Positions 1 through 64,000 of a stretch of 64,000 nucleotides of DNA are shown piece by piece. The notes under the pieces were generated by a model. The model was given only the letters and a program-made list of their open reading frames with translations, was not told where the DNA came from and did no database searches. The translations under genes and the position numbers were made by a program. Positions within the stretch are counted from its first letter, which is position 1, and each line of letters starts with the position of its first letter. The stretch comes from an uncultured Planctomycetia bacterium (GTDB taxonomy: Bacteria > Omnitrophota > Gorgyraeia > Duberdicusellales > 4484-171). The DNA lies in NCBI GenBank assembly GCA_964629655.1, contig CAZVQU010000001.1, forward strand, positions 292,056 through 356,055, read 5' to 3'.

Positions 1-761
1 CTTATGTTTAATATCGGTAATGCTTGTTCAAAATCTTCCGGCACTATCCTTATTCCTAATCTTAAACCCTTTGCTTGTTCTATTAAATTAGATATTACCT
101 TTTTCTCGGAAGGAATAGTGACAATTACCTCATCTATAAAGTATTTTTTAGCTACATGAAGAAAATCAGTTAATTTGCCTATTACCGGGGGCCCTTCCTT
201 TAACTTGCCCCCATTATCATCTAAGAAACCTATTGCCCGAAACCCCAGATAAGAATGCCTTTGTATCTCACCCCAGACTAATTTTCCTACCCTACCCACT
301 CCTACTATCAATACATTCCTATTGCGGTAACCTTGAGAAATAAGTCTCCTTAATAATAATCTTTTTATAACCCGCCAACTGGGTAAAAATATACAAAGAA
401 GGAAAAAACTTCTTAGGAAAATCTGGCGAGAAAAAAACTGATACTTAGCAAAAAATATTACTCCCGACATCAAAATACCTGTCCAAGAAATACTGATAAT
501 TGTCCGGGAGATTTCCTTGGGAATACTTAGACCTCTGTCAGTACTATAAAGCTCTCTTCTATTTAAGGAAATAATTAAAAATATAGCCCAAAGTATAAAT
601 ACAAAAGAATATTCCCGCAAATTAGGCAAATTAGCTTTGCCAATGAGAACATTTTGGAATAAATTGTAACGGGAAATATAGGCAAGAAAGAAACTTATTG
701 CTGTAAAAATTAGATCTATGAACACATAAAGGGAATAAACTCTCCGCACTGGTTTAATCAT
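1..761 (-). CDS. Initiating polyprenyl-phosphate sugar-1-phosphate transferase (WbaP/WcaJ/CpsE 'bacterial sugar transferase' family), N-terminal part. The CDS continues beyond the window start, so the C-terminal catalytic domain is outside.
   Basis: Not in the ORF track because it runs off the edge. A manual reverse-complement translation from the ATG at 761 gives MIKPVRRVYSLYVFIDLIFTAISFFLAYISRY..., with 4-5 predicted TM helices. These are followed by a Rossmann-like VLIVGVGRVGKLV ... IGFLDDN ... FIDEVIVTIP segment. That is the characteristic N-terminal membrane and CoA-binding-like region of long-form WbaP/ExoY-type priming transferases. No stop codon appears before position 1. Confidence 0.55.
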   Translation of the reverse strand, partial: MIKPVRRVYSLYVFIDLIFTAISFFLAYISRYNLFQNVLIGKANLPNLREYSFVFILWAIFLIISLNRRELYSTDRGLSIPKEISRTIISISWTGILMSGVIFFAKYQFFSRQIFLRSFFLLCIFLPSWRVIKRLLLRRLISQGYRNRNVLIVGVGRVGKLVWGEIQRHSYLGFRAIGFLDDNGGKLKEGPPVIGKLTDFLHVAKKYFIDEVIVTIPSEKKVISNLIEQAKGLRLGIRIVPEDFEQALPILNI

Positions 762-887
762 GATATAATAAAGATAATTCTAGCTATCCTCTCTCTCCCA
801 TGATACGGTCTACATATTATGCAGTGTACTATTTATCTTGAAAATACGCAAGGATTTCATTAACAAGTGAGATTTTTGAAAAGAGCT

Positions 888-1928
888 TTAAAATGCTTCG
901 TTTCTTGTCGACATTTTGGAAAGATATTCTGCAATATTGCCTGCCAACAAGCTATATCCCTTAGGACTATAATGGCTCACGAAATTAGTACCCAAAATAC
1001 CGTCTTCTCCCAATAATGATTTTTGAGAGATATAATTAATATCCTCGTCTGAACATAGCTTCTCTGTAAACTTAAGAAAAGAAGGGATATCACCTGGTAC
1101 AGCGGTTACAGCAAAAAAGACATTGTTTTCTTGACAAAATTGTTTCATACTCACTAAAGACTCCTTATATAATTCATATGCGAGTTTTAGTTCACTATCG
1201 GTTTTATCTCTTTTTGCAATATTTTTTGCATGGAAAAAACTGTATTTTCGTGGGAAATAGGCTTGATAAACATACCATAAATTTTTAGCTAGATGCGAGT
1301 GCCGTTTAAGAAATTTTTTTAGCCACCCATCATTAGATGTTATTATGCTATATCTTTTTTTTATATCAGCTATGTCCCCGCCAGGATCATTTGAAAAAAC
1401 TAAAACAATTACAATATCGGGATGATAAAGATGGTAAAACTTCTTTAATACCCTAGAGTAAATTCTGGTTGAGTATCCATTAACCCCGGTATTTATAACC
1501 TCCGATTCTATTCCCTTCTTCTCTAATATCTTCTCAAGCTGTTTAGGCCATGTTTGGAATAGCTTAACTCCAGCCCCGAAAGTCCACGAATCGCCAACAG
1601 CAAGAATTCTTTTTGTTCCTTCATCTGGGAAGTCGGTGAATTCGTGGTCACGTAGCCCCTGACTATTTGTTGAATAGAAAAGTTCGTGATCTTGTTTGTA
1701 GATACCTTCGAAATTATTTGTTAACTTATAGCCTAATTCATCATCCAGCATCGCAAAATTATCAAAATAATCTTCTGTGCTAATATATATTGGCTTAAAA
1801 AATGTGCAAAGAATCTCCAAAGAAACAATGGGAATAGTAATTACAAGCAATGTCATAGCAATATAAAGAGCTATTTTCTTCCTCACGGTCTTGTTTAAAT
1901 AAAAACTAACCTTATGAAAACTCTGCAT
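888..1928 (-). CDS. Membrane-anchored SGNH/GDSL-family hydrolase or acyl-esterase, likely for glycan O-acyl modification
   Basis: One N-terminal TM helix is followed by block I ILAVGDSWTFGAG (the GDS(W) nucleophile motif). There is a later SNDPGGD block, and a C-terminal FVSHYSPKGYSLLAGNIAEYL region resembling the SGNH block V (DxxH) region. Confidence 0.5.
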   Translation of the reverse strand: MQSFHKVSFYLNKTVRKKIALYIAMTLLVITIPIVSLEILCTFFKPIYISTEDYFDNFAMLDDELGYKLTNNFEGIYKQDHELFYSTNSQGLRDHEFTDFPDEGTKRILAVGDSWTFGAGVKLFQTWPKQLEKILEKKGIESEVINTGVNGYSTRIYSRVLKKFYHLYHPDIVIVLVFSNDPGGDIADIKKRYSIITSNDGWLKKFLKRHSHLAKNLWYVYQAYFPRKYSFFHAKNIAKRDKTDSELKLAYELYKESLVSMKQFCQENNVFFAVTAVPGDIPSFLKFTEKLCSDEDINYISQKSLLGEDGILGTNFVSHYSPKGYSLLAGNIAEYLSKMSTRNEAF

Positions 1929-1983
1929 AAATTACCTCTTTTGATATAAAGAAATGCTATTTGGGATGGTTTTACGAAAAAAC

Positions 1984-3069
1984 TTAATCATTGGAATAAC
2001 CAATGACTATCCTTAATACGGTATCTGAAGCACAAGGAGCTAAATATTCCCGGGGAGGGTTCCAACAACAGTCTTTACCTGTTACTAACTTCACAGCTTC
2101 AAAAATCCGCTGTGACTCTACTCCGCTTAAGATATTACTTCCGCACTCAATAGTCTCCGGACGCTCAGTAACATCACGAATTGTTACGTTGGGAACTTTA
2201 AAAATGCAACATTCTTCCTGAACTGTGCCGCTGTCGCTTAAAACACAAAAAGCGTTTCTTTCTAAGGTGATAAAATCAAGAAAACCCAAAGGTTCCAAAA
2301 AAGTTATTTTTTCTTTAACGGTCTTTAACCCAAAACTTTCAACTTTATCTCTAGTCCTGGGATGCAAACTACAGATAACAGGCATCTTGTAATATTTCTG
2401 AATTTTGCTTATCCCCTTAAACAAATTCACCAGTCTTTTCTTATCGTCAACATTCTCAGCTCTATGCGCTGTCAGCAAAAAATATTCCTTTTTATTTACT
2501 TTATACTTATCTAAAACTTTACGATTATTTATGGACTGGCAATAGTGTTGGATTACTTCATAGATAGGGTTGCCAATAACAAAGATATGAGAATTTTCTA
2601 TTCCTTCACGAATAAGGTTTTCTTTGCTCCGGCTTGTATAAGGCATCAGAATGCTGCTACTATGATCGATAACCCTACGGTTTATCTCTTCAGGAACACG
2701 ATCGTCATAACAGCGATTTCCTGCCTCCAGGTGATATACGGGAATCCCCAGACGCCTGGCAATAATACTAAGGAGGCCGCTATTAGTATCTCCCAAGATA
2801 AGAACTCGGTCGGGTTTTTCTTTGCGTAAAACTTTTTCTCCCTCAATAAACATCTTGCCTATTTGCTCTCCGAAGGCAGCTGCCTTGACTCCTAAAAAAT
2901 AATCCGGCTTTCTTAGTTTAAGTTGTTGGAAAAAAATATCGTTTAGGTTCAGATCAAAATTTTGCCCGGTATGAACAAGTATATGCTCAGATACCTTATC
3001 GAGCTTAGGAATAATACAGCTTAAGCGTATTATTTCTGGGCGTGTTCCTAATATAGTCAGAATTTTCAT
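1984..3069 (-). CDS. UDP-N-acetylglucosamine 2-epimerase, non-hydrolysing (WecB/FnlC/Cap5G-like)
   Basis: MKILTILGTRPEIIRL..., HLEAGNRCYDDRVPEEINRRVIDHSSS and the GT-B-like C-terminal half are typical of the Epimerase_2 family. It overlaps the upstream dehydratase gene by 4 nt (ATGA). Confidence 0.8.
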   Translation of the reverse strand: MKILTILGTRPEIIRLSCIIPKLDKVSEHILVHTGQNFDLNLNDIFFQQLKLRKPDYFLGVKAAAFGEQIGKMFIEGEKVLRKEKPDRVLILGDTNSGLLSIIARRLGIPVYHLEAGNRCYDDRVPEEINRRVIDHSSSILMPYTSRSKENLIREGIENSHIFVIGNPIYEVIQHYCQSINNRKVLDKYKVNKKEYFLLTAHRAENVDDKKRLVNLFKGISKIQKYYKMPVICSLHPRTRDKVESFGLKTVKEKITFLEPLGFLDFITLERNAFCVLSDSGTVQEECCIFKVPNVTIRDVTERPETIECGSNILSGVESQRIFEAVKLVTGKDCCWNPPREYLAPCASDTVLRIVIGYSND

Positions 3070-4115
3070 AATGAAACGGAAGGTTGAGAATCCTCAATCA
3101 TTAACTTATTTTTCTGTAAAATGCTTCTTACTTCCTCTAGCGACACAACACTATCAGCTGAATTGTACTCTTTATTGAGGACTGGCTTTTCTTCTTCTTT
3201 CCTCAATTCAGGAATAATCGGTAAAATCACATAATAGTCTCCACGGCTGACTACCCTATGGCATTCTTCCTCGGAAATAAGAATTTCATGGACTTTTTCT
3301 CCCGGACGAATACCAATATCTTTCTTATCAATACTGCGGCTGCCGATTAGTATATCTGCTACATCACTAATTTTTGCCGAAGATACACGAGGAATATAAG
3401 TTTCACCTTTTCTAGCCTGACCCACTGCGGCAAAAATAACATCTACAGCCTTATCCAAATTCATGAGAAAACGCGTCATCTCAAAGGTAGTAATAGTTAC
3501 CGGTCCGCCTGACAAAATCTGGTCACGGAACAGAGGAATAACTGAACCTCTTGAAGCTAAAACATTCCCATACCTTACGCAAATAAAACGCGTTTGCGGA
3601 CAATTAATATTAGCTTGGATAAAAACGCGCTCTTGCAAAGCCTTAGTCATCCCCATTACGTTCACCGGCTTACAAGCTTTATCTGTAGAAACTCCCACTA
3701 CTGTTTCTATAGGTAAGTTATTCTCTTTAATCGCCCGAACAATATTTGCCGGGCCGATGATATTGGTCATCACCGCCTCATATGGAAAATACTCACAGGT
3801 CGGAACTTGCTTTAAGGCCGCGGCATTAAATACTATATCAATATCTCTAAATGCCGAGGCAACGCTATGAAAATCCCGGACATCGCCTATATAGAATTCC
3901 ACTAACTGATCAAAATTATGATAAATTATCTCATCAGTGGCGAACTTTCTCTGCTTATAAAACATACGCATCTGATGCTGCTTAGCCTCATCACGAGAAA
4001 AGATTACTATTTTCTTCGGCTTTCCCATCTTTCCCTCAAGAAGCCTGCGGGTTAAAATCTTTCCCAGAGAACCTGTGCCACCGGCAATCAAAATTCTTTT
4101 ACCTTCAAAAATCAT
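3066..4115 (-). CDS. UDP-GlcNAc 4,6-dehydratase (5-epimerase), CapD/FnlA/PseB-type extended SDR
   Basis: The N-terminal KRILIAGGTGSLGKILTRRLL Rossmann motif, a YGxxK-type active-site region and a size of about 350 aa match the Polysacc_synt_2/CapD family. It sits between the RmlD-like reductase and the 2-epimerase, as in fnlABC/wbvBRD operons. Confidence 0.7.
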   Translation of the reverse strand: MIFEGKRILIAGGTGSLGKILTRRLLEGKMGKPKKIVIFSRDEAKQHQMRMFYKQRKFATDEIIYHNFDQLVEFYIGDVRDFHSVASAFRDIDIVFNAAALKQVPTCEYFPYEAVMTNIIGPANIVRAIKENNLPIETVVGVSTDKACKPVNVMGMTKALQERVFIQANINCPQTRFICVRYGNVLASRGSVIPLFRDQILSGGPVTITTFEMTRFLMNLDKAVDVIFAAVGQARKGETYIPRVSSAKISDVADILIGSRSIDKKDIGIRPGEKVHEILISEEECHRVVSRGDYYVILPIIPELRKEEEKPVLNKEYNSADSVVSLEEVRSILQKNKLMIEDSQPSVSL

Positions 4116-5011
4116 TTCTTTCTCCCTAATTGATCATAAAATGCTGAATCACTATACATATTAGTAATCATTTCTCTCCAAGAAAAAGGCTTGAAATTTG
4201 TTGCTTTTCGAAAACGTGTCGAATCTAAGCTGCAGTCACAGACAAATTTATCATAAGGTTCAATTTCAATATCCAGCTTGTATATTTCTTTTATAAGAGA
4301 CAATAAACTAAATTTATCAATTGGCTCGCTGGAAACATGATATAAACCTGATAGCTCCTTATGCTCCTTAATTACATTAAGGATAATATCACATAAGGCT
4401 TTAGTTGTAAACCCGCTAAAGACAGCCTTTGTATACCCTTTTACCTCCCCCTTTTTTTGAGATAAAAACCACTCCAATAAACTATGCTGTGAATTAAGCT
4501 CCCGGCCAATGATAGAAGTTCGCAAGGTTAAAGCTTTCGCAGAAACCACTTCTCCAAGAAATTTTGTCCTTCCATACAAATCCTCAGCATCTGAGGAGTC
4601 TTCTTCGATATATTGCCCTTTCTTTCCGGAAAAAACGCAATCAGTGCTGATATGAATCAGCCGGACACCCGACCTATTACAAATTTCCGCTAAACGATGA
4701 GGAAATAAAGCGTTAATTTCAATGGATTTCAAGAATTCGTTAGAAGCCGGTGATTGCTTAATAATTCCCACACAATTAAGAATAACCTGCGGCTTTACCC
4801 TATCTACAATCTCCTGAACGCTCTGAAAACAAGTTGCATCAACATTGTCAAGCGTCCGCTCCTGAACAAATAAATCATAATGTTTATAATAAGAAAACGG
4901 CCTACGAACAGTAATGTAAGTATCACAACTAGAACGAAACGTCTGCCAGGCCTTATGGCCTAACATTCCCGTACCGCCTAAAATCAATACTTTTACAGAC
5001 ATCTCATCCAC
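4112..5011 (-). CDS. RmlD-like sugar-nucleotide 4-keto reductase (FnlB/WbvR-type)
   Basis: VKVLILGGTGMLGHKA Rossmann motif, about 300 aa, RmlD substrate-binding-domain-like layout. It has a 4-nt overlap with the downstream gene. Confidence 0.6.
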   Translation of the reverse strand: MDEMSVKVLILGGTGMLGHKAWQTFRSSCDTYITVRRPFSYYKHYDLFVQERTLDNVDATCFQSVQEIVDRVKPQVILNCVGIIKQSPASNEFLKSIEINALFPHRLAEICNRSGVRLIHISTDCVFSGKKGQYIEEDSSDAEDLYGRTKFLGEVVSAKALTLRTSIIGRELNSQHSLLEWFLSQKKGEVKGYTKAVFSGFTTKALCDIILNVIKEHKELSGLYHVSSEPIDKFSLLSLIKEIYKLDIEIEPYDKFVCDCSLDSTRFRKATNFKPFSWREMITNMYSDSAFYDQLGRKK

Positions 5012-5943
5012 TCCACATACTCTTTAAGCCCTTCTTTTATGGAAATCTTAGGCTCATATCCCAACACCCTCTTGGCAAGATCAACGTCAGCTAAGCTATG
5101 CTTTACTTCTCCCTTACGCTCAGGGTGATGGACAACCTCTTCTAAAATTCCTGCGACATCCTGCACTATAGAAGCAAGCGCGTTAACTGTTAGACTCACA
5201 CCGCTTCCTATATTAAATGCCCCTCTTAAACCCTGTTCTTTTGCCGCCAGCAGGTTAGCTCCGGCTATATCGGCCACATTAACAAAGTCACGGGTTTGCT
5301 CTCCGTCTCCGTATATTGTTAAAGGTTCTTTTTTAAATAACCGTGTTACAAAAATAGGTATCACATTTCCGTAAGCATCATAGCGCTGATTCGGACCGTA
5401 AACATTAAAATAACGCAAAGCCACAATATCTATATCGTAAATTTTGGATAAACATAAACAGTGTTTCTCAGCCGCTAATTTACTTACCCCATAAAAAGAA
5501 TCAGGCGCAACCGGATGATTTTCATCAATAGGCAATTTCTTGGGCTCACCGTAAATTGCTGCTGATGAAGAATAAACAATTTTTTTAACTCCTGATCTAC
5601 GCGCTGCCTCAAGGATATTAAGTGTCCCTAAAACATTAACATCTGAATCAAATAAAGGATCTTCTAAAGATTTAACATTACCGATATTTGCGGCAAGATG
5701 AAACACCACCTCAACCCCATTCATTGCTTCTGAGGCTGCCTGCTTGTCTCGGATATCGCCCCGGATAACTTTAACTTGAGGAAAAGGCTTTAGATTCTCT
5801 TCGTAGCCGGTTGAAAAATTATCTAAAACAGTAACCTCATAAGAATCCTGTAAAAGAAGCTTAACAATATTAGAACCAATAAACCCTGCCCCACCTGTAA
5901 CCAATGCTTTTTTCCCTTTATGGTGATTTTCGCGTTCTTGCAT
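4993..5943 (-). CDS. NAD-dependent sugar-nucleotide epimerase (GalE/WbpP/Gne-like UDP-hexose or UDP-HexNAc 4-epimerase)
   Basis: KKALVTGGAGFIGSNIVKLLL..., YGVSKLAAE (YxxxK catalytic pair), about 316 aa extended SDR. Confidence 0.65.
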   Translation of the reverse strand: MQERENHHKGKKALVTGGAGFIGSNIVKLLLQDSYEVTVLDNFSTGYEENLKPFPQVKVIRGDIRDKQAASEAMNGVEVVFHLAANIGNVKSLEDPLFDSDVNVLGTLNILEAARRSGVKKIVYSSSAAIYGEPKKLPIDENHPVAPDSFYGVSKLAAEKHCLCLSKIYDIDIVALRYFNVYGPNQRYDAYGNVIPIFVTRLFKKEPLTIYGDGEQTRDFVNVADIAGANLLAAKEQGLRGAFNIGSGVSLTVNALASIVQDVAGILEEVVHHPERKGEVKHSLADVDLAKRVLGYEPKISIKEGLKEYVEWMRCL

Positions 5944-5968
5944 TATACTTTTTAAACCTCCTTATTTT

Positions 5969-7354
5969 TTAACGGATACCGCTAGAATTTTCCTGAATAT
6001 ATCGCGCAAAATGTCTAGCAAAACGGTCTGAGCCTTGCAGATTCCAATGTCCATCATATACCAACCAATGTCGTTTTATTCCCTTAGGTGACAAACCGTT
6101 AAAAACTTTATACCCATCATAATACAACATATTAAAACGCTTGGCAATCGTCTCGTATTCCATTTGGTGTTCTGTTTTTTCGCGTTTCAGCAACCCCGGC
6201 CTCGAAGGAATGGTAACCAGAATAGTCTGCTTATTATAATCTTGACACCATTTTACTATATGTTCTAATTTCTTTATTTTCTCTTCAAAGAGACTTTTTG
6301 AGTTGCGTATCCGTTTCTCTGATTCTTTCCGCATAACTATTCCATCATGCCACAGTATAAATGAGTGTACAATGTATGAATCAATGGGATAAAGTCGAAA
6401 TATGCAGGCCGATTTAATAAAAGGGTTAATAAAATTATCCATCTCAGCATCATCCGCGATACTCCAGTAACAACGTATCTTATCAAAGTAATTAAGTTCA
6501 AAATCATTAACGTCTTTAGGCATAGTTGGAAAAGTTTTATAGCCACCGCCTTTTTCAGTCATGTGAAAAATTGCAAAATTCCGATACAAATTATCTACAA
6601 AACCAGCGAATATCACACCGTCAAATTCATAATCAGGTATAATTTCTTCAAAAAAGACTTTATGCCAATTAGCTAATCCTCCCCCATCTACTGCAAACGA
6701 ATAAAATTCATAAGCCGGTTGTTCATTCGAATTAAGAATTTTCTCAATCTGTTCAGGCCAAGGTGCTTCTAGAAAGAATGCCGTTGTGAAAGAATCTCCG
6801 AATACGATGTACCGAATCATATTAGAGGATGACTTTTTAAATGTATAGTCTTTGCTAGAAATCCATCCTTGTTTATTTATATGAAAACGTTGGTCGTATA
6901 TAACTTTCCCTTTAATTACTCTAGCAACACGAGCAGAATCTCCTACCCATCGATACCCTCGGATACTATCAAACTTAGCGCAAGGCCTATTGAACATTTT
7001 CCTTTGATAAGATGTTTTGCTAAAACACGTGTAGCAATACATGAAAGCTTCTATAGAAAGGTAGCCAAAATTCAAAACAGTTAGGAATGTTAATATATGA
7101 ATTACAACTTTTGAGCGAATTTTCAGAAAAAAAAGTAATAATGCTATGCTTATATAAAAAACTCCTGCTGCACCAACAATCCTGTGAGTCAAACGCACAC
7201 CAGAGTGCTTGAAACAAACGAATAGCCAAAAAGCTCCTAACAGCAAAAAAAGAAAAGCAAAAGCCCACCTTATTTTGATAGATAACCCATTCTCTTTGGG
7301 CACCTTTCTAGAAACTTGATCTTTTCCTTCTTGCTCACTTTTCTCTACTTTCAT
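5969..7354 (-). CDS. Membrane-anchored SGNH-like acyltransferase/esterase (AlgJ/AlgX/DltD-like)
   Basis: Two N-terminal TM helices, then IVFGDSFTTAFF (GDS motif) and a C-terminal LVYDGHWNLQGSDRFARHF region. The DxHW-like motif is characteristic of AlgJ/AlgX-type polysaccharide O-acetyltransferases. Confidence 0.4.
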   Translation of the reverse strand: MKVEKSEQEGKDQVSRKVPKENGLSIKIRWAFAFLFLLLGAFWLFVCFKHSGVRLTHRIVGAAGVFYISIALLLFFLKIRSKVVIHILTFLTVLNFGYLSIEAFMYCYTCFSKTSYQRKMFNRPCAKFDSIRGYRWVGDSARVARVIKGKVIYDQRFHINKQGWISSKDYTFKKSSSNMIRYIVFGDSFTTAFFLEAPWPEQIEKILNSNEQPAYEFYSFAVDGGGLANWHKVFFEEIIPDYEFDGVIFAGFVDNLYRNFAIFHMTEKGGGYKTFPTMPKDVNDFELNYFDKIRCYWSIADDAEMDNFINPFIKSACIFRLYPIDSYIVHSFILWHDGIVMRKESEKRIRNSKSLFEEKIKKLEHIVKWCQDYNKQTILVTIPSRPGLLKREKTEHQMEYETIAKRFNMLYYDGYKVFNGLSPKGIKRHWLVYDGHWNLQGSDRFARHFARYIQENSSGIR

Positions 7355-7410
7355 TCTTAGCTACTTCCTTTTACTAGCTTAGCGCGCACTATACACTATG
7401 TTCAACATTA

Positions 7411-8202
7411 TCAAAACGACTTTGAGCTGCAAGCGGATTCTTTGTCACCACATTTCCTTAAGAAAATCTCTTTTACCAAAAGGCCTAAAAATTTTATGTT
7501 AATAACTGTATACCTCTTCCACATCCTTTTAGGCTCCTGAATAAATCTATAAAACCACTCCAATCCCAGCTTGCTTACCCAAAAAGGCGCTAATTGACAT
7601 TTACCGGCAATAACGTCAACGCATCCTCCTACCCCAATACATACTGGCACATTCATTTTATCCAAGTTTTTTGAAACAAAGTTTTCTTTCAGCGGACTGC
7701 TCATTGCTACAAGAAGAATATCCGGTTTTTTTTCTTTTATATCATAAATAACATCTTTATCGTTCTCAAAATCAAAATACCCATGATGATAACCTACAAT
7801 ATTTATTCCGGGATATTGAGCCTTGAGATTTTTAACAGCTTTAAACAAAATATCTTCCTCTGCACCTAAAAAATAAAGGCGGTATGGTTTATTTTGCGCA
7901 ACTTTCAAAAAATCAAATACAAGCCGGGTAGCGTTTACAGGCTCTTTAACCGGTTTTCTGAATAATCGCGCCGCATAATAAAGAACAAAGCTATCCATGG
8001 TCAGCAAGTCAGCGCTATTATAAATCTCCCTTAATCTCTGACTTTCATTCGCCAGCACTACTAATTCTGCAGCTATCGTAGAGACCATATGTGGCTCTTT
8101 TATGCTAATAAAATGCTCTATTTTTTTAATAGCTTGGGCTGTTGTGCAATTATTAAATTTTAGCCCTAAAAAATCAAACCGTTTTTCTTTTAAACTATCC
8201 AT
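7411..8202 (-). CDS. WecG/TagA/CpsF-family glycosyltransferase (GT26)
   Basis: The FDFLGLKF..., YFLGAEEDILFKAV...INIVGYHHGYF pattern and a size of about 260 aa are typical of GT26 (UDP-ManNAc/ManNAcA transferase family). Confidence 0.75.
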   Translation of the reverse strand: MDSLKEKRFDFLGLKFNNCTTAQAIKKIEHFISIKEPHMVSTIAAELVVLANESQRLREIYNSADLLTMDSFVLYYAARLFRKPVKEPVNATRLVFDFLKVAQNKPYRLYFLGAEEDILFKAVKNLKAQYPGINIVGYHHGYFDFENDKDVIYDIKEKKPDILLVAMSSPLKENFVSKNLDKMNVPVCIGVGGCVDVIAGKCQLAPFWVSKLGLEWFYRFIQEPKRMWKRYTVINIKFLGLLVKEIFLRKCGDKESACSSKSF

Positions 8203-8212
8203 TTTCTGATAA

Positions 8213-9082
8213 CTAAATAATAAAAATTTTGTTTCTCAAGGCAGCCTTCCAGATAAGAAACCTCTCATAAATATAAACAAAATATTTAAGAAAACCGTAG
8301 ATCAAATCATAAGGGCCGCGGTAACTAACGACAAAAATCAATACAATCGGACAGAATATAATCAATAATCTCCGAGGATAAAAAATAAACCCCTTAAGCC
8401 GAGGATGCTTTTTGTGCCTTTTTATAAAATCAACCTCGTTTACTGTGCGCTTGGCCCGATTAAGCAATCCTTCAATACTTAAACGCTTTTTTTTATGAGC
8501 CACTAACATATCAGCAGAAAAGTAGATCTTACCAACCTTTAAAACCCTATAAGCTAAGTCTCTATCTTCATGAGAGTATTCAAAAACTGGGTCAAAATAA
8601 TTTACCCTTTCTAAAATATCTCTACGATAAACTACATTACAACTCATAAACTGGCCGTCAACAAACTGATGAGTATTACAATCAGAAACTGTAACTTCAC
8701 CCTCTGACTCATAGTAAGTTTTACCGCTTACCCCAACGTATTCCCCAGTTTCTAAGACCTTTAAACCCTCCTCTATCCAATGTTTATCGGGCGCGCAGTC
8801 ACCGTCAGTAAAAAATATATACTCTCCTTTAGCTTTGCTTATCCCTAAATTACGTAACCTAGCAAGTCCGCAAGATGAGCTTTCAAAGAAATACTTAATT
8901 CTTTGATCGGAAAAAGATTTAATAATGCTGCTCGTTTTATCGGTTGAGTTATTATCAATGATTATTAACTCAAACTCCTCATAACTTTGCCTGAGTAAGG
9001 AACCAAGGAGGCTCCTAATAAATCTTTCCTCATTCTTTACAACAATGACAACGCTAATTTTCATTTTCCTCCTTCGAAACAA
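8213..9082 (-). CDS. Family 2 glycosyltransferase (GT-A)
   Basis: KISVVIVVKNEERFIRSLLGSLLRQSY..FELIIIDNNSTD and a DGD-containing FFTDGDC block; hydrophobic C-terminus. Confidence 0.7.
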   Translation of the reverse strand: MFRRRKMKISVVIVVKNEERFIRSLLGSLLRQSYEEFELIIIDNNSTDKTSSIIKSFSDQRIKYFFESSSCGLARLRNLGISKAKGEYIFFTDGDCAPDKHWIEEGLKVLETGEYVGVSGKTYYESEGEVTVSDCNTHQFVDGQFMSCNVVYRRDILERVNYFDPVFEYSHEDRDLAYRVLKVGKIYFSADMLVAHKKKRLSIEGLLNRAKRTVNEVDFIKRHKKHPRLKGFIFYPRRLLIIFCPIVLIFVVSYRGPYDLIYGFLKYFVYIYERFLIWKAALRNKIFII

Positions 9083-10149
9083 AAATAAGCTTTAAGCAAA
9101 GCTGCAGGGTCCATCTTAATGCTTGTTTCTAAAAAACAGGCGTGTGTACAAGCACAATTTTTTATTTTCTCAAACATATCCTGAGCATTAGGAGAATTTA
9201 AAACTTTTTTTAAATCATAATCCGTACTTCGTATATTTCCCACGGCTTTAGTTAACTCACATAATTTTACATCGCCGTTCGGCTCTAAAACCGCTAGGGC
9301 ATTTCCGGCCTGGCATTTAAAAGGAAGCTGTCTGCCTTCAAGAACGCTAGAATAGACCATGTAGAGATACCTCATTTTATTGGTCACCAAAGAACCAAAA
9401 ATTTTATTACTCATTCTCTTTTTGTTCCAAAAAGAATAAAAAGGCATCAATTGTTCTGAAAGGTCTCGCCATTGTTTGGCCGAAGGGGCTGCTAAATCTT
9501 GATCGTAAGGTTTACCCCGCACCGGAGATGGCCCGTGACTGTCAACCGATAACTCATTCTTAATGAATTCAGCCAACATAATCATCTCATTTATATTTAT
9601 GTTATTAACTACTGATATTATATTTACAGTTAAATTATCAAATTTCTCCCTTAAAGGAGCCAGCCTCTCTGTGGTCTTTATGACTTTTTCAAAACTTCCC
9701 TGGACACCTTTAATTTTATCATGCGTCTTTGCAAATCCATCCAGAGGCAAAGAAAGGATGAGTTCAGTATTTGGGCATTTAGCCAATATTTTATCTACAT
9801 AATAGCTTATCTTATCAGAATAGAAACCATTTGTCGGAAGGTGAATAAGGTTAACTCCGTTTTTCCGACAGAATATCTCACATATTTCCGGCAAATCATC
9901 TCTTAAAAACGGCTCCCCCCCGGATAAAAGTAATTTGCTAAACCTACCGAGAGAAAAAGACACTTTGGCAATCTCGTCTATGGTTAGTTCCGCAACATTA
10001 TTCATTGTACTTGCGTTCATATAATCCACATAGAAACATGTCTTACATCTAAAATTACACCGGTATGTTACTGAAAATATCAATTCATCTAACTTGTTTT
10101 TATGATGATAATATCTGGAAAAAGACTGCAGTAATCTAGACAGCTTCAC
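9061..10149 (-). CDS. Radical SAM enzyme with C-terminal SPASM/twitch-like Cys-rich domain
   Basis: CNFRCKTC (CxxxCxxC) near the N-terminus, LLSGGEP glycine-rich SAM motif, and a C-terminal cysteine cluster (CQAG...C..., CACTHAC). Confidence 0.7.
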   Translation of the reverse strand: MKLSRLLQSFSRYYHHKNKLDELIFSVTYRCNFRCKTCFYVDYMNASTMNNVAELTIDEIAKVSFSLGRFSKLLLSGGEPFLRDDLPEICEIFCRKNGVNLIHLPTNGFYSDKISYYVDKILAKCPNTELILSLPLDGFAKTHDKIKGVQGSFEKVIKTTERLAPLREKFDNLTVNIISVVNNININEMIMLAEFIKNELSVDSHGPSPVRGKPYDQDLAAPSAKQWRDLSEQLMPFYSFWNKKRMSNKIFGSLVTNKMRYLYMVYSSVLEGRQLPFKCQAGNALAVLEPNGDVKLCELTKAVGNIRSTDYDLKKVLNSPNAQDMFEKIKNCACTHACFLETSIKMDPAALLKAYFCFEGGK

Positions 10150-12442
10150 TCTTCACCTCCCGACCCCATATACAAGCTAAATTCTGTAAAAATATATCAG
10201 AATTATATCTTTCCTCTATTAACCTTTTATTAGCTTCGCCAATTTTTTCACACAAAAGAGTATTATTTAATAGAGACAATATTGCTTTTGATAGATTTTT
10301 TGTATCATTGGGCCTGACAAAAAGACAATTTTTATCCTGCTCCAGCATTTCAGCTAATGCCCCGACAGGAGTAGTTATCACCGGCAACCCAAAAGACATA
10401 GCTTCTAAAACTACCAATCCACAACCTTCCGAATAACTGGGAAATACAAATATATCAGCCTCTAAAAATCTTATAGACTTTTCTACCCCGGATACTTCGG
10501 GATATATTTTAACATAATCCTTAAGATTATTTTCCATGATGAAACTATTGATTTTTGAAAATCCAAAGTGAGGCTCTGGAATAAATATTACATTGCGTTC
10601 AATGTTTACAGGTTGCCCGCACAAAACGAATTCAACAGGATTTTTATATTTCTCCATAACATCAGGAATGGCTTTAACTAAATCCAGAGCTCCTTTAGCC
10701 TTAGAAATATAACCCATAAAAAGAATTCTTGACACTTTCTTTTTAGAAAAATTATTTTCATAGCCTTGTGGCATGTCGGGCAGTTTAGGTACGCAGTTGT
10801 ATACAAATGTAATTTTTTCCTCCCTAATAAATGTTGAAAACTGCTTTCTGAATTTATCAGCAAGTACAATTAATTTGTCGATACAACCTAATGTTAATTT
10901 GATGTATTTTTTAAAAACATTTTTTTGCATCTCGTAGAATAAATCAAAATTTCCCCCGTGAAAATGAACATAAATTTTTCTTTGAAAAAATTTACCGCTT
11001 ATAATAAATATGGAGTCACGAAGAAAACCAAATCTATTCTGAGCAAGCGGCATATATATAATATTAGGCCTGGATTGAACGATGAGCTGAATATATTTTA
11101 AAAAATTACCAAAATTATAACTTAGATTTGCAAAACTCAGCCTGCCTCTATTGGTAACGCTTGTGCTTTTTGATAATGGTAAAAAATCTATCTGAAAATC
11201 ACTCTTTAAATATTCAGATTGAATAATAGTCTCAGTAATCTTTGCTGTTCCTTCCTGAGGAGGAGGAAGATAACCAACTACCAAAATCCTAGATTTGTGT
11301 TCTAATAGCTTCTTAGTTCCTTCAGCAACAATCCTCTCGCCGATATCAGAAAAAATTACCTGCAGATTGTTTATAAAAATATCTTTGGTATACTTCTCGA
11401 GATAAGTCTTTCTATTTTTCTCTCCTATCTTTTTACGTAAATCTGAATCAGAAACTAAGATTTTTATCTTTTCAATTAACTGCTCAGGGTCTTTACTTTT
11501 TACTAAAAATCCGTTTTGGCCATCTACTATTGTTTCCGCTATAGCCCCCTTCCTTGTTGAAATAACCGGCAACCCTGCTGACATTGCTTCTAAAATAACT
11601 AGCGGCTGACCCTCGAAAGCATACGAAGTAGGTAGAAGAAAAATATCTGCCTTAGATAAAAGCTTAAACTTTTCTGCTTTACTCACAACTCCGATGAATT
11701 CAACATTTGCTTCAATGGCATTTTCTTTTATAATTCTTCTTACTTCTTTTTCATCTTGAATATTGCACCATTCTCCGGCAAATGTAAATTTGACATTTTT
11801 ATGAGTAGAAATAATCTGAGGAATTACTGCAAGGGTGTCAAATACACCTTTATCCTTAATAAAATTGCTGAGAAACAATATATTACAAACACCACCACTA
11901 TTCTTATGGCCATGGCTGTCAAGATAGTCATCGACTCCGTTCGGAACTACAAATATTCTTTCTTTCGGCACTAAACCTTTAAAAATATACTTTAAGCTTT
12001 CTCCTAATACAATAGCAGCAGAAATTCTTTCCAAGCTGAATTTAACTAATTTTTTCATTAAAAAATTTAACTTCTCATAGAAATCTTTAAAATAACCACC
12101 GTGCAAATGGACTACAATCCTTATACGCAAAAGCCGACAGGGAATTAAAAATAGAGAGTCACGTAGATAACCGAAGAAATTTTGAGAAATTGGTAAATAC
12201 ACCAGATCAGGTTTTACTTTTAAACAAATCCAAAGGGCCTTAAAAAAATGCTTAAATGCCAAAATTGTATTTACAGCGTCAAGTTTGCCCATGTTTCTTA
12301 TTTCTCTTTTATCAGTAGTATCCAAATGGATAGCTTCAAATTCATTTATTAAATGAGAGTCCAGCAGCATTTCAGTAACTACACTCATCCCCGTATAGGG
12401 TGGTGGTATCGGGCCAATAACAACTACTTTAAGCTTCTTCAT
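10136..12442 (-). CDS. Tandem-fused double GT4 (GT-B) glycosyltransferase
   Basis: Two complete GT4-like halves, each ending in an E-x7-E-type motif (EGQPLVILEAMSAGLPVIST and EGCGLVVLEAMSFGLPVITT); 768 aa. Confidence 0.75.
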   Translation of the reverse strand: MKKLKVVVIGPIPPPYTGMSVVTEMLLDSHLINEFEAIHLDTTDKREIRNMGKLDAVNTILAFKHFFKALWICLKVKPDLVYLPISQNFFGYLRDSLFLIPCRLLRIRIVVHLHGGYFKDFYEKLNFLMKKLVKFSLERISAAIVLGESLKYIFKGLVPKERIFVVPNGVDDYLDSHGHKNSGGVCNILFLSNFIKDKGVFDTLAVIPQIISTHKNVKFTFAGEWCNIQDEKEVRRIIKENAIEANVEFIGVVSKAEKFKLLSKADIFLLPTSYAFEGQPLVILEAMSAGLPVISTRKGAIAETIVDGQNGFLVKSKDPEQLIEKIKILVSDSDLRKKIGEKNRKTYLEKYTKDIFINNLQVIFSDIGERIVAEGTKKLLEHKSRILVVGYLPPPQEGTAKITETIIQSEYLKSDFQIDFLPLSKSTSVTNRGRLSFANLSYNFGNFLKYIQLIVQSRPNIIYMPLAQNRFGFLRDSIFIISGKFFQRKIYVHFHGGNFDLFYEMQKNVFKKYIKLTLGCIDKLIVLADKFRKQFSTFIREEKITFVYNCVPKLPDMPQGYENNFSKKKVSRILFMGYISKAKGALDLVKAIPDVMEKYKNPVEFVLCGQPVNIERNVIFIPEPHFGFSKINSFIMENNLKDYVKIYPEVSGVEKSIRFLEADIFVFPSYSEGCGLVVLEAMSFGLPVITTPVGALAEMLEQDKNCLFVRPNDTKNLSKAILSLLNNTLLCEKIGEANKRLIEERYNSDIFLQNLACIWGREVKSEAV

Positions 12443-12494
12443 CTTTCTTGTTTAATTTTTGTCTCTCTTGATTCACTTTTCCCTGACTTTGCCT

Positions 12495-13652
12495 TTACTC
12501 GCTATATATCCGCAAACTCTGATTGGCAATATTCTGCCAGGCCAATTTCTCGTTTACTAATTGAAGTGACCGCTCTCCATGTTTCTGAATTAAATCCGGG
12601 CTTTTTATATACTTCTCCATACTATGAGCCAACCCATCTACATCTCCACGCCTAAATTTTAATCCATTATTATATTCAAGAAGATACGAAACAGCTAAAT
12701 CATCACTTATAATCAAAGGTCTTGCCGCACCCAAAATATCTTTTACTCCTCCGAGCTTACCAGGCATTATCCCAATATCAGCCATAGAATACCACTTATA
12801 AAAATCAGACATTGGTTGCCACCCGGGAAGAATAACTCTACCACTATCTTTCAACTGACCAAAACTTTCATCTTGCGCAAATCTGCCTTCACCAATCATT
12901 AATAAAAATATATGTTTGTATTTTTTAGTTAAAATTTTAAAAGCGTTTATTAAATCTGCTAATGATTTACTCTTCTCAAACACTCCGGAAAATACAAAAA
13001 CTATATCCTCTTTGCCAATAGCATATTTTTTCCTTATCTTTTCCCGCTCTTGGCGAGAAAAAAATATTTTCTCATTATCTACACCTAAAGGAAGAAGTTG
13101 CATCTTCTCCTGCGGTATTCCGAAATACGAATTAAGGCAATATCGCGAATAAGGATTTACCGGAAGAAATACAAAATTTCTCCTTAACATCATTGGAATT
13201 ATTAGTTTTTTTATGAAGCCAAAAAAGTATATAAATTTATGAAACTTTTTCAAATCAAAATTACCATTATCTATGTGGCTATCAACAAATATCTTAACCC
13301 TATCTTTATTGGCAAAATTAGTTGCCAATAACTGCCATGTTGGCAGAACCCTGATATTATGCAAATGTATCACCTCTGGTTTAAAATCCTCAATTTCTTT
13401 TTTAAGGCCTAAATACCAATTCTGTTCTGTAGGAAATTGGATATACAGACTCTTCAGCCTCTTTATCTTTAACGACCGGTCATAGTAAGTGATATCCTTA
13501 TTACTACCCTTAATCGGTTTGCGTTTCTTTAAATAATGCTTACTGCATAATATGCGTACTTCATTGCCAAACCCCGCCTGATAAAAGGGAAGGTAATTCT
13601 CCTGATATCCCATGCCTTCCATAAACCAATTCATTATGTGTAAAATCTTCAT
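12495..13652 (-). CDS. GT4-family glycosyltransferase
   Basis: MKILHIMNWFMEGMGYQEN...; the 385 aa GT-B layout has a C-terminal nucleotide-sugar-binding region. Confidence 0.65.
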   Translation of the reverse strand: MKILHIMNWFMEGMGYQENYLPFYQAGFGNEVRILCSKHYLKKRKPIKGSNKDITYYDRSLKIKRLKSLYIQFPTEQNWYLGLKKEIEDFKPEVIHLHNIRVLPTWQLLATNFANKDRVKIFVDSHIDNGNFDLKKFHKFIYFFGFIKKLIIPMMLRRNFVFLPVNPYSRYCLNSYFGIPQEKMQLLPLGVDNEKIFFSRQEREKIRKKYAIGKEDIVFVFSGVFEKSKSLADLINAFKILTKKYKHIFLLMIGEGRFAQDESFGQLKDSGRVILPGWQPMSDFYKWYSMADIGIMPGKLGGVKDILGAARPLIISDDLAVSYLLEYNNGLKFRRGDVDGLAHSMEKYIKSPDLIQKHGERSLQLVNEKLAWQNIANQSLRIYSE

Positions 13653-13693
13653 GATTAATAAATTACAAAATTGCTATCAGTGGCTTTGTCGGC

Positions 13694-14419
13694 CTATCTC
13701 TTGATCAGTTCAATCGCCTTCTCGGCAAAACGCTTGCCAAGTATCCTGGATCCATCAACAGAGCAGTGAAGGCTATTTTTAATTTCCTTACCTTCCTTAT
13801 TTACGCCATCATTCAATTCATCGGTGTCTACCCAGACGCCGCGTGGGCTAGCTTCTGCAAATTCCACCTGAACTTTGCGCACCATCATCCAGTGAGGGTA
13901 TCTCTCATTATTCATTCCGAAATCGCTAATGCGGCCGATGACAAAGTTAATGTCATTGCGCCCCAAATCCTTACCGAGCTGATTAAGAAGCCCTTTCAAG
14001 CTGGTAGCATAGTCCACCATCTGACCATATCTTTTCATTGCGTCCGCCTCACCTTGCATCCAGATAAAGGTAACCGCCTTAACCTTCTTGCCCTTGATTG
14101 CAGCATTAACCTTAGTCATCAGACGACCATACAGCATACCGGATGCCCCCGGTTTATCGCCTTTCGCTGGTTTGTACCAACCTCCAATTGTGCGGCCGCC
14201 GTGAGCGTCCTTGACAACAATCACGTTGTCTTTGCCGAATTCTGCTTCCACAGCAGGCGTGAACGACGTATTGGGATTAAGACTCTCCATATTCGACTGC
14301 CCGGAGAGGATAAAAAGGTATTTTTCCTGCTCACCCCCGTTGGCGTACGAGATTAAAGCGATTGTGGCCAACACAATCATAAATAAATATTTCATCTCAT
14401 TCCTCTCTTTCCACGTCAT
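13694..14419 (-). CDS. Secreted SASA/SGNH-type carbohydrate esterase (sialate O-acetylesterase-like)
   Basis: Signal-peptide-like N-terminus (MKYLFMIVLATIALISYANG), then FILSGQSNMES, the GQSNM nucleophile block of the SASA/DUF303 esterase family. Confidence 0.5.
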   Translation of the reverse strand: MTWKERNEMKYLFMIVLATIALISYANGGEQEKYLFILSGQSNMESLNPNTSFTPAVEAEFGKDNVIVVKDAHGGRTIGGWYKPAKGDKPGASGMLYGRLMTKVNAAIKGKKVKAVTFIWMQGEADAMKRYGQMVDYATSLKGLLNQLGKDLGRNDINFVIGRISDFGMNNERYPHWMMVRKVQVEFAEASPRGVWVDTDELNDGVNKEGKEIKNSLHCSVDGSRILGKRFAEKAIELIKR

Positions 14420-14452
14420 TGAAAATTATTCTTTTAACAATTTGACAGCATA

Positions 14453-15409
14453 TCATATTGATTTATATTCTTCACAAAGACGGCAAGTAGAACACAAGTT
14501 TCTCCTTTCGTCCTTTGTTGTCCGCCCCTCCCATATTTGTGAAAGGCTATTCTTTTCCAAATTTCCCACAAATAAATCTTCATTATGATAAGGATTGAAT
14601 CGACAACTGCAAATTCTTGCATATCCATCCCAACTCACCAAACACTCAAACATTCGGAAACAAGGACGGCATCTATACCGCACAGAAGGAGCAAGGCTCA
14701 TGCCGTTTAGAAGATTCTTTTGTGTAATTACCCCACCCCAAACGTAGTATCTTGTTAAAAACTCAACCTTTTTCCTGTCAATAAAGGGCTCAACGTATTC
14801 CTTGTAATCCGGCAAACACAAAACCTCTTTTGTGGGTATATCGCTACGGAAAGCAAGGGTTATATCCGCAATATTGCCAAGATCTTTATTCGCAACAAGA
14901 AGGTTTTTTAATCCTACTAGTAGCTTATCATAGTCTTTACTTCGATATATCCGTTCAAACTTTTCTCTTTTCAAGGGAGCGGTTGAAATAATTATTTTAA
15001 GCCCACTATTGAGGATGATCTGAGGAGAGAATTTGTGCAAAAAAATTCCGTTTGTTCGTAAACAACCACTGGGAAAGTTAAAGGACTTTATTGTTTCAAT
15101 CCTTTTAGAAAATTTAGGATCAACTAAGGGGTCACCCACTAAAGACCCCAGTTGAATAAACTTTCCATCCATTTGTTTATATTCGGTTAGAGCTTTATTA
15201 AATATCTCATCAGACATAAAACCTGTTCCGCGTGTTTGATATTGATATGCGCAAAAAATACAGTTGGCATTACAAATATTGGTTGTTTCAAGATGCAATT
15301 TACCTGGTGGCCTTTTTTCAAGATACTGCCAAGGGGTAAATTTGGTTAGAGTGATAAAGTCTTTGATAACACGTTTCAAATTCAAAAATTTGTGGTTAAG
15401 TAATTTCAT
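14453..15409 (-). CDS. Radical SAM enzyme with SPASM-type C-terminal Cys cluster
   Basis: CNANCIFC (CxxxCxxC); C-terminal CRPCFRMFEC...CSCRF...CSTCRLC cysteine-rich region. Confidence 0.7.
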   Translation of the reverse strand: MKLLNHKFLNLKRVIKDFITLTKFTPWQYLEKRPPGKLHLETTNICNANCIFCAYQYQTRGTGFMSDEIFNKALTEYKQMDGKFIQLGSLVGDPLVDPKFSKRIETIKSFNFPSGCLRTNGIFLHKFSPQIILNSGLKIIISTAPLKREKFERIYRSKDYDKLLVGLKNLLVANKDLGNIADITLAFRSDIPTKEVLCLPDYKEYVEPFIDRKKVEFLTRYYVWGGVITQKNLLNGMSLAPSVRYRCRPCFRMFECLVSWDGYARICSCRFNPYHNEDLFVGNLEKNSLSQIWEGRTTKDERRNLCSTCRLCEEYKSI

Positions 15410-15452
15410 CTATTCTACCTACATTATTGTTTTATCTAACCGCATCGCTACG

Positions 15453-17090
15453 TTATTGAATAACTTCTTGTTGCGGTATTTCTAATAACCACCAATCAGG
15501 CGTTTCTCCATAATAAAGTTTTATACCCCTTAATTCTTTTTCGTGATTGCCCCAAGAAAATTTACTCAAAACTTTAAAACCATTTTCTTGCCAGATAGCA
15601 TCTAATTTTGTTCCAGTATCTTGGTAAACAACAATATAGCCAGCTTTCCATTCCTTAATATTCTTAAGTACGGAATGTATATCACGCCCCCAGAAATTAC
15701 GAGCATCTTGATAGTTTGATTCAGCAACAGCCCACCAGTCAGGAATAAAATGAATTCTCTTCTTTGCAGTTATATAAAGCAGTAACTGAAGCAAAGCGCG
15801 GTATCCGTCAAAAATCCTTTCAAGTGCCCCACCGGGATTATTGAAAGCCATAAGAATTCTTTCATTCGGCTTTACAGATACTAGGAAATCCTCCATAGCC
15901 TCTCTAAGCTTCTTAATAGAAAAAGGGTGAGCCTCAGGGACAACATCCAAAACCTTCTTCGTGTATGGAAAAGGAATAAGCAATGGCAGGGGTGAAACAA
16001 CAAGCCAGAAAGAAACAAGAACCAACGAATCTGGAGTTTTAAGCGTGTACATTGTAGCTAAACTAAACATCAGCATATGCATAGACTGCACATCGGCGAA
16101 CCGCGCAAAAGTTGAATTTATTACAAATATAGTTATACCGGCCAAAAATAAGACTGGAATCTGTCTGGTTATCAAATAAAGAATAATAAAAAACTGCGAA
16201 TATAATGCTAAAAAATATACTCTTGCCATAATGGTCTTTAAAGGATAGGTACGCGTATAGCGAGCAGTCTTTCTATGGATCCCTACAGTTTTCATTAAAT
16301 TTAAAGTAGAAAGTTTTATATTCTTGGAAACTAAACAAGGATAGAGATGTATTAGCAACTTCAAACCAGCCGGTAACAAAGCAAGAATAGGAAATAAGCT
16401 ATTACTATTAATTGCACTAACAAGAGAGATAATGCCAGCTATAAATACAACCGTAAAACTGCTAAGACTTGCTAAAAGCCAGGCTACAGCAACAATAATC
16501 CAACTCTCAGTAAATAAGCCATAAAGACCTAAAGGGAAAAAAAGCCAACCCAGAACATTGTAGTTTTGCAAAGCAAAAGTATTTGCATAGAAAGTCGTAC
16601 TAATTGCCGCAAGTGAGATGACAACTATGACCCAATAAAGGTCAGCTTGCTGTAGCCAGGCTAAATGCACGATAAGCCAGCCAAACATGCCAAATAAAAG
16701 AACACCCGCGCTAGCTTTCCAATAAGGACGCAAAGAAAACGACCAATAATAAAACCACCTTGATAAAGGATAATTACCAACCCCAATATAAGAACAAGTT
16801 TCTCTAGATCCATGTCTGGATAAAATTAAAGCAAAAATCCAGTAAGGCAAGTAGCCTAGTCCGGCATAGGGCATAAAATGATGGTAATCCTTATTGCCTT
16901 GTCTTATTAATATCCTGCAACTCCACAAGGCTTTCCCTAGACGTATTGGCGTTGCTACTAAAGCTGTCAAAGGATATAAAATTACCCTTAAGAAGCCAAA
17001 ATATCCAAATCGACTTATGAAATCAGCTAGTGATTTATTCATTTGCATTCTGGCATAAAAAATATCGCGAATTAGCGTATGTGATGACAC
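15453..17090 (-). CDS. Polytopic inner-membrane protein (about 10-12 TM) with a C-terminal soluble domain; possible Wzy-type polymerase or GT-C
   Basis: The first 370 aa are hydrophobic and the last 170 aa hydrophilic. No recognisable catalytic motif; the assignment rests on context only. Confidence 0.3.
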   Translation of the reverse strand: MSSHTLIRDIFYARMQMNKSLADFISRFGYFGFLRVILYPLTALVATPIRLGKALWSCRILIRQGNKDYHHFMPYAGLGYLPYWIFALILSRHGSRETCSYIGVGNYPLSRWFYYWSFSLRPYWKASAGVLLFGMFGWLIVHLAWLQQADLYWVIVVISLAAISTTFYANTFALQNYNVLGWLFFPLGLYGLFTESWIIVAVAWLLASLSSFTVVFIAGIISLVSAINSNSLFPILALLPAGLKLLIHLYPCLVSKNIKLSTLNLMKTVGIHRKTARYTRTYPLKTIMARVYFLALYSQFFIILYLITRQIPVLFLAGITIFVINSTFARFADVQSMHMLMFSLATMYTLKTPDSLVLVSFWLVVSPLPLLIPFPYTKKVLDVVPEAHPFSIKKLREAMEDFLVSVKPNERILMAFNNPGGALERIFDGYRALLQLLLYITAKKRIHFIPDWWAVAESNYQDARNFWGRDIHSVLKNIKEWKAGYIVVYQDTGTKLDAIWQENGFKVLSKFSWGNHEKELRGIKLYYGETPDWWLLEIPQQEVIQ

Positions 17091-17166
17091 CTGGCAAAAT
17101 ATGTTTTTTAGTCATTGTGGCATCTCGAAAACCAATCAAACCTCTTAGTAAACTTATTAAATACAC

Positions 17167-18846
17167 TCATTTTTGGACCCGACTATCAGATGATTTAGGA
17201 CAGAATGAAACCTTGAGGTTGCGTATTTTTATGGATTGCCCGGCACTCTTTATCCCTAGGGAATAAATATCATGTATGACAGAACGCCCATCCGCTAGCG
17301 AAACAAACGGACACCCATTTAATTTTATTACCCATTTCCCTTTTTCCTTTTCTACACATAAGACATGCCAAGCATTTTCTTTATAACTTCCTAAACGACG
17401 CCACCTCAGCCAACGGCACCACGTCAAATTGTAGCGTCCAATTATCTTCTGTAAAAGCATCGACAGACTGCGTTTAGTCTTAACCCATCCTACCCGCAAA
17501 TATATCTTGCTGTGTTCAAACCCTAATCGAATTCCCTCAACTGTATTTAAAGTGCTTATATCGTCACCCAAAACTATAAAAGCCGAACCCTTATCAGCCG
17601 ACTCAACAAAAATATCAAAAGAGATCCCTTGCAGAGAACCTTGATTAAAAAAAGAAAAATATATTTGAGGTGGGAATAAACTATCTGCGCTTTGACGGAG
17701 ACAGACAATTTCAGATTCTCCCTCACCTGCCGGCAACAAATTCACATCGCGCGGCTGGTCAGATACGATACGAAAAGAATACTTACTCCGGGCATCTCTA
17801 ATCCACCCTTGAGCTAACCCAACCACACCACCTTTATGACTAGGGCCCCTTCGAGGAATACCCATAAGAAAAACCCGCATGGGATTACGTCCTTGTTCTA
17901 TATCTTCTTTTGCTACTACAACTCCCTCTATGCGACCAGAGAAAGGTCCATCTAAGGGACTTCCACTTGGCAAGATAAAAGGATTTCCAGGGTGTTCCCG
18001 CCAATCTTTGAAATCTTTTGTAAACGCAAAGCCAATTGCATAAAATCCAGAATTATAATGGGCATTAAAAGCAAGCATGTATATTCCTTCCTCCTCTAAA
18101 ACAGTAATTCGCGGATTAGCAACCCTTTGTACAATCCAAGATTTAACCTGGTTAGCAGAAAAAATAGGACATCCTTTGTTTAACGGCTTAAAGTGCTCTC
18201 CATCTTTTGAAATAGCCCCAAATATCTGAATATAGCCAAAACTGGCTGATATGCCTTCAAATGTCAATAGATAACGACCGTCGAACATTTGTACTACATT
18301 TGTAACGGCCATTAATGTTCGCCCTTTTTTAGGAAAGTCTGCAAAATCAGCCTTTGTTAAAAGCGGTTTCGAGCCAACTCGCTCAAAATTGATGCCGTCC
18401 CTACTCAAGGCTAAACCAATCCCTTCATCTTTATAAATACCCCTTGCTCCTCGATAATAAAGTCGGTAAATACCCTCGTCATCCCGCACTACCCAGGGTG
18501 TAGTGGCTATAGGACTATCCCATGCATCTTTAGGGGGAATAAGTACAGGTCTTTCGGGTGAACGATGCCAAGTTCGGCCTTCATCATGGGATACGGCTCT
18601 GCCTATTCCTTGGCAAAGACCGCTTTTATGGCTGCCGGTATAATAAAGGACTAAGGCGCCTTTTTCTCGAAAGAGATAACCGCGACTGTCCACAAGCAAG
18701 GCCGGATCCCGAACACCAAATTCGTCCCATGCGCCTTTACTAGCACGCTTTAATACAACTTTAGGTCTATCAATCCACAACCCTTCCAAATTCTTTGGGC
18801 ATTCTAAATTTGATTTAATCAAAAATGGGGCCGACTGCCAATCCAT
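17167..18846 (-). CDS. Asp-box/BNR beta-propeller protein with C-terminal LamG/concanavalin-like domain (sialidase- or glycoside-hydrolase-like fold); cytoplasmic, with no signal peptide
   Basis: Perfect Asp-box SHDEGRTW, plus degenerate SRDGINF and SKDGEHF. C-terminal WHVLCVEKEKGKWVIKLNG is a LamG-like pattern. Confidence 0.4.
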   Translation of the reverse strand: MDWQSAPFLIKSNLECPKNLEGLWIDRPKVVLKRASKGAWDEFGVRDPALLVDSRGYLFREKGALVLYYTGSHKSGLCQGIGRAVSHDEGRTWHRSPERPVLIPPKDAWDSPIATTPWVVRDDEGIYRLYYRGARGIYKDEGIGLALSRDGINFERVGSKPLLTKADFADFPKKGRTLMAVTNVVQMFDGRYLLTFEGISASFGYIQIFGAISKDGEHFKPLNKGCPIFSANQVKSWIVQRVANPRITVLEEEGIYMLAFNAHYNSGFYAIGFAFTKDFKDWREHPGNPFILPSGSPLDGPFSGRIEGVVVAKEDIEQGRNPMRVFLMGIPRRGPSHKGGVVGLAQGWIRDARSKYSFRIVSDQPRDVNLLPAGEGESEIVCLRQSADSLFPPQIYFSFFNQGSLQGISFDIFVESADKGSAFIVLGDDISTLNTVEGIRLGFEHSKIYLRVGWVKTKRSLSMLLQKIIGRYNLTWCRWLRWRRLGSYKENAWHVLCVEKEKGKWVIKLNGCPFVSLADGRSVIHDIYSLGIKSAGQSIKIRNLKVSFCPKSSDSRVQK

Positions 18847-18916
18847 AATGCTCCTTATTATTCACCATCGTTTTCCATGCTAGGCTGCTTTCTCCCTGCG
18901 CGATTAATTAGTATTC

Positions 18917-20356
18917 TTAAATTGTTGACTCGCTTTTCAACAATTTAAAAATATTATAATTGTATTTCTTAAGATAAACTATCGGGATCGAGACAAAAAT
19001 CAAAAATAGAAATAACAAAACAGACAATAAAATACTAAGTATACGATAATCCATAATTAATAAAAGCGTAACCGCACAGCACCCTAATAAAAACTGAAAA
19101 ATAAAAATACTTAGCGGCAAACCAAAACTGTGCCTTTTCTCACTTACGATTACGGCCATTATATTCCTTGATAACATAGCAAGCATTGTTGCGATACTAG
19201 CTCCCACAATCCCCCATATCGGTATAAAAATAAAATTTAATAAAATATTTAAAATTGCACATATCAACACAATAAGCGACAATGCCCCTCTATTTTCCGA
19301 CATAATAGTGCCCAGTTGTGTAATCTGCAAAAACCCATAAAAAATAAAAGATATACTCAGTATTCCGATCACTTTATAACTACCATAATAAGCCACTGGA
19401 ACAATAACCTTAATCAAAGGTGCGCATAATGATACTAATATTGCTAAGGATAGGCCCAGGCCCAGAAATATTCTGGAAACAAAAATGAAAAGCTTCTTAT
19501 TATCAATATTTTTCATTGCAATCGGCCACCAAGCTGTACGAAATACTGTCGAATAAAAAAATAAAATAAAAGCACATCTATAGCCTAAGGAATAAATTCC
19601 TACGTATTCCAACCCCATAAAATATTTTATGCACCATCTATCGGTAATGTTAATTATAACTACGCCCAATGTCGAAGGAACTAATGGCAACCCGAATTTT
19701 AAAAGTTTTGGCCACCATTTAGTATGCAATTGAGACCAATTTAAATATCTCTTTATGCTTCGCCAGGCCAAAAAAAGAGCTACGACCGCAGAAACGCAAT
19801 AGCCGGTATAATATCCTAAAACTCCCATCTTGAAAAAAATGATTAATACTATGGCAACTGTTGCCAACAATACATTCCTGCTGGCCCTTATAGCTATATA
19901 CTTAATCGTTTGATGAGTATATCTTAATATTTCTATAAATTGGGATTGAAAGATGAAACAAAAAAATCCGATAAAAGCAATTAAAAAAAACCCTTTACTT
20001 AATTTACCGTCAAAAAAATAGATATTTAGTTTTGATGACAAAAATATTGCAAAACACATTACAATCACACTAATTATCAGCCGTAATTGTAGTATTGAAG
20101 TCACTAATTTTTTTTGCTCAAGCTTATCATTTTTTATTGAAAAAAAGAAATACGACTGTGATGATAGCAAACCGAAATTGCATAAAATTCCTATAAGCAT
20201 TATTATCGTGCCCATCATCTCTATTGTTCCATATTCATATGTTGTTAAATACCTTGTATAGACTGGTATTAATACAAAACTAATTAACATTGCAAATGCA
20301 TCGCCAACGCCGTAAACAAAAGAATCCTTTGCTAATTGCCTAATATTTTCTCTCAT
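18917..20356 (-). CDS. Wzx-type oligosaccharide flippase (MOP superfamily polysaccharide biosynthesis protein)
   Basis: About 12-14 TM helices, N-terminal ...AKDSFVYGVGDAFAMLISFVLIPVYTRYL... typical of Polysacc_synt/Wzx. Confidence 0.7.
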   Translation of the reverse strand: MRENIRQLAKDSFVYGVGDAFAMLISFVLIPVYTRYLTTYEYGTIEMMGTIIMLIGILCNFGLLSSQSYFFFSIKNDKLEQKKLVTSILQLRLIISVIVMCFAIFLSSKLNIYFFDGKLSKGFFLIAFIGFFCFIFQSQFIEILRYTHQTIKYIAIRASRNVLLATVAIVLIIFFKMGVLGYYTGYCVSAVVALFLAWRSIKRYLNWSQLHTKWWPKLLKFGLPLVPSTLGVVIINITDRWCIKYFMGLEYVGIYSLGYRCAFILFFYSTVFRTAWWPIAMKNIDNKKLFIFVSRIFLGLGLSLAILVSLCAPLIKVIVPVAYYGSYKVIGILSISFIFYGFLQITQLGTIMSENRGALSLIVLICAILNILLNFIFIPIWGIVGASIATMLAMLSRNIMAVIVSEKRHSFGLPLSIFIFQFLLGCCAVTLLLIMDYRILSILLSVLLFLFLIFVSIPIVYLKKYNYNIFKLLKSESTI

Positions 20357-20367
20357 CCTATAAAGTC

Positions 20368-21555
20368 TTATCTTTTCTGCTTTTTCCTTTTTTCATGAAT
20401 CCATCCTAATATACGGAAAGCCGGTAACAAAGGAAAAATAAAAAGCCATCGAAAGATTAAAGCTAAAACAGGTAAACAACATGTTTCATAGTTCCATATT
20501 TTTTTGATCCTTTTTCTATTATTAAAAATAAAAGCCTCTACCAATACAATTTCAAATTTTGTTAATTCTTCTTTCCAAGCCATTACTCTGCTTTTGTCGA
20601 CAACATCTCCGGTAATCTTTCGGGCTGTAATGACTTTGGAATTTTGATTAATAATAGTTGGCAATGTCATGTTGGGCGAAAAAGATATGCCAATAAATTT
20701 GCATATATTGCGCATAACATCTTCCGTATTAGTACAAAAATCTTCGTATCGTATAACTTTTACGCGTTCTAATCCATAGCTCGATAAATATGAAATCAGC
20801 ATTTCATAGATATTATTTATAATGCTAGCATCTTGCATTGTGTAGAATAATTTTTTAAAAAAATTATATTTCTTCCTCTTTTTAGCAAAAGTAAAATGCC
20901 CTTTTCTACTCGCCATCATTCCTTGGGGACTTCTTACTGTAAAAAGAACCTTTCCCCTTGGAAACATGCTGATAAAATCAGGTATATAATTATTCGGCAC
21001 CCGCGATTTTGAAGTAAGAGAAGCAGTCGGAGTGCTTTCTGAGTGAAATGCCCATGATTTTTTATCTTCTATACCACTTTTATCTTTTATCGCCTCTATC
21101 GCAGCTAATACAGTCTGTTGCATAATATTCTTTGGTGAAATTTTATTTTCTTGAGTAATTTTCTCTAAATTTTCCAACAACTGCCTGTGGTAAATATCAA
21201 AAGAGAAATGATCCTTCCAGTTTTCTATTCCTCTTAAATACCCACGAAGCTTTATCTTGCAAAAAGGTAGATCTATATATCCTTGTGGAATTGGAATATA
21301 TTCATTGTTGCAGTCAAAATTAAAAAGTTTCCTTTCCGTCTGTTGACCAATAAATTTGCTTCCTAAAATCCAATCCATTACCATATGTTTCCCAGAAGCG
21401 TATTTTCGTTGAGTTAATAAACGAAAATAAGGAATGTCCGGAAAAACAAACATCTCTTTATTGCCATCTAAAAGTTCACTGAACAACGTTCCGCCTGTCT
21501 TCATAGGTGTTGATATTAAAACTGCGTTTTCAAACCAATCACAACTATCTGTCAT
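20368..21555 (-). CDS. Sulfotransferase-family protein (Sulfotransfer_3-like), C-terminally membrane-anchored
   Basis: 5'-PSB-like ISTPMKTGGTLF, 3'-PB-like TVRSPQGMMAS, and VKVIRYEDFCTNTEDVMRNICKFIGISF matching the YEDLxxDPxxx...FLG hallmark; C-terminal TM helix. Confidence 0.5.
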   Translation of the reverse strand: MTDSCDWFENAVLISTPMKTGGTLFSELLDGNKEMFVFPDIPYFRLLTQRKYASGKHMVMDWILGSKFIGQQTERKLFNFDCNNEYIPIPQGYIDLPFCKIKLRGYLRGIENWKDHFSFDIYHRQLLENLEKITQENKISPKNIMQQTVLAAIEAIKDKSGIEDKKSWAFHSESTPTASLTSKSRVPNNYIPDFISMFPRGKVLFTVRSPQGMMASRKGHFTFAKKRKKYNFFKKLFYTMQDASIINNIYEMLISYLSSYGLERVKVIRYEDFCTNTEDVMRNICKFIGISFSPNMTLPTIINQNSKVITARKITGDVVDKSRVMAWKEELTKFEIVLVEAFIFNNRKRIKKIWNYETCCLPVLALIFRWLFIFPLLPAFRILGWIHEKRKKQKR

Positions 21556-21585
21556 TTTCTGCCTCTTTTACCCGACGGTGTTAAT

Positions 21586-22401
21586 TTAGCTTTCTAAATA
21601 TCCCCATCTTTTTAAATATCCCCCAAACCTCTCATTAACATCATCCAGAACTATTTTGGGTAAACCTTCTTTAAATCCTCCATACCCACCTTTACGAAAA
21701 TGAGTCTTAGGCATATCTTTTTTCCCTGACTCTTTTAATCTGCAGATCATATTATCTTTAACAACCTGTTTTGCTTTATCTTCATCAAAATCTATTCTCC
21801 ACCGGGTAAAAAGTCTTCGTAACTCACTAACTGGATCATCCCACAACATTTCATATTTTATTAATGGAACTCCGCTACTAACATATTCTTCTGCGTGATT
21901 CAACCAATTATAAAAGAGAGTCTTGTAAGACAAAAAGTATTCAAAGTAAAATGTTTCAATATCATCAAAAACACAATGCGGATGTAACCTTTTATAATAA
22001 TCCGTTTGTGAAAAATAATAGTAGGAAACAATGATATCCCTTATGTCACGTATAATATAAACTACAGAAATAAAATCCTTTCTAAAAGCCGTCATTGGAA
22101 ATAAATTATCATGGGTCATGGTTAGGGCTGTTTTACCAACATCTTTCCAAGGACCAATAATCTCTAAGTTGAAATAATCTGACAATAAAAAACAAAGCCA
22201 CTTATTGCCTGATTTTGGCAACCCCACAATTAATACTTTTCCGTTCTTTCTTTTTCTGAAATCTCGATTAACAGAATACCCATATAGGTTATATTTTTTT
22301 GTAAACGAAGGAGCGTAAGGCATTATGTATTTGCCTATGACAGGAATACGATTAAATAGCTGTTTAGTTTTTGACAATCTGTAGTATACTTCAAGTCTCA
22401 T
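21586..22401 (-). CDS. PAPS-dependent sulfotransferase
   Basis: GLPKSGNKWL (5'-PSB P-loop), IIRDIRDIIVSYYYF (3'-PB RxxRDxxxS), IKYEMLWDDPVSELRRLF (YEDL..DP block). Confidence 0.65.
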   Translation of the reverse strand: MRLEVYYRLSKTKQLFNRIPVIGKYIMPYAPSFTKKYNLYGYSVNRDFRKRKNGKVLIVGLPKSGNKWLCFLLSDYFNLEIIGPWKDVGKTALTMTHDNLFPMTAFRKDFISVVYIIRDIRDIIVSYYYFSQTDYYKRLHPHCVFDDIETFYFEYFLSYKTLFYNWLNHAEEYVSSGVPLIKYEMLWDDPVSELRRLFTRWRIDFDEDKAKQVVKDNMICRLKESGKKDMPKTHFRKGGYGGFKEGLPKIVLDDVNERFGGYLKRWGYLES

Positions 22402-22491
22402 TTCTTAACCCCCTTTTGTAGTATAATTCGAATCTAATTTCTTAGCCCCCTATTGAAGTTCTAGCTCGTTCCATAGAACTAGATTTTTTGA

Positions 22492-23469
22492 TCAGGTTTT
22501 TACCCGCCATAATTCCTTTAATATACTTCTATTTTGATCAGCAATTACACCAAATCCCAAAAAAAGTAGACTAAAAATGGCGAGCAATAAAGCTACTAAC
22601 GCCATGTATATGCTTACCTCTTTTATCAATAATCTGTAGATGCCATAACAAAAAAATAAAAAGCTGGTTGCCATTAGAAATAAACTAATTGCCCAGAAAT
22701 ATTTGATAGGCCGAGCTAAAAACATAAATTTTAAATGAGTTCTTAGCAACTTTGTTGTACGTGAACTAGATTTTCTCCTTATTTCTTTATTTCCTGACCT
22801 GTCTACATGCTTCTTCCATTCTAAATTTGCTGGAATCTCGCCTATCCTATAATTCAATGCATAAAGTTTTAACAATACCTCCAAATGAAACTCCTTGCCT
22901 CTTTCTCTTATATGAACTCCCTGGATAACTTCCCGCCAATATCCTCTTGTCATACCGGTATTCATGCTTATTCCTGGTACAAAAAATAATCTTATAAGGA
23001 AATTTCCTATTTTGCTTAACAAAATTCTTCTAAAAGGGACATTCTTGTATCCTCCTCCGCAAAGATTGGGAGATGCTACCACACAATCTAAACTAGGCTC
23101 CTGCTCAAATTTATTTACTATTTTATAAACAATATCCTCTCCCCAGCTCAGATCAATTTCGGTAGTTACAATTATATCTCCGGTTGCTTTTTCAATGCCC
23201 TTCTTCAAGGCATACCCCCTTCCATGATTGTAAGGATAGGTAATCAGAACTATATCCTCTCTATCCTTAACTATATTTCTTACTACATTGAAGCTTTCAT
23301 CCTTACTACCATCATCTACAAGAATAAGCTCCCAGGGATACTTGAGATTCGACAATAGATTAACAAATTTCTTAACAGTATCCTCAATAATGGACTGCTC
23401 ATTGTAATAAGGGCAAACTACTGAAATTTTTTTTATCTTGTGTTTATTTAATTCTAATATTTCTGGCAT
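22492..23469 (-). CDS. GtrB/ArnC/DPM1-like GT2 polyprenol-phosphate glycosyltransferase
   Basis: KISVVCPYYNEQSII..., ELILVDDGSKD, C-terminal two TM helices (FWAISLFLMATSFLFF... and ALVALLLAIFSLLFLGFGVI). Confidence 0.7.
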   Translation of the reverse strand: MPEILELNKHKIKKISVVCPYYNEQSIIEDTVKKFVNLLSNLKYPWELILVDDGSKDESFNVVRNIVKDREDIVLITYPYNHGRGYALKKGIEKATGDIIVTTEIDLSWGEDIVYKIVNKFEQEPSLDCVVASPNLCGGGYKNVPFRRILLSKIGNFLIRLFFVPGISMNTGMTRGYWREVIQGVHIRERGKEFHLEVLLKLYALNYRIGEIPANLEWKKHVDRSGNKEIRRKSSSRTTKLLRTHLKFMFLARPIKYFWAISLFLMATSFLFFCYGIYRLLIKEVSIYMALVALLLAIFSLLFLGFGVIADQNRSILKELWRVKT

Positions 23470-25078
23470 GTTTCCTCCGCTTTTTTTTAGAGCTTCTGCT
23501 ATCGCTAATAGGGTTTTTAAAAATACTAGACATCAAACGTAATCCCATTTTTGCCTTACGCCGAAATTCAGACCACTGCTTAATCTTTAAAATTTCTCTT
23601 ATGATATACCCTGGGCGAAAATAATAGCGACGAACCGCTTCATTTCTAAAGCTAATGAGTTCACCCAAGTGGAGATTTTCTTCATACACCTCTGGTATGC
23701 AAAAATTTGCTGTAGGCCTTAAGGCAAATTCCCTCCAGTAGTCATAGCTAATTATTCCTTTGCTCAAGGCCTCAGTGTACATCTCTGTGCCTGGATAAGG
23801 AATAGTAATAGAAAATTCAGTATAGTCAGCATCCAAGTCAAGGGCAAAATCGATGCTCCTCTTTATATCCTTAACAGTTTCGCCTTTGTTCCCAATCATA
23901 AAATAGGTAAGGACAGAAAAACCCTTTTTCTTTGCTAAACGGACTGCCCCACTTGCTTGATCAGTTGTGATATTTTTTTCCATTAATCCAAGTATCCGAT
24001 TCACCCCTGATTCAATACCATAATGAATTCTTAAGCAACCACTTCTTTTCATCAAGTCTAGAAGTTCAGGATCTGTTGAATTTACTCTATCTCTTATTGA
24101 CCAAGTAAGTTTTATTTTTCGTGTGATAAGTCCTTGACATATATCCTTCGTGCGTTTTTTTGACCAAGTAAAAGTATCGTCGTAAATCTCGACTTCTTTT
24201 ATTCCAAGGTCATGTATTCTTTCAAACTCTTTAATTACATTCTCAGCAGATCGACATAGCATCTTCTGGTAATTCATTTTGCAAAAAATACATTTATGCG
24301 GACAACCTCGGCTGGTAAGCATTGTGGTTACAAAATTAGACTTGCCAATTACAGAGGTATAACAGCTTAAAGGCAAAAGTGACCTATCCGGAATAGGTAA
24401 ATCGTCAAGATTCTTTTGAATAAAAAACCTCTGTTCTCCATTTTTTACCCCATATTTCTTAAAATGTAATCCGGGTAAATCATTATCAATCTTGTAATTA
24501 GCAAACATATTACATAAATACGTGAACGGTATTTCACCATCGCCAACTATTATGCTATCAACATGCTCAGCAGAAAGTGTTTCTTCAAGATAAATATTCA
24601 CATGAGGCCCACCATAGCAGATATGAACCTCAGGCATAAGATTTTTAATCAGGCGTCCTAAATGGAATGCCGGATACCACCAATCTGTCCAGGCTGAAAT
24701 CCCAACAACATCTGGTCTATGCACCTCCACTTCTTGGATACATTCCTCAAGATTAAACCCTTGGGCCTGAGCATCCAATACTCTCACCTGGTGAGGAGTT
24801 TTTTCTTTCAATAAGGTTGCGATATATAAAAGCCCCAAAGGTGGTTTGAAACCAATACTTTCCCCATGTTTGCTCATATGAGAGAGTAATGATCTTACCC
24901 CTCCAATATTAGGAGGCTGAATTAACATCACACGAATCGGCCTTGTTGCTGTTTTCCATTCGGATTTAAGGCATGCCTGATGTTCTCTGCTTCTAAATGA
25001 TACTGGATCCAGGTTCATCTTTGATATTTCCTTTCTATATTTATGAATTGTAAGTAATGCTACAAGCTTTACTGACAA
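23444..25078 (-). CDS. Cobalamin-binding (class B) radical SAM enzyme
   Basis: N-terminal B12-binding-like Rossmann region (IRVMLIQPP...LGLLYIATLLKE), then TSRGCPHKCIFC (CxxxCxxC). Confidence 0.75.
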   Translation of the reverse strand: MSVKLVALLTIHKYRKEISKMNLDPVSFRSREHQACLKSEWKTATRPIRVMLIQPPNIGGVRSLLSHMSKHGESIGFKPPLGLLYIATLLKEKTPHQVRVLDAQAQGFNLEECIQEVEVHRPDVVGISAWTDWWYPAFHLGRLIKNLMPEVHICYGGPHVNIYLEETLSAEHVDSIIVGDGEIPFTYLCNMFANYKIDNDLPGLHFKKYGVKNGEQRFFIQKNLDDLPIPDRSLLPLSCYTSVIGKSNFVTTMLTSRGCPHKCIFCKMNYQKMLCRSAENVIKEFERIHDLGIKEVEIYDDTFTWSKKRTKDICQGLITRKIKLTWSIRDRVNSTDPELLDLMKRSGCLRIHYGIESGVNRILGLMEKNITTDQASGAVRLAKKKGFSVLTYFMIGNKGETVKDIKRSIDFALDLDADYTEFSITIPYPGTEMYTEALSKGIISYDYWREFALRPTANFCIPEVYEENLHLGELISFRNEAVRRYYFRPGYIIREILKIKQWSEFRRKAKMGLRLMSSIFKNPISDSRSSKKKRRKHARNIRIK

Positions 25079-25084
25079 TATATA

Positions 25085-26503
25085 CTATCTAATTGCAGTT
25101 CTAATAAAAGCATATATAGCCATTATAAAGCGTCTAACATCTTTTAATGATCGCAATCTCCTCAGATGAGCCCAAACAATCTTCGGACGCAAATAAAACT
25201 TTTTAAAAGCTAATTTAGAAAAATGAGTGAGATCTTTTCTCGTAAACCCTTGAGGAACGAAATTTATCGTTAAATTATTCATTTTATTCCAATCTAAATT
25301 AACTTTTCCATGTTGCGCTGCCATCTGATACACCTCTGTGCCTGGATAAGGAGTAAGAAATGTCTGCTGAAAATAATCTAAATCGGCATCAAGAATAAAC
25401 TCTAGCGTTTCTTCAAGCGTCTCTTTAGTCTCCCCCACGTACCCAAAAATAAAATTACCTCGTGTCATGATATCCGCTTCTTTCGTCCACTTTAGCGCCC
25501 GACTTATCTGATCAATAGTAATATATTTTTTCATAGTCCCCAAAATTTTAGGACTACCACTTTCAATCCCATATTCTATTTGCCAACACCCAGCTTTCCT
25601 CATCAATTGCAGCATTTCTGGACTAACCATATTTACTCGCGCGCAACAACTCCAACTTATATTGTATTCTTTTTCAATGAGAATTTGACAGATTTGCCTT
25701 AGCCTTTTTGGGTCAGTTACAAAATTGTCATCGTAAATAAGTAATTCTTTGATACCATGGTTAGTCATCAAATGTTCAATCATTCGAATAACATAATTAG
25801 CACTATAAGCTCTGAACTTTTTCCCAAAAACACTCGTATCGCAAAACGTACAACTTCCTGGACAACCTCTAGAGGTTAAAACAGCAGTAGATTTATCTGA
25901 AGTAGTTCCTATTATAGACATATGATAAGGATTGGTAAGTGATGGCAATAAGTCCCATGCTGGAAAGGGCAAAAAATCCATATCTACTTCGGATTCTCTA
26001 ATATTTGTTCTGAAAATATTATCATTTTTACGGAAAATAATCCCTTTGACCTCCGCCAAATCTCTTTTTTTATCTACTAAGCAATCTAAGAGTTCGATAA
26101 AAGTTTCTTCTCCCTCCCCAATAACACCAATATCAAATTGAGGAAATAACTCAAAAGTTTCTTCAGGCACAGCAGTAATATGAGAACCTCCAATAATTAT
26201 TTTTAAATCCGGATTAGATAACTTGATGGATTTACCAACTTCAGCGGCTGCATGAACTGAAGAAGTGGTAGCTGTAACCCCTACTAGGTCAGGATGTTGA
26301 GCAAAAATATACTCAGCTGTAGACTTTAGAGACAGTTTCTGTGCATAAGCATCAATAACAGATACGGAATGACCTTGTTGTCTAGCTACTGCAGCTAGCA
26401 GTAAGAGTCCTAGCGGCGGGCTAACACTATCTACCGCAGAAAGATCCCAGTCACCGTATAAACCATCAAAAGATAAAGAAGGATTAACTAAACAAATATT
26501 CAT
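25085..26503 (-). CDS. Cobalamin-binding (class B) radical SAM enzyme
   Basis: N-terminal B12-binding-like region (MNICLVNPSL...PPLGLLLLAAVARQQGH), TSRGCPGSCTFC radical SAM motif. Confidence 0.75.
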   Translation of the reverse strand: MNICLVNPSLSFDGLYGDWDLSAVDSVSPPLGLLLLAAVARQQGHSVSVIDAYAQKLSLKSTAEYIFAQHPDLVGVTATTSSVHAAAEVGKSIKLSNPDLKIIIGGSHITAVPEETFELFPQFDIGVIGEGEETFIELLDCLVDKKRDLAEVKGIIFRKNDNIFRTNIRESEVDMDFLPFPAWDLLPSLTNPYHMSIIGTTSDKSTAVLTSRGCPGSCTFCDTSVFGKKFRAYSANYVIRMIEHLMTNHGIKELLIYDDNFVTDPKRLRQICQILIEKEYNISWSCCARVNMVSPEMLQLMRKAGCWQIEYGIESGSPKILGTMKKYITIDQISRALKWTKEADIMTRGNFIFGYVGETKETLEETLEFILDADLDYFQQTFLTPYPGTEVYQMAAQHGKVNLDWNKMNNLTINFVPQGFTRKDLTHFSKLAFKKFYLRPKIVWAHLRRLRSLKDVRRFIMAIYAFIRTAIR

Positions 26504-26518
26504 ATCCTGCGCTTAGTG

Positions 26519-27610
26519 TCAAAAACCTTTTAATATCTCCGTAATTCTTAACGCTGTCTTACCATCCCATTTATCAGGAACAATTCCTTTTTTGACCTTT
26601 CCTCTCAAAATATCTGTAATAACATCTGGTAACATATCAATTTCTTCATCCTTTATTAAAACATTCGTTCCTAACTCAATCGTTACCGGTCTCTCTGTGT
26701 TATTCCTTAATGTAAAACAAGGTTTACCAAGCGCTGTTGTTTCTTCCTGCAATCCACCACTATCAGTTACAACTGCAACAGCATCTTTCCATAAAAATAA
26801 TGATTCCAAATAGGAAAGTGGCTCTAAAGAATATATAGTAGGAGGCGTATCTAATTGAAACTCCTCCAAATTATTTCTGGTACGTGGATGGATGGAAAAA
26901 ATTATAGGGGCGATCTTGGAAACACTTTCTAGAACCCGCAAAAGTTTACTGAGTTTATTTTTGTCATCTACATTAGCAGGCCGATGTAAAGTTAAATAAA
27001 TATACTTTCCTAACTTTTTTTTCAATGGTGCTGAAGAAAAATTAAAATGAGAACTTTTCAATCTGTCTAAACCAAAAATAAGTGAATCGATCATAGTATT
27101 GCCAACAAAAAATATGTTATTAGGGTTCTTACCCTCTTTAATAAGGTTCTCTACGCCAGCTTTCTCAGTTACAAAAAGAAAATCTGCAATACTATCAGTT
27201 ACTCTTCTGTTAATTTCCTCAGGCATACTAATATCGAAACTTCTCAATCCGGCTTCAATATGAGCTACCTTTATCCCAAGTTTCTTTGCGGTAATAGCGC
27301 TGGCTATAGTTGAATTAACATCCCCAACAACGATAACCAAATCCGGAGCTATTTTCTTTAATACTTTTTCTAAAGAAATTATAATCTTCGCAATCTGCTC
27401 AGCATGGCTACTGCTTCCCACCTTTAAATAATAGTGAGGTTTTGGTATCTCTAAGTCATCAAAAAATACCTTGCTCATATTGTCGTCGTAATGCTGGCCA
27501 GTATTCACAATTATGGCTTTAAACGCTTTTGTTTCATTAATTGCCCTTACAATAGGGGCGATTTTCATAAAATTAGGCCTTGCCCCGCCGATAAAAACTA
27601 AAGTCCTCAT
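26519..27610 (-). CDS. UDP-N-acetylglucosamine 2-epimerase, non-hydrolysing (WecB-like), second copy
   Basis: MRTLVFIGGARPNFMKIAPIV..., HIEAGLRSFD, EEINRRVTD. Divergent from the copy at 1984..3069. Confidence 0.8.
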   Translation of the reverse strand: MRTLVFIGGARPNFMKIAPIVRAINETKAFKAIIVNTGQHYDDNMSKVFFDDLEIPKPHYYLKVGSSSHAEQIAKIIISLEKVLKKIAPDLVIVVGDVNSTIASAITAKKLGIKVAHIEAGLRSFDISMPEEINRRVTDSIADFLFVTEKAGVENLIKEGKNPNNIFFVGNTMIDSLIFGLDRLKSSHFNFSSAPLKKKLGKYIYLTLHRPANVDDKNKLSKLLRVLESVSKIAPIIFSIHPRTRNNLEEFQLDTPPTIYSLEPLSYLESLFLWKDAVAVVTDSGGLQEETTALGKPCFTLRNNTERPVTIELGTNVLIKDEEIDMLPDVITDILRGKVKKGIVPDKWDGKTALRITEILKGF

Positions 27611-27630
27611 AAAATATCTATTTAATTAAA

Positions 27631-29520
27631 TTAATTCTTTTCTTGGTCGATAAATGTCCTGAACCAAAGCTCGATCGACAAAAGAGAGTATATCTTATTT
27701 GCTCGCACATAATCATACAGAGTATCTCTCGACCATCGAAAATGAGAATCTAATAACTTTTTGATGTATCGAACATTAAATATTCCTCTCTCTTTTATTC
27801 TCTTGCTAGTTAATATATCAAAAACAAAATCTCGCAACTCTTTTTTGAACCAACCTGCTATAGGAGTGGGGAAACCCATTTTAGGGTGTTTATAAAATTC
27901 TTTAGGAAAAACATCTTTCATCATGGCTTTAGTCAAATATTTCAGCTCATTATTGTATAGCTTATAGCGATAGGGAATTCGCGCGGAAAGCTCAACCATC
28001 TCATTATCACACATCGGCATTCTACTCTCTATAGAATGAGCCATTCCTACCTTGTCTTCCTGTATAAAGAGAGTGGGTAGGTAGGTTTTTAAATAAAGGT
28101 AGAGTGTCTGTTCAGTGCAAGAAAAATTCTTGCCCTTTAAATATTTATCTTCTAAATTCTGCGCAGGAGAATAGCCTTGGACTTGCTTCAAAAATTCAGG
28201 AGTGAAAAGCTTGCTTCTTTGTCGTTTATTAAACATGACAAAAAGTCCATATTTAACCTCGTCAAACAGTAAGGGGCAAAAGGAAAAATAAAGAACTTTC
28301 CAAATCTCATCCGGCCTATTTTTCCAAAAGAATCGCAAAAAGCTTGAAAAATCATTCTTCAAAAGATCTTTATAAAAAGAAGCTTTGTATACCTGGTATC
28401 CAGCAAATAACTCATCTCCCCCGTGACCGGTTAAAACTACTTTTACATGTTTTGATATTTCCTTGGCAACAATATAGTGAGGAAACGCTCCAGAACCCAA
28501 TGTTGGCTCATCCAAATGATACATAACCTTTTCGATATTTTCCCTGAAATCTTTCGCGGTTATTTGAATTTCAGTATTTTGTGTATCAGAGAATTTTTCG
28601 AAAGTTTTGGTAATATTTCTCTCATCATATCTTTTACCCTCAGCAAAATACCCAGTAAAAGTTTTTAAAGGGTAATCTAAAAAATGCGGAGCAGAAAAGG
28701 CTACGCTTGAAGAGTCAAACCCTCCACTTAAACAACTTCCTATTTCCACATCGCTAACCAGATGCCGCCTTACTGATCTTTTAAAAGTATCTTTATAAAT
28801 TTCTGAAGCTTCGTTGATATCGCTAAAAGAATATCGATTATTAAAGTCCAGATCCCAATATCTCTTAAATTCCAAACAACCATTATGAATTTTTAAAAAA
28901 TAACCAGGAAGAAGCTTGTAAATATCTTTAAAAAATGTTTTTTCGTCAATGGTATTTTGAAAAGTTGTAAAGTCTACAATAGTATGCAAATTAGGAGCTC
29001 TCTCGACAGACGGATAAAGCAAAATGGCCTTAATTTCCGATGCCCATACAAATACGCCATCTTTATGCCAGTAATAGAGCGGTTTCATGCCAATTCTGTC
29101 GCGGACAAGATAAAGTAAATTTTTATTTCGATCATAAAGAGATATGGCAAACATCCCGCTTAAGCGTGTAAATACGTTCTCGCCCCACTCTTCATATCCA
29201 TGAATAATCACTTCGGTATCAGATTCTGTAGAAAACTTATGTCCATCTTTAATAAGAATCTTCCTTAGCTCCTGGTAATTATAGATTTCACCATTATAAG
29301 CTATTACAATCGATGCATCCTCATTAAACATAGGCTGTCTACCTTTCTCTAAGTCAATGATAGCCAAACGCCTATGCCCTATTAAACAATGACTATCTTC
29401 GTATGCGCCTTCACCATCTGGGCCTCTATGCTTCAGTAAATCCGACATCTTCCTTAAAACGATTTTATCGTTTCGGCCAATTAATCTGCTGGATTTAAAT
29501 ATTCCTACTATGCCACACAT
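27631..29520 (-). CDS. Asparagine synthase (glutamine-hydrolysing)-family amidotransferase (WbpS/AsnB-like)
   Basis: N-terminal MCGIVGIF (Ntn Cys2 glutaminase), SGGFDSS PP-loop ATP pyrophosphatase motif (CLSGGFDSSSVA), 629 aa. Confidence 0.8.
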   Translation of the reverse strand: MCGIVGIFKSSRLIGRNDKIVLRKMSDLLKHRGPDGEGAYEDSHCLIGHRRLAIIDLEKGRQPMFNEDASIVIAYNGEIYNYQELRKILIKDGHKFSTESDTEVIIHGYEEWGENVFTRLSGMFAISLYDRNKNLLYLVRDRIGMKPLYYWHKDGVFVWASEIKAILLYPSVERAPNLHTIVDFTTFQNTIDEKTFFKDIYKLLPGYFLKIHNGCLEFKRYWDLDFNNRYSFSDINEASEIYKDTFKRSVRRHLVSDVEIGSCLSGGFDSSSVAFSAPHFLDYPLKTFTGYFAEGKRYDERNITKTFEKFSDTQNTEIQITAKDFRENIEKVMYHLDEPTLGSGAFPHYIVAKEISKHVKVVLTGHGGDELFAGYQVYKASFYKDLLKNDFSSFLRFFWKNRPDEIWKVLYFSFCPLLFDEVKYGLFVMFNKRQRSKLFTPEFLKQVQGYSPAQNLEDKYLKGKNFSCTEQTLYLYLKTYLPTLFIQEDKVGMAHSIESRMPMCDNEMVELSARIPYRYKLYNNELKYLTKAMMKDVFPKEFYKHPKMGFPTPIAGWFKKELRDFVFDILTSKRIKERGIFNVRYIKKLLDSHFRWSRDTLYDYVRANKIYSLLSIELWFRTFIDQEKN

Positions 29521-29591
29521 AAGAACTTAAGATAAAAATTTCCGCTTTCTCTCATTAGGGGGGTTAAACTCTTCAATTAAAAATAAGACGT

Positions 29592-30638
29592 TTAGTTTCT
29601 GCTTACTTTTTTTCCAAAGTAAACAAAAATCGAATCCCAGGACCAGCCGAGAAAAAAAATAAAAAGTGGTATGGCCCATATAAACAGTCTTTGAATAAAC
29701 CAATATTGAAAATAAATACATGCTAAAAAAAGTAAACCAATCGGTATAACAATTAAAATAGTGAAAAACATCGCTTGCTTAAGCCTCTGGCTATGCGGTA
29801 TAAACAAATTAATGACTATTCCCGGCAATAACAAATAAAATATTCTCCGCCCGGTAAGATTGCCGAATATACCCTTTAGTACAGAAATTACTCCTTTATG
29901 AATATACTCAAAAGTGTTATGTCCCATATGCAGATGTTTATGATTAGATAGCGACCAGAGCAACAGCGGTAAAGCAAACAATATTGCCATGCCGTAATGT
30001 TTCAGATGTTTCAAGAACATAACCCCAACTGTTTTATCCTTTCTGGATAGTAAAAGATGAAAAATATAAGAAAAAAATAACATAAATACGCTAAAAGGAT
30101 GAAATAGAATAGCTACAAAAATAAATACCGAGATAAGAATTCTTTTAATGGGTGGCGGCTTTACGCATTCAAAAATATACTGCATCACCAAAAATATTGC
30201 TATACTTAATGTGGCAAGAACACTATAGGGACGTATTTCAAACGCGTGACGAATTAAAGTATAGTTGGAAGCGAAAACGCTAAAGGTTATAAGATAAGCC
30301 CATGGCGTTTTAAAATACTTCCGGCATAACATATAAAGCAAGTAAAAACCCAAAAGCGTTATTATAATATGGGGAATTGCTAATCCCCATATATTTTCGC
30401 CAAACCATTGATAAAAAGGGTAAATCAATAGATAATCACCAAGGCCCTGCATTATTCCTACGGAAGAAGCAATCGCTGCCGAAAAAGATCCTTTCATGCT
30501 ATGTACCTGAGCCATCTCATCTTGCCATAAAGGACATATTCGCCGTTGATACCTTAGATGCATACCCCATATCGTAATTAATATAATAAAACTCATGGTA
30601 ACTATACGAAAATTATTTTGCCGTAAATAACGAATCAT
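29592..30638 (-). CDS. GT-C-fold (ArnT/PMT-like) integral membrane glycosyltransferase, short form
   Basis: About 9 TM helices. The first extracytoplasmic loop has PLWQDEMAQVHSM, resembling the ArnT/PMT DE motif region. Confidence 0.35.
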   Translation of the reverse strand: MIRYLRQNNFRIVTMSFIILITIWGMHLRYQRRICPLWQDEMAQVHSMKGSFSAAIASSVGIMQGLGDYLLIYPFYQWFGENIWGLAIPHIIITLLGFYLLYMLCRKYFKTPWAYLITFSVFASNYTLIRHAFEIRPYSVLATLSIAIFLVMQYIFECVKPPPIKRILISVFIFVAILFHPFSVFMLFFSYIFHLLLSRKDKTVGVMFLKHLKHYGMAILFALPLLLWSLSNHKHLHMGHNTFEYIHKGVISVLKGIFGNLTGRRIFYLLLPGIVINLFIPHSQRLKQAMFFTILIVIPIGLLFLACIYFQYWFIQRLFIWAIPLFIFFLGWSWDSIFVYFGKKVSRN

Positions 30639-30665
30639 CCAGCGCCTCCTTATTTTAAATAACCT

Positions 30666-31799
30666 CTACCAACCCGACTTTATTAGTTTTACAATATATT
30701 CTCGATCTTCCGGCGAAACCCACCAGCCACACGGTATACATAGCTCCGTACTCTGAAATTTAGAAACGTTCGCTAGCTCCTCTTTTGAATCTTGAAAACA
30801 TGTATAGATATCATTACGAACATGCAAAAGGCTGTTATGCACCCCGTACTCAGTCAACTTACGAGAAAGGCCGTCACGCCTTTCGGCAAAAAGCATAAAA
30901 ACCCACCATGCCGGTTCAATATCTTGCGTAATATCCGGCAAAGTAACACCGGGGGTACCTTTTAAATTCTCTAAATAAAAATTTGCATTATCTTTATGCT
31001 TACTAACAATGGCATCAATGTGTTTAAGTTGTTCTATGCCAATAGCAGCAGCTAAATTATTCATATGCATCTTATATCCGGCCTCAATAACATCGCAACC
31101 CCAACGGCTCCCACGCCAATTCCCCGCCGCATCCTTGGTAGCTTCTCTATCTATGCCGAACCATTTAAGCTTACAGCCGCGACGGTAATTATTTTCATCT
31201 AGAAAAGAAAGCGCGCCTCCATCACCAGTCGTAAGATGTTTAATGGCCTGAAAACTAAAACAAGTAAAATCTGAGATGGAACCGATACTCCTACCCTTAT
31301 ACTTTGCTCCAAAAGCCTGTGCAGCATCCTCAATAATTTTAATATTATATCTTCTACCAATAGTTTTGATTTTATCTAAATCCGCTGGAATACCTGCCCA
31401 ATCAACAAAAAGAATCGCCTTTGTTTTTTCGGTGATTAACTTTTCTATTTTTTCGGCATCAATATTACCGGTTTTAGGGTTAATATCACACCACACCGGT
31501 TTTGCAAAAAGATTATTTATCGGGGTATTAGTTGCCACACAAGTCATTGGGGTAGTTATCACCTCTGTTCCAGGACCAACCCCGGCAATATTTAATGCAA
31601 TAGTTAACGCGCTAGCGCAACTATTTGTAGCCATAGTCAACTGGTTCTCAAACTTATTTTTAAGCTGTTTCTCAAACTCTGTAACCTGGATTCCTTCGTT
31701 AATGAAACCGGAAAAAAGAACATTTTTCATCGGTTCCATAACGTCTGCCGGCATATGAACCTTAAAAAGAGGTATATTCATTATCATTTTATTCATCAT
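30666..31799 (-). CDS. DegT/DnrJ/EryC1/StrS-family PLP-dependent sugar aminotransferase
   Basis: Fold-type I AT layout; SFQAIKHLTTGDGG with the Schiff-base lysine; 377 aa. Confidence 0.8.
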   Translation of the reverse strand: MMNKMIMNIPLFKVHMPADVMEPMKNVLFSGFINEGIQVTEFEKQLKNKFENQLTMATNSCASALTIALNIAGVGPGTEVITTPMTCVATNTPINNLFAKPVWCDINPKTGNIDAEKIEKLITEKTKAILFVDWAGIPADLDKIKTIGRRYNIKIIEDAAQAFGAKYKGRSIGSISDFTCFSFQAIKHLTTGDGGALSFLDENNYRRGCKLKWFGIDREATKDAAGNWRGSRWGCDVIEAGYKMHMNNLAAAIGIEQLKHIDAIVSKHKDNANFYLENLKGTPGVTLPDITQDIEPAWWVFMLFAERRDGLSRKLTEYGVHNSLLHVRNDIYTCFQDSKEELANVSKFQSTELCIPCGWWVSPEDREYIVKLIKSGW

Positions 31800-31813
31800 T
31801 ACTTATCCTTTTT

Positions 31814-32767
31814 TTAAAAAGTATCGGCCTCTAGAAAAGAAAACTCCTGCATTCCCGTTTTACTAAATAACAACTTTTTATTTAGAAGTTTATACATAAT
31901 TAAGGAATCTCTTTTTATCCTCGAGTTAGAAAATTTTGAAAAACTGTTTTTAACAATCTTCTTGTCCACTCTTAAGCAATTAATATTCGCTATGCGAGAA
32001 ACGTGACTTAATAGAAGAGTTAAATAACTACTATTATTTTCTTTGGAAGCGTATTCAACTATATCAATAACTTTCCCGGGTGGTTGATTAATAACTTTAC
32101 AGCGAATATATGCTTTTATTTCTTGACCTTCTTCTATAACTAAAAATAGCCTTTTATCTTCATTAAAATGGGAAAACTGCATAATCCAATCTCTGAATCC
32201 TCTTACTGCCGGGCCAAAATAATCTTTAAAATAATCACCATAAATATCCATTACCGATAAAATATCCTTTTCAAAATTGAATCTTCTTACCTTTATCTTC
32301 TTGCTAGAAAGCTCTACTGGTTTTTTCTTCTTTGGCTTAAGCAGATAACGCTCTTTTTCAATTCCGATAAATCCTAATTTTTTGTAAAAATCAGGGATTT
32401 TAGTCAATAAAGTCAATAAACAAACCTTTTCCTTTCTAAGATTATGAATAACTTTCTTTAATAATTTTAAGCAATACCCTTTATTTCTATATTCAGGAAA
32501 AGTACAAATTGCTCCTAACCCGACGACTGATAACTTATCTCCGTAATAATGGATCTTCTGTCTAAACAAATGAACATGGCTTATCAACTTATTTTCTTTC
32601 GTTAATATATAAGTATTCCTCCTGGCATAAGAGATATCTCCCAATATCCTTTTCAAGAAATATACCCTGTTTACTCTCGGAAAACACCTTTGAAGCATAT
32701 CAAAAACAGCACCTACTTCATTGCTGTTTCTAGGATGTCTTATCTGATAATCCTTGCTCACTTGCAC
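31814..32767 (-). CDS. GNAT-family N-acetyltransferase with extra C-terminal domain
   Basis: LGAICTFPEYRNKGYCLKLLKKVI matches the GNAT motif A (R/QxxGxG/A) acetyl-CoA-binding region. Confidence 0.5.
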   Translation of the reverse strand: MQVSKDYQIRHPRNSNEVGAVFDMLQRCFPRVNRVYFLKRILGDISYARRNTYILTKENKLISHVHLFRQKIHYYGDKLSVVGLGAICTFPEYRNKGYCLKLLKKVIHNLRKEKVCLLTLLTKIPDFYKKLGFIGIEKERYLLKPKKKKPVELSSKKIKVRRFNFEKDILSVMDIYGDYFKDYFGPAVRGFRDWIMQFSHFNEDKRLFLVIEEGQEIKAYIRCKVINQPPGKVIDIVEYASKENNSSYLTLLLSHVSRIANINCLRVDKKIVKNSFSKFSNSRIKRDSLIMYKLLNKKLLFSKTGMQEFSFLEADTF

Positions 32768-34202
32768 TGCCCTCTAATCTTTCGTGAATAAAGTTTTTCA
32801 TATACCCATACCACTCTTTACTATTCTTACCCTGGCTTATGAATTCACTGCAAAGCTTACCCATCTCAATACTGTCATGAATATCATTATTTAAGAACAA
32901 ACCCTGCCGGCCAAGTGAATAGAGATTGGGGTACTTTTCAATAATACCTAAAATATGATTAAGCTTCTTGTCAAAGTTTAAATCATATACAGGATAAATA
33001 TCCCGAGCCTTCAAAGAGAAATAATCAATAGTATGGCTTTCCTCAATTCCTAAGCGCTTTAAGTCATTTAAAGCTAATCGGAAAAATTCCTCTTCCGGCA
33101 TATTCCAAGTTTCATCGCCACAATTACAAGCAATATCCAAAGAAATAACAGTCTTACCCGGCGGTGAAGATTCGGCATTAAGATTCTTTTGTTCGCTTAA
33201 ACGGTTGAAGCGAAAACAGGAATCTAATAAGTAAAACCAATGAACATCTGAAAAATAATCCTTATCCAATACCACATAAATAATCCTAATATCCCTGTAT
33301 TTAAGCTGCTTCGACAAATCCTTAAGCCTATCATCCTTCTGATTTATCGAAATATATTCACATAAATACTTCAAAGGAATGCTCGAAACCAAATAATCAA
33401 ACTCTTTATTTATCTCCTGCCCATTACGCTCAAAACAAATATTCTTCAAAGTACTCCCTTCTGCGCTTATATGCTTAATTTTTGTATTGAGAAAAATACT
33501 GTTGTTTTCAGCCCGTAGAATTTCCTCCTGCATCTTCTCAAAAAGAGTTCCAATTCCAAAACGCGGATATAAATCATAATATTCTTTAACTCCGCCCTCA
33601 AGCGTAGAATCCCCTATTCCCAACACTTTTAAGATGATTTTTAATAGATTCAATCTTAACAATTTTTGCTGGGCAAGTTTACGAGAAAGCTTAAAACCCG
33701 GCACCCCCCACATTTTTTCAGAATAATTGCCGAATGCTAAACGGTACAAGGTATGCCCGAAAGCGTCTATTCCCCAATCTTGAAAAGTTTGAAATTCTCT
33801 ATTTTTTGCAAAAACCCTTCTTATCCTTACAGACATATAATCAATAAAAATCTTGAAAGACAACAAAGGATTTATTTTTAAAAGCGCCTCTTTAATATTT
33901 AAAGGATATTCTAAATTCTTTCCGTCTAAGATTAACCGGGATCTACGCCTGACTTTATGGCAATCGTCTCCAATTAACCCCTTAACCAACGCAACGATTT
34001 CTTCCTTTTTGATATGGAAAGCATGCGGGCCATAATCAACGATATAATCTTTTATTTTAAAACTTGCTGAAGCGCCGCCAACACAATTAGCGCGTTCGAT
34101 TATCGAAACTTGATAACCGGCTTGAGAAAGATAATAAGCTGCTCCTAACCCGGCCGGGCCCGCGCCCAGTACGATTACTCTCTTTCTTTCTTGCATTCCC
34201 AT
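32730..34202 (-). CDS. FAD-dependent oxidoreductase, UDP-galactopyranose-mutase (Glf)-like fold
   Basis: KRVIVLGAGPAGLGAAYYL (GxGxxG), IIERANCVGGASASF...DYGPHAFH resembles the Glf ExRxxxGGN...GxHxFH region; 490 aa. Confidence 0.45.
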   Translation of the reverse strand: MGMQERKRVIVLGAGPAGLGAAYYLSQAGYQVSIIERANCVGGASASFKIKDYIVDYGPHAFHIKKEEIVALVKGLIGDDCHKVRRRSRLILDGKNLEYPLNIKEALLKINPLLSFKIFIDYMSVRIRRVFAKNREFQTFQDWGIDAFGHTLYRLAFGNYSEKMWGVPGFKLSRKLAQQKLLRLNLLKIILKVLGIGDSTLEGGVKEYYDLYPRFGIGTLFEKMQEEILRAENNSIFLNTKIKHISAEGSTLKNICFERNGQEINKEFDYLVSSIPLKYLCEYISINQKDDRLKDLSKQLKYRDIRIIYVVLDKDYFSDVHWFYLLDSCFRFNRLSEQKNLNAESSPPGKTVISLDIACNCGDETWNMPEEEFFRLALNDLKRLGIEESHTIDYFSLKARDIYPVYDLNFDKKLNHILGIIEKYPNLYSLGRQGLFLNNDIHDSIEMGKLCSEFISQGKNSKEWYGYMKNFIHERLEGSASEQGLSDKTS

Positions 34203-35935
34203 TTTAATCCATCCTTGTATTTATAAACCATTCCAAACAAACACCAAAAAGGGATTGCCCAATGAGGAAGTTCTAAAATCACCATGAAATTGCTAACAGT
34301 CATCCAGTATAACAAAACAGAAGTTAAAAAAATACCTTTAATATTACGAGTCCTGATAAATGCTACAACCATCTTGATGAACAGACCTACTACCGCAATA
34401 ATAAATAATATACCGCCAATTCCTGCTCTATATATCATGTGGATATAAGCATTATGCGGTTCAACCCAACCTACTCTTGTTTTCCAGCTTTCATCAAATC
34501 TTGATATTTCTAATTTCTTGGAACGAAATGGTTTGCCAAAATCTAAACCAAATATTTTTCTTTCTCTAAACAATTCCTCAAGCATATCCTGCCACATAAA
34601 CAAACGATAAAGAATATTTCCCAAATACATATTAGTGGGAACTATAACATTGTCGCCTTGAACCTGCCGGGAAATCGCATACTTCTCAGCAATCCAATCA
34701 ATCAGTTCTTTTTTATCAACTGTCTTAAGCTTACCTGCGGAAAATTCCTTTTCTTGAAACGGCTCTTTGTAAAGAATAAATTCTTTATCTTCAACTGCAG
34801 GATTAGTGGTAAAACTATATTGCCCATCATCACTATTGCTTGAAACAATACGCTCCTTAACTCCGCTTGCGGCCAGCTCAACCAGCCTACCCTTATCTAT
34901 ATTTTGGAGAATGCTTCTGACCTCTTCCTCATCCAGAAATTTAGCTTTAGATTCTGCGACAGGTTTAGGTTGAAGTTGAGGTTCAGGTTCGGGTTGGGGT
35001 CCAGATGGAGGTTGAGGTGAAACGTCAGTCGCGGACCAAAGCCAATAAGAATCATTCCTCTGATATACTCTTACTTTCGGATCAGCAAAACTAAAATATT
35101 TCTCTCTCGCTTTAATTCTCTCTACCTGCGCTTTATATGACCTAAAAATCGCTTTAATATCAACTAAGGATCTGGCAGCTGCTTTATTACCGCTAATACT
35201 CCAAAAGGCTATCACCAGTAATACAAAAAGAAACAGTAAGATTATTCTTTTGTGCATCGCCTTCAGATTAAGAAAATACCACACAATAACAACGGATAAA
35301 AATGTGTAGCCCACAAGGCTGCTCACTAACACATTTCTCCCTCCAAGAAGCGTAATAAGAAGATTAGTATAACAAATAACAACAAACGAAATGATTAAAA
35401 TGTATCTTAATTTTCTGCGTTTTATCTCCATGAAAAGCAATAATGTCAGCATGAGATATCCAAAGTAAAATGTCTTATAGCCCTGCCTTAAAAAAACAGT
35501 GATGATCAAAAGAGACAGTATTGTGTATCTTACGAACCTATTTTTAAAAAATTTGCTATCATAAAAATAATACCCGATAACTATAAATAACGGATAATAG
35601 AAAAGTGCCGCGTTCCTGAAAGCCAAGGGTCCCCATTCAAAATAACCGTAAAATGCCTTAAATAAAACGAACAGCATGTAAGCAAATAAAAGATAGTGCC
35701 AACGATTCAACTGTATTGGAGAATTTTTCCATTTTATAAAAAACATAATGATACAAAATCCGAGAAGCATTTCACCAACAAATATTGGAAAGTTTAGGAA
35801 AGGAAATTGTATATTTAATTCAGCAAAATTAGACCAAAAAATAGAGTAGCAATAACAAAAAACGCCAAGTATGGATAATACTGTCCAATCAATAATTCTA
35901 TTTATATTTACATTTTTTCCGCCCAGTTTTTCCAT
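34175..35935 (-). CDS. O-antigen ligase/polymerase-family membrane protein (Wzy_C domain) with Pro-rich periplasmic linker
   Basis: N- and C-terminal TM blocks flank a soluble loop. HNAYIHMIYRAGIGG matches the Wzy_C HNxxLxxxxExG motif. PQPPSGPQPEPEPQLQPKP linker. Confidence 0.5.
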   Translation of the reverse strand: MEKLGGKNVNINRIIDWTVLSILGVFCYCYSIFWSNFAELNIQFPFLNFPIFVGEMLLGFCIIMFFIKWKNSPIQLNRWHYLLFAYMLFVLFKAFYGYFEWGPLAFRNAALFYYPLFIVIGYYFYDSKFFKNRFVRYTILSLLIITVFLRQGYKTFYFGYLMLTLLLFMEIKRRKLRYILIISFVVICYTNLLITLLGGRNVLVSSLVGYTFLSVVIVWYFLNLKAMHKRIILLFLFVLLVIAFWSISGNKAAARSLVDIKAIFRSYKAQVERIKAREKYFSFADPKVRVYQRNDSYWLWSATDVSPQPPSGPQPEPEPQLQPKPVAESKAKFLDEEEVRSILQNIDKGRLVELAASGVKERIVSSNSDDGQYSFTTNPAVEDKEFILYKEPFQEKEFSAGKLKTVDKKELIDWIAEKYAISRQVQGDNVIVPTNMYLGNILYRLFMWQDMLEELFRERKIFGLDFGKPFRSKKLEISRFDESWKTRVGWVEPHNAYIHMIYRAGIGGILFIIAVVGLFIKMVVAFIRTRNIKGIFLTSVLLYWMTVSNFMVILELPHWAIPFWCLFGMVYKYKDGLKWECKKERE

Positions 35936-35978
35936 CGTAATTCACTCCTTCTTTTTTAAATCTGAATCCGCGTTAAAA

Positions 35979-36743
35979 TTACCCCAAACCTATTAGCGTA
36001 AGAACGTTTTTGCAGAATACTCGTAATAACTTTTTTATAAATAACCCCAATCCAACATATTTTCGCCGATAAAATTCACAGGGAACCAAATGATTCCTTT
36101 TAATCTTTGTCAATATACCCCTCGTAAGACTACTATTATTTTCCCTGTGTATAGCCAAAGGTTTATCAATGAACCCTATTTTATAAATACGAGCTATCCT
36201 TAACCAGTAATCATAGTCCTCTACCGCTTTTAACCGTATATCCTCATCAAACATTCCTATTTTATCGATAACTTCACGCCTTATCAAGACCGTAGAAGCA
36301 GCAATAGGGCAGAGCGATAAAAACAATTCCTTAAAAATAAATCCTTGTTTACTATTGTGAGGCACTAATTTTTCTTTAATTCCATCCTTCAACAGGCATT
36401 GTGTATATACAAGGCCTGTTTCTTTATCTTTGGACATTTTATCCACCTGCAATTTTAATTTTTCCGGCATCCATATATCATCATCGTCACAAAAAGCCAA
36501 ATATTCTCCTTTTGCTTTATTCATCCCATAATTTCTAGGGACAGCAGGTCTGTGACTGTGAGAAATTTCATAGTATTTCAGCCGTGAATCGTCAAATGCT
36601 CCTACTGTCATTCTGGTATCATTACAATAGCCGTCCGAGACAACTATTGCTTCTAAGTCAGAGTAGGTTTGATTAAGTACCGACTGTATCGTGTCCTTTA
36701 TTATCTTAGCGCGATTGTATGTCGGTATAATTACGGAAACCAA
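35979..36743 (-). CDS. Family 2 glycosyltransferase
   Basis: MVSVIIPTYNRAKIIKDTIQSVLNQTY...EAIVVSDG, DDDD block (FCDDDDIW). Confidence 0.7.
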   Translation of the reverse strand: MVSVIIPTYNRAKIIKDTIQSVLNQTYSDLEAIVVSDGYCNDTRMTVGAFDDSRLKYYEISHSHRPAVPRNYGMNKAKGEYLAFCDDDDIWMPEKLKLQVDKMSKDKETGLVYTQCLLKDGIKEKLVPHNSKQGFIFKELFLSLCPIAASTVLIRREVIDKIGMFDEDIRLKAVEDYDYWLRIARIYKIGFIDKPLAIHRENNSSLTRGILTKIKRNHLVPCEFYRRKYVGLGLFIKKLLRVFCKNVLTLIGLG

Positions 36744-36755
36744 TCTAGCTCCTTT

Positions 36756-38717
36756 CTATGCAAGTAGCCTCTCCCATCTATGTAGCGAATCATCAAAACA
36801 CCAATATTTCAAAATAAATTCTTTAATTTCTAAGAAGTTTTCTATCTTACTGTTACCCAGAGACTCTTCAACCGCCGACCTTAACTCCTCAGCGTTCCTC
36901 ACTTTTGAATAATATTTCTCAAATCCCTGTAACGGACTCATAAACATACTGTTATTAAAAACAGGCGTTATAACTTTACATCCAGTCATTAAAGCTTCCA
37001 AAGCAACGGTAGAATTGCCAACTATCACAACCTTAGCAGCCTCAAGTAAATCTTTCAACGACCTATCCTTAACTATCCGGCCGCGGTTGCTAATATCCAT
37101 GTTCACCTCATCTAATGTCTGTTTAAAAGGCAAACAAGGATGTTCTCTCAGCCAAACTTTAAACGCTGAAGGCTGAGGAAATGCTTCATAAAATAAAGAA
37201 ATTAATGCCTGGTCTTCTATTTTCTTTCCCCACCCCACAAGAAGCACTACATTCTTCTTTCTGGGAAAATCTTGTCTATTGAGATATTCATTTAAATATA
37301 AATATCGTATAGCTTCGACTTTTATAGCACGAGGATACCCATAATCTTTCATAACTTTCAATGGAACATCTCCATTACAAGCTAAAGCATCAGGCAGAGG
37401 CAACGAATCCATTTCACTCCGGTGATGAGAATAAGGAAAGAAATTTTTCGGTACAGAGCTATGTATAAAAGCTATTGTTTTTGTCCGCGGAGACACTATC
37501 TGTTTAGCGGAGCATAAAGCTTTCTCCCAAGCCTGCATTTCAGCATAATAAATACATTGATCAATTCCAGAGAAATAAGAAAACATGCTTTTAAACAACT
37601 CAAGATGTAAAATCCCCCTTACACCCACACCGCCCACAAAAGAATCACGCATTAATTTCTTAAGAAAAAAAGTTGACTCCGGGAGAGACAAATTCTTACA
37701 AAGAGTATCTTTGGAAGTTAATCTCTCTACCTTTAAGAAAATTAATGTTTGGCGTAACCATAAGAAAAATACTCTCAGCAATATTTTCAAAGACAAAAAT
37801 TCATAAAAAAGAAAATTTACCTCTCCGTTTCTCTGAAATTTCTCAGCCAGCATAACCGCATCAGCATAATTTTTTCTATACAAGTAATTATACATCCATA
37901 TCCATATAATTTTCTTATCCATCTTAAGAATCTTATCCTGGAGCCAAGGGGTATACTTATTCTTCAATACACCTTTCGTGGCCGCCTGTTCATCTACGGA
38001 CGGAAAATAACTAACAAACAAAATTGTCTTTTTAGGATTAGGGATTCTTGATTTAACAGGCCCCATAATCCATCTTGCTCTAAACGCACGGAAAGTGTAA
38101 ATAGCCAAATTTGCTAATCCTTTAAAAGCAGAGTTGAATATGGCGACATGGTTAAAATAAGGCTTTGCGCTTTGGTTAAATAAATTCCATCTCCGATAGA
38201 ACGGTTTAATGCTTAAGCCTTTAGTGGAGTTGCGGTTGCAAACCTTCTCCAACGCGGAGCAAAATAAAGAGTCCACAAAAGAAAAAATACATAAATCGAA
38301 AGCCCCTGATAGTATAATATTATCTATAGCTTGTAACTGGGCAATACGAAAAAAAATATCTGTTTTTAGAGAATTTTTCTCAGACAACAAAGAAAACCAC
38401 CAGGCGCTAACCCCGCTTCCCGGAAGAAAAAACCAATCTCTTATGGTTTTACCGCCTACAATAGACTTACCAAGAACAGACGACCACTCAGGAAGCCTCT
38501 CTCGTAATGTATCAACCTCTGAATCTACTAATTTAGCAGTTTCCTCGACCTTTACACTATCAGCGCCGATTGATTGGCAGAAACCTTTTATATCGCAAAT
38601 CAATTTTTGATTAGGCGTTAAAGGAAACAATACAATAGAGGCGGATTTTAACCGGCTTATTCTCTTTTGCAATAGCTTTACATTAATTTTCTGGTCAAAG
38701 GCTATTAAAACTCTCAT
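36756..38717 (-). CDS. Large GT-B-like capsule-biosynthesis-type protein (possible KpsC/KpsS/LpsZ 'Capsule_synth'-like or other retaining transferase)
   Basis: 653 aa with no TM. C-terminal ...KVVIVGNSTVALEALMTGCKVITP resembles the nucleotide-sugar-binding end of Capsule_synth/GT-B enzymes. Weak. Confidence 0.3.
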   Translation of the reverse strand: MRVLIAFDQKINVKLLQKRISRLKSASIVLFPLTPNQKLICDIKGFCQSIGADSVKVEETAKLVDSEVDTLRERLPEWSSVLGKSIVGGKTIRDWFFLPGSGVSAWWFSLLSEKNSLKTDIFFRIAQLQAIDNIILSGAFDLCIFSFVDSLFCSALEKVCNRNSTKGLSIKPFYRRWNLFNQSAKPYFNHVAIFNSAFKGLANLAIYTFRAFRARWIMGPVKSRIPNPKKTILFVSYFPSVDEQAATKGVLKNKYTPWLQDKILKMDKKIIWIWMYNYLYRKNYADAVMLAEKFQRNGEVNFLFYEFLSLKILLRVFFLWLRQTLIFLKVERLTSKDTLCKNLSLPESTFFLKKLMRDSFVGGVGVRGILHLELFKSMFSYFSGIDQCIYYAEMQAWEKALCSAKQIVSPRTKTIAFIHSSVPKNFFPYSHHRSEMDSLPLPDALACNGDVPLKVMKDYGYPRAIKVEAIRYLYLNEYLNRQDFPRKKNVVLLVGWGKKIEDQALISLFYEAFPQPSAFKVWLREHPCLPFKQTLDEVNMDISNRGRIVKDRSLKDLLEAAKVVIVGNSTVALEALMTGCKVITPVFNNSMFMSPLQGFEKYYSKVRNAEELRSAVEESLGNSKIENFLEIKEFILKYWCFDDSLHRWERLLA

Positions 38718-38749
38718 TATTTTTAAATTTTAATATTAACTAAAACTAC

Positions 38750-39499
38750 TCACAAACATCCGTTGGAAGCATACAGATAACACGAATGCTCTTTGGAAGC
38801 TTTTTCCATATTTAATTTGCCTCCGGCGCCTAACAATATAGGCAAACCGCCCGCAACATCCCAAAGCATTATGTCCTTTTCGTAATAAACATCGGATCTC
38901 CCTATTGCTACATACGCTATTGATAACGCGGCCGAACCTAAAAACCGAATCTTCTTATAAGAACGTACGTCTTCTATAAACTTTTGGATGCCGTCAGAAG
39001 AAAAATCTGTGTTTACCGGAAATCCGCTGCATAAAACAGCCTTGCTCTTCTGGGCGGTATTGCTCACTTTTACAGAAACATCATTAAGCCAAGCGCCAAT
39101 ATCCGCGATACCCGTGAATAACTCGAATCTGTTGAAATCATAAACAGCGCCCAATACAGGTGTATCTTTCTGCCAAAGGCCTATAGAAATACAGGAAAGA
39201 GGAATCCCCCGCTTATAATTTAAAGTACCGTCTAAAGGGTCAACAATCCAAGTGAATTCCTGATCAGCTCCTGAAATCAATCCACTCTCTTCGGAAAGAA
39301 TTGAAAAATTAGATTTTTTTTTCAAACAATCAAAAATAATCCGTTCAGATTCGGTGTCAGCCGCGATCTTGATATCCCGTCCAAGCTCCGCGTTAACCCT
39401 TTTACTTAATTGTTTATGTTCTGAAAGAAACGCCCCGGCCGAACAAACAGCCTCTTTAGCTATCTCTAACCAAGTTTTAACACCGGTTTCAGGCAACAT
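38750..39499 (-). CDS. Inositol-monophosphatase-superfamily phosphatase (IMPase/CysQ-like; possibly PAP 3'-nucleotidase)
   Basis: WIVDPLDGTLNY (metal-binding DPxDGT motif) plus the upstream EE and WxD blocks; 249 aa. Confidence 0.65.
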   Translation of the reverse strand: MLPETGVKTWLEIAKEAVCSAGAFLSEHKQLSKRVNAELGRDIKIAADTESERIIFDCLKKKSNFSILSEESGLISGADQEFTWIVDPLDGTLNYKRGIPLSCISIGLWQKDTPVLGAVYDFNRFELFTGIADIGAWLNDVSVKVSNTAQKSKAVLCSGFPVNTDFSSDGIQKFIEDVRSYKKIRFLGSAALSIAYVAIGRSDVYYEKDIMLWDVAGGLPILLGAGGKLNMEKASKEHSCYLYASNGCL

Positions 39500-40424
39500 T
39501 CTCTATCTCCTTAAGCCCGGATATTAAATTGTTAACTGCTTTAATTTCCATAGACTTCCGACACTCCGCGGTATACGAGCCTACATGAGGTGTCAAGATA
39601 ACTTGAGGATATTTTCTCAGAAGCCCGGAATAGGGCTCACAGTTAAAAGTATCTATCCAAGCTCCTTTAATTTTCCCCTCCTCTAATGCCCGCGCTAAGG
39701 CTTCTTCATTGACCGAACTTCCCCGGGCAGCATTTAATAAAAAAGTCCCTTTTTTAATAAGCTCAAATTCATCTTTGCCGATAATCTCGCCCGCGCCGCT
39801 GGAATGAACTGTAATTACGTCTGCCTGAGAAAGCGCCTTATTAAGCGGAAATACTTCAATTCCCTCTATGTTTTCCTGTAAGTTAGGGTCAACAGCAATA
39901 ACATTGGCACCAAAACCCTTCAGTAGCTCGGCAACCCTTCTGCCAATGCGGCCAAAACCAACGATTGCGACTGTCTTGCCTTTAATCTGGACACCAATCC
40001 TCTTTTTCCACTCACCTTGATGTAAATCTTTATCCATCTGAGGAATCATCCTCAACAAACTAAGTAAAGCTCCTAAGGTTAACTCGGCAACAGCATCAAC
40101 CGGGGCACGGGGAGTTGAATATACTTTAATCCCCAAATCCTTCGCGGCTTCTAAATCAACATTTGACATGCCCGACCCGCAACGGGAAATTACCTTTAAT
40201 TTTGTTTTTCCCAAAACATCACGGCTAAGCGGCTCCAACCCGGCAATAAGCCCTGTTACCTTATCCGACAAAAGTTCCAACAGTTCCTCTTTGGTTAATC
40301 TACGCTTATAAGGATTTTCAATAATTTCACAGCCTTCTCCCGCCAAATAAATCAAAGGAGCCCGATCCTGAACCCCGAATGTAGAAGGTCCTAACAAAAC
40401 TTTTACGCCTCCTAGCTGCTTCAT
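39489..40424 (-). CDS. D-isomer-specific 2-hydroxyacid dehydrogenase (SerA/GyaR-like)
   Basis: TVAIVGFGRIGRRVAELLKGFGANVIAVD (GxGxxGxxxA NAD site), catalytic LTPHVGSYT. Confidence 0.75.
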   Translation of the reverse strand: MKQLGGVKVLLGPSTFGVQDRAPLIYLAGEGCEIIENPYKRRLTKEELLELLSDKVTGLIAGLEPLSRDVLGKTKLKVISRCGSGMSNVDLEAAKDLGIKVYSTPRAPVDAVAELTLGALLSLLRMIPQMDKDLHQGEWKKRIGVQIKGKTVAIVGFGRIGRRVAELLKGFGANVIAVDPNLQENIEGIEVFPLNKALSQADVITVHSSGAGEIIGKDEFELIKKGTFLLNAARGSSVNEEALARALEEGKIKGAWIDTFNCEPYSGLLRKYPQVILTPHVGSYTAECRKSMEIKAVNNLISGLKEIENVA

Positions 40425-40454
40425 TTCTTTCTCCCTATTAATCCGCTAAAAAAC

Positions 40455-41375
40455 CTACTCTTCAATTAATCTCTGTTCTCGATAATATTTGACCCACTCA
40501 TTGAAATGATTTACCCCCATCAAAAGCCCTTCGGCGTCACATAAATTACAGGGAGGAAAATTACGATTTTCTTTAGCAAGATTGATTCGAACTTTCTTTA
40601 AAATATCATTATTCCAAATTTCCAAAATTGAATCGCTATTAACATTTCCAACAATTAGCTTCCTACCCCAATCATGAGTGCATAGAAGAACCCGCCCTTC
40701 ATAGTCAACGAAGGTTTGATAAAAAGGGTGGTGACAAGCCCGTTTAGCCGGTTTTTCAACCGCGTTTATGCCAATATCTTTATTTTCCAATGTCCCAGCC
40801 CGATTAGTAAGCGTAATGCCATAATGTCCTTCCGGCGACAACCACCGCGCTCTCAGAACAACCCGATTATCTCCTAACCCTGTTTGCCTCTTTAAGTTAT
40901 TAAAATGCTCCTTCTGATGAGGGCCGTCGTACATGCTAATACAGATTGCGTCAAGCCCAGCAGCGAACAAATCAAGGAGCCTTTCCGAAGTTAACAAGTC
41001 TCCGTTAGTTATAACTTCTACACGCGCCCCAGGACAGTAATGCTTAGAGAGGGCGATAAGTTTTCCAATGTTTTCATGAAGTAACGGTTCGCTGAAAGCT
41101 GAATAGTGAATAATCCCATCAAAATCTACCCTTTTAAGATCTTTCATAATCTTCTCATAAAGTTCTACAGGCATATACTTGTTAGTATTAGGAAAAATCT
41201 TGGGGTCGTTTCGGGGACAAAAAATACACTTGCGATTGCATAATCCTGAAATATCAAACTCGATTATCGAAAATAACGGAGGTATATTGGCGGCTGCTTT
41301 TCCCTGTTGATAAATATCCAGCAATCTGCTCTTTCTGCCTATATCGGGATCAAAAAATCTACATTTTTTCTCCAT
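40455..41375 (-). CDS. Radical SAM enzyme with SPASM/twitch-like C-terminal Cys cluster
   Basis: CNRKCIFC (CxxxCxxC); C-terminal CHHPFYQ...CTHDW...CNLC cysteines. Confidence 0.65.
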   Translation of the reverse strand: MEKKCRFFDPDIGRKSRLLDIYQQGKAAANIPPLFSIIEFDISGLCNRKCIFCPRNDPKIFPNTNKYMPVELYEKIMKDLKRVDFDGIIHYSAFSEPLLHENIGKLIALSKHYCPGARVEVITNGDLLTSERLLDLFAAGLDAICISMYDGPHQKEHFNNLKRQTGLGDNRVVLRARWLSPEGHYGITLTNRAGTLENKDIGINAVEKPAKRACHHPFYQTFVDYEGRVLLCTHDWGRKLIVGNVNSDSILEIWNNDILKKVRINLAKENRNFPPCNLCDAEGLLMGVNHFNEWVKYYREQRLIEE

Positions 41376-42917
41376 TTAGCTATTTCCTTTCTCAGATATA
41401 CGTTTAAAATCCCATTTTGATTCTTTTTCAGTAATACGATAGAATATTCGTTTCAAGATGTTAAAAACGCTATTGGCTAAAAAGGTTTCCCCTTCGGCTA
41501 TTCTTATCAATCCGTAGTAAATTTTGGGGAGCTTAAAATATAATTGAAAAGTCCGGAATAGGCCTCGAAGTTCTTTGTTGGAAATTTGATTAAGGTCAAG
41601 GCACGATTCCGCTCTATAAACATTTTCATACTCTTTTTCTTTAATAGGGTCGAAAAGTTTTTCTTTTATACACAAATCTCTCAGCTCAGTGCCTCGATAA
41701 GGATGGAAAAAAGTAAGAGTAGTAGTCGTTGGCTTTGCCTGCCTGTTGAGTTCTATAGTTTCAAATATCTCCTTTCTCGTTTCGTAAGGTATGCCGATCA
41801 TGTCAAAGGTTGAACTGCGTATTTTATATTTACGCGCTAAGCCGATTACCCGGACAACCTGCTCATTCTTATAATTTCTTCCCAAAACATTTCTTCTTAC
41901 CTTTGGGCTGCCGGATTCTAACCCTACGCATATGTTGCGACATCCTGCTTCAACAATTTTAGAGAATTGTTCTTCTTTTATGAGTTCAGGATGTAAATTT
42001 ATAGTAAAGGGGAGACCAACGTGTTTCTTGTAAAGCTTGCAAAAATTCTCAGCTACTTCATGTTTGTGGAGGGGGAAAAGATCATCAAAAAACATATTAA
42101 AATTCAGATTGTATTTTTCCTTGAAGAATGCCATCTCCTGAACCAATAACTCGGTTCTTTTTATTCTATAATATTCGCCTTTATCTTTATAAATCTGAGA
42201 CTTGGCGCGATTTGCACAATATTTACAAGGAAACAAACATCCGCGGGTCATTCCAAAATGGCCTATTCTGTATATTTTACCGGCTAATGGTTTTAAAATG
42301 TGGCGTTCATCAAAAATGCTCCAATCCGGACGTAGAATCTTATTAATGTCAAGCAATGGCCTTACTTCATTTTTGTAAATTTTTCCGTTTTCTTTAATCC
42401 ATAAATTCTTTATATCCTTAATGTCTCTTTTTTGCTCTATATTATTGCAGAGCTCCGTTAAGGCCTCTTCTCCTTCGCCTCTGCACACGATATCCACGCA
42501 ATCCTCGGCAATCACCTCCTCAGGAGCAAAGGTAGCGGTTGGCCCACCTACCACCGTTACGATATCTTTATATTTTTTTCTAATTTCTCTCAACAATTCT
42601 AAGCTAAAGCTGTAATTGGGGTCGACAACGCTAGCGGCAATTATATCAGGTTTGAATAACTCTATTTCACGTTCAAACTCAACAACAGGATCCGCGTCTC
42701 TCTCTACTAATCCGTATTTTTTTAAATCCGGATTACGTACCTGTAAAGCTGAAGCACGTAACTCTTCGTCGTTCTGAATATTGCCGCATTTAATAAACGT
42801 CGTGTCGAACAACTTGACCTGGTGGCCGTCTCTCTTTAGATACGCTGATAGATAACAAACGCCAACCGGTACGCGCGTTATCATTACTTTGTTGGGATAT
42901 AAAAAAAGAACTCTCAT
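41376..42917 (-). CDS. Cobalamin-binding (class B) radical SAM enzyme
   Basis: N-terminal B12-binding-like region (MRVLFLYPNKVMITRVPVGVCYLSAYLKRDGHQV), GMTRGCLFPCKYC radical SAM motif; 513 aa. Confidence 0.75.
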   Translation of the reverse strand: MRVLFLYPNKVMITRVPVGVCYLSAYLKRDGHQVKLFDTTFIKCGNIQNDEELRASALQVRNPDLKKYGLVERDADPVVEFEREIELFKPDIIAASVVDPNYSFSLELLREIRKKYKDIVTVVGGPTATFAPEEVIAEDCVDIVCRGEGEEALTELCNNIEQKRDIKDIKNLWIKENGKIYKNEVRPLLDINKILRPDWSIFDERHILKPLAGKIYRIGHFGMTRGCLFPCKYCANRAKSQIYKDKGEYYRIKRTELLVQEMAFFKEKYNLNFNMFFDDLFPLHKHEVAENFCKLYKKHVGLPFTINLHPELIKEEQFSKIVEAGCRNICVGLESGSPKVRRNVLGRNYKNEQVVRVIGLARKYKIRSSTFDMIGIPYETRKEIFETIELNRQAKPTTTTLTFFHPYRGTELRDLCIKEKLFDPIKEKEYENVYRAESCLDLNQISNKELRGLFRTFQLYFKLPKIYYGLIRIAEGETFLANSVFNILKRIFYRITEKESKWDFKRISEKGNS

Positions 42918-43996
42918 CTTAATGTTGCCTCCTCTTCTTCACCTTTCTTGCTATCTAAATTAGAAATATTATAAGCGTTACGCCATTGAGCATCAGCATA
43001 ATAAATGCGATAGACGAGTTTCATAGTCTCCAAAGCATCTTTACTGCCGCCGGACTTAATTTTTGTTCCTTTTGCTATAACATCAGCAAATTCGTAAATC
43101 TCATCCCGCCAAGAATTATCCTCTAGGTATGATATGACCTCCTCCTGTAAAGTGCCTACGGCAGAATCACACCTTCTCCCAACAGCAAGCTTCTCGCCGC
43201 CGTAACTTTTAGAACCGCTAAGAATGCCTCGCAGTTCCAGATACCCTTCAGTTAAAGTTATGTGCAGAGTAAACCGATGCTGCCACTGGGTGGCGGTAGA
43301 GTGCAGCATTGCAATTCGGCCCTTAGTGTCTCGCATGAGGGCAAAAGCGTTATCCTCTACATCGTGATGCCAATAATTATTAGAAACATAACTTTTCACC
43401 TCCAAAAACTCTCCACAAAACAACCTCATCAAATCAACCATATGAATACCCTGGTCAAGCAATATCCCTCCGCCGGAAAATTTGCGTTCGGCGCGCCACT
43501 CTCCGGTAAAAGGAATCATTGTGCTTTTACCGTAAACACCGCGTAGGTTAACAATTTCACCGAGCTCACCGGACTTAACTATTCGCAAAGCTTCCCGTAC
43601 AGAGTTGTGATAACGATGGTTAAATCCGTACTTTAGCAACAAGCCCGCACGCTTTTTCTCAACTTCTATTACCCGTTCAACGTCGGAAACATTTCGTCCC
43701 GGGGGCTTTTCACAAAATACATGCAGACCGCGCTCTAAGGCAGCAATAGTAACATCGGCTGCCAGATAATTCGGCAAGGAAACAAATAAAATGTCCAATG
43801 GTTGCTCTAAGAGCTGACGATAGTCAGAAAAACAATGCACTCCATCAGGCCTAACGCCGTGCTCGAGAAATTCCCGGTCACAGACTGCTACGGTCTGTAA
43901 TCCCGGGTGTTGGTCTATATAATGGCGGCGGCGCTTACCTACCACCCCAAATCCGGCAATTCCAACTTTTAATTTCTCTTTGTTTCTCATAGCCAT
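42914..43996 (-). CDS. Gfo/Idh/MocA-family NAD(P)-dependent oxidoreductase (sugar or sugar-nucleotide dehydrogenase)
   Basis: LKVGIAGFGVVGKRR..., EKP motif region (HVFCEKPPG), about 360 aa. Confidence 0.7.
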   Translation of the reverse strand: MAMRNKEKLKVGIAGFGVVGKRRRHYIDQHPGLQTVAVCDREFLEHGVRPDGVHCFSDYRQLLEQPLDILFVSLPNYLAADVTIAALERGLHVFCEKPPGRNVSDVERVIEVEKKRAGLLLKYGFNHRYHNSVREALRIVKSGELGEIVNLRGVYGKSTMIPFTGEWRAERKFSGGGILLDQGIHMVDLMRLFCGEFLEVKSYVSNNYWHHDVEDNAFALMRDTKGRIAMLHSTATQWQHRFTLHITLTEGYLELRGILSGSKSYGGEKLAVGRRCDSAVGTLQEEVISYLEDNSWRDEIYEFADVIAKGTKIKSGGSKDALETMKLVYRIYYADAQWRNAYNISNLDSKKGEEEEATLR

Positions 43997-44015
43997 CCTC
44001 CCCTATTAAGCACCT

Positions 44016-45236
44016 TTATGAAGATGATAAAGATAAAATAAATTGACTGATACGTTCGCATGCTTTACCATCCAAACGCGGATAAATCAGGCTCTTTAAT
44101 TGCCTACGCTTCATTTGATATTGGTCATTTCCTCTAATAAAAATATCTCCTATATAATCAAGCACTTCGGGCCAATTACGAGCTTTTGGCCCAGGAAGGT
44201 CATTATCATAGTCAACAAAAAAGCCATGCTCTTTTCGATAACCTTCATAATCAAACTTAGCGAAAACAAAAGGTTTATCATAAATCAAGAAGTCAGCAAA
44301 AAGAGATGAATAATCGGTAATGAGAAGGTCGGTTTTGCTAAGAATCTTGTTTATTTCATCGCCGGAATAACTAAAACTTTTTATATTATTGTAACCGTTG
44401 AAGTTGGGAATTTTTTGTCGCTTTGGCGTATTGGGATGAAAACCAATAGCAATGATTGCCTTAATTTCTTCTAATAACTGATCTAACGCTTTCAAATCAA
44501 AACCAAACTTGAATATGCTAAACATAGAGTCACTTCTCCATGTAGGCAGCAAAAAAAGGCGCCTCCTGCCAGTCGCACAAAAGGCTGCATAATCTTTGTC
44601 TCGATTCAAAGCAACATTGTCGCTGCCAGGATCAAGGAGAAGGTCGGTTTTGGGAGTGCCTGTTGGAATGATTCTATCGTCGCTGATTTTGTAGTGGTGT
44701 TTGGTTGCGGCAAAAGTAAATTTCGATGATGTTATCGCGTAGTCGGGCTTAATCAGATAAGCATATGAATTGCGCAAATAGTTATAGATTTTCCAGAAAA
44801 GAGAACAGCGTAACGACAAACTCATATCCTTTATAGGGTAAATAGCGTGATCTAAGTTAATCATTATGCCTCCCCGGGAGACAAATTCATTCACGTCTCT
44901 AATGCCATGGGTAACAATGAAATATTTAGCCCTTAAAGTTATCAGCATTCCCCTCAGGCTATAGGCATAATAAGCGTCGATATTGTCTTCTCGCAGCTTA
45001 AGGCTCAGGCTGTAATCTTTAGTTATCCATACCGCGCGAATATCAGAATAGTTATTTTTCACATAAAAATATAAATGCTTACTGTTTCCTCTGAACTTTC
45101 TGCCGTTCCAGCATCCAAAAAGCCAAATTTTTGAATCTCTGGGAAAGAAACCGGAGAAAAAATACAAAATATAAGAAAGCATTTGCAGGAATATACAAAA
45201 TAGAGTAATTATGTATTTTTTTGTTATTAACAGCAT
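44016..45236 (-). CDS. CDP-glycerol (or related CDP/CMP-alcohol) glycerophosphotransferase, TagB/TagF family
   Basis: N-terminal TM, KIWLFGCWNGRKFRGNSKHLYFYV (the TagB/TagF W.FG...NSKYLY signature) and C-terminal LLITDYSSLFADFLIYDKPFVF (ITDYSS block). Confidence 0.7.
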   Translation of the reverse strand: MLLITKKYIITLFCIFLQMLSYILYFFSGFFPRDSKIWLFGCWNGRKFRGNSKHLYFYVKNNYSDIRAVWITKDYSLSLKLREDNIDAYYAYSLRGMLITLRAKYFIVTHGIRDVNEFVSRGGIMINLDHAIYPIKDMSLSLRCSLFWKIYNYLRNSYAYLIKPDYAITSSKFTFAATKHHYKISDDRIIPTGTPKTDLLLDPGSDNVALNRDKDYAAFCATGRRRLFLLPTWRSDSMFSIFKFGFDLKALDQLLEEIKAIIAIGFHPNTPKRQKIPNFNGYNNIKSFSYSGDEINKILSKTDLLITDYSSLFADFLIYDKPFVFAKFDYEGYRKEHGFFVDYDNDLPGPKARNWPEVLDYIGDIFIRGNDQYQMKRRQLKSLIYPRLDGKACERISQFILSLSSS

Positions 45237-45292
45237 GCTTTAAATATTAAAATATCTTTACTATCGTTTCAAATTTGTTTTGCTTCATATCC

Positions 45293-46084
45293 TTAACAAT
45301 TTACATCCTTGTAATTTGCTATCAGGCTATCGTTCTCCATAAAACGTTCTACTCTTTTTAAATCTTCTAAAGTATCTACGCTATAAGTTTCGGACTCTGT
45401 GGGGACCATCTTAACCCTGTATCCATTCCCCAAAACCCTTAACATATCTATAGATTCAATCACTTCAAGCGGTGTCGAAGGAAGATTATTAAACTTAATT
45501 AAAAAATCCCTGCGAAAAGGATCTATGGAAATCTGTTTATTCATAGGTATTTCCTTCGAGTATTTTTTTCGTGAAGGAATAGGCTCTCTTGAAAAATAAA
45601 GCGCGAAATTATCTTTATCAACCACAACCTTAACAGCGTTAGGATCCTGATGCTCTTTGAGAGACCTTATCGGCGCCATAAGGTTTACAACTACCACAGC
45701 ATCGTTTTCTAACATAGGCTTGACTGCTTGATTTATCATTTCCGGATAAACCATAGGCTCATCTCCTTGAACCATTACTACTATATCTATCCTTTCTTTC
45801 GTAGCCTCTTCTATTTTTAACATAGCTTCAGCGGTTCTATCGGAGGCCCGCTGATGTGTATCTTTAGTCATCACCACTTTCATATTATTCTGAATACAAT
45901 ACTCCTCTATCTCTCTATCGCAGGTAGCAATATAAACATCACAAAGCATACCTGCCATTTTACTTCTAAAATAGACATGCTCAATCATAGGAATCCCGCA
46001 GATCTTAGCAAGAGGCTTGCCGGGAAACCGCATTGAAGCCATTCGAGCAGGAATAATGCCGATTATATTCATTTTATCTTTCAT
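45293..46084 (-). CDS. kdsB: 3-deoxy-manno-octulosonate cytidylyltransferase homologue (CMP-Kdo synthetase family, KdsB/KpsU-like)
   Basis: IGIIPARMASMRFPGKPL, VMVQGDEPMV, NAVKVVVDKDNFALYFSREPIP, VLGNGYRV and VDTLEDLKRVE all line up with the conserved blocks of E. coli KdsB (IIPARYASTRLPGKPL / VQGDEPM / NAVKVV..ALYFSR..IP / YGYR / VDTPEDLERV). Confidence 0.8.
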   Translation of the reverse strand: MKDKMNIIGIIPARMASMRFPGKPLAKICGIPMIEHVYFRSKMAGMLCDVYIATCDREIEEYCIQNNMKVVMTKDTHQRASDRTAEAMLKIEEATKERIDIVVMVQGDEPMVYPEMINQAVKPMLENDAVVVVNLMAPIRSLKEHQDPNAVKVVVDKDNFALYFSREPIPSRKKYSKEIPMNKQISIDPFRRDFLIKFNNLPSTPLEVIESIDMLRVLGNGYRVKMVPTESETYSVDTLEDLKRVERFMENDSLIANYKDVNC

Positions 46085-46091
46085 GCCATAA

Positions 46092-47033
46092 CTATTCCCA
46101 GGAATCCTTTCTTGCCCAATCTACCGATTTAAAAGCACGAAGTATTCCCTGTAAATAAGAAATAATCCTGCCTCTACCTTTAAAGGCGGGGATTTTTAAA
46201 ACAGGTTTACTTAAACCTGCGATTATTGACTCGATTCTTTTTTTCTTCTCACAGCTTAATCGCCCTTTTTGGCAAAAATAACTTACAAGTTCTGTTGCAA
46301 AATCATACTTTTTGTACGCCACCGACGCTATAATTGGCGGGCCAATATGGGTAGGAACTGAATTCGCGCCAATGTAGTCTTTAAAGTATATAGCATCGGC
46401 AAAGATGATCTGTCCTCTACCCTTCTGATGACGCAAATTTCTTTTCCAATAGGCCGGCCTTAAATCAAATAAGCTAAAACCGGCACCTCTCAAATAAGAA
46501 TCAACATCAGCAAACAATGGTTGTTCTTTGTAAAGCTCGGAAAATCCAACTTCAACTTCTAAGCCACAGACATTATCCAAAACTTTAGCGCCGCCCTTCA
46601 AAATATTCAACTCATAACCGTCAGTGTCAATTTTGATGAAATCAGCTTTATCAGCTAAGGGAGTATTATCTAAACTATTAGCATCCATAAAGACTTCCCT
46701 CAATGAATCAAAACGTTCACTGAAAGGAAATCTATTAAAAAATTCGGGATCGAGCCTCAGGCAAGATGCGTTCTTGTTATTTGGGGCTACAAAAAATTTT
46801 AACCGGCAAGGTTTTTCGGCTAGGCAATAATTATAATAGGTAACATTCTTACGTTTTTTTGCGTCAGTTAAATTTCTGAATTCTTCCTCGCTCGGCTCAA
46901 AACCTATTACAGATAAACGGTCGCCCAACATGCTCCATTTTTGATCAAAACCGCCCGCGGCGCCAATGTCAATAAATACAAATTTTTCTAAATTTAACAA
47001 ATCATAAAGTTCTTTTAATTTTTTGCTGCTCAT
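46092..47033 (-). CDS. FkbM-family SAM-dependent methyltransferase
   Basis: FVFIDIGAAGGFDQ matches the FkbM DIGAN.G SAM-binding motif; 313 aa. Confidence 0.6.
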   Translation of the reverse strand: MSSKKLKELYDLLNLEKFVFIDIGAAGGFDQKWSMLGDRLSVIGFEPSEEEFRNLTDAKKRKNVTYYNYCLAEKPCRLKFFVAPNNKNASCLRLDPEFFNRFPFSERFDSLREVFMDANSLDNTPLADKADFIKIDTDGYELNILKGGAKVLDNVCGLEVEVGFSELYKEQPLFADVDSYLRGAGFSLFDLRPAYWKRNLRHQKGRGQIIFADAIYFKDYIGANSVPTHIGPPIIASVAYKKYDFATELVSYFCQKGRLSCEKKKRIESIIAGLSKPVLKIPAFKGRGRIISYLQGILRAFKSVDWARKDSWE

Positions 47034-47036
47034 TCT

Positions 47037-47819
47037 TTACCCCCGGATTTTGGCTGTTACTTTTGCTAACTCTTCTTTGCATTTAGCTCCTAAAAAAAGA
47101 GCGTCGAAGCTAAAAGCGACAAACTTGTAGCCTCTATCTACGTATTCTAAAACTTTTTTATAGTCTGGAGGGACAGAATGAATCCCCATTGGTTTATTAA
47201 GCTTATTACAGATTTCCTCATATCTTCGCAGAGCTGCCTTTACTTCCGGACGCTCAAATTCTCCCGGGTACCCCAAAGAAGCAGATAAATCATAGGGCCC
47301 TATTATGCTTGCGTCAACCCCATCTGTATCCAAGATTTGTTCCAGATTGTCTATTGCTTTTATATGTTCAATCTGGACTATTACAATGCTACCAGAATCA
47401 ACCCACTTTTTATATTCTTCAAATTTCAAACCATATCCTTGAGCCCTGGCTAAACCCACACCTCGATTACCTATAGGAGGATATTTTACAGAGTTTACAG
47501 CTCTGATAGCCTCCTCCTTTGTGTTTATCATAGGCACAATTACACCGCGCGCGCCAGCATCCATAACCCTTTTTATAAGATTAGGGTCATTCTCACCAAC
47601 CCTAACCATAGGGATAACCCCGGCTAAGTCTACAACCTGGATAATATTCTTAGCCTCAGCTAAGGTAATTGCCGAATGTTCCATATCTACACAAAGCCAG
47701 TCAAATCCAAGTTTTGCCATAATTTCGGCTATGCAAGTATCACCAATGGTTATCCAAGACCCAATAGTTAACTTCCCTGAGCTTAGACACTGTTTGAGAT
47801 TTTTATTTACACTCGACAT
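47037..47819 (-). CDS. HpcH/HpaI-family class II (metal-dependent) pyruvate aldolase
   Basis: TIGSWITIGDTCIAEIMAKLGFDWLCVDMEHS...VMPMVRV...PMINTKEEA TIM-barrel pattern typical of HpcH/HpaI/citrate-lyase-beta family. Confidence 0.65.
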   Translation of the reverse strand: MSSVNKNLKQCLSSGKLTIGSWITIGDTCIAEIMAKLGFDWLCVDMEHSAITLAEAKNIIQVVDLAGVIPMVRVGENDPNLIKRVMDAGARGVIVPMINTKEEAIRAVNSVKYPPIGNRGVGLARAQGYGLKFEEYKKWVDSGSIVIVQIEHIKAIDNLEQILDTDGVDASIIGPYDLSASLGYPGEFERPEVKAALRRYEEICNKLNKPMGIHSVPPDYKKVLEYVDRGYKFVAFSFDALFLGAKCKEELAKVTAKIRG

Positions 47820-47877
47820 AATCTTACTCCCCCTACTTTTAAAGATTAAATAACTTTCATCAAAATTAAACAGGTAT

Positions 47878-48639
47878 TTATAAAAATATATCTATGGGCA
47901 AATTAAATTCGGTTTTAATACTTTGTTCTTCTCTATCGATAATAGGTGTTCTTTTTTGAATATAAAATACAGCAAAAATTAACTTCTTAAATAGTGTTAC
48001 AGCGGTCTTTGGAGAAAGGCCCCAATATCCATACGCGCCGACTAATTGAGGGGAAGGCTTTAGCCCTTCTATCATTCCAAGAACATCTTTAAAATTGAAT
48101 ACTACATAATTAGCGATTTCGCAATTACTCTTTTTCCCTGAGAAATCAATATGCTGATAACTTTCTCTTATGTCATTGATCCCTCTTTCTTTTGTAATCC
48201 TCAATGAAATAATAAAATACCCTCCAGGCTTTACCCTATCCCAACAATAATTAATTATTTTGCCAGTCTCTATATTCCAATCAGCGCAGCTCAATGAGGC
48301 CACCACATCATAACTTTTGTTTAATTTCTGTTTTAAAATATCACCGGCAATAAACTTTACCGGCATTGATAATTTCTGATTATTCCGGGCCCACTCGATG
48401 GCATTTTTATTAATGTCAATGCCGGTATAAGAATCGAAAATAAACTTCTCGCTCAATGCCGCTCCCAGTCCCCCGCAGGCACATCCGACATCCAAAATAT
48501 CACCAAATGTTTTTCTGAAACCCGCGATTTTATTGAATACCCATCTCTCGGAAGGATAAAATTCCTCCCATTTCTGCCTATGGGAGCTGAAAAAATCCTG
48601 AATCTGCTGTGACTTATATTCAATATTCTTGTTGCCCAT
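47878..48639 (-). CDS. Class I SAM-dependent methyltransferase
   Basis: ILDVGCACGGLGAAL (motif I GxGxG). Confidence 0.6.
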   Translation of the reverse strand: MGNKNIEYKSQQIQDFFSSHRQKWEEFYPSERWVFNKIAGFRKTFGDILDVGCACGGLGAALSEKFIFDSYTGIDINKNAIEWARNNQKLSMPVKFIAGDILKQKLNKSYDVVASLSCADWNIETGKIINYCWDRVKPGGYFIISLRITKERGINDIRESYQHIDFSGKKSNCEIANYVVFNFKDVLGMIEGLKPSPQLVGAYGYWGLSPKTAVTLFKKLIFAVFYIQKRTPIIDREEQSIKTEFNLPIDIFL

Positions 48640-48694
48640 TTAAAATGTCCTCTTCCCTTTATCTATCATTACCGTAAAGGATACATCCATACTA

Positions 48695-49579
48695 TTATAT
48701 AAATTTTCTTTTAAAATCTGCAAAGACTTCCCGATATAAAGTAGTATCTCTCTCCAAGATAACTCCCCAAAATCCCTCGAAATCTATCTCTCTCATAAAC
48801 ATTCTCAGAAATCCGCTTAGAAAAGGTATCCAGCGGGGATACTGATAATAAATTTGCTCATGGATAATCTTCCACCCTGTATAATTCATAAGCAGTTTCC
48901 AATCTTCCGGATTCAATTCAAAGATATGTTCATTCTCTACTACCTTATGACTCTTTTTCCTCTTACGCATAGAAGACAACCCAACACGGCTTTTTCGCAA
49001 ATAAGGCACTGTTACTGCTATTCTGTTACACTTTAGATTCTTGCCTAATCGCTTAAGAAAATCTATCGGGTTATGCAGATGCTCTATTATCTGAAAAAGA
49101 ATAACCAAATCAATCTTCCTATCCCCTAATGTAAAATCCTCCCCATTACACAAAACGGCCTTATGTCCCTGAGCTTTAATTTTTTCTACTGAAATTGAGT
49201 CGCAGTTAACGCTGATGGAATCAATATTGAATACGCCATCAGTAAGCCCTTCGAGATACCGCAGGTGCGTACGCGCTGAATCTCCAATATCCACAATGGT
49301 CAACTCACCGGCAGGAAATCCTTTCAGCGCCTTAAGCATTAAAGAACATTGAAAGGCGTGCTGGATGCGTAGTTTAGTCTCCCAGAAGCTGTTGAAATCC
49401 AGAGGACAAGAGTATTGGTTGGAGATATCCGGCTTTATCCTCTGCAGTTTTCTTATGATTTCTCTATAGTTATTCTGAAACAAGGTCAATCGAAGAGAGA
49501 ATTTGGCTATCCCCTGAATAAAAGCTTTGATATCAACACCAATTGTTCTTAGAATTTTTTTGACGATTAATTTAAGCAT
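48695..49579 (-). CDS. Class I SAM-dependent methyltransferase (probable)
   Basis: LTIVDIGDSARTHL (motif I-like), DLVILFQIIEHLHNP (typical post-motif II/III EH block). Confidence 0.5.
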   Translation of the reverse strand: MLKLIVKKILRTIGVDIKAFIQGIAKFSLRLTLFQNNYREIIRKLQRIKPDISNQYSCPLDFNSFWETKLRIQHAFQCSLMLKALKGFPAGELTIVDIGDSARTHLRYLEGLTDGVFNIDSISVNCDSISVEKIKAQGHKAVLCNGEDFTLGDRKIDLVILFQIIEHLHNPIDFLKRLGKNLKCNRIAVTVPYLRKSRVGLSSMRKRKKSHKVVENEHIFELNPEDWKLLMNYTGWKIIHEQIYYQYPRWIPFLSGFLRMFMREIDFEGFWGVILERDTTLYREVFADFKRKFI

Positions 49580-49616
49580 AATTTGTTAATCCAAACTAAT
49601 AAAACACAAACGCGGC

Positions 49617-50696
49617 TTATTTGCATTGGGCCTTCTTATGAATTGATTTAAAAGCCGAAATAAAATCTCGCATTTGTTCTGCCGGTCCAGCTGTAATTCT
49701 TATGAGGCCTTTTATAGGCGCTGTGGAAAAAGGCCCGCTAATATAAAATTTTTTCTCTTTTAGCAATTTCACCATTTGTTCTCTATCAACTTCTACGGGC
49801 AACTTTGCAAACAAAAAGTTAGTACAAGTTTGGAAAGTTATAACTCCTAACTCCTCTAACTCTTTCGATAAATACTTTATGCCTTCCTTAACGCCCTGGA
49901 CATAATTATTCATAATTTCTAAATGCTCCAAAAGATACTTACCAAATTTTGCTGAAATACCGGTAATTTCATGAGTAAGCTTGGCTTTATACAATTGGCT
50001 AATCTTATCTTTATTACTTATCAAGTACCCTATCCTTAAAGCTGCGACTCCGAACGCTTTGGAAAAAGTTCGCACAATAATCAAGTTGTCAAATTCATTA
50101 ATATACGGCAACATCGTTTCTTCATGAAAATGGTAATAAGCCTCATCAATAATAACTAAAGCCTGATTATCTTTTGCAACTTTAAGTATCTGAAGGAGTT
50201 CTGACTCAGGTAAAGCAGTACCCGTATGATTAGGATTTGCGATAACCACTAATTTTGTCTTATGACCAATAGCATTAAGCACGCTCTCTAAAGGTAACGA
50301 AAAATCTTCGCCGTAAAATACTTCTTTGATTACCCCTCCAAACATAGCGCAATATACTGAATACATCGCGTATGTTGGGGGAAAAACCAACACTTCGTCT
50401 CCCTGCTCCAGATAAACTTCATATATAGCCCTTATGCCTGTATCTGAACCGCTGGTTAAGAGTACTTGATTTCTATCTACATTCATCCATCCGGAAAGCT
50501 TTTCGTAAAACGGCTCCAACTCCGGATAAGCAACAACCTCTTCGGGACTTATACTTTGCCATATTTTTTTCAAATGTTCCTCGGGAAAAGAAACAGTCCG
50601 CTCATTCCTATCTAGCCTAACTACTCTTCCGATTCTATTCACAGAAACAGGCGCTGTCCTAAATAAACGTTTCATATTTTCTTTTGGCTCAATCAT
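49617..50696 (-). CDS. Class II (HisC/CobD-like) PLP-dependent aminotransferase or decarboxylase
   Basis: RLDRNERTVSFPE..., TFSKAFGVAALRIGYLISN matches the HisC-type TxSKxFxLAGxRxGY lysine block. Confidence 0.6.
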   Translation of the reverse strand: MIEPKENMKRLFRTAPVSVNRIGRVVRLDRNERTVSFPEEHLKKIWQSISPEEVVAYPELEPFYEKLSGWMNVDRNQVLLTSGSDTGIRAIYEVYLEQGDEVLVFPPTYAMYSVYCAMFGGVIKEVFYGEDFSLPLESVLNAIGHKTKLVVIANPNHTGTALPESELLQILKVAKDNQALVIIDEAYYHFHEETMLPYINEFDNLIIVRTFSKAFGVAALRIGYLISNKDKISQLYKAKLTHEITGISAKFGKYLLEHLEIMNNYVQGVKEGIKYLSKELEELGVITFQTCTNFLFAKLPVEVDREQMVKLLKEKKFYISGPFSTAPIKGLIRITAGPAEQMRDFISAFKSIHKKAQCK

Positions 50697-50709
50697 AGTT
50701 TAAACCTTC

Positions 50710-51408
50710 TTATTGGCCTCTCATAAAAATCTCTGCCAACTTAAAGTCACCCTCGCTATCAATATCAACCGAACGCCCCTCAGGCATAATATAGGCAAAA
50801 GTTCCCTGTCCGTGGAAGCTTTTTCTTTCTAATATGTAATTGCAAAAAGCCACATATATCGCGCCGTTTAACGCGTAAAAATCAGGAACTTGCTGCCTGT
50901 TATTATTAACCGCCTCCTTCCGTATAAAATCTCTCATGCATCCATCATCCGGCAAAGTATTTACCCAATAGGGATGGTGAGTTACCTTAGATACAGAAAT
51001 AACTGCACGAGCATTTTTTAAAAATAGCAGCTTTATTGCCTTATCAATATCTTCCGGCGCCCTCAATGGAGAAGTAGGCTGAAGTAGGATTAATAAATCG
51101 TAAAGCTCACCGATATTTCTAAACCAGTTAATCGCGTGCAGCACCACATCTATCCCTTGAACCTCATCAGTAGCTAATTCCTTTGGTCTTAAAAAAGGGG
51201 TTTCCGCGCCATATTTTGCTGAAATTTCTGTAATTTCCTCACTATCGGTAGAAACAATAACTCTATCCAGATATTTACTTTTTTTCGCTTCTTCTATGGT
51301 CCATGCAATTAACGGCTTCCCCAATAACGGCCTTACATTCTTATAAGGCAACCTCTTACTTCCGCCGCGTGCGGGAATCAAAGCTAAAATTTTTTTATTT
51401 TTATACAT
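50710..51408 (-). CDS. CMP-nonulosonic acid synthetase (N-acylneuraminate cytidylyltransferase family; NeuA/LegF/PseF-like)
   Basis: ILALIPARGGSKRLPYKNVRPLLGKPLIAWTIE is the hallmark CTP_transf_3 NeuA motif; 232 aa. Confidence 0.8.
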   Translation of the reverse strand: MYKNKKILALIPARGGSKRLPYKNVRPLLGKPLIAWTIEEAKKSKYLDRVIVSTDSEEITEISAKYGAETPFLRPKELATDEVQGIDVVLHAINWFRNIGELYDLLILLQPTSPLRAPEDIDKAIKLLFLKNARAVISVSKVTHHPYWVNTLPDDGCMRDFIRKEAVNNNRQQVPDFYALNGAIYVAFCNYILERKSFHGQGTFAYIMPEGRSVDIDSEGDFKLAEIFMRGQ

Positions 51409-51420
51409 ACATAGTAAGTT

Positions 51421-52494
51421 TTATAATGACCGAAATTTATCCATTGCTTCCTTGTATTCCTCCCACTGTCCAACATCTATATAAGATTTTTCTGACACAG
51501 GGTACGTTCCAACGCTTTCTCCCCTATCCAAGAGTAGTTGGATTAAATCAGTCATGTCAAAACATCCTTTATCGGGAATAAAATCAAGACATTTTTTAGA
51601 CAATATATATACCCCCGTATTTATGGTGAAATCAAATTCCGGCTTTTCCTGAATTTCTTTCATTCTCCCCTGTTTTTCAAAATGGATAATGCCATAAGGG
51701 ACTCTATAGTGCTGGATAGAGCCAATAATGGTCAGAATATTATTATTTTTACTATGAAAATTCAGCAAATCTCTATAATCTGCATCTACAATAATGTCGC
51801 TGTTAGAAACTATAAAAGTTTCCTTCATGCAAGATGGTAATAATTTTAGACTGCCTGCTGTCCCTAAAAATTCTTTTTCCTGAATATACTCTACCTTATA
51901 ATCCTTCTCTATACCTTCTAAGTAAATCTTGATCATCTCACCCTTGTAATTTAAAGTAATATAAAATGAGTCAACACCATACTGTCTAAATTTATCTATT
52001 ATCATTTTGATAATCGGCTTATCACCCAATGGAATAAGAGATTTGGGAAATATTTTTGTGAAAGGTCCTAACCGCTCGCCCTTGCCGCCAGCCATTATAA
52101 CGACAGGGGTATCAATCTTTTTGTGAAAAAATGTATCCTTTCCAAATATATCTTTCCAAAACAAAACGTCTACGATTCTTCTTCTTTCGTCTAATACGGG
52201 AATAACCTCAATAGTCTTATCCAACATTAATCTTCTCGCATCATCGTTCACATAATCACCCTCTACAACAAAAACTGGATTTTTGTTAAAGCATTTGGCG
52301 ATACTTTCTTTTAAGTCACCGGTTTGTAAAATCCTTCGTCTTATGTCACCGTCAGTAAGTGAACCGGTCAAAAAGTTATCCTCGTCGCAAACAAACAGCG
52401 TTGCCATTCCAGCCTTATCAATTCTCTTTAGAGCTTCTTTTATCGAAGCTTGCGGACTAATTTTTATTTTTGTAATTACATCTTCCATGTTCAC
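51421..52494 (-). CDS. CBS-pair + sugar-phosphate nucleotidyltransferase (PtmE-like NTP:hexosamine-1-phosphate nucleotidyltransferase)
   Basis: N-terminal tandem CBS domains (VCDEDNFLTGSLTDGDIRRRIL ... IPVLDERRRIVDVL), then VVIMAGGKGERLGPFTKIFPKSLIPLG (the GxGxRL NTP-transferase motif). Confidence 0.7.
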   Translation of the reverse strand: MNMEDVITKIKISPQASIKEALKRIDKAGMATLFVCDEDNFLTGSLTDGDIRRRILQTGDLKESIAKCFNKNPVFVVEGDYVNDDARRLMLDKTIEVIPVLDERRRIVDVLFWKDIFGKDTFFHKKIDTPVVIMAGGKGERLGPFTKIFPKSLIPLGDKPIIKMIIDKFRQYGVDSFYITLNYKGEMIKIYLEGIEKDYKVEYIQEKEFLGTAGSLKLLPSCMKETFIVSNSDIIVDADYRDLLNFHSKNNNILTIIGSIQHYRVPYGIIHFEKQGRMKEIQEKPEFDFTINTGVYILSKKCLDFIPDKGCFDMTDLIQLLLDRGESVGTYPVSEKSYIDVGQWEEYKEAMDKFRSL

Positions 52495-52495
52495 A

Positions 52496-53617
52496 TTAAT
52501 CCTCTAAGCTTTTATAAATAGGATCTTTTAGCCTCCACTCACCATTAGCATCCTTTTTGAATAAATCACGGTTGTAATGCTTATCGACGATTGCCCAGAA
52601 TTCTTTAGCCGAGTAGCCCAAAAAATTTATAAAATCGTTCACCACTTTTGGGTCAAGATCATGGTCATGTTTTTTCACTAACCGGATACCTTTTTCTCTT
52701 GTAATTAATCCATATCTAATGAATTTAGCTGCATAATCTGTCGCAGTTGCGTGGCCAAACTTTGGGTATTTCAACCATGGATGAACCAAGTAGGCTCGAC
52801 TGTCTACTTGATCAAAATCCTCAATATGATGTGTTCTTCTCCACTCATGGGTTAAACTCTTAAATCCTCTGCTTTTTGCAAAACCATAATTTCCATAGCT
52901 ATTCCATTGCACAAAATAGCTTAAGTATATCGGTTCAATCTTATTAATATCTTGGCTTGAAACATATTTACAGAGTTCCAAGTTATTAATAATGATGTTG
53001 TCATCTATGAGTTCTTCCCAGGGTATATCAGAAGCTACACCGTTAGATATCTGTTCTTTTGCAGAAAAGGTTTCCTCCTGCTGTTCTCCTCCATATTCAT
53101 AGGTAACATTCTCTCCATACACCAGTAAAGGTATAGAAAACTTTACCGCCATATGTATAGGAAAGGTGTAAATTAATCTGTCTATATACCAAGTGGGTTG
53201 CCCATATCTCTCAAACGTTTTTCTCATTATATGTTTTTGGGCTTTTATATTGGGTTTAAGACTTATGATTTCACAATCAAACTCTTCAGAAATATTTCTT
53301 ATATTATGCAGGCCGGCTTTGGTCATAGGAAAATTATCTTCCACAGTAACCAGCAAAGGATTCATACCCATAAGCTCTTTCATCACATGGACTTGAAAAT
53401 GGCTATCTTTCCCCCCACTTACTGCTATTAAACAATCGTGTTTGCCTGAATCTTTTCTTCTATACTTATCACAAATCTTCTCCAGCTCTTTTCGTCTCTT
53501 GCCCCAATCGATATCCTTTCTTCTTCCATATGAACGACAGGGTTGACAAACTCCTTCCTCATCAAAAGTAATCCCCGGTCTTGTATCGGGCATTACGCAT
53601 TTCTTGCAATATTTCAC
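52496..53617 (-). CDS. N-acetyl-sugar amidotransferase (PP-loop ATPase; WbuX/PseA/LegA-like)
   Basis: N-terminal Cys-x2-Cys ... Cys-x2-Cys zinc ribbon (CKKCVMPDT...CQPCRSY), then LIAVSGGKDSHF (SGGxDS PP-loop). Confidence 0.7.
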   Translation of the reverse strand: MKYCKKCVMPDTRPGITFDEEGVCQPCRSYGRRKDIDWGKRRKELEKICDKYRRKDSGKHDCLIAVSGGKDSHFQVHVMKELMGMNPLLVTVEDNFPMTKAGLHNIRNISEEFDCEIISLKPNIKAQKHIMRKTFERYGQPTWYIDRLIYTFPIHMAVKFSIPLLVYGENVTYEYGGEQQEETFSAKEQISNGVASDIPWEELIDDNIIINNLELCKYVSSQDINKIEPIYLSYFVQWNSYGNYGFAKSRGFKSLTHEWRRTHHIEDFDQVDSRAYLVHPWLKYPKFGHATATDYAAKFIRYGLITREKGIRLVKKHDHDLDPKVVNDFINFLGYSAKEFWAIVDKHYNRDLFKKDANGEWRLKDPIYKSLED

Positions 53618-53671
53618 AATACTACCTCCTACAGCTTTAGATCCAAGAATCTACACCTAGCATTAGCTAAA

Positions 53672-54829
53672 TTATATATCATAAAATTTTTTCCGTATAA
53701 TATTAGTTATATTGTAGCGTTTAAGAATATTTTTAATTCTGACGGCGGCATTTCCATCACCGTATAGGTTCTTAATGTTTTTAAGCCTTCTCTGAAAATA
53801 TTTAGAGTATATTTTTTTGAAAGCATCGGTAAGTGCGTCTTTCGTAGGCGCACAATCAATTACGCTTTTTGCTTTAATTCTTCCTTTTTGTCTGTCTCCG
53901 ATATTTACTGTGGCAATTTTAAAACTTGGAGCCTCACCAATACCACTTGATGAGTTACCTACAACCGCATCAACAAATTGCATGGTGGACAGATAATTAA
54001 GCTGCCCCATAGAAGTAAAAGCAGTCGCTTTTTGAGGGTTTTTCTTTACATATTCATCGATCAATTGATTAATTTTCCTGCCTCCTGAATCAGCATTTGC
54101 TTTTGTAAAAACTATATTGGTATTTTTTAATCCATTCAGTACATTCAATATTTTCTTAAATTGGGTACCCGATGTATTGTTTTCCAAAGTAACAGGATGA
54201 AAAGTAACCAAAATATTAAATCTATTAAATTTTAAATTCAACCTTTTTTCTAGCTCTTTTTTCGACAAAAAATCCTGATTTTTTATATTATCTAAACTTA
54301 ACGAACCTACACGAAAAACTCGACTGGGATCCTCACCTAGCTGGATAACTCTCCTCCTATACTTCTCTGTAGAAGTAAAATGTAACTGGCTCATTTTAGT
54401 TATGGAGTGGCGAAAGGCATCGTCAATAGCACCTTCAGTCAACTCACCTCCGCAAATATGAGCAATAGGAATTCTTTGTATGTGAGCCGCTACGGCTGCA
54501 CTAAAAATTTCAAATCTATCGCCTAAAATAACCACCATATCCGGCTTTAGTTTTAAGTAGGCTTTAGAGATTCTAACTAGAGCATGAGCCATGGATTTAG
54601 TAATACCTATATTGCTATCTGAACTTAAAACTATACTTACTTTTTTATCGATTTTAAAACCGTCCTGGATAATTTCTTGATATGTTAAGCCAAATTCACT
54701 AGATAAGTGAGTTCCAGTTACAACTAACTGTAATTTTAAACCGCGATCTTCCTTAATCTCTTTAATCAATGGCCGCAAAATCCCATATTCAGCCCGAGAA
54801 CCTGTGACTACACAAATCTTCCTACTCAT
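53672..54829 (-). CDS. neuC: UDP-N-acetylglucosamine 2-epimerase, hydrolysing (NeuC/LegG-like)
   Basis: ICVVTGSRAEYGILRPL..., ILGDRFEIFSAAVAAHIQRIPIAHICGGELTEG (the GDRxE ... HIxGGE NeuC pattern); 4-nt overlap with the neuB-like gene. Confidence 0.8.
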   Translation of the reverse strand: MSRKICVVTGSRAEYGILRPLIKEIKEDRGLKLQLVVTGTHLSSEFGLTYQEIIQDGFKIDKKVSIVLSSDSNIGITKSMAHALVRISKAYLKLKPDMVVILGDRFEIFSAAVAAHIQRIPIAHICGGELTEGAIDDAFRHSITKMSQLHFTSTEKYRRRVIQLGEDPSRVFRVGSLSLDNIKNQDFLSKKELEKRLNLKFNRFNILVTFHPVTLENNTSGTQFKKILNVLNGLKNTNIVFTKANADSGGRKINQLIDEYVKKNPQKATAFTSMGQLNYLSTMQFVDAVVGNSSSGIGEAPSFKIATVNIGDRQKGRIKAKSVIDCAPTKDALTDAFKKIYSKYFQRRLKNIKNLYGDGNAAVRIKNILKRYNITNIIRKKFYDI

Positions 54830-55830
54830 AGTTCTATTGGTTGATCCACCAAGAAATCTTTCTTGGCAGTTTTTCCTATTACCTTATCCCACTCCATGGG
54901 ATTTATACCTTTTCCCGGCCTTTTTGTAATAATGTTTTCTTCGGTGAAAATATCTCCTTCTTTTATATTTTTTGCTGCTATTATACTTTTTCTGACTATA
55001 GGCCTATTTTTAAGCTCTGAGGGCGAAGTTTCTTTTACCCCATCACCTAGCGCCATTTCAACGTTTCGTATACCCACTATCATAGTCTTCAATTCATCGG
55101 GTTCTAATGATATTTTATGGTCGGGTCCTTCCATGTTTCTATCCAGTGTAAAATGTTTTTCTATAACTCTTGCACCTAAAGCCACGGCAGCAATAGGCAT
55201 TTCTATACCAAGAGTATGGTCAGAATACCCCACAGCCACTTTAAAGGTTTCTCCTATTGTAACCATTGCTCTTAAATTTACATCTTTACAGGGAGTTGGA
55301 TATTCTGTGTTGCACTGTAAAATAGTTATTTTTGCCTTTTCAGTTCCTGCTTTTATTAAAATATCTAATGCATTCTCTATCTCTTTCAAATCTGCCATGC
55401 CCGTCGACATTATGATTTCTTTCCCCAAACTTCCGACCTTTCTTAAAAGGGGAAGATTGGTTATTTCTCCTGATGGAACTTTAAAAATCTTAAGCCCGAG
55501 TCCGTTAAGCATGTCTACACTTTCCAGATCAAATGGGGAAGACAAAAATATAATACCTTTTTTCTCACAGTAGTTGAAAAGTTCTTCGTGAACTTGAGCA
55601 GTTAATTCCAACTTTTTTACCATCTCTAGCTGGGACTCCTCCCTATTGGTCGTCATTTGCTGATACTCAGCTTTTGGCGCGTATCTACTTATAGCCTTTC
55701 CGCTTTTAAACGACTGAAACTTTATAGCATCTGCCTTGGCTTCCAAGGCAACATCAACCATTTTTTTCGCTATTTCGGCATTGCCATTATGACTGATGCC
55801 TGCCTCCGCTATAATAAAAACTTTTTTCAT
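54826..55830 (-). CDS. neuB: Nonulosonic acid synthase (N-acetylneuraminate synthase family; NeuB/LegI/PseI-like)
   Basis: KVFIIAEAGISHNGNAEIAKKMVDVALEAKADAIKFQSF (the IIAEAG.NHNG NeuB signature); C-terminal SAF/antifreeze-like domain. Confidence 0.85.
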   Translation of the reverse strand: MKKVFIIAEAGISHNGNAEIAKKMVDVALEAKADAIKFQSFKSGKAISRYAPKAEYQQMTTNREESQLEMVKKLELTAQVHEELFNYCEKKGIIFLSSPFDLESVDMLNGLGLKIFKVPSGEITNLPLLRKVGSLGKEIIMSTGMADLKEIENALDILIKAGTEKAKITILQCNTEYPTPCKDVNLRAMVTIGETFKVAVGYSDHTLGIEMPIAAVALGARVIEKHFTLDRNMEGPDHKISLEPDELKTMIVGIRNVEMALGDGVKETSPSELKNRPIVRKSIIAAKNIKEGDIFTEENIITKRPGKGINPMEWDKVIGKTAKKDFLVDQPIEL

Positions 55831-55930
55831 TTTGAGTTACCTATAAAGTGCGTTAAACGTACAAGTTTAGCCCTTTCATTCTATAACTATGCAGGATTGA
55901 GCCGAACTGTAGGGACTTGGAATCGGGCAA

Positions 55931-55949
55931 TTTTCAAACAGTTTGAAAA
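55931..55949. promoter_or_regulatory. Perfect 19-bp palindrome in the 255-bp neuB-upstream intergenic gap; candidate operator or regulator binding site
   Basis: ttttcaaac a gtttgaaaa: 9-bp perfect inverted arms around a single central base. It lies about 100-120 bp upstream of the neuB-like start at 55830, in the only intergenic gap over 130 bp in the window. Confidence 0.3.
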
Positions 55950-56085
55950 ATTTTTCCTAAGATCTACCTCCTTTCCTGAAGCGTAAGATTTAGTCTGGAT
56001 ATTTTGCCCCCTCATATTCCATTCTCCTTTTCTGCATACTAAATTACCTTATACTTACCCATTGAAAAAGCTCCAACATTTATTC

Positions 56086-56736
56086 CTAAAATATTGTCAT
56101 AGACTTGTTCTTAATGTCGGGGAAAAAGAAAGAACGATTAGCTATATTTTGATCAACAGTACCCCCTGCTTTTATCTTGTTTTCAGAACCAATGCTCATA
56201 TTAGGCAAAATATTGCTTGAGGTTCCAAAAAAGTTATTATTATCTATTCTCGCATGGCCGGCAACTCGCACATTGGGAGAAAAAACGTTATTACTGCCAA
56301 TACTGCAACCATGAGCTACGGTAGTGTGGTAGTTTAATATATTGAAATCGCCTATGCTTACATTAGGTCCCACTATACAGTAAGGAGCTATTATATTCCC
56401 CAACCCAATATTTGTATTTGCACCTACTAAGACAGTATGATGTATAAGGTTAATGAACTCTGCGTTTTTTTTATTTAAAATATCTATAACCTTATTTCTT
56501 ATTTCTTGAATTCCGATAGCTATTATTACGTAGTCGTTCGGACCCAGTGTATATGTCCTTTCATCTCCAAGCAAAGGTTTCTCGAACTTATATTTTTTAA
56601 AATCCTTACTGCTGATGCTTAAATATCCTTTAATTTGATACTGATACAAGCTAAGATTATGCTGTCGATTATTATTTATATATTCTGTTACTTCAGCAGC
56701 TAATCCCCCAGTTCCAACGATAATAATATCTTTCAA
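56086..56736 (-). CDS. PglD/NeuD/LegH-family hexapeptide-repeat sugar N-acyltransferase
   Basis: N-terminal Rossmann-like MKDIIIVGTGGLAAEVTEYI, then left-handed beta-helix hexapeptide repeats (IGLGNIIAPYCIVGPNVSIGDFNILNYHTTV...). Confidence 0.7.
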   Translation of the reverse strand: MKDIIIVGTGGLAAEVTEYINNNRQHNLSLYQYQIKGYLSISSKDFKKYKFEKPLLGDERTYTLGPNDYVIIAIGIQEIRNKVIDILNKKNAEFINLIHHTVLVGANTNIGLGNIIAPYCIVGPNVSIGDFNILNYHTTVAHGCSIGSNNVFSPNVRVAGHARIDNNNFFGTSSNILPNMSIGSENKIKAGGTVDQNIANRSFFFPDIKNKSMTIF

Positions 56737-56840
56737 CCTCTTCCTCCTTAATATTTAATCGTATAGTAAAAGCCTGACCCCAAACACTAACTTAGCTATT
56801 ATCAATCCTCAAATATTTCCTTTAATTCAATAGAAAATAA

Positions 56841-57548
56841 TTATAACATAACTCCGCCAAGATATACCGTCTGACCGGTAATAAAGCTACTTTCGTCCTT
56901 AATAAAAAAATCGATAACGTTTGCAATGTCTATATACTTTCCTGTCCTCTTTATTGCTTGAAGGTTAATAACTTTCTCGATCGCCTCCTTTGGGAATATT
57001 TGCAACATATCCGTACCAATTACGGCTGGACCGATAGCATTGCAGGTAATATCAAAAGGAGCAAATTCTTTAGCAAAAATCTGGGTTAACTTATCAATAG
57101 CGGCTTTCGAAGCAGCGTATGCAGATTCTCCTTCAAGTTTTAACGGCACCGCCCCCGAAGTAAAATTAACTATCCGTCCATATTTTCGCTTAGACATAAT
57201 TTTTGCAGCCTCTCTGCAAAAAAGGAATGTTCCAAAAGTATTGGTCTTGAAAACTTCCTCAATTGTGGAATAAGGAGTCAGTATGCTATGATTAAAAGAA
57301 GCTGTACCCGCGTTATTGATTAAGATGTCAAGCCTACGATATTTCCGCCTAATATCGTTGAACATCGTCACTACCTCTTTCTCATTCTTGATGTCTAAGC
57401 AAAAATGTCTATAGCAGTCGGATTCTATATTGCTCTCATGCCTGCTGCAACCTATTATCATATATCCACGTTCAAGATAGTGTTCCACAAGGTATCTTCC
57501 AATCCCTCTGCTGGTACCAGTAACAAGCATTATCTTTTTTTCTTTCAT
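56841..57548 (-). CDS. Short-chain dehydrogenase/reductase, FabG-like 3-oxoacyl-ACP reductase
   Basis: IMLVTGTSRGIGRYL (TGxxxGIG), NNAG, YAASKAA (YxxxK). Confidence 0.8.
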   Translation of the reverse strand: MKEKKIMLVTGTSRGIGRYLVEHYLERGYMIIGCSRHESNIESDCYRHFCLDIKNEKEVVTMFNDIRRKYRRLDILINNAGTASFNHSILTPYSTIEEVFKTNTFGTFLFCREAAKIMSKRKYGRIVNFTSGAVPLKLEGESAYAASKAAIDKLTQIFAKEFAPFDITCNAIGPAVIGTDMLQIFPKEAIEKVINLQAIKRTGKYIDIANVIDFFIKDESSFITGQTVYLGGVML

Positions 57549-57841
57549 TTTTTTGCCTTTTCTAATAGGACCATAATATAATCTACGAACGAACCAACGC
57601 TTCTAAAAGGGCTATCCTTATATGAAAAAACTTTTTCATCGGCAATAGCAGTGTTTACCAAAAATTCATCTGCAATCTTCTGCTCTACGTCAGTAATAAA
57701 TGTGACAAAGGCCATTGAATCAAAAATTCCTTGGCTACCAAACAATTCCATCTTTTCTGAAATGTCTTCATTTTGATTACTCTGCAATGCAGACACCTCT
57801 CTAATGCTTTCAAAAATTATCTCCTTTATTTTTTTACGCAT
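57545..57841 (-). CDS. Acyl carrier protein
   Basis: 98 aa, acidic. GIFDSMAFVTF carries the phosphopantetheine-attachment Ser in a D-S-(L/M) context. It overlaps the FabG-like gene by 4 nt and is flanked by the FabH-like gene. Confidence 0.6.
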   Translation of the reverse strand: MRKKIKEIIFESIREVSALQSNQNEDISEKMELFGSQGIFDSMAFVTFITDVEQKIADEFLVNTAIADEKVFSYKDSPFRSVGSFVDYIMVLLEKAKK

Positions 57842-57872
57842 ATTTTACTCTCTTGCTCAAACGTCTCTTCTT

Positions 57873-58856
57873 TTATAATCGAATTAACGTCGTCCCCCAT
57901 GATAATCCACCACCAAAAACAACTAACATAATTAAATCATTACTCGCTGCTTTTTTACTCTTAATTAGCTCGTCTAGCCCTATTAATGTTGATGCCGCTG
58001 CAGTATTTCCATACTTGTCAACGTTTACAACAAACTTATCATAATCAAAGTCTAACCGTGCAGACAACTCTTTAATGATGTTTATATTTGCCTGATGGGG
58101 AATTATAAATTTAATTTGTTCTTTTCTGATTCCCGTTACCGTTAAAATTTCGTTGACAACCTCTACCCCTTTATTAATAGCAAATTCATACACCTGTTTC
58201 CCATACATCCTAAAATAAAAATCATTATGATTCTTGATCCGATAACCGGGCAACATCGTTCCTCCACCCGGAACCTGTATTGTATCAGCGCCCGAACCAT
58301 CGCTATGTAATATAGAATGAATTATTCCGGAATCCATACCACTTGCGGCTGATAAAAGAACTGCACCTGCACCATCGCCAAAGTAAGGATAGGTAGAAAA
58401 ATCTTTTGGGTTTAAATAGCGGGAATATATTTCTGCTCCTACTACTAATACATTTTTGCAAAAGCCTGCCCTAATCATTGAGTCAGCGCCATATAATGCA
58501 AAAATTCCGCCACTACATACGGAGTTAATGTCAAAAGCAAAAGCATTAATTGCCCCTATTAAATGCTGGACTCGAGTTGCAGTTGCAGGCTGTATTCTAT
58601 CTGGAGAGGAAGTTGCAAGAATAATTGCCTCAATTTCACAAGGTTTGATAGGAGCCTTCTCGAGACAGCTTTTTGCTGCCAGAAACGCCAAATCGGATGT
58701 AGATTGATTTTCTTCTGCAAACCTACGAACTTTCACCCCTGTTTTTTGTTCAATTAAAGGAATGCTTATTTTAGGAAAGTTAGTGAGTTCATCGTTTGCA
58801 ACGACATTTTCTGGGACATAACTTCCAGTTGATACAATCTTTGATCTAATTGACAT
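57873..58856 (-). CDS. 3-oxoacyl-ACP synthase III (FabH/KAS III-like)
   Basis: IVSTGSYVPENVV..., active-site Cys in AFDINSVCSGGIFAL, C-terminal H/N region (IPHQANINII...); 327 aa. Confidence 0.8.
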   Translation of the reverse strand: MSIRSKIVSTGSYVPENVVANDELTNFPKISIPLIEQKTGVKVRRFAEENQSTSDLAFLAAKSCLEKAPIKPCEIEAIILATSSPDRIQPATATRVQHLIGAINAFAFDINSVCSGGIFALYGADSMIRAGFCKNVLVVGAEIYSRYLNPKDFSTYPYFGDGAGAVLLSAASGMDSGIIHSILHSDGSGADTIQVPGGGTMLPGYRIKNHNDFYFRMYGKQVYEFAINKGVEVVNEILTVTGIRKEQIKFIIPHQANINIIKELSARLDFDYDKFVVNVDKYGNTAAASTLIGLDELIKSKKAASNDLIMLVVFGGGLSWGTTLIRL

Positions 58857-59997
58857 ATCTAAAATCCTTGCTTGCTTTTGTTGCCACCTCTTCTATTGTC
58901 TTGCAGACACAATATATATCATCTTTGGTGTTACGTGTAGAACTTGGTAAGCATAAACCTCCGGCATAAATAGAGTAAGCATTTTTGTACTCGTCCTTTT
59001 TATATATCTTATAAGGTATAAATTCTACTACCGGCATAAAAATTCTTCGTGTGGGAACACCTTTTCTTTTTAGTGCGATTTGCAAGTTTCCTATCTCTAT
59101 TCCTCTATCAAAAGCAATGCATGTAAACCAATAACTACTCTCTGCATCCTGGAATTCTTCTTGAAAATGAATGTTATCTATATTCCCAAGTTCACTCCGG
59201 TATATATGATTGAACACCCTCTTTTTATTTAGAAACTTGTCGATTTTTTCCATCTGAGCGAGGCCTAAAGCAGCTTCAATATTCGTCATCCTATAATTAA
59301 AACCTACTTCGGAATAATAATATCTATTTGATTTACTTCGCGCCTGATTTGCTAAAAACTTTATGTGCTCTAAGCCTCTGGCATCCTCGCCTACTACCAT
59401 TCCGCCACCGCCAGTTGTGACTATCTTATTGCCGTTAAAGCTAAAACATCCGTAATCCCCAAAAGTCCCCATATTCTTTCTTCTATACTTAGCGCCCAAA
59501 CTTTCTGCGGCGTCTTCTATTACATAAAGATTATGGCGCTTAGCAATATCCATTATTATATCCATCTGGCAAGGATTGCCGTAAAGATGGACCGGTATTA
59601 TTGCTTTTGTCTTTTTGGTTATTGCTTTCTCCATCTTCTCCGGGTCAATATTCCAAGTAGCACTATCAACATCTACAAAAACTGGTTTCGCACCAACATG
59701 CACAACAGCATTAGCAGTTGCAACAAATGTTAAAACAGGAACAATTACCTCATCCTGAGAACCTATCCCGAGTTCGTATAAAGCCATAAGAAGAGCTGCT
59801 GTTCCGCTTTGGGTAGAAACAGCTTTTTTTGCCCCTAAATAGCTCCTGACCTTTTCCTCAAACTCCGAAACATATGGTCCTGCCGTAGAAACATATCCGT
59901 CATCAATGGCTCTATTCAAATACTCTTTCTCCAAACCATCAACATTTGGTGCATCCAAATGTATTTCTCTCTGCTTTGTGTCCAACTTTTTTAACAT
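58846..59997 (-). CDS. DegT/DnrJ/EryC1-family PLP-dependent sugar aminotransferase (LegC/PseC-like)
   Basis: STQSGTAALLMAL..., DAAESLGAKY, CFSFNGNKIVTTGGGG (Schiff-base Lys). Confidence 0.8.
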   Translation of the reverse strand: MLKKLDTKQREIHLDAPNVDGLEKEYLNRAIDDGYVSTAGPYVSEFEEKVRSYLGAKKAVSTQSGTAALLMALYELGIGSQDEVIVPVLTFVATANAVVHVGAKPVFVDVDSATWNIDPEKMEKAITKKTKAIIPVHLYGNPCQMDIIMDIAKRHNLYVIEDAAESLGAKYRRKNMGTFGDYGCFSFNGNKIVTTGGGGMVVGEDARGLEHIKFLANQARSKSNRYYYSEVGFNYRMTNIEAALGLAQMEKIDKFLNKKRVFNHIYRSELGNIDNIHFQEEFQDAESSYWFTCIAFDRGIEIGNLQIALKRKGVPTRRIFMPVVEFIPYKIYKKDEYKNAYSIYAGGLCLPSSTRNTKDDIYCVCKTIEEVATKASKDFRYVN

Positions 59998-60025
59998 ATC
60001 ATTTTACGTTTAATATTTTTTAAAA

Positions 60026-61465
60026 TTACTTCCCCTTAATTAAGATCTTTAATAGTATCAAGGCAGTCCGCATTTTCCTCCTAAATGACCTGCAATACTT
60101 GATATCCTGTCTTACGACAGGGAATACATAAATTAATCTAAAAATTCTATTAGGAGGTAATTTAATCAGCTTCTTAATTAAAGGCTCTAACCACTTATGC
60201 TTCACTAATAGATAAAAGAAATAATGTATGTTTATCAGTTCTGCTGCCTGCTTCAATTTTAGAGGCATTAAGACTCTGTCGCCAACGTAATAGATTTGAA
60301 ATCCAGTATCGGACTCAGAAAAATCATAATCTGGCAACAAAAAACCGGCATCCTTGGCATACTCATTGATTTCGGTTCTTGGATATGGTTGTAGAATAGT
60401 GACTCTGGCCATCTCAGGCTTAAACAACCTATTTAGTTCTACTGTTTTCATAGCAGTAGAAACGGTTTCATGAGGAACGCCGATAATATTAGCTATCTGA
60501 ACTCGTATCTTATATTTATTAAATAATCGCCCCCCCCCTACAATCTGCTTATCTGTCATATCTCTCTTCAAAATATTCTTCCTGATCCATTCATCTCCAT
60601 GCTCAATTGCAAAATCAATTCTATCGCACTTAGCTTCCTTCATTTTTTTAACCATCTCTTCATCAACTAAATCAATGCGTACGTTACACAGAAAAGGAAT
60701 ATCTATTTCCTGTTTATACCGATCTAAAAAAGTCATAAACCATTCCCTGTTGACATTAAGAGTGTCGGTAATAATCTGAAGCCATTTCATTCCATACTTA
60801 TCCCGAACATACTTAATCTCCGCAATTGCTTTGTCTACATCTAGGCAACGGATGTATTGACCTTTACCGGCATACATTTTCTTTAAGGCATTATTAAAAC
60901 AATAGGTACAACTAAAAGGGCAGCCTCTTACAAGGAATATGCTTTTAGTTGGTTCATCTCGTAATTCGAGATATTTGTCATAGTATAACTCTCTATCATA
61001 TATAGGTAACTCATTTATATCAACCAAATCACATAAATCGTTTTTATATATATTTCCATTCCTCTTTACCCACAAATTCTTAATATTAGTAAAATCGTGC
61101 CCCCTGTCAATACGGTTAGCCAACTCCAAAAAAGCATATTCTCCTTCACCGATGCATATTGCATCTAAGCACCTTTGCTTAATGACTTCCGGAAAAAAAG
61201 TAGGATGTGGACCGCCCATTATAATAAAAGCATCTGAAAATTTTCTTAATTCAACAGCCCAATTCAAAGCAAGTTTATTGTTAGCAGTCATTGTCGAAAA
61301 AGCAATAATATTAGGCTTGTAATCCAACACATCTTGGACAATATTTTTGCTTTTTGACTGGATAAACATTTCACATTGATGGCCTCCCTTTTTTAATACC
61401 GCTGAGAGAGCCATCGCTCCAAACCTAGTCCTTATTTCTCGTTGCACAAATGCGATCCTCGCCAT
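60026..61465 (-). CDS. Cobalamin-binding (class B) radical SAM enzyme
   Basis: N-terminal B12-binding-like region (MARIAFVQREIRTRFGAMALSAVLKKGGHQ), LVRGCPFSCTYC radical SAM motif; 479 aa. Confidence 0.7.
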   Translation of the reverse strand: MARIAFVQREIRTRFGAMALSAVLKKGGHQCEMFIQSKSKNIVQDVLDYKPNIIAFSTMTANNKLALNWAVELRKFSDAFIIMGGPHPTFFPEVIKQRCLDAICIGEGEYAFLELANRIDRGHDFTNIKNLWVKRNGNIYKNDLCDLVDINELPIYDRELYYDKYLELRDEPTKSIFLVRGCPFSCTYCFNNALKKMYAGKGQYIRCLDVDKAIAEIKYVRDKYGMKWLQIITDTLNVNREWFMTFLDRYKQEIDIPFLCNVRIDLVDEEMVKKMKEAKCDRIDFAIEHGDEWIRKNILKRDMTDKQIVGGGRLFNKYKIRVQIANIIGVPHETVSTAMKTVELNRLFKPEMARVTILQPYPRTEINEYAKDAGFLLPDYDFSESDTGFQIYYVGDRVLMPLKLKQAAELINIHYFFYLLVKHKWLEPLIKKLIKLPPNRIFRLIYVFPVVRQDIKYCRSFRRKMRTALILLKILIKGK

Positions 61466-61532
61466 CTATATATTCCCCTTATTTAGTTATTTTTCTTACT
61501 ATCTAGTACTAAAGATACTCAACAATGCCCCT

Positions 61533-62531
61533 CTATATATTATAAATATCCGACTTATAGAGATTCATGCTTCCTTTGCCCTTAAACCATTCTATTGTTT
61601 CTTTCAACCCTTGATCCAAAGTGTAAACTGGCTTCCACCTTGTTAGTTCTTTTATTTTCTTATTACTTCCCAGCAGCCTTTCCACTTCACTGTTCTTCGG
61701 CCTAATCCTTGCATCATCCGTAATAATTTTGGTATTACAATTCATATTCTTAATAATTGTTTTGGCAAGGTCTCCTATGGATATTTCAGTCTGGGTCGCA
61801 ATGTTTACCTCTTCGCCAATTGTCTTATCTGACTTTGCGATATCTATGAAACCATCTACAACATCTTTGACAAACACCAAATCTCGTGTGGGTGTAAGTG
61901 AGCCGAGTTGAATCTCCTTTTTTCCAGATAACACCTGGGTTATAATCGTAGGAATTATTGCTCTTGCAGACTGACGAGGCCCGTAAGTATTAAATGGTCT
62001 AGCGATCACTATGGGCAGATTAAAGCTCCTGTAAAATGACTCTGCAACATAATCAGCTCCGATCTTTGTTGCCGAATAGGGTGATTGAGCCTGCTTAGGA
62101 TGTTTTTCATCAATGGGAACATACTGTGCTGTCCCATACACCTCAGATGTTGAAGTAACTAATACCTTCTTTACTCCATAGTCTCTAGCTGCGTGTAAAA
62201 CATTAAGTGTTCCTTTTATATTCGTATCAACATAGCTATCAGAAGAAACGTAACTAAAAGGGATTCCTATTAAAGCCGCCAAATGAAATATAATATCTAT
62301 GCCTTCTATCGCTTTTTTAACTCTATTGAAATCTCTTATATCGCCTGTGAAAACTTCTATCTTATTCAAACTTTCCTTAGGCAAACTTTCAAGCCAACCC
62401 CAGGAATTGAATGAATTGTAATAAGCAAAAGCTCTTATCTCGCACTCTTCCAGCAATAATCTTTCAACGAGATGGCTTCCAATAAATCCATCCGCGCCTG
62501 TTATTAGTATTTTCTTTTTTCTAATATCCAT
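61533..62531 (-). CDS. NAD-dependent sugar-nucleotide 4,6-dehydratase (extended SDR; LegB/RmlB-like)
   Basis: KKILITGADGFIGSHLVERLL (GxxGxxG), YSATKIGADY (YxxxK), 332 aa. Confidence 0.65.
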   Translation of the reverse strand: MDIRKKKILITGADGFIGSHLVERLLLEECEIRAFAYYNSFNSWGWLESLPKESLNKIEVFTGDIRDFNRVKKAIEGIDIIFHLAALIGIPFSYVSSDSYVDTNIKGTLNVLHAARDYGVKKVLVTSTSEVYGTAQYVPIDEKHPKQAQSPYSATKIGADYVAESFYRSFNLPIVIARPFNTYGPRQSARAIIPTIITQVLSGKKEIQLGSLTPTRDLVFVKDVVDGFIDIAKSDKTIGEEVNIATQTEISIGDLAKTIIKNMNCNTKIITDDARIRPKNSEVERLLGSNKKIKELTRWKPVYTLDQGLKETIEWFKGKGSMNLYKSDIYNI

Positions 62532-62544
62532 TGCATAACTTTTC

Positions 62545-63978
62545 TTAATGGACAGATAATGTCAACTCATACAAATTGCTACGTAACCTTTCCAAAGCCT
62601 TATCATCATCAAAAGTATCATATTCCCGAATCTCTTGTTCGCTGATTACATCCCTGCATTTAAATTTTCCGTTTAGAATATTATCTATCTGTTTAAAAAG
62701 AAGACTTTTATCCTTCAATACTATTACATCTTTATACTTTTTGGCAAAAGGGTGGCAGTTATTATTATTAAGATCAAAATATAGAGCATCTTTACCGCAA
62801 ATCAAAGCTATCGTAGAGGGACTATTTAAACCCATATTTATACAAACATCGGATACGGCAATAATTTCTTCAATGCCCCATTCTAAAGGGCTAAGATAAT
62901 TAAAATTATCAAAACTGGTGAGTTGATCCCAAATTTTTTTAAATTGGCCGTAATAGCTGTCGGTTATCCTTTCGGCGTAGGTCATTTCTTTTTTTGCCTT
63001 CAATAATACATTGATTTCTTTATTCTTTTTACAAAATTCACTTATCAACATCAAATATTCAAGAATGGAAGATTGCGTAAAAAGAGAGTAATCAGCAAAA
63101 GATGTATCAAAAAACGTTACTATTTTTTTGCCCCTTTTAAAATTAGCTATTCTGGCAATGGTACTTTCCTTATTTTTTACTGCTTTACTATACTCGTTCT
63201 TAAAAATACATCCTATGCTAATTTTTTTATCAACAAAATAATTTTCTGAATGATAGTCGTAATGGATATCACCCCATATAAAATAAATATTATGAGCGAT
63301 AAAAGCGTAATCCGTTGTTTTATAAACAGTCAGATCGCTCCAGTGAAAAATTACATTTTGCGTACCATACTTATTTAAAATAATTGTTTCGGCAATATCA
63401 TCATAATCAATGAAGGAAATATTACATCCGATTCTGTATCTGTTTAGAAAAACTTCCAGGGAAAAAGTCCGTTTAAAAAAATAGAGAAATTTATAGAATA
63501 GGTAACTTTGTTTCGTGAAAAGAAGCTTTGAATATAAAAATAAAGGAGTAAGAAAATACAAACCTAAAACTTTTAAAAAGTTGCTCCTAATATTAAAAGG
63601 GATATTGCACGCAGATACAGTATGAAACCCTCTTTCCTTGGCAGCATTAAATACTCTATTCCTTATGGTGTTCTTATTGTAGAATTGGTAAAGCAAAATA
63701 TCGTCGTTCGTAAAATATTTACCATCGATGAGAATATCGTCTCGGTCGACTTTGCGATGGAATCCGGCACAGGACTCTGTTGATAATTTAAAATATGGCC
63801 GCGCTTTTCCAACAACGACTCCTCTTCTTACAAGCTCTTTTATTAACCATGCCCAATAATAAAGAAAGAAAAAGATATTTGTAAAATTGTTGAAAAAGAT
63901 AACCTTGACGTGCCCTGTAAATTGATGCTTAAATTTATCAACAACATATCGATTAATCCTATCGTCCTTTAGTATCAA
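62545..63978 (-). CDS. Hypothetical soluble protein, possible GT-B-like transferase. The start is uncertain: the track start is a TTG and the frame stays open to the window edge at 64000.
   Basis: 477 aa with no TM. C-terminal ...GLNSPSTIALICGKDALYF weakly resembles the C-terminal motif of 36756..38717. There is no in-frame stop between 63978 and 64000 on the minus strand. Confidence 0.3.
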   Translation of the reverse strand: MILKDDRINRYVVDKFKHQFTGHVKVIFFNNFTNIFFFLYYWAWLIKELVRRGVVVGKARPYFKLSTESCAGFHRKVDRDDILIDGKYFTNDDILLYQFYNKNTIRNRVFNAAKERGFHTVSACNIPFNIRSNFLKVLGLYFLTPLFLYSKLLFTKQSYLFYKFLYFFKRTFSLEVFLNRYRIGCNISFIDYDDIAETIILNKYGTQNVIFHWSDLTVYKTTDYAFIAHNIYFIWGDIHYDYHSENYFVDKKISIGCIFKNEYSKAVKNKESTIARIANFKRGKKIVTFFDTSFADYSLFTQSSILEYLMLISEFCKKNKEINVLLKAKKEMTYAERITDSYYGQFKKIWDQLTSFDNFNYLSPLEWGIEEIIAVSDVCINMGLNSPSTIALICGKDALYFDLNNNNCHPFAKKYKDVIVLKDKSLLFKQIDNILNGKFKCRDVISEQEIREYDTFDDDKALERLRSNLYELTLSVH

Positions 63979-64000
63979 TGTACTTTCTTTACCAAGATTT

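Follow-up and report, generated by a model that had tools for sequence, protein, structure and literature searches.

The stretch of DNA analysed here (the window, 64,000 nucleotides) was interpreted, with a probability of about 0.7, as the core of a Wzx/Wzy-type surface-polysaccharide locus in which seven radical SAM enzymes (rSAM A to G) are sugar- or glycan-tailoring enzymes drawn from four or more modules, each conserved on its own and here combined. Radical SAM sugar chemistry is mainly known from antibiotic pathways (BtrN, AprD4, GenK), and the locus suggests that surface sugars undergo radical reactions that have yet to be characterised. Directly observed were the domain identities of the proteins, the homology of rSAM E to BtrN with conserved auxiliary-cluster cysteines, the class B two-domain fold of rSAM D and the conservation of gene order in other loci.

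All seven open reading frames were present on the minus strand (Table 1), each with one CxxxCxxC motif and each above the Pfam gathering cut-off for Radical_SAM (PF04055; 32-80 bits against 29.5). The B12-binding family PF02310 (cut-off 32.1) was matched by rSAM C, D, F and G at 61.7, 81.8, 70.0 and 55.5 bits respectively, and the SPASM family PF13186 (cut-off 21.5) by rSAM A, B and E at 25.9, 28.9 and 49.8 bits. These searches bear out the seven genes, and the division into four B12-domain and three SPASM-type proteins, proposed in an earlier note on this DNA. In C, D, F and G an N-terminal B12-binding Rossmann domain is followed by the radical SAM core, the domain order of class B. NCBIfam equivalog cut-offs were reached by none of the seven proteins. 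Gene callers on identical contigs placed the likely start of rSAM C at 25018 (524 aa) and that of rSAM G at 61447 (473 aa), so the starts in Table 1 are probably too far upstream for these two genes.

Table 1. Features of the window discussed in the text, with positions counted from its first nucleotide
Feature	Position	Strand	Remarks
GT2_a, double GT4 (768 aa), GT4, SASA-family esterase	8213..14419	-	flank rSAM A and B
rSAM A	9061..10149	-	radical SAM + partial SPASM; C31/35/38; six C-terminal Cys (Pfam, Cys map)
rSAM B	14453..15409	-	radical SAM + full SPASM; C46/50/53; eight C-terminal Cys; between 9-TM protein and SASA esterase
9-TM protein	15453..17090	-	no family match; 57% orthologue travels with D/C cassette
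Wzx-type flippase	18917..20356	-	marks locus as Wzx/Wzy-type surface-glycan cluster
GT2_b	22492..23469	-	ArnC/GtrB-like GT2, two C-terminal TM segments; conserved partner of rSAM C and D
rSAM C	23444..25078	-	B12-binding domain + radical SAM; paralogue of rSAM D (35% identity)
rSAM D	25085..26503	-	B12-binding domain + radical SAM; large family, uncultured mostly anaerobic lineages
UDP-GlcNAc 2-epimerase	26519-27610	-	upstream part of D/C cassette
AsnB-like amidotransferase	27631-29520	-	upstream part of D/C cassette
IMPase-family phosphatase, PGDH-like 2-hydroxyacid dehydrogenase	38750..40424	-	downstream of rSAM E
rSAM E	40455..41375	-	BtrN-like twitch radical SAM dehydrogenase; C46/50/53; four C-terminal (auxiliary-cluster) Cys, C214, C232, C276, C279
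rSAM F	41376..42917	-	B12-binding domain + radical SAM; paralogue of rSAM G (33% identity)
Rest of ulosonic-acid module	42914..50696	-	GFO/IolG-like oxidoreductase, TagF-like transferase, FkbM MT, two MTs and the next three genes
KdsB-like CMP-transferase	45293-46084	-	ulosonic-acid module
HpcH aldolase	47037-47819	-	ulosonic-acid module
HisC-like aminotransferase	49617-50696	-	ulosonic-acid module
Legionaminic-type nonulosonic-acid module	50710..59997	-	PseF-like CMP-transferase, CBS+NTP-transferase, WbuX, NeuC-like, NeuB, PglD-like, SDR, FabH-like, DegT aminotransferase
ACP-like ORF	57545-57841	-	nonulosonic-acid module
rSAM G	60026..61465	-	B12-binding domain + radical SAM; inside nonulosonic-acid module
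NDP-sugar 4,6-dehydratase	61533..62531	-	directly upstream of rSAM G

The locus spans at least 85 kb in a bacterium with a GC content of about 36% and spills over both ends of the window. Its content is that of a Wzx/Wzy-type surface-polysaccharide locus: a flippase (Pfam match Polysacc_synt), polymerase-like membrane proteins, an initiating phosphoglycosyl transferase and many glycosyltransferases on one strand, at least eight within the locus. A 586-aa Wzy_C-like protein was recognized by a weak match, and Bac_transf and Wzy_C genes lie just outside the window start. Because one Wzx and two Wzy-like proteins are accompanied by a TagF-like transferase, the cluster may encode more than one glycan; the earlier description of a single polysaccharide locus is therefore retained for its surface-glycan setting but not for its singleness. 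Sulfotransferases also occur in the locus. The neighbours of the seven radical SAM genes are glycosyltransferases, sugar-nucleotide enzymes, the Wzx flippase and NeuB/NeuC. With an assumed background of 2% radical SAM genes, the presence of 7 among about 55 genes has a binomial probability of about 1e-4, and conserved synteny elsewhere is stronger evidence for a non-random grouping than this statistic.

The protein rSAM E aligned with BtrN (PDB 4m7t) at E=1.3e-30 over nearly its full length (residues 29-272 against 19-247). It keeps the CxxxCxxC motif and four auxiliary-cluster cysteines: C214 and C232 match cysteines of BtrN in the alignment, C276 and C279 come after, and all four are invariant in 26 homologues. 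This is the homology expected of a BtrN-type dehydrogenase with a twitch rather than a full SPASM domain, and not of one of the methylating, epimerising or cross-linking enzymes that the earlier note expected in the locus. As in butirosin biosynthesis, where the BtrN step precedes a transaminase step, rSAM E is paired with an aminotransferase. The difference lies in the setting: the partners of rSAM E in surface-glycan loci are a KdsB-like CMP-transferase, an aldolase and an SDR, and 2-deoxystreptamine or aminoglycoside genes were found neither in the window nor among the window-gene homologues near its relatives. For these reasons its substrate is probably an ulosonic acid or other sugar and not an aminocyclitol. 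Among 44 metagenome loci of at least 5 kb, chosen like all compared loci around a radical SAM gene and with neighbours labelled against the window's own proteins only, relatives of rSAM E were accompanied by SDR (26), KdsB-like (25), HisC-like aminotransferase (13), GFO (7) and HpcH (6) genes, the KdsB-like gene lying within 3 kb in 21. Marine and groundwater metagenomes often contain the BtrN-type and KdsB-like cassette, and one locus (L182) preserves the 2-hydroxyacid dehydrogenase (67%), IMPase (68%), rSAM E (64%), aminotransferase (70%) and methyltransferase (65%). The rSAM F gene abuts that of rSAM E and overlaps the GFO oxidoreductase gene; F-like genes are seldom retained beside E (3/44 loci).

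In the scheme proposed for the window, all substrates and chemical steps, including cobalamin use and C-methylation, are predicted. For the ulosonic-acid module, the HpcH-type aldolase and KdsB-like cytidylyltransferase would make and activate a Kdo-like 3-deoxy-ulosonic acid. The 5'-deoxyadenosyl radical of rSAM E would oxidize a secondary alcohol to a ketone, with the electron leaving via the auxiliary cluster, and the HisC-like aminotransferase would then form an amine, the order of steps that BtrN and an aminotransferase take in the butirosin pathway. Further modifications may be introduced by rSAM F, the methyltransferases, and the GFO and PGDH-like oxidoreductases.

The cassette carrying rSAM D and C was conserved in gene order. 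A related locus (L183) preserves AsnB (78%), the epimerase (74%), D (71%), C (72%) and GT2_b (67%), with Wzx at just 37%, and the cassette was also found in four other loci. Homologues of the window's sugar and glycosyltransferase genes were present in 43 of the 55 D-centred loci of at least 10 kb. The closest curated match of GT2_b was ArnC, and the 9-TM protein is inferred to be a candidate periplasmic transferase. Together these genes are consistent with a route that starts from a HexNAc derivative made by the 2-epimerase and AsnB. The paralogues D and C would modify this derivative, the ArnC-like GT2 would place it on polyprenyl phosphate, and the multi-TM protein would carry out its transfer outside the cytoplasm. 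The absence of a uronic-acid dehydrogenase to supply the carboxylate for AsnB counts against this explanation.

The nonulosonic-acid module resembles the legionaminic acid pathway of Campylobacter (PtmE/LegB/LegC/LegH/LegG/LegI/LegF) in its CBS+NTP-transferase, 4,6-dehydratase, DegT aminotransferase, PglD-like acetyltransferase, NeuC-like protein, NeuB and CMP-transferase, with WbuX for an acetimidoyl group, and differs in the addition of rSAM G and a FabH/ACP-like/ketoreductase trio. Orthologues of rSAM G (52-65%) follow directly after NeuB-NeuC in all three contexts examined, each on a different contig, one of which also has a Maf-type (MptE-like) gene. In the window the gene is flanked by those for the 4,6-dehydratase and the aminotransferase and does not follow NeuC, which counts against assigning it to a particular pathway step. 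The pathway proposed for this module is of the legionaminic-acid type, with rSAM G predicted to change either the skeleton of the nonulosonic acid or its N-acyl group, and the suggestion that radical chemistry acts on the nonulosonic acid itself is compatible with rSAM G specifically, given the position of its orthologues. No mention of a radical SAM enzyme in nonulosonic or legionaminic acid biosynthesis was found in the literature searched.

Both cobalamin-free and cobalamin-binding relatives were found for the four B12-domain proteins. The apramycin radical SAM 1,2-diol dehydratase AprD4 (6fd2) was the top PDB sequence match of C, D, F and G (E from 3e-11 to 2e-25), and the AF2 model of rSAM D (pLDDT 92.7), which Foldseek matched across both domains to TsrM, OxsB, MgmA, CysS and TokK and also to AprD4, had its highest mutual TM-score with AprD4 (0.76/0.78). 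AprD4 shares its two-domain size and fold with all four proteins, itself acts on a sugar, and has a B12-like Rossmann domain without cobalamin (PMC12931638). The four could on this basis be AprD4-like radical dehydratases that need no cobalamin, or enzymes of some other kind that do not methylate, which work with a partner reductase and yield deoxy or rearranged rather than C-methyl sugars; redox partners are at hand, because rSAM F overlaps the GFO oxidoreductase gene and rSAM G adjoins the 4,6-dehydratase and an SDR. We regard this as rather unlikely, since the AprD4 sequence alignments are confined to the radical SAM core, whereas the N-terminal domains align with the true cobalamin binders OxsB, TokK and CysS and score 55-82 bits for PF02310 against a cut-off of 32. 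Each of the four scored higher with the NCBIfam models HpnJ and BchE than with the AprD4 model, whose scores were 51-109 (cut-off 500), and MgmA (QCMT, 9ccb), a true B12 methylase, was the second-ranked PDB match of C, D and F and the third of G. The class B cobalamin methyltransferases (MgmA/QCMT, TsrM, TokK, CysS, GenK/Fom3-type) have the same domain order, fold and size, but their equivalog models were not matched: cut-offs for the named class B equivalogs (HpnJ, BchE, PhpK, AprD4, HpnR, MgmA family, KedN5) were not reached by C, D, F and G, with highest scores of 189 for C (HpnJ, cut-off 577.6), 222 for D (BchE, 481) and at most 110 for F and G. The GenK/Fom3-type C-methylation put forward previously may accordingly be listed as only one candidate reaction, with the cobalamin-free AprD4 as the nearest solved sequence relative. 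Neither the 2026 review (PMC12931638) nor the other literature searched yielded a class B member characterized in cell-surface polysaccharide or nonulosonic-acid biosynthesis.

The substrate of some of the enzymes, especially A, C and D, might be the lipid carrier or a glycolipid instead of the sugar itself. Among many equally weak NCBIfam matches of rSAM A are the lipid-acting Tes and HpnH; its PDB sequence matches were only the N-terminal regions of MoaA and of the GDGT-MAS synthase, and its full-length Parabacteroides homologue (30% identity, the one context in all) adjoins a glycosyltransferase annotated for lipid glycosylation. Moreover, the conserved partner of C and D is a polyprenyl-phosphate-type GT2, and the closest curated match of C is HpnJ of the hopanoid pathway. 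All these scores are far under their cut-offs, however, and the matches span generic core regions only, while the cassettes include nucleotide-sugar enzymes (epimerase, AsnB) indicative of sugar chemistry, which makes a lipid substrate improbable. More improbable still is a role for rSAM A and B in maturing peptides or proteins (RiPP or anSME-type), or as cofactor enzymes, with a merely incidental place in the locus, for which weak NCBIfam matches to WgkB, PapB, mycofactocin peptide maturases and anSME, together with the sulfotransferases, can be cited. The CxxxCxxC motif begins at residue 31 in A and 46 in B, and an RRE of about 90 aa cannot fit in N-terminal extensions of 30-45 aa; PqqD/RRE Pfam matches were likewise absent from both proteins. 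Their flanking genes overlap or lie 33-43 nt away, leaving no room for a precursor ORF, and precursor-peptide genes cannot fit beside any of the seven genes because the directly flanking non-coding gaps are at most 67 nt, in agreement with the peptide-free context described earlier. The anSME model TIGR03942 scored 42 for rSAM A against a cut-off of 349, and the window contains no sulfatase. Homologues of rSAM B recur in glycan loci, either in an LPS-core-like locus or beside FkbM or GDSL genes; its family has 105 cluster representatives (E<=1e-30), and no relative was found by PDB sequence search. Returning to glycan tailoring, the rSAM A gene overlaps both GT2_a and the double GT4, which suggests translational coupling, and rSAM A and B may work together with the adjoining glycosyltransferases and esterase as a fourth module.

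Since linkage to sugar pathways recurs in unrelated organisms, and in separately conserved cassettes, the radical SAM genes did not end up side by side by accident, the alternative the earlier note had allowed for. Its description of their density as highly unusual was an overstatement. Among D-centred loci of at least 10 kb, 28/55 contain two or more radical SAM genes and 18/55 three or more, at densities of up to 0.37 per kb compared with 0.11 per kb in the window. Cultured carriers of the same theme are Brachyspira hyodysenteriae (36-kb plasmid), Solidesulfovibrio carbinolicus (pDCAR1) and Lawsonia intracellularis (plasmid 1), where several radical SAM genes stand in among genes for glycosyltransferases, epimerases, AsnB, sialate O-acetylesterase and NeuB/PseF-type proteins. 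These islands are smaller, have protein identities of only 20-37% and have no assigned product or enzyme function. The arrangement is not unique, and its cassettes recur in many anaerobes.

Enzyme types known from antibiotic biosynthesis are now seen in conserved surface-glycan, nonulosonic-acid and Kdo-like-acid cassettes of many uncultured, mostly anaerobic lineages, and characterized radical SAM enzymes of these kinds in surface glycans were not found in the literature searched. We tentatively suggest, at less than even odds, at least three radical transformations new to cell-surface sugars, each a widespread pathway: the rSAM G family in NeuB/NeuC cassettes would give a C-alkylated or skeleton-modified nonulosonic acid, the BtrN-type dehydrogenase and aminotransferase an amino-ulosonic acid activated by the KdsB-like enzyme, and the B12-domain pair a modified HexNAc delivered via a polyprenyl-phosphate GT2. 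The predictions are testable in the cultured Solidesulfovibrio carbinolicus, Lawsonia and Brachyspira, in the last of which virulence correlates with the presence of such radical SAM glycan genes. If true, they would provide substrates for thousands of radical SAM genes that now lack annotation and would extend the bacterial glycome by new monosaccharides, which would bear on antigenicity and on recognition by phages.

All seven flagged open reading frames (ORFs) scored above the Pfam gathering threshold for Radical_SAM, each with a single CxxxCxxC motif, and the B12-binding domain of C, D, F and G and the SPASM domain of A, B and E were likewise supported by Pfam. This bears out the earlier note's division into four B12-binding and three SPASM/twitch radical SAM proteins. 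Curated NCBIfam cut-offs were reached by none of the seven. On identical metagenome contigs, gene callers begin C and G further downstream, which suggests proteins of 524 aa and 473 aa. The single-sequence AlphaFold model of A had a pLDDT of 38, too low for use. A RiPP or anSME role for the SPASM proteins was rejected, there being no RRE (the peptide-binding domain of RiPP maturases), precursor ORF or sulfatase. No precursor gene would fit into the gaps that flank the radical SAM genes, nor an RRE into the short N-terminal extensions, in agreement with the earlier observation that the genes do not lie beside peptide precursors and have no obvious RRE.

Features of the window, by position where coordinates are given
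Feature	Coordinates	Strand	Remarks
Bac_transf initiating phosphoglycosyl transferase	1-761	-	N-terminal ~253 of 471 aa; rest outside window
A, radical SAM + SPASM/twitch	9061-10149	-
B, radical SAM + SPASM/twitch	14453-15409	-
9-TM protein	15453-17090	-
559-aa protein	17167-18846	-	faint GH130 and BNR-like similarity, nothing else
Two sulfotransferases	20368-22401	-
GT2_b, ArnC/GtrB-like glycosyltransferase	22492-23469	-
C, B12-binding + radical SAM	23444-25078	-
D, B12-binding + radical SAM	25085-26503	-
6-TM protein	29592-30638	-	sub-threshold PMT_2 match only (relaxed Pfam)
653-aa protein	36756-38717	-	TIGR04326, 234 bits vs cut-off 250
E, radical SAM + SPASM/twitch	40455-41375	-
F, B12-binding + radical SAM	41376-42917	-
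WbuX-type N-acetyl-sugar amidotransferase	52496-53617	-	368 bits vs cut-off 203
98-aa ORF with ACP-like FDSMAFV motif	57545-57841	-	between FabH-like and ketoreductase genes
G, B12-binding + radical SAM	60026-61465	-
PFTS_polysacc-family protein, C-terminal part	62545-64000	-	full protein 622 aa, start outside window
GT2, GT4 and WecG glycosyltransferases		-	
UDP-GlcNAc 2-epimerase family, n=3		-
FnlA-like, RmlD-like, 4,6-dehydratase enzymes; DegT aminotransferases		-
AsnB, Wzx flippase, Wzy-like membrane proteins		-
TagF-like transferase, PseF-like cytidylyltransferase, HpcH aldolase, NeuB, CBS+NTP-transferase		-
KdsB-like cytidylyltransferase		-	301 bits vs cut-off 255

The window holds approximately 55 tightly packed genes, on the minus strand throughout, at a GC content of ~36%. 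Both of its ends are still inside the cluster. Below coordinate 1 the cluster continues with Bac_transf, the initiating enzyme, and with a protein of the Wzy_C type; on related contigs Bac_transf is followed by VanZ, a gene for a metallo-beta-lactamase fold and Wzy_C. The sequence was found only in metagenome assemblies and on one 762-kb NCBI contig, and no representative genome is a close match. Above coordinate 64000 are the PFTS_polysacc protein, an amidase, APS kinase and one more sulfotransferase, the APS kinase and this third sulfotransferase being placed just outside the window on locus L090. As listed, the PFTS_polysacc ORF is 477 aa with a TTG start, the true start falling past the window end. 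HisH/HisF-like partners of the WbuX-type gene are absent from the window and present after a similar module in a homologous locus (L176). TIGR04326 is a surface-carbohydrate family that takes its name from the Leptospira locus tag LIC13510. This match, the GC content, the gene order on one strand and the nonulosonic-acid genes had pointed to a Leptospira rfb origin, which was rejected: the genome scan turned up no close relative, the best being a Chitinivibrionales MAG at 58% identity. The locus glycan is probably sulfated, and the ACP-like ORF, which had no PP-binding match in relaxed Pfam searches, may together with its neighbours build a 3-hydroxyacyl N-substituent. The 6-TM protein could be a GT-C-like transferase. 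The widest intergenic gap (255 nt, 55831-56085) separates a PglD-like gene from NeuB. An internal promoter may lie in this gap, and a 42-aa ORF was called there on related contigs. Rfam and tRNA scans found no cobalamin riboswitch or other RNA in the window.

In 80 genomic loci around D homologues, the ORFs were given labels from BLASTP matches to proteins of the window. At E≤1e-20 the family of D exceeds 5,800 members, and almost all of them belong to uncultured lineages that are mostly anaerobic. Homologues of the window's sugar and glycosyltransferase genes were present in 43 of the 55 D-centred loci of at least 10 kb, and, of the same 55, 28 carry at least two radical SAM genes and 18 at least three. 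The cassette AsnB/2-epimerase/D/C/GT2_b was also found in Chitinivibrionales, Desulfarculaceae, a deltaproteobacterium and Elusimicrobiales. In one homologous locus (L183) the D/C cassette order is retained at 67–78% identity, with the 9-TM protein at 57% and Wzx at just 37%. Since GT2_b has two transmembrane segments at its C-terminus and ArnC as its best curated match, a polyprenyl-phosphate sugar route is suggested for this cassette.

On three separate contigs, NeuB-NeuC is followed by a G orthologue (52–65% identity) and then a PLP enzyme, and one of the three also carries a Maf-type (MptE-like) gene. A nonulosonic-acid cassette on contig L177 contains an MbnB/TglH/ChrH-family (DUF692) gene (15793-16599) adjoining a second B12-domain radical SAM gene; it is a further unusual oxidative enzyme in a sugar setting. 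The closest relatives of B (41–43% identity) are in an LPS-core-like locus with a second B paralogue, or adjoin FkbM/GDSL genes. The sole full-length relative found for A was from Parabacteroides (30% identity), where a glycosyltransferase comes next. Viral contig scans with A and B gave no useful match, and a plasmid search with B gave none. That the radical SAM genes might be accidental neighbours was checked against the homologous loci: cassettes recur in them, so the linkage is not accidental.

For E, the mechanism with the best support is BtrN-type oxidation plus transamination, in which an alcohol would be oxidized to a ketone and then transaminated. By sequence it is closely related to BtrN, the butirosin twitch dehydrogenase (E=1.3e-30), and all four auxiliary-cluster cysteines are invariant. 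E homologues were examined in 44 loci from metagenomes, each 5 kb or longer, and there SDR (26), KdsB-like CMP-transferase (25), HisC-like aminotransferase (13), GFO oxidoreductase (7) and HpcH aldolase (6) genes co-occur with them. One homologous locus (L182) retains dehydrogenase, phosphatase, E, aminotransferase and methyltransferase at 64–70% identity.

The B12-domain proteins form two paralogue pairs, C/D (35% identity) and F/G (33%), and PF02310 scores were solid for all four. The D model (pLDDT 92.7) superposes on TsrM, OxsB, MgmA, CysS and TokK. AprD4, the apramycin enzyme, was the top sequence match among solved structures for C, D, F and G and the top mutual structural match for the D model; it dehydrates a sugar diol and works without cobalamin (PMC12931638). 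Methylation, dehydration or rearrangement are possible reactions. The C-methylation proposed earlier is one of several possibilities and is not established.

The density of radical SAM genes had been considered highly unusual. It is not exceptional, and rarity is not established: D-centred loci reach 0.37 per kb against 0.11 in the window, counts biased upward by selection around a radical SAM gene, and cultured analogues exist. Eight radical SAM genes occur within 21 kb in a Bacteriovoracaceae MAG (L053), six in an Omnitrophota MAG (L055) and five in an Elusimicrobiales MAG (L025), and Elusimicrobia repeatedly show three B12-domain genes in a row followed by an FAD oxidoreductase. Among cultured species, Solidesulfovibrio carbinolicus has four radical SAM genes on pDCAR1, in the company of AsnB, PseF, a sialate O-acetylesterase and a NeuB-family gene, and Lawsonia intracellularis plasmid 1 has two amid GT2, SIS and methyltransferase genes. 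The 36-kb plasmid of Brachyspira hyodysenteriae has six amid glycosyltransferase and rfb genes, and the genes present on it correlate with virulence (PMC4267127). The only related literature found was that study and a review of class B enzymes from 2026; the review of B12-dependent radical SAM enzymes contains no glycan example (PMC12931638). Literature searches gave no characterized B12 or SPASM radical SAM enzyme for O-antigen, capsule or nonulosonic-acid pathways, nor any paper connecting radical SAM enzymes with nonulosonic-acid or O-antigen chemistry. The seven radical SAM genes in this glycan locus are a real finding. Radical tailoring of surface sugars, as the earlier note had it, is well supported by synteny, and we rate the genes as radical SAM sugar enzymes of the kind seen in antibiotic pathways, here drawn into surface-glycan cassettes that are themselves conserved.

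Follow-up and report, generated by a model that had tools for sequence, protein, structure and literature searches.

Two adjacent genes in the window, the stretch of 64,000 nucleotides that was analyzed, are best read as encoding PAPS-dependent O-sulfotransferases of unrelated lineages that serve a Wzx-dependent glycan line at the cytoplasmic face of the inner membrane, a reading to which we assign a probability of roughly 0.78. ST-A (271 aa; 21586..22401) is a soluble sulfotransferase of the cytosolic SULT type, and ST-B (395 aa; 20368..21555) is of the Sulfotransfer_3 type, with likeness to CurM-ST and tyrosylprotein sulfotransferases (TPSTs). Both lie on the minus strand, at exactly the positions where the first-pass annotation of this DNA had placed two adjacent sulfotransferase ORFs. 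Because there are two sulfotransferase genes and the island itself encodes an enzyme for production of the activated sulfate donor, the surface polymer is very probably sulfated. The sulfated surface glycan that had been predicted is supported by family scores, conserved residues, fold models, synteny and the APS kinase encoded within the island.

In the proposed pathway, neighboring glycosyltransferases would build a sugar unit on a polyprenyl carrier, possibly derived from UDP-ManNAc via the adjacent WecB-type epimerase. An AsnB-like enzyme would amidate this unit and B12-radical-SAM enzymes would methylate it, while the soluble ST-A and the membrane-tethered ST-B would each add one sulfate, on different hydroxyls. 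The sulfated lipid-linked unit would then be flipped by the Wzx protein encoded 11 nt downstream and become part of a surface polymer, be it an O-antigen, a capsule or a protein glycan. An APS kinase whose gene also lies in this island, about 49 kb upstream and beside a third sulfotransferase-fold gene, ST-C, would provide at least the second step of PAPS synthesis. We infer the acceptor of ST-A and ST-B from the gene neighborhood only, and we likewise infer that it is a glycan, that it is lipid-linked, that sulfation precedes the flip and which sugar is sulfated.

Sequence blocks and models of ST-A and ST-B

In the Pfam check with PF00685 and PF13469, the families named by the first-pass annotation, both proteins lie above the gathering thresholds. 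Profile searches give ST-A 60.2 bits against PF00685 (E = 2.7e-16; cutoff 22), and ST-B 46.1 bits against the same family (cutoff 22) and 46.2 bits against PF13469 (cutoff 27). No NCBIfam model matches ST-A, ST-B or ST-C. A recent duplication giving rise to ST-A and ST-B is rejected, as pairwise comparison shows no similarity between the two; ST-B does have a distant paralogue in ST-C (24% identity; E = 1e-10).

The PAPS-binding motifs claimed for both proteins are found in both. The 5'-PSB reads 'PKSGN' in ST-A (residues 62-66) and 'PMKTGGT' in ST-B (17-23), and the 3'-PB reads 'RDIRDIIVS' (118-126) and 'VRSPQGMMAS' (207-216), respectively. The key Lys/Ser residues of the 5'-PSB, whose absence had been named as an argument against the assignment, are present on proper alignment. 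A 'YEDL..DP' block had been described for both proteins as well; its 'YE' part occurs in ST-A ('KYEMLWDDP') and ST-B ('RYEDF'), while its 'DP' part is restricted to ST-A. The status of ST-A and ST-B as genuine PAPS-type sulfotransferases is thereby supported, with sulfate transfer as the activity predicted from sequence and model.

ST-A further has a C-terminal block of the SULT type ('FRKGGYG', 235-241). In its family alignment of 23 sequences (A1), K63-S64-G65 of the 5'-PSB, R118 and S126 of the 3'-PB and R236-K237-G238 are invariant, and H97, the candidate base, is at least 90% conserved. This residue lies where strand 92-96 ends, which resembles the 'THLP' arrangement of SULTs, but pairwise alignments put it two positions off the SULT His. 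The blocks of the ST-A family profile and of SULT2A1 align one by one, with K63-S64-G65 opposite PKSGT in the latter. Among the PDB matches of the ST-A AF2 model (pLDDT 85.3), the best 50 listed are all sulfotransferases, most of them solved with PAP or PAPS. With the cytosolic SULTs (human SULT2A1, mouse SULT2A8), ST-A has in common the fold and four aligned PAPS-contacting blocks, namely PKSG(T/N)xW, a His ending the strand before the 3'-PB, RxxRDxxVS and RKGxxGxxK. Nonetheless, identity amounts to only 16-21% and, unlike the SULTs, ST-A has an N-terminal extension of about 50 residues, is bacterial and is encoded in a glycan locus.

For ST-B, the key residues are K19-T20-G21, D40, R208, S216 and E271. 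No variation is seen across 32 relatives at G21, D30, P39, Y122, R208, S216, E271 and P299, with R208 and S216 invariant in alignment A3, and 30 of the 33 sequences have K or R at position 19. The P-loop K19-T20-G21-G22-T23 aligns to PRSG(S/T)T of CurM-ST and TPST, and D40 shares a column with the Glu of the CurM-ST 'PPE'. ST-B has the same fold as CurM-ST, OLS-ST and TPST1/2, and its profile aligns with theirs (E = 7.5e-22 to 1e-18) over the 5'-PSB, 'LLxGHP...P(D/E)' and the 3'-PB/YEDL region. The general base of sulfotransferases is a His in SULTs and a Glu in TPST/CurM-type and heparan enzymes. In ST-B, the catalytic base is uncertain because its close clade has Asn/Ile in place of the His32/Glu41 pair found in the wider family. 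This clade, which bears an unusual probable membrane tether, is small, with only eight representatives at E <= 1e-30 among 1.84 billion.

The AF2 model of ST-B has a pLDDT of 92.2, and every significant PDB match to it is an enzyme of sulfotransferase fold that binds PAP(S). With Foldseek, the models of both ST-A and ST-B match sulfotransferase-fold enzymes in the PDB at a probability of 1.0, and the likeness is one of general fold (TM about 0.4-0.65; identity 12-21%). Carbohydrate sulfotransferases are not among the nearest solved structures, which for ST-A are small-molecule SULTs and for ST-B are CurM-ST and tyrosylprotein sulfotransferases.

Unlike CurM-ST, OLS-ST and TPST1/2, ST-B carries an insertion of about 130 residues between its two PAPS-binding blocks and a C-terminal hydrophobic helix. 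The contexts differ as well: glycan synthesis is predicted for ST-B, as opposed to polyketide off-loading or protein sulfation. The helix was located by hydropathy and in the model at residues about 356-395 (CCLPVLALIFRWLFIFPLLPAFRILGWI followed by HEKRKKQKR; 20368..20490, minus strand). Hydropathy gives one hydrophobic segment at about 356-386, with a Kyte-Doolittle 19-residue maximum of 2.24, and the model contains a single long helix at 362-394. The tail is kept in eight out of eight nearest relatives and missing from more distant ones; relatives of about 650 aa have an extra C-terminal domain without any Pfam match. These observations agree with the C-terminal membrane anchor that had been claimed for one of the two proteins, and a hydrophobic C-terminal segment, when looked for in ST-A, was not found. 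Judged by sequence and model, the helix of ST-B is a probable membrane tether, of which the charged tail behind the hydrophobic part fits poorly to a simple tail-anchor topology.

Gene neighborhood and its conservation in relatives

The pair is flanked by a GT2 glycosyltransferase gene immediately upstream of ST-A (22492..23469, minus strand; PF00535, 91.6 bits), the product of which has a C-terminal membrane segment, and by a Wzx-type flippase gene next to ST-B (18917..20356, minus strand; PF01943, 79 bits), the product of which counts 479 aa and 12 hydrophobic segments. The series GT2, ST-A, ST-B and wzx reads as a continuous operon, with 90, 30 and 11 nt between successive genes. Along this series there are ribosome-binding sites, including a Shine-Dalgarno-like GGGGG 5' of the ATG of ST-A, and a minus-strand terminator was looked for between the four genes and not found. 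A promoter scan was uninformative in this AT-rich DNA (35 sites versus 24 expected). The first-pass annotation had recognized the flippase as a neighbor and placed the sulfotransferases directly downstream of it. The neighbor stands, while the position is reversed: the sulfotransferases lie upstream of wzx in transcription, since all of these genes are on the minus strand.

Also on the minus strand, two B12-binding radical-SAM enzymes are encoded at 23444-25078 and 25085-26503 (PF02310 and PF04055), a class that includes C-methyltransferases, together with a WecB-type non-hydrolysing UDP-GlcNAc 2-epimerase (26519-27610; TIGR00236, 297.6 with a cutoff of 210.15) and an AsnB-type amidotransferase (27631-29520; TIGR01536, 479 with a cutoff of 267). 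A total of seven radical-SAM genes was counted in the window, in accordance with the radical-SAM load noted before. Two further minus-strand genes encode a GH130/GH43-like protein of 559 aa (17167-18846; weak GH130-type NCBIfam matches) and, as judged by hydropathy, a polytopic membrane protein of 545 aa of no known family (15453-17090), with about nine hydrophobic segments and a soluble tail of about 170 aa. The island as a whole spans at least 86 kb on one strand. Radical-SAM and nonulosonic-acid genes are numerous in it, as are those for methyltransferases and cytidylyltransferases. A Bac_transf gene (222 bits) lies just outside the window, next to its start, and candidate polymerases are one protein with a Wzy_C match of 87.5 bits and a weak match to Wzy_C at 34175-35935. 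By their family matches, Wzx, an initiating phosphoglycosyltransferase and a candidate polymerase/ligase would make up a Wzx/Wzy-type assembly set. The island also carries a Wzy-like gene and an ABC exporter.

Distant relatives repeat the order B12-radical-SAM enzyme, sulfotransferase, Wzx and membrane protein of about 520 aa, and one of them comes with its own APS kinase. In the latter case, a relative of ST-B with 37% identity (P0045) has as contig neighbors an AsnB-like protein, a B12-radical-SAM enzyme, a GT2 (332 aa; similar to the GT2 of the island), Epimerase_2, a GH130-like protein, the APS kinase, a 521-aa protein and Wzx. Proteins of 553 and 521 aa on this contig are the counterparts of the 559-aa and 545-aa partner proteins. 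In locus L034, a 521-aa counterpart comes after Wzx. Three marine loci (L030-L032) keep the order ST-A-like, B12-radical-SAM and ST-B-like, and a B12-radical-SAM gene adjoins ST-A-like or ST-B-like genes in these three loci, in L034 and on the P0045 contig. A Wzx gene comes immediately after the genes of the two nearest ST-A relatives (P0003 and P0004), whose loci contain a second sulfotransferase. In L007, L010 and L014, the gene just before the sulfotransferase gene is AsnB-like, and Epimerase_2 occurs near an ST-A-family gene in L005, L006 and L010.

The best NCBIfam similarities of the GT2 protein are to polyprenyl-phosphate sugar synthases (ArnC, PgfS, PpgS and AglJ), all of which remain far under the equivalog cutoffs. 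They bring up a three-component side branch, in which GT2 would make a polyprenyl-monophosphate sugar, ST-A and the membrane-held ST-B would sulfate it, the Wzx-like protein would flip it and the protein of about 520-545 aa would act as a periplasmic GT-C-type transferase onto an exported polymer. The recurrence of GT2, a sulfotransferase, Wzx and a polytopic protein of about 520 aa with a soluble C-terminal domain on the P0045 contig and in L034 is consistent with such a branch, and the separate Wzy-like and Wzy_C genes and the ABC exporter of the island could serve the main chain. However, the 545-aa protein gives no GT-C or other family signal in Pfam (E up to 10), NCBIfam or a PDB sequence search, and the Wzx adjoining ST-B could equally be the flippase of the main repeat unit. 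We regard this side branch as unlikely; if real, it would, together with the GH130-like protein and the APS kinase found with it in one relative, be a previously undescribed system and the polytopic protein would represent a new family of periplasmic glycosyltransferases.

Another possibility is that ST-A and ST-B act on a target other than a sugar, such as a lipid, a small metabolite, a tyrosine in a protein, or a hydroxyacyl or amino-acid group attached to the glycan, and that their position in the island reflects decoration chemistry or coincidence. The closest solved relatives of ST-B, namely CurM-ST and OLS-ST (beta-hydroxyacyl sulfation) and the tyrosylprotein sulfotransferases, and the small-molecule SULTs close to ST-A point in this direction, but the likeness to all of these structures goes no further than the general fold and low identity given above. 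Similarly, FabH-like and SDR genes with a 98-aa ORF between them suggest an N-acyl substituent, yet these acyl genes are about 35 kb distant from the sulfotransferases. A further argument against this option, which we hold to be improbable, is that distant lineages preserve the synteny with Wzx, GT2 and nucleotide-sugar enzymes. Note that a sulfated substituent of the glycan would still make a sulfated surface polymer.

Supply of PAPS

For the sulfation of a Wzx-dependent glycan that we favor, the donor gene is found outside the window. The APS kinase P0046 (196 aa; P-loop GLSASGKTT) is encoded about 8 kb past window position 64000, on the strand of the same one-strand island, on DNA that is 100% identical to the window across an overlap of 7.8 kb. 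It reaches 141 bits against TIGR00455 (NCBIfam apsK), a narrow margin over the cutoff of 138.7. Its named relatives, with about 50% identity, come from Omnitrophota, Parcubacteria and Thermodesulfovibrionales MAGs. The kinase gene overlaps ST-C, in which the 5'-PSB is degenerate (a His replaces the P-loop Lys) and a Gly occupies the position of the 3'-PB Ser. PAPS supply had been put forward as a check on the sulfotransferase assignment. In the contiguous 86 kb surveyed, comprising the window, 18.5 kb upstream and 3.9 kb downstream, this check comes out in part: cysC is present in the form of P0046, and ATP sulfurylase (cysDN or sat) was not found. PP-loop ORFs considered as CysD were rejected, as they are WbuX amidotransferases.

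Cj1415-type kinases belong to the O-methyl-phosphoramidate pathway of Campylobacter, where a 3'-phosphorylated nucleotide is the donor of another group. That P0046 is such a kinase instead of an APS kinase, and that at least one of the sulfotransferase-fold proteins transfers another group instead of sulfate, is highly improbable: the margin of only 2 bits over the apsK cutoff, the degenerate motifs of the overlapping ST-C and an island full of methyltransferases and cytidylyltransferases would be compatible with it, whereas all top matches of P0046 are adenylyl-sulfate kinase models, nothing is missing from the canonical PAPS-binding set of ST-A and ST-B, no glutamine-kinase/PEP-utilising enzyme or gamma-glutamyl hydrolase was seen in the 86 kb, and we know of no sulfotransferase-fold enzyme with another donor.

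The first-pass annotation had also pointed to an 'IMPase/CysQ-like' phosphatase that could remove inhibitory PAP (38750..39499, minus strand). The IMPase family holds for this IMPase/SuhB-like protein (PF00459, 155 bits) and the CysQ part does not: against NCBIfam, it scores 122 bits for FBPase/IMPase, 116 for SuhB, 106 for HisN and 64.9 for CysQ (TIGR01331), the last against a cutoff of 228.8. Likewise, a PDB search gives 152 bits for the IMPase 5zhh versus 41 bits for the CysQ 3b8b. A different job is suggested for the phosphatase because its gene overlaps a phosphoglycerate-dehydrogenase-like gene (39489-40424) by 11 nt. While its product may have PAP phosphatase activity, it probably falls outside the sulfation module.

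Comparison with known sulfated glycans

With sulfate esters, bacterial surface polymers acquire a strong negative charge that does not depend on pH, and the esters can affect metal binding, hydration, and phage and immune recognition. Sulfated polymers are also of biotechnological interest as animal-free glycosaminoglycan-like materials. To our knowledge, few bacterial glycan sulfotransferases have been tied to their substrate. Sulfated surface polymers are seldom found in bacteria, though precedents exist. The earlier remark that sulfated polysaccharides are rare in bacteria is fair, but overstated as an argument for novelty, as sulfotransferases encoded in clusters for sulfated EPS, CPS and O-antigen are already described in PMC8205485, PMC11641403 and PMC11766843. 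Sulfated and sialylated EPS are also reported from anammox or granular sludge; an origin of the window there was considered, and nothing was found to link the window to those organisms. The presence of genes for PAPS synthesis and sulfotransferases inside a polysaccharide cluster is considered a hallmark of sulfated polysaccharide synthesis (PMC11641403). As far as gene families tell, both parts occur here, with predicted sulfotransferase genes among glycosyltransferase, flippase and nucleotide-sugar genes, and with cysC.

Vibrio sp. KMM 8419 offers one likeness, with a polysaccharide locus of 80 genes that includes several sulfotransferase genes and a second copy of cysC (PMC11641403). In the O-antigen part of this locus, one sulfotransferase is located beside Wzx, as in the island. 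On the other hand, the Vibrio locus has a complete cysNDC set, compared to only cysC found in the 86 kb of the island, and its main CPS is exported by an ABC/Kps system. The polymer structures of Vibrio sp. KMM 8419 have been solved (PMC11641403), as has that of the sulfated CPS of Cobetia marina KMM 1449 (PMC11766843), whereas the island is known from its genes alone.

In terms of cluster content, the island can also be likened to the synechan (xss) cluster of Synechocystis sp. PCC 6803, a Wzx/Wzy cluster for a sulfated EPS with the sulfotransferases XssA and XssE (PMC8205485). Both comprise two sulfotransferases of distinct subfamilies in a Wzx/Wzy-type cluster. In the synechan model, the modification enzymes work on the cytoplasmic side, on a repeat unit that is still lipid-linked and yet to be flipped, and the Pfam families used for such genes (PF00685 and PF13469) are those matched by ST-A and ST-B (PMC8205485). 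Only synechan is encoded on a cyanobacterial megaplasmid, has a dedicated XssQ/R/S regulator and yields a chemically verified product. The island, in contrast, is far larger, richer in radical-SAM and nonulosonic-acid genes, and features a probably membrane-tethered sulfotransferase and an APS kinase of its own. The locus presents two divergent sulfotransferases that share with a flippase a portable gene module found repeatedly, and the combination of both sulfotransferase families with a B12-radical-SAM enzyme, Wzx and cysC could be used as a genomic marker for sulfated glycans in uncultured bacteria.

Two sulfotransferases of separate lineage

Two adjacent minus-strand ORFs, ST-A (21586-22401; 271 aa) and ST-B (20368-21555; 395 aa), were found where the first-pass annotation had placed them, and its reading of both as PAPS-type sulfotransferases is backed by Pfam scores far above chance, conserved PAPS-block residues and predicted models with a sulfotransferase fold. 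NCBIfam has no model for either. ST-A scores 60.2 bits (E 2.7e-16) against PF00685, over the curated Pfam threshold. Throughout a 23-member family alignment, K63-S64-G65, R118, D119, R121, D122, S126, H234 and R236-K237-G238-G239 are invariant, and H97 is conserved at 90% or more. The family profile matches cytosolic SULTs (E ~1e-14), with 'GLPKSGNVW', 'YLMRDIRDIIVS' and 'FRKGGYGNYKN' of ST-A aligned on 'TYPKSGTNW', 'YLMRNPRDVLVS' and 'LRKGVSGDWKN' of SULT2A1, respectively. AlphaFold predicts ST-A with confidence (pLDDT 85.3, pTM 0.84), and the best 50 Foldseek PDB matches of the model are all sulfotransferases, the majority solved with PAP or PAPS. Two ST-A-family genes also occur in tandem on a contig of a Methanosarcinales MAG (L011:1729-4192), and the family thus crosses the boundary between bacteria and archaea.

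ST-B exceeds the curated thresholds of both PF00685 (46.1 bits) and PF13469 (46.2 bits). Only eight relatives at E <= 1e-30, and 56 at E <= 1e-10, emerged when 1.84 billion representatives were searched at full sensitivity; this rare clade with a membrane tether is a modest novelty of the locus. G21, D30, P39, Y122, R208, S216, E271 and P299 are invariant among 32 full-length relatives, and of 33 sequences 30 carry Lys or Arg at position 19. At profile level the family can be aligned with CurM-ST (E 7.5e-22), the olefin-synthase ST and TPST1/2; the alignment takes in the P-loop as well as the 'LLDGHP...PDE' segment that follows it. The assignment of a catalytic base in ST-B is less certain: D40 aligns with the 'PPE' glutamate of CurM-ST, but the His and Glu of the wider family are replaced by Asn32 and Ile41 in ST-B and its nearest clade. 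Model confidence is very high (pLDDT 92.2, pTM 0.90), and all significant PDB matches are PAP(S)-binding enzymes of sulfotransferase fold. An insertion of ~130 residues between the two PAPS-binding blocks is presumably the acceptor site. Near the C-terminus, a hydrophobic helix (residues ~356-386) is followed by HEKRKKQKR; the hydrophobic tail is found in all eight nearest relatives and is absent in distant ones. Pairwise comparison of ST-A and ST-B detected no similarity. Judged by sequence, they come from distinct lineages that were recruited next to each other and are not a tandem duplication.

Proposed coupling to the flippase

The ~55 genes of the window form one array (G+C near 0.36) entirely on the minus strand, so both sulfotransferases lie upstream of the flippase gene wzx (18917-20356, minus strand) in transcription, and not downstream as previously described. 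The gaps between GT2, ST-A, ST-B and wzx measure 90, 30 and 11 nt, and none of them holds a minus-strand terminator-like site. Both sulfotransferase start codons have a purine-rich ribosome-binding site ahead of them; we therefore read the four genes as a putative single transcription unit. Elsewhere in the array, the TTG and GTG starts that were mechanically called for 23444-25078 and 15453-17090 probably lie too far upstream; on identical DNA, public gene predictions give proteins of 524 and 529 aa rather than 544 and 545.

Synteny in distant relatives is the decisive evidence for the proposed glycan role. P0045, a relative with 37% identity to ST-B, is surrounded by genes for AsnB-like, B12-radical-SAM, GT2, Epimerase_2, GH130-like (553 aa), APS kinase, 521-aa and Wzx proteins, which is the gene set of window positions 15453-29520, but with the APS kinase close by. 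Marine metagenome contigs also have ST-A-like (48% identity), B12-radical-SAM and ST-B-like (60%) genes in this order. Both nearest ST-A relatives lie directly upstream of a Wzx gene with a second sulfotransferase in the locus, and near one of them the order B12-radical-SAM, sulfotransferase, Wzx, 521-aa protein is repeated. Further ST-A relatives, more distant and found in MAGs of Bacteroidota and Alphaproteobacteria, adjoin AsnB-like and WecB-like genes.

Beyond family membership, our functional claims are drawn from sequence and neighbourhood. In the best-supported reading, a polyprenyl-linked sugar unit would be O-sulfated from PAPS in the cytoplasm just before flipping: soluble ST-A and membrane-tethered ST-B would sulfate it there, and Wzx would then flip it. 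The resulting polymer may be an O-antigen, a capsule or a protein glycan. PAPS is cytoplasmic, so the catalytic domains must face the cytoplasm; together with the basic tail past the hydrophobic helix, this argues for an in-plane or re-entrant ST-B anchor that does not span the membrane. Five ST-B relatives of ~650 aa (P0045, P0160-P0163) carry the hydrophobic segment internally, followed by an extra ~260-aa domain with no Pfam match, an arrangement relevant to whether that segment crosses the membrane. An unlikely but more novel variant of this reading is a three-component system in which GT2, the flippase and the polytopic ~520-545-aa protein would deliver a pre-sulfated sugar to the periplasm. 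The GT2 upstream of the sulfotransferases does resemble polyprenyl-phosphate sugar synthases such as ArnC, at sub-cutoff scores, and the polytopic protein, family-less and with a soluble C-terminal domain, is a constant part of the sulfotransferase/Wzx module.

PAPS supply and recycling

Absence of PAPS biosynthesis genes from the genome had been named as a finding that would speak against sulfation, and this check is answered half-way. The island was extended with contigs of public short-read assemblies that are 100% identical to the window in their overlaps (7.8 kb, upstream end). A 196-aa APS kinase, the committed step to PAPS, lies ~8 kb past window position 64000, transcriptionally upstream and ~49 kb from ST-A; its P-loop reads GLSASGKTT, and at 141 bits it lies just above the NCBIfam apsK equivalog cutoff of 138.7. 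In the protein database, it shares a 762-kb NCBI contig with ST-A and ST-B. No ATP sulfurylase was found within the 86 kb of contiguous DNA surveyed; the PP-loop ORFs considered as possible CysD are WbuX amidotransferases. The APS kinase stop is overlapped by 17 nt by the start of a third gene of sulfotransferase fold, ST-C (L020:616-1827, ~70705-71916 in extended window coordinates; minus strand; 403 aa), a distant paralogue of ST-B (24% identity, E 1e-10). Its 5'-PSB is degenerate ('FGHCGIDYL', with the P-loop Lys replaced by His and Thr by Asp) and Gly occupies the 3'-PB Ser position, while the invariant Arg and YE-block Glu are kept. ST-C may thus be non-canonical in catalysis or donor.

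The ORF at 38750-39499 is a solid IMPase-family protein, but not CysQ-like in particular as first annotated: in NCBIfam, CysQ scores 64.9 bits against a cutoff of 228.8, compared with 122 for FBPase/IMPase, 116 for SuhB and 106 for HisN, and among solved structures inositol monophosphatase reaches 152 bits and CysQ 41. An 11-nt overlap with a phosphoglycerate-dehydrogenase-like gene, and radical-SAM, TagF-like and cytidylyltransferase neighbours, fit a phospho-sugar or polyol side pathway better than PAP recycling; PAP phosphatase activity is possible. The sub-block 38750-47033 comprises the IMPase-like phosphatase, the phosphoglycerate-dehydrogenase-like enzyme, SPASM and B12 radical-SAM enzymes, a GFO/IDH/MocA oxidoreductase, a TagF-like glycerophosphotransferase, a CTP_transf_3 cytidylyltransferase and an FkbM methyltransferase. 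Together these genes appear to form a route to a CDP-activated phospho-polyol or acid side chain, with teichoic-acid-like chemistry within the island.

The wider island and known clusters

Sulfotransferases within bacterial polysaccharide clusters are already established. In the synechan xss cluster, two of them, from distinct subfamilies, accompany Wzx/Wzy (PMC8205485); Vibrio sp. KMM 8419 carries an 80-gene locus with cysNDC and three sulfotransferase genes, one of which adjoins the O-antigen Wzx (PMC11641403). The hallmark is the presence of PAPS-synthesis and sulfotransferase genes inside the polysaccharide cluster (PMC11641403); the present locus carries sulfotransferases and cysC, but no cysDN in the 86 kb surveyed, and belongs with these known clusters as a new member. 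Modestly new is the recurrent module of B12-radical-SAM enzymes and two family-less proteins, so far confined to uncultured organisms. The latter proteins (15453-18846) have counterparts in distant lineages, on the P0045 contig and on contig L034; one (559 aa) gives faint GH130/GH32/GH43-like signals and the other (545 aa) is polytopic in the membrane and ends in a soluble domain of ~170 aa.

Export and assembly genes of the island encode Wzx, a weak Wzy-like protein, a Wzy_C protein, an initiating Bac_transf enzyme and an ABC exporter, and glycosyltransferases are many. Of four CTP_transf_3 cytidylyltransferases, three are encoded in the window and the fourth upstream; one NeuB-type gene likewise lies in the window, and a second, in a short 236-aa form, upstream. 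These genes indicate multiple putative nonulosonic-acid pathways. The corresponding regions (50710-56736, 45293-46084 and L024:4497-7727 on an upstream contig) also include a NeuC-like epimerase, a PglD-like acetyltransferase and an upstream amidase; this amidase and three WbuX amidotransferases (one in the window, two upstream) suggest acetamidino- or amide-decorated sugars. The radical-SAM load is unusually high for a glycan locus, with eight genes, seven in the window (four B12-binding, three SPASM-type; 9061-10149, 14453-15409, 23444-26503, 40455-42917 and 60026-61465) and one upstream (L024:123-1214). The B12-binding enzymes score highest, all sub-cutoff, against methyltransferase- and BchE/HpnJ-type models, and the set suggests C-methylated or otherwise radical-modified sugars. 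A FabH-like ketosynthase, a 98-aa ORF (candidate carrier protein) and an SDR (57873-58856, 56841-57548 and L020:14691-14987), flanked by aminotransferase and PglD-like genes, suggest a short hydroxyacyl N-substituent on an amino sugar. DNA 100% identical to the island occurs in assemblies of three separate run series (SRR243024xx, SRR81464xx, SRR318027xx), so the organism is recurrent and near-clonal across those samples.

Follow-up and report, generated by a model that had tools for sequence, protein, structure and literature searches.

The most likely product of the cassette described here is an uncommon, modified sugar destined for a bacterial surface polysaccharide. It is proposed, with a probability of roughly 45%, that two non-redundant class-B radical SAM enzymes, rSAM-A and rSAM-B, tailor a sugar for the decoration of a cell-surface polysaccharide as members of a conserved cassette. 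To our knowledge, neither orthogroup has a characterized member, and the same holds for the rest of the cassette.

Organization of the locus

The genes lie in a window of 64,000 nt, which is the whole stretch of DNA that was analyzed, and all coordinates are positions within it.

1984–3069: Epimerase_2 gene, FnlC-like
15453–17090, minus strand: polytopic membrane protein of 545 aa, another candidate for transfer or polymerization
18917–20356, minus strand: Wzx-like flippase of the MOP family, 479 aa (PF01943, 79 bits)
20368–22401, minus strand: two sulfotransferase genes (21586–22401 and 20368–21555) directly downstream of GT2 (Sulfotransfer_1, 60 and 46 bits)
22492–23469, minus strand: GT2 with C-terminal membrane helices (PF00535), predicted polyprenyl-phosphate sugar synthase of the ArnC/GtrB/DPMS type
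23444–25018, minus strand: rSAM-B, class-B radical SAM enzyme of 524 aa, conserved core enzyme of the cassette
25085–26503, minus strand: rSAM-A, class-B radical SAM enzyme (B12-binding and radical SAM domains) of 472 aa, accessory partner
26519–27610, minus strand: Epimerase_2 gene for a WecB-type non-hydrolyzing UDP-GlcNAc 2-epimerase of 363 aa, recurrent but not universal
27631–29520, minus strand: AsnB-type glutamine-dependent amidotransferase of 629 aa, core partner of rSAM-B
29592–30638, minus strand: polytopic membrane protein of 348 aa, weak candidate for the GT-C transferase of a lipid-linked sugar
30666–31799, minus strand: DegT/DnrJ-type sugar aminotransferase (PF01041, 293 bits), two genes upstream of AsnB, possible member
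53672–54829: Epimerase_2 gene, NeuC-like, adjoining NeuB

The AsnB, WecB, rSAM-A, rSAM-B, and GT2 genes are closely packed and run in one direction, with successive gaps of 20, 15, and 66 nt. A 26-nt overlap between the end of rSAM-B and the start of GT2 points to translational coupling, and terminator-like signals in the block did not rise above the level of shuffled sequence. An earlier note on this DNA had described the radical SAM pair with AsnB and WecB before it and a GtrB-like Und-P-sugar synthase (the GT2) after it; both reading frames and these neighbors were confirmed. The length of 544 aa that it gave for rSAM-B stems from an upstream TTG at 25078. The likely start is the ATG at 25018, giving 524 aa, because it is preceded by AGGAA, is the start used in public assemblies (where the exact 524-aa product is annotated), and matches the N-termini of the orthologues. 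The epimerase was also called a second WecB, as one of two, and the window was found to have three Epimerase_2 genes.

The WecB product exceeds the cut-off of TIGR00236 (297.6 against 210 bits), and the NeuC model stays below its own (85 against 236). AsnB is full-length, with GATase_7 and Asn_synthase domains and the N-terminal MCGIVG nucleophile, and scores 479 bits with TIGR01536 (cut-off 267); the score with the PEP-CTERM amidotransferase model is below the cut-off (472 against 817). The AF2 model of GT2 (pLDDT 82.5) has ArnC, GtrB, or DPMS as all of its top 21 Foldseek matches in the PDB, each over the full length (approximately 315–333 columns), and the predicted fold is that of a polyprenyl-phosphate glycosyltransferase. 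Its best NCBIfam models, ArnC, PgfS, PpgS, and AglJ, each stay below their cut-offs (ArnC, 72 against 529). The 348-aa membrane protein has about six hydrophobic segments and a sub-threshold similarity to PMT_2 (E 0.001, 19.8 bits against 26.1, profile positions 12–160 of 160), with no PDB or NCBIfam match; in related loci, YfhO, PMT_2, or DUF2079 proteins take its place. The 545-aa protein has about 10 such segments and no Pfam, NCBIfam, or PDB match. In a related cassette (L003), its homologue (672 bits) comes after the flippase homologue, which itself stands directly after GT2.

The radical SAM pair is not isolated in the window, which has seven radical SAM genes in total, four of the B12 type and three of the SPASM type, together with several GT2 genes. 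A UDP-sugar 6-dehydrogenase (uronic-acid) domain was found in none of the scanned reading frames of the window and in none of the inspected cassettes, and no deacetylase lies beside the pair in the window.

Two diverged radical SAM enzymes

Both enzymes possess a B12-binding domain (PF02310, cut-off 32.1) and a radical SAM domain (PF04055, cut-off 29.5), scoring 81.8 and 80.5 bits in rSAM-A and 61.7 and 77.4 bits in rSAM-B. They share 35% identity over 424 aa (E 1e-72, pairwise alignment), in agreement with their earlier description as clearly diverged proteins of the same architecture. Each keeps the CxxxCxxC motif (C214/C218/C221 in rSAM-A, invariant in the orthologue alignment) and every invariant column of its own orthologue alignment; the pair is intact and diverged, not a set of near-identical duplicates with one pseudogene. 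The term tandem paralogues, taken as a local duplication, does not fit, since the two sit in different subfamilies. In the neighbor-joining tree, rSAM-A is nested inside a broad A-like subfamily, and rSAM-B groups with MoeK5-like and HpnJ proteins. Orthologues of rSAM-A have 51–71% identity and occurred with an rSAM-B orthologue in seven of seven loci inspected. The rSAM-B orthogroup (52–72% identity) extends from Alphaproteobacteria to Vulcanimicrobiota, with a mean column identity of 64% and about 100 invariant columns.

Neither protein meets an NCBIfam equivalog cut-off. The top profiles for rSAM-A include the porphyrin enzyme BchE (the best, 222 against 481) and the RiPP enzyme ApyD, with HpnJ as the third NCBIfam model. 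HpnJ is the top model for rSAM-B, aligned almost end to end, with a score one third of the cut-off (189 against 578). In direct comparison, a MoeK5-like protein reaches 189–199 bits against rSAM-B, and HpnJ proteins, at about 26% identity, reach 120–130. The AF2 model of rSAM-B (pLDDT 83.6) matches AprD4, TsrM, OxsB, MgmA, CysS, and TokK. AprD4 is the best PDB match of the pair by sequence (E 1e-24 to 1e-25) and the best by fold (TM 0.75, target-normalized), with alignments limited to the radical SAM core. For the N-terminal domain of each enzyme, the aligned partners are the cobalamin domains of OxsB and TokK. One weak hydrophobic stretch is present in rSAM-A and none in rSAM-B, and neither has further membrane segments.

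Conservation of the cassette

Synteny was examined in 54 loci of the rSAM-B orthogroup, and partners within three genes of rSAM-B were counted in the 21 that are well flanked (4 kb or more on each side). GT2 and AsnB were each present in 14 of 21, a second B12-type radical SAM gene in 9, and WecB in 5. By comparison, AsnB occurred in 3 of 80 control loci of the generic A-like family, and 2 of the 80 had such a GT2. The conserved core consists of AsnB, rSAM-B, and GT2, and only rSAM-B is a core partner of the other two, with rSAM-A as an accessory. Other recurrent accessories are a SAM-dependent methyltransferase, WecB, and GT-C proteins of the YfhO/PMT type. Gene orders vary, including AsnB-WecB-A-B-GT2, B-GT2-deacetylase-A...AsnB, A-B-GT2-AsnB, and YfhO-A-MT-AsnB-B-GT2. 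The triad occurs in distant taxa, with AsnB and GT2 belonging to specific orthogroups, and the link of the radical SAM genes to their flanking genes, for which the earlier note had proposed a synteny check, is kept in unrelated taxa.

WecB homologues accompany rSAM-B in several loci (L003, L005, L027, L088, L089, L092, L096, L102, L131, L134/135, and L178), and a DegT gene directly follows it in others (L088, L090, L093, L106, L108, and L122). Polysaccharide deacetylases (Polysacc_deac_1 or WbmS-like) adjoin rSAM-B or GT2 in more than 10 loci. A-like enzymes of 40–47% identity have a DPM1/PpgS/ArnC-like GT2 within three genes, along with DUF2304, in 12 of 35 loci; these loci give independent support for a polyprenyl-phosphate-sugar context.

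Proposed function and alternatives

The substrate, the order of steps, the use of cobalamin, and the type of radical reaction given below are those that we infer. WecB would supply UDP-ManNAc or a related UDP-HexNAc, which the ArnC/GtrB-type GT2 would load onto polyprenyl phosphate at the inner membrane face. Then, rSAM-B, and in this lineage also rSAM-A, would modify unactivated sugar carbons by 5'-deoxyadenosyl-radical chemistry; by analogy with MoeK5, the reaction of rSAM-B is most probably a cobalamin-mediated C-methylation. The AsnB-type enzyme may convert a carboxyl of the polyprenyl-linked sugar unit into a carboxamide, and the two sulfotransferases may add further decoration in this locus. 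The finished lipid-linked sugar would be flipped, and a GT-C-type membrane protein would attach it to the polymer for which the remaining genes of the locus are responsible. Of the ManNAc/ManNAcA(N)-derived, possibly lipid-linked unit suggested earlier, the lipid linkage is plausible given the GT2 fold, and the nearest genetically characterized relatives, MoeK5 and HpnJ, act on lipid-linked sugars. The ManNAcA(N) identity is not supported, considering the low count of WecB and the missing dehydrogenase.

The closest precedent is moenomycin, in which the first sugar is modified while attached to the lipid: MoeK5 C-methylates a uronic acid and MoeF5 forms its carboxamide. Both systems combine a class-B radical SAM enzyme with AsnB-type amidation and a nucleotide-sugar epimerase; in moenomycin, the substrate is a phospho-lipid-linked monosaccharide (unit F). 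The moenomycin cluster on pSCL4 of S. clavuligerus includes AsnB and another AsnB-like gene as well as genes for an NAD-epimerase and a B12-type radical SAM enzyme; the latter is the second-best plasmid match of rSAM-B (29.8% identity, E 2e-52) and adjoins the rSAM-B clade in the tree. This cluster is syntenic with the moe cluster of S. ghanaensis, and the earliest monosaccharide–lipid intermediate is made by moeE5, moeK5, and moeO5 (PMC3814723). Moenomycin, however, is an antibiotic of secondary metabolism that is assembled on farnesyl-phosphoglycerate and relies on another first glycosyltransferase, whereas the present cassette has an ArnC/GtrB-type GT2, lies in a surface-polysaccharide locus, and has WecB, sulfotransferases, and one more radical SAM enzyme in addition. 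The identity of approximately 30% between MoeK5 and rSAM-B is no proof of the same reaction and is not specific, because unrelated lipid methylases such as Gmm reach a similar level.

The GT2 also resembles the synthases of the ArnC/ArnD/ArnT and GtrA/GtrB/GtrC systems, which use GT-C transfer; ArnD modifies the sugar of the Arn system while it is lipid-linked. Related cassettes repeatedly contain YfhO, PMT_2, or DUF2079 proteins, and the corresponding partner in the window is weakly indicated. We know of no Arn- or Gtr-type system with radical SAM or AsnB-type tailoring enzymes. AsnB amidotransferases of the WbpS/WbtH type form uronamides in O-antigen loci and are encoded near a uronic-acid pathway. 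The present AsnB is likewise a full-length glutamine-dependent homologue in a surface-polysaccharide locus, but its conserved neighbor is a radical SAM enzyme, and the search of the window for a UDP-sugar dehydrogenase was negative.

Double methylation, as suggested by the earlier note, is one of several reactions among which the evidence does not separate, the others being ring contraction and dehydration. A possible, though less probable, alternative keeps the same cassette and substrate class and assigns a non-methylating rearrangement or dehydration to one or both enzymes: either a ring contraction of a lipid-linked amino sugar, as with HpnJ or OxsB, or a 1,2-diol dehydration like that of AprD4, with the resulting keto-deoxy sugar converted into an amino-deoxy sugar by the neighboring DegT aminotransferase. 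In the HpnI/HpnK/HpnJ system, which converts the glucosamine of bacteriohopanetetrol into a cyclitol ether, the GT2 HpnI, the deacetylase HpnK, and the class-B radical SAM enzyme HpnJ likewise work on a lipid-linked amino sugar (glucosamine for HpnJ), and this order is matched where deacetylases adjoin rSAM-B or GT2. In Paraburkholderia, hpnJ and hpnI (GT2) are direct neighbors of each other and of an LPG_synthase_TM gene, an arrangement mirrored by GT2, B-like radical SAM, and LPG_synthase_TM genes in metagenome loci. Further points in favor are the HpnJ profile matches of both enzymes, the position of AprD4 as the closest solved structure (a radical SAM 1,2-diol dehydratase for apramycin C3'-deoxygenation, also with an amino-sugar substrate), DegT directly after rSAM-B in at least six loci and near AsnB in the window, and the separate methyltransferases that recur in the cassette. 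Against these stand scores far under the cut-offs (for AprD4, 108 against 500), the higher scores of MoeK5-like proteins against rSAM-B, the lack of hopanoid genes and of a deacetylase beside the pair, and the core-only AprD4 alignment. AprD4 does not bind cobalamin and acts on a soluble pseudodisaccharide in antibiotic biosynthesis, whereas the N-terminal domains here resemble genuine cobalamin domains. The reaction proposed for HpnJ is a ring contraction, not a methylation.

It is rather improbable that the radical SAM enzymes act on a soluble cytoplasmic nucleotide sugar before GT2 loads the finished sugar onto a carrier lipid or growing chain. The near absence of membrane segments, the nucleotide-sugar enzymes nearby (WecB, DegT, and NAD-epimerase), and the soluble substrate of AprD4 fit this order, but rSAM-B and the A-like enzymes, two independent class-B subfamilies, are each tied to polyprenyl-phosphate-type GT2s and not to other glycosyltransferases. 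MoeK5 and HpnJ act after lipid attachment, and the suggested coupling of rSAM-B to GT2 also argues against it.

Unlikelier still is a non-sugar substrate (the carrier lipid, a substituent of the acyl or amino-acid type, or some other metabolite), with the placement in a glycan locus reflecting co-regulation only. BchE and ApyD are among the top profiles of rSAM-A, many class-B enzymes in this region of sequence space modify lipids, and a distant A-like subgroup (35–38% identity) lies among ketoacyl-synthase, SDR, and acyltransferase genes; yet these profile scores are far under the cut-offs, and the close orthologues of both enzymes were always found among glycan genes in the loci inspected, with GT2, AsnB, and GT-C proteins as specific partners. 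Incidental adjacency of radical SAM, AsnB, and GT2 genes in polysaccharide loci of anaerobes is very unlikely: some adjacency is expected from the many such genes in the window, and the metagenome loci were retrieved via rSAM-B itself, often on short contigs, but the triad recurs in differing orders in distant taxa and is rare in the control loci.

Observations that stand against tailoring of a lipid-linked sugar by the pair include AprD4 as the best PDB match, the missing UDP-sugar 6-dehydrogenase as a source of the carboxylate that AsnB would amidate, WecB at approximately a quarter of the well-flanked rSAM-B loci, and the sub-threshold GT-C evidence in the window. The two sulfotransferases are probably a local decoration step, as a weak one occurs with rSAM-B in one other cassette (L005) and they are otherwise not conserved. 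The client of WecB could instead be the WecG/TagA-type transferase at 7411–8202.

Gene block and the two radical SAM enzymes

The minus strand carries every domain-bearing ORF of at least 120 aa in the 64-kb window, which has a G+C content of approximately 36%, and the plus strand has a uniform, strongly negative GC skew (about −0.13 to −0.28) over the whole 64 kb (window 1-64000). An adjacent pair of radical SAM genes beside AsnB, WecB, and a GT2 glycosyltransferase had been noticed in the earlier note, and this observation is confirmed, with some corrections. The genes of the block are as follows, in transcription order.

30666-31799, minus strand, DegT aminotransferase, first in the block
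29592-30638, minus strand, 348-aa membrane protein with a sub-threshold PMT_2 match (E 0.001)
27631-29520, minus strand, AsnB-type amidotransferase
26519-27610, minus strand, WecB-type epimerase
25085-26503, minus strand, rSAM-A (A), 472 aa
23444-25018, minus strand, rSAM-B (B), 524 aa (ORF form 23444-25078, 544 aa)
22492-23469, minus strand, GT2
21586-22401 and 20368-21555, minus strand, two sulfotransferases directly 3' of GT2
18917-20356, minus strand, Wzx-like flippase, last in the block

From AsnB to GT2, the genes are separated by gaps of 20, 15, and 66 nt, and the end of B overlaps the start of GT2 by 26 nt. An Rfam scan of the window matched no family, including no cobalamin riboswitch, and the promoter and terminator scans of the window gave a signal at the level of shuffled sequence, which is uninformative.

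Both A and B have a radical SAM core with the CxxxCxxC motif and an N-terminal Rossmann-like B12-binding domain, the architecture of class-B radical SAM enzymes, a class with known members in antibiotic, cofactor, RiPP, and lipid biosynthesis. The B12-binding domain (PF02310, cut-off 32.1) scores 81.8 bits in A and 61.7 bits in B, and the Radical_SAM domain (PF04055, cut-off 29.5) scores 80.5 and 77.4 bits, respectively. No orthologue in the alignments departs from the cysteines of the [4Fe-4S] motif (C214/C218/C221 in A, C239/C243/C246 in B), and each protein retains every invariant column of its own alignment. The closest PDB sequences are AprD4, followed by MgmA/QCMT (9CCB), a cobalamin-dependent C-methylase, and then OxsB, TokK, and TsrM; similarly, an AF2 model of B (pLDDT 83.6) gives this list again, AprD4 included, with matches to TsrM, OxsB, MgmA, CysS, and TokK. 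AprD4, a sugar 1,2-diol dehydratase that binds no cobalamin, aligns with A and B in the radical SAM core only. Since the N-terminal parts of A and B match PF02310 and align to the cobalamin domains of OxsB and TokK, both enzymes are likely to bind cobalamin, although AprD4 and ArsL-type proteins have related domains and yet bind none.

The length of 544 aa first given for B depends on an upstream TTG. The start is more likely ATG 25018, which gives 524 aa, because AGGAA lies just 5' of it, the 524-aa form is recorded in public assemblies, and the resulting N-terminus aligns with those of the orthologues. A and B share 35% identity over 424 residues (E 1e-72), and their motifs and invariant columns are intact, which bears out the claim that they are diverged genes and not near-identical duplicates with one pseudogenised. 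A recent duplicate or pseudogene is ruled out by this identity, the intactness of both genes, and the separate orthologues of each. The exact A and B proteins are also present in the Logan assemblies SRR24302411-13 and SRR24302424.

Family placement and the conserved cassette

The B orthogroup comprises more than 120 database clusters of 52-72% identity, with a mean column identity of 64% in the alignment, and has members in Azospirillum isscasi, a Magnetospirillum, Desulfarculaceae, and Vulcanimicrobiota. The orthologues of A share 51-71% identity and lower down merge into a very large A-like family of bacteria and archaea at 40-47%; among the matches listed in the genome-contig search, relatives reach at most 47% identity. 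A neighbor-joining distance tree, approximate and without support values, places B in a group with a MoeK5-like protein, B-like metagenome proteins, and a Solidesulfovibrio plasmid protein, with HpnJ nearby; A is nested inside the A-like family, and the other two B12 enzymes of the window pair together. By these sequence comparisons, A and B belong to separate orthogroups and do not stem from a local duplication, contrary to what the description as tandem paralogues had implied, and they probably do different things. The double methylation once suggested for the pair is left unsupported.

Named families were also considered for the two enzymes. The best NCBIfam models are HpnJ for B and BchE and ApyD for A, all far under their cut-offs. 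An identity as HpnJ (TIGR03471) is rejected at 188.9 bits for B and 199.4 bits for A against an equivalog cut-off of 577.6, and true HpnJ proteins are approximately 26% identical to B. BchE (TIGR02026) is likewise rejected, with 222.4 bits for A and 150.1 bits for B against a cut-off of 481, as is the AprD4 family diol dehydratase (NF033070), to which A (108.9 bits) and B (107.5 bits) match in the radical SAM core only against a cut-off of 500. PhpK, ApyD, and the other named NCBIfam models are ruled out for A and B by scores below their cut-offs. Hopanoid genes (hpnI, hpnK, shc, and others) are absent from the window, the context being polysaccharide biosynthesis.

All inspected contigs with a close A orthologue also carry a B orthologue, AsnB, and a GT2 of the same orthogroup, in a gene order that varies as shown below for five loci of other contigs.

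Gene orders around A and B orthologues (MT, methyltransferase)
L003: AsnB-WecB-A-B-GT2-Wzx-membrane protein
L005: B-GT2-deacetylase-A-MT-sulfotransferase-AsnB...WecB, with YfhO and DUF2079
L007: SPASM-A-B-GT2-AsnB, with PMT_2 and YfhO
L178: WecB-766 aa-A-MT-AsnB-B-GT2
L179: YfhO-A-MT-AsnB-B-GT2

In Azospirillum, Magnetospirillum, and Vulcanimicrobiota, B occurs without A and is still beside AsnB, WecB, GT2, and DegT. The B alignment served as the seed of a metagenome scan that yielded 80 loci, whose ORFs were clustered de novo; a B orthologue is present in 54 of them, and the 21 of these with at least 4 kb on both sides form the counting set. AsnB lies no more than three genes from B in 14 of the 21 loci, and the GT2 orthogroup does so in 14 as well, in agreement with the link first proposed between the pair, AsnB, and a GT2 resembling undecaprenyl-phosphate (Und-P) sugar synthases. 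At the same distance, a second B12 radical SAM gene is present in 9/21 loci, WecB in 5/21, DegT in 4/21, and a polysaccharide deacetylase (Polysacc_deac_1) and a YfhO-like gene in 3/21 each. As a control, the A-like family was used to retrieve 80 genome loci, which contain AsnB in three cases and a GT2 of this type in two. The counts of neighbouring genes derive from crude six-frame ORF calling, which gave antisense artefacts in some high-GC contigs (cluster c17). From the counts in the 21 loci against the 80 control loci, the core of the cassette is AsnB, B, and GT2, and its recurrent accessories are A, a SAM-dependent methyltransferase, WecB, DegT, deacetylases, and GT-C proteins. That the adjacency of these genes is incidental is very improbable beside such counts.

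Taken singly, the enzyme class and the partner families are all known; their conserved combination with a polyprenyl-phosphate sugar synthase is not described. No paper that assigns a class-B radical SAM enzyme to O-antigen, capsule, or GtrB-type biosynthesis came up in a full-text literature search, whose coverage was incomplete; the result is therefore an absence of evidence only.

Partner enzymes, proposed pathway, and alternatives

GT2 has a PF00535 domain (91.6 bits) followed by hydrophobic segments at approximately residues 255-309, in keeping with the architecture of GtrB, ArnC, and DPMS, in which a GT-A (GT2) domain precedes C-terminal membrane helices. An AlphaFold model of GT2 built from 20 homologues (pLDDT 82.5) was compared with the PDB by Foldseek, and ranks 1-21 are all ArnC, GtrB, or DPMS (E 9e-18 to 8e-12; 314-333 columns), with a match that spans essentially the whole protein, C-terminal helices included. 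As an orthologue of a named enzyme, GT2 is rejected by its scores against the cut-offs of ArnC (NF007986, 72/529 bits), PpgS (39/370), and AglJ (37/325). The predicted structure thus supports GT2 as a member of the ArnC/GtrB/DPMS fold class and a predicted Und-P-sugar synthase, not an orthologue of a characterised enzyme, which strengthens its earlier description as GtrB-like. AsnB scores 479.4 bits with TIGR01536 (cut-off 267) and has GATase_7 and Asn_synthase domains with an MCGIVG N-terminus (Cys2). WecB scores 297.6 bits with TIGR00236 (cut-off 210) and 85.2 with the NeuC model (cut-off 235.9), which by family score places it with the non-hydrolysing UDP-GlcNAc 2-epimerases; its own substrate may be UDP-GlcNAc or a uronic derivative.

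The A-like enzymes of 40-47% identity have a DPM1/PpgS/ArnC-like GT2 within three genes in 12/35 loci, accompanied by a DUF2304 protein (a weak DPM3-like match) and GT-C-like TPR proteins, and these neighbourhoods give independent support for the polyprenyl-phosphate theme. In genome loci of A-like subgroup g0 (L008-L035), the A-like gene often lies 3' of genes for a DUF2304 membrane protein of 119 aa and a soluble GT2 of the DPM1/PpgS type, with GT-C-like TPR proteins in some cases, which looks like another candidate set for polyprenyl-phosphate-sugar tailoring. In subgroup g3 (L036-L048 and related genome loci; 35-38% identity) of Gammaproteobacteria and Binatia, the neighbours are ketoacyl-synthase, SDR, and acyltransferase genes; the context is lipid, not glycan, and A-like context is therefore not to be extrapolated under approximately 40% identity.

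Among annotated plasmid records, the best match of B is an uncharacterised Solidesulfovibrio protein, and the second best is a B12 radical SAM protein of S. clavuligerus pSCL4 (29.8% identity over 86% of the length, E 2e-52), after which HpnJ proteins rank at approximately 26%; this plasmid search yielded no B orthologue. The re-derived pSCL4 neighbourhood consists of an NAD-epimerase, AsnB, a 411-aa protein, and an AsnB-like protein without a GATase domain, followed by the B12 radical SAM gene. The moenomycin cluster of pSCL4 is syntenic with that of S. ghanaensis, and the earliest monosaccharide intermediate of moenomycin is made by moeE5, moeK5, and moeO5 (PMC3814723). A review places Fom3, MoeK5, and HpnJ in one group at stringent network thresholds. 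Any close kinship of B with MoeK5 is to be read with the fact that identities to MoeK5 comparable to this 29.8% are reported for unrelated methylases, an archaeal lipid methylase reaching approximately 30%.

For HpnJ, the proposed reaction is a ring contraction of hopanoid-linked glucosamine that follows the steps of the GT2 HpnI and the deacetylase HpnK; in Paraburkholderia, hpnJ and hpnI form a contiguous set with an LPG_synthase_TM gene. MoeK5 and HpnJ, the genetically characterised relatives of B, thus each act on a lipid-linked sugar installed by a neighbouring transferase, and moenomycin biosynthesis, like the cassette, pairs a radical SAM enzyme with an AsnB-type amidotransferase. They are the best available analogy for B, though not a proof. 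It is quite improbable that the substrate of A and B is not a sugar at all, and action on a nucleotide sugar ahead of lipid loading is unlikely. A lipid-linked sugar, as the earlier note suggested, is plausible as the substrate; its more specific identification as a ManNAcA(N)-derived unit is not supported, WecB being inconstant in the cassette and no uronic-acid pathway being visible in the window. A UDP-sugar 6-dehydrogenase domain, which might have explained AsnB, is found in none of the scanned ORFs of the window.

From the observed domains, fold, divergence, and gene association, an inferred substrate, step order, cofactor use, and reaction type can be proposed for the cassette. WecB would supply a UDP-HexNAc, and GT2 would transfer the HexNAc to polyprenyl phosphate. 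B, and here also A, would then functionalise unactivated sugar carbons by radical chemistry, the reaction of B being most likely a MoeK5-like C-methylation, and AsnB would form a carboxamide. After local decoration by the sulfotransferases, the flippase and a GT-C-type membrane protein may bring the unit to the polymer, a course that would resemble three-component (GtrA/B/C-like) decoration of periplasmic glycans. Candidates for the latter are the 29592-30638 gene and an unassigned protein with approximately 10 hydrophobic segments (15453-17090); the Wzx-like gene is also present, and related cassettes carry YfhO, PMT_2, DUF2079, or LPG_synthase_TM proteins. The 348-aa and 545-aa membrane proteins have no match in the PDB and NCBIfam. 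That the cassette tailors a polyprenyl-phosphate-linked HexNAc by radical chemistry and amidation before delivery to a polymer is given a probability of roughly 0.45.

The main alternative keeps the same cassette and replaces methylation by an HpnJ-like rearrangement or by an AprD4-like dehydration followed by DegT transamination. DegT lies directly 3' of B in at least six loci, deacetylases adjoin GT2 or B, and ordinary SAM methyltransferases are present in the cassette, all of which favour this course, which is still considered somewhat unlikely. A broader and rather doubtful proposition is that the triad of AsnB, B, and ArnC-like GT2, with A, represents a widespread undescribed route of radical carbon-skeleton chemistry on a polyprenyl-phosphate-borne sugar, leading by C-methylation to a moenuronamide-like branched-chain uronamide or by HpnJ/Cds-like contraction to a carbocyclic residue; surface polysaccharides would then contain sugar types known so far only from antibiotics or from hopanoid and archaeal lipids. 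If the function proposed for the cassette holds, radical C-H functionalisation would join the chemistry of carrier-lipid-linked sugars, and many uncultured anaerobes would be predicted to bear new branched, deoxy, or carbocyclic sugars on their surfaces. A role would also be assigned to the B orthogroup (more than 120 clusters, at least 52% identity), whose members are now annotated as "radical SAM protein" or mis-annotated as BchE/YgiQ. Because a member of the orthogroup is carried by at least one organism that can be cultured, Azospirillum isscasi (assembly GCA_030849505.1, contig JAUJFI010000136.1), the question is directly testable.

Two observations on related loci recall the known systems. 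Moenomycin carries a carbamoyl group added by MoeM5 to the sugar unit on which MoeK5 also acts, and a Vulcanimicrobiota genome (L090:6712-8532) has a carbamoyltransferase between AsnB and the B orthologue, reminiscent of this step. In addition, a distant B-like group in metagenomes (L148-L154, approximately 390 bits to B) has the order GT2, rSAM, methyltransferase, LPG_synthase_TM, which mirrors the hpnJ-hpnI-LPG_synthase_TM arrangement of a hopanoid locus on a Paraburkholderia graminis plasmid (L173:6031-9771).

The surrounding polysaccharide locus

The gene content marks the whole window as a single, very large surface-polysaccharide locus, with GT1, GT2, and WecG/TagA transferases, a Wzy-like protein, a CDP-glycerol glycerophosphotransferase, an FnlA/B/C-like set, and a nonulosonic-acid pathway (NeuB, a NeuC-like epimerase, a dehydratase, and an aminotransferase). 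It holds three Epimerase_2 genes including the WecB of the cassette, and not the two implied earlier; the third lies beside Polysacc_synt_2 and RmlD_sub_bind genes at 1984-5011 (minus strand), resembling an FnlA/B/C (L-FucNAc-type) arrangement. The radical SAM genes number seven, four of the B12 type and three of the SPASM type, and those beyond A and B are as follows.

41376-42917, minus strand, B12 radical SAM gene, 513 aa
60026-61465, minus strand, B12 radical SAM gene, 479 aa
9061-10149, 14453-15409, and 40455-41375, minus strand, SPASM-type radical SAM genes

The fourth B12 gene (60026-61465) lies inside the nonulosonic-acid pathway (53672-62531, minus strand), between a 4,6-dehydratase (61533-62531) and a DegT aminotransferase (58846-59997); further along are FabH-like KAS III, SDR, PglD-like acetyltransferase, NeuB, and NeuC-like epimerase genes, and the set points to a nonulosonic acid with an unusual modification or acylation. 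What looks like a second unusual substituent pathway surrounds the B12/SPASM pair at 40455-42917. It extends over 39489-52494 (minus strand) and comprises the CDP-glycerol glycerophosphotransferase, two CMP-type cytidylyltransferases, a CBS-nucleotidyltransferase, an HpcH/HpaI aldolase, FkbM and other methyltransferases, a class I/II aminotransferase, a GFO/IDH/MocA oxidoreductase, and a 2-hydroxyacid dehydrogenase.

The sulfotransferase genes directly 3' of GT2 (20368-22401), together with an inositol-monophosphatase/CysQ-family gene further upstream (38750-39499, minus strand), hint at a sulfated surface glycan. Within 15453-18846 (minus strand), an unassigned 559-aa soluble protein has only faint GH130-like matches, and the 545-aa protein with approximately 10 hydrophobic segments (15453-17090, minus strand) is conserved 3' of the flippase in L003.
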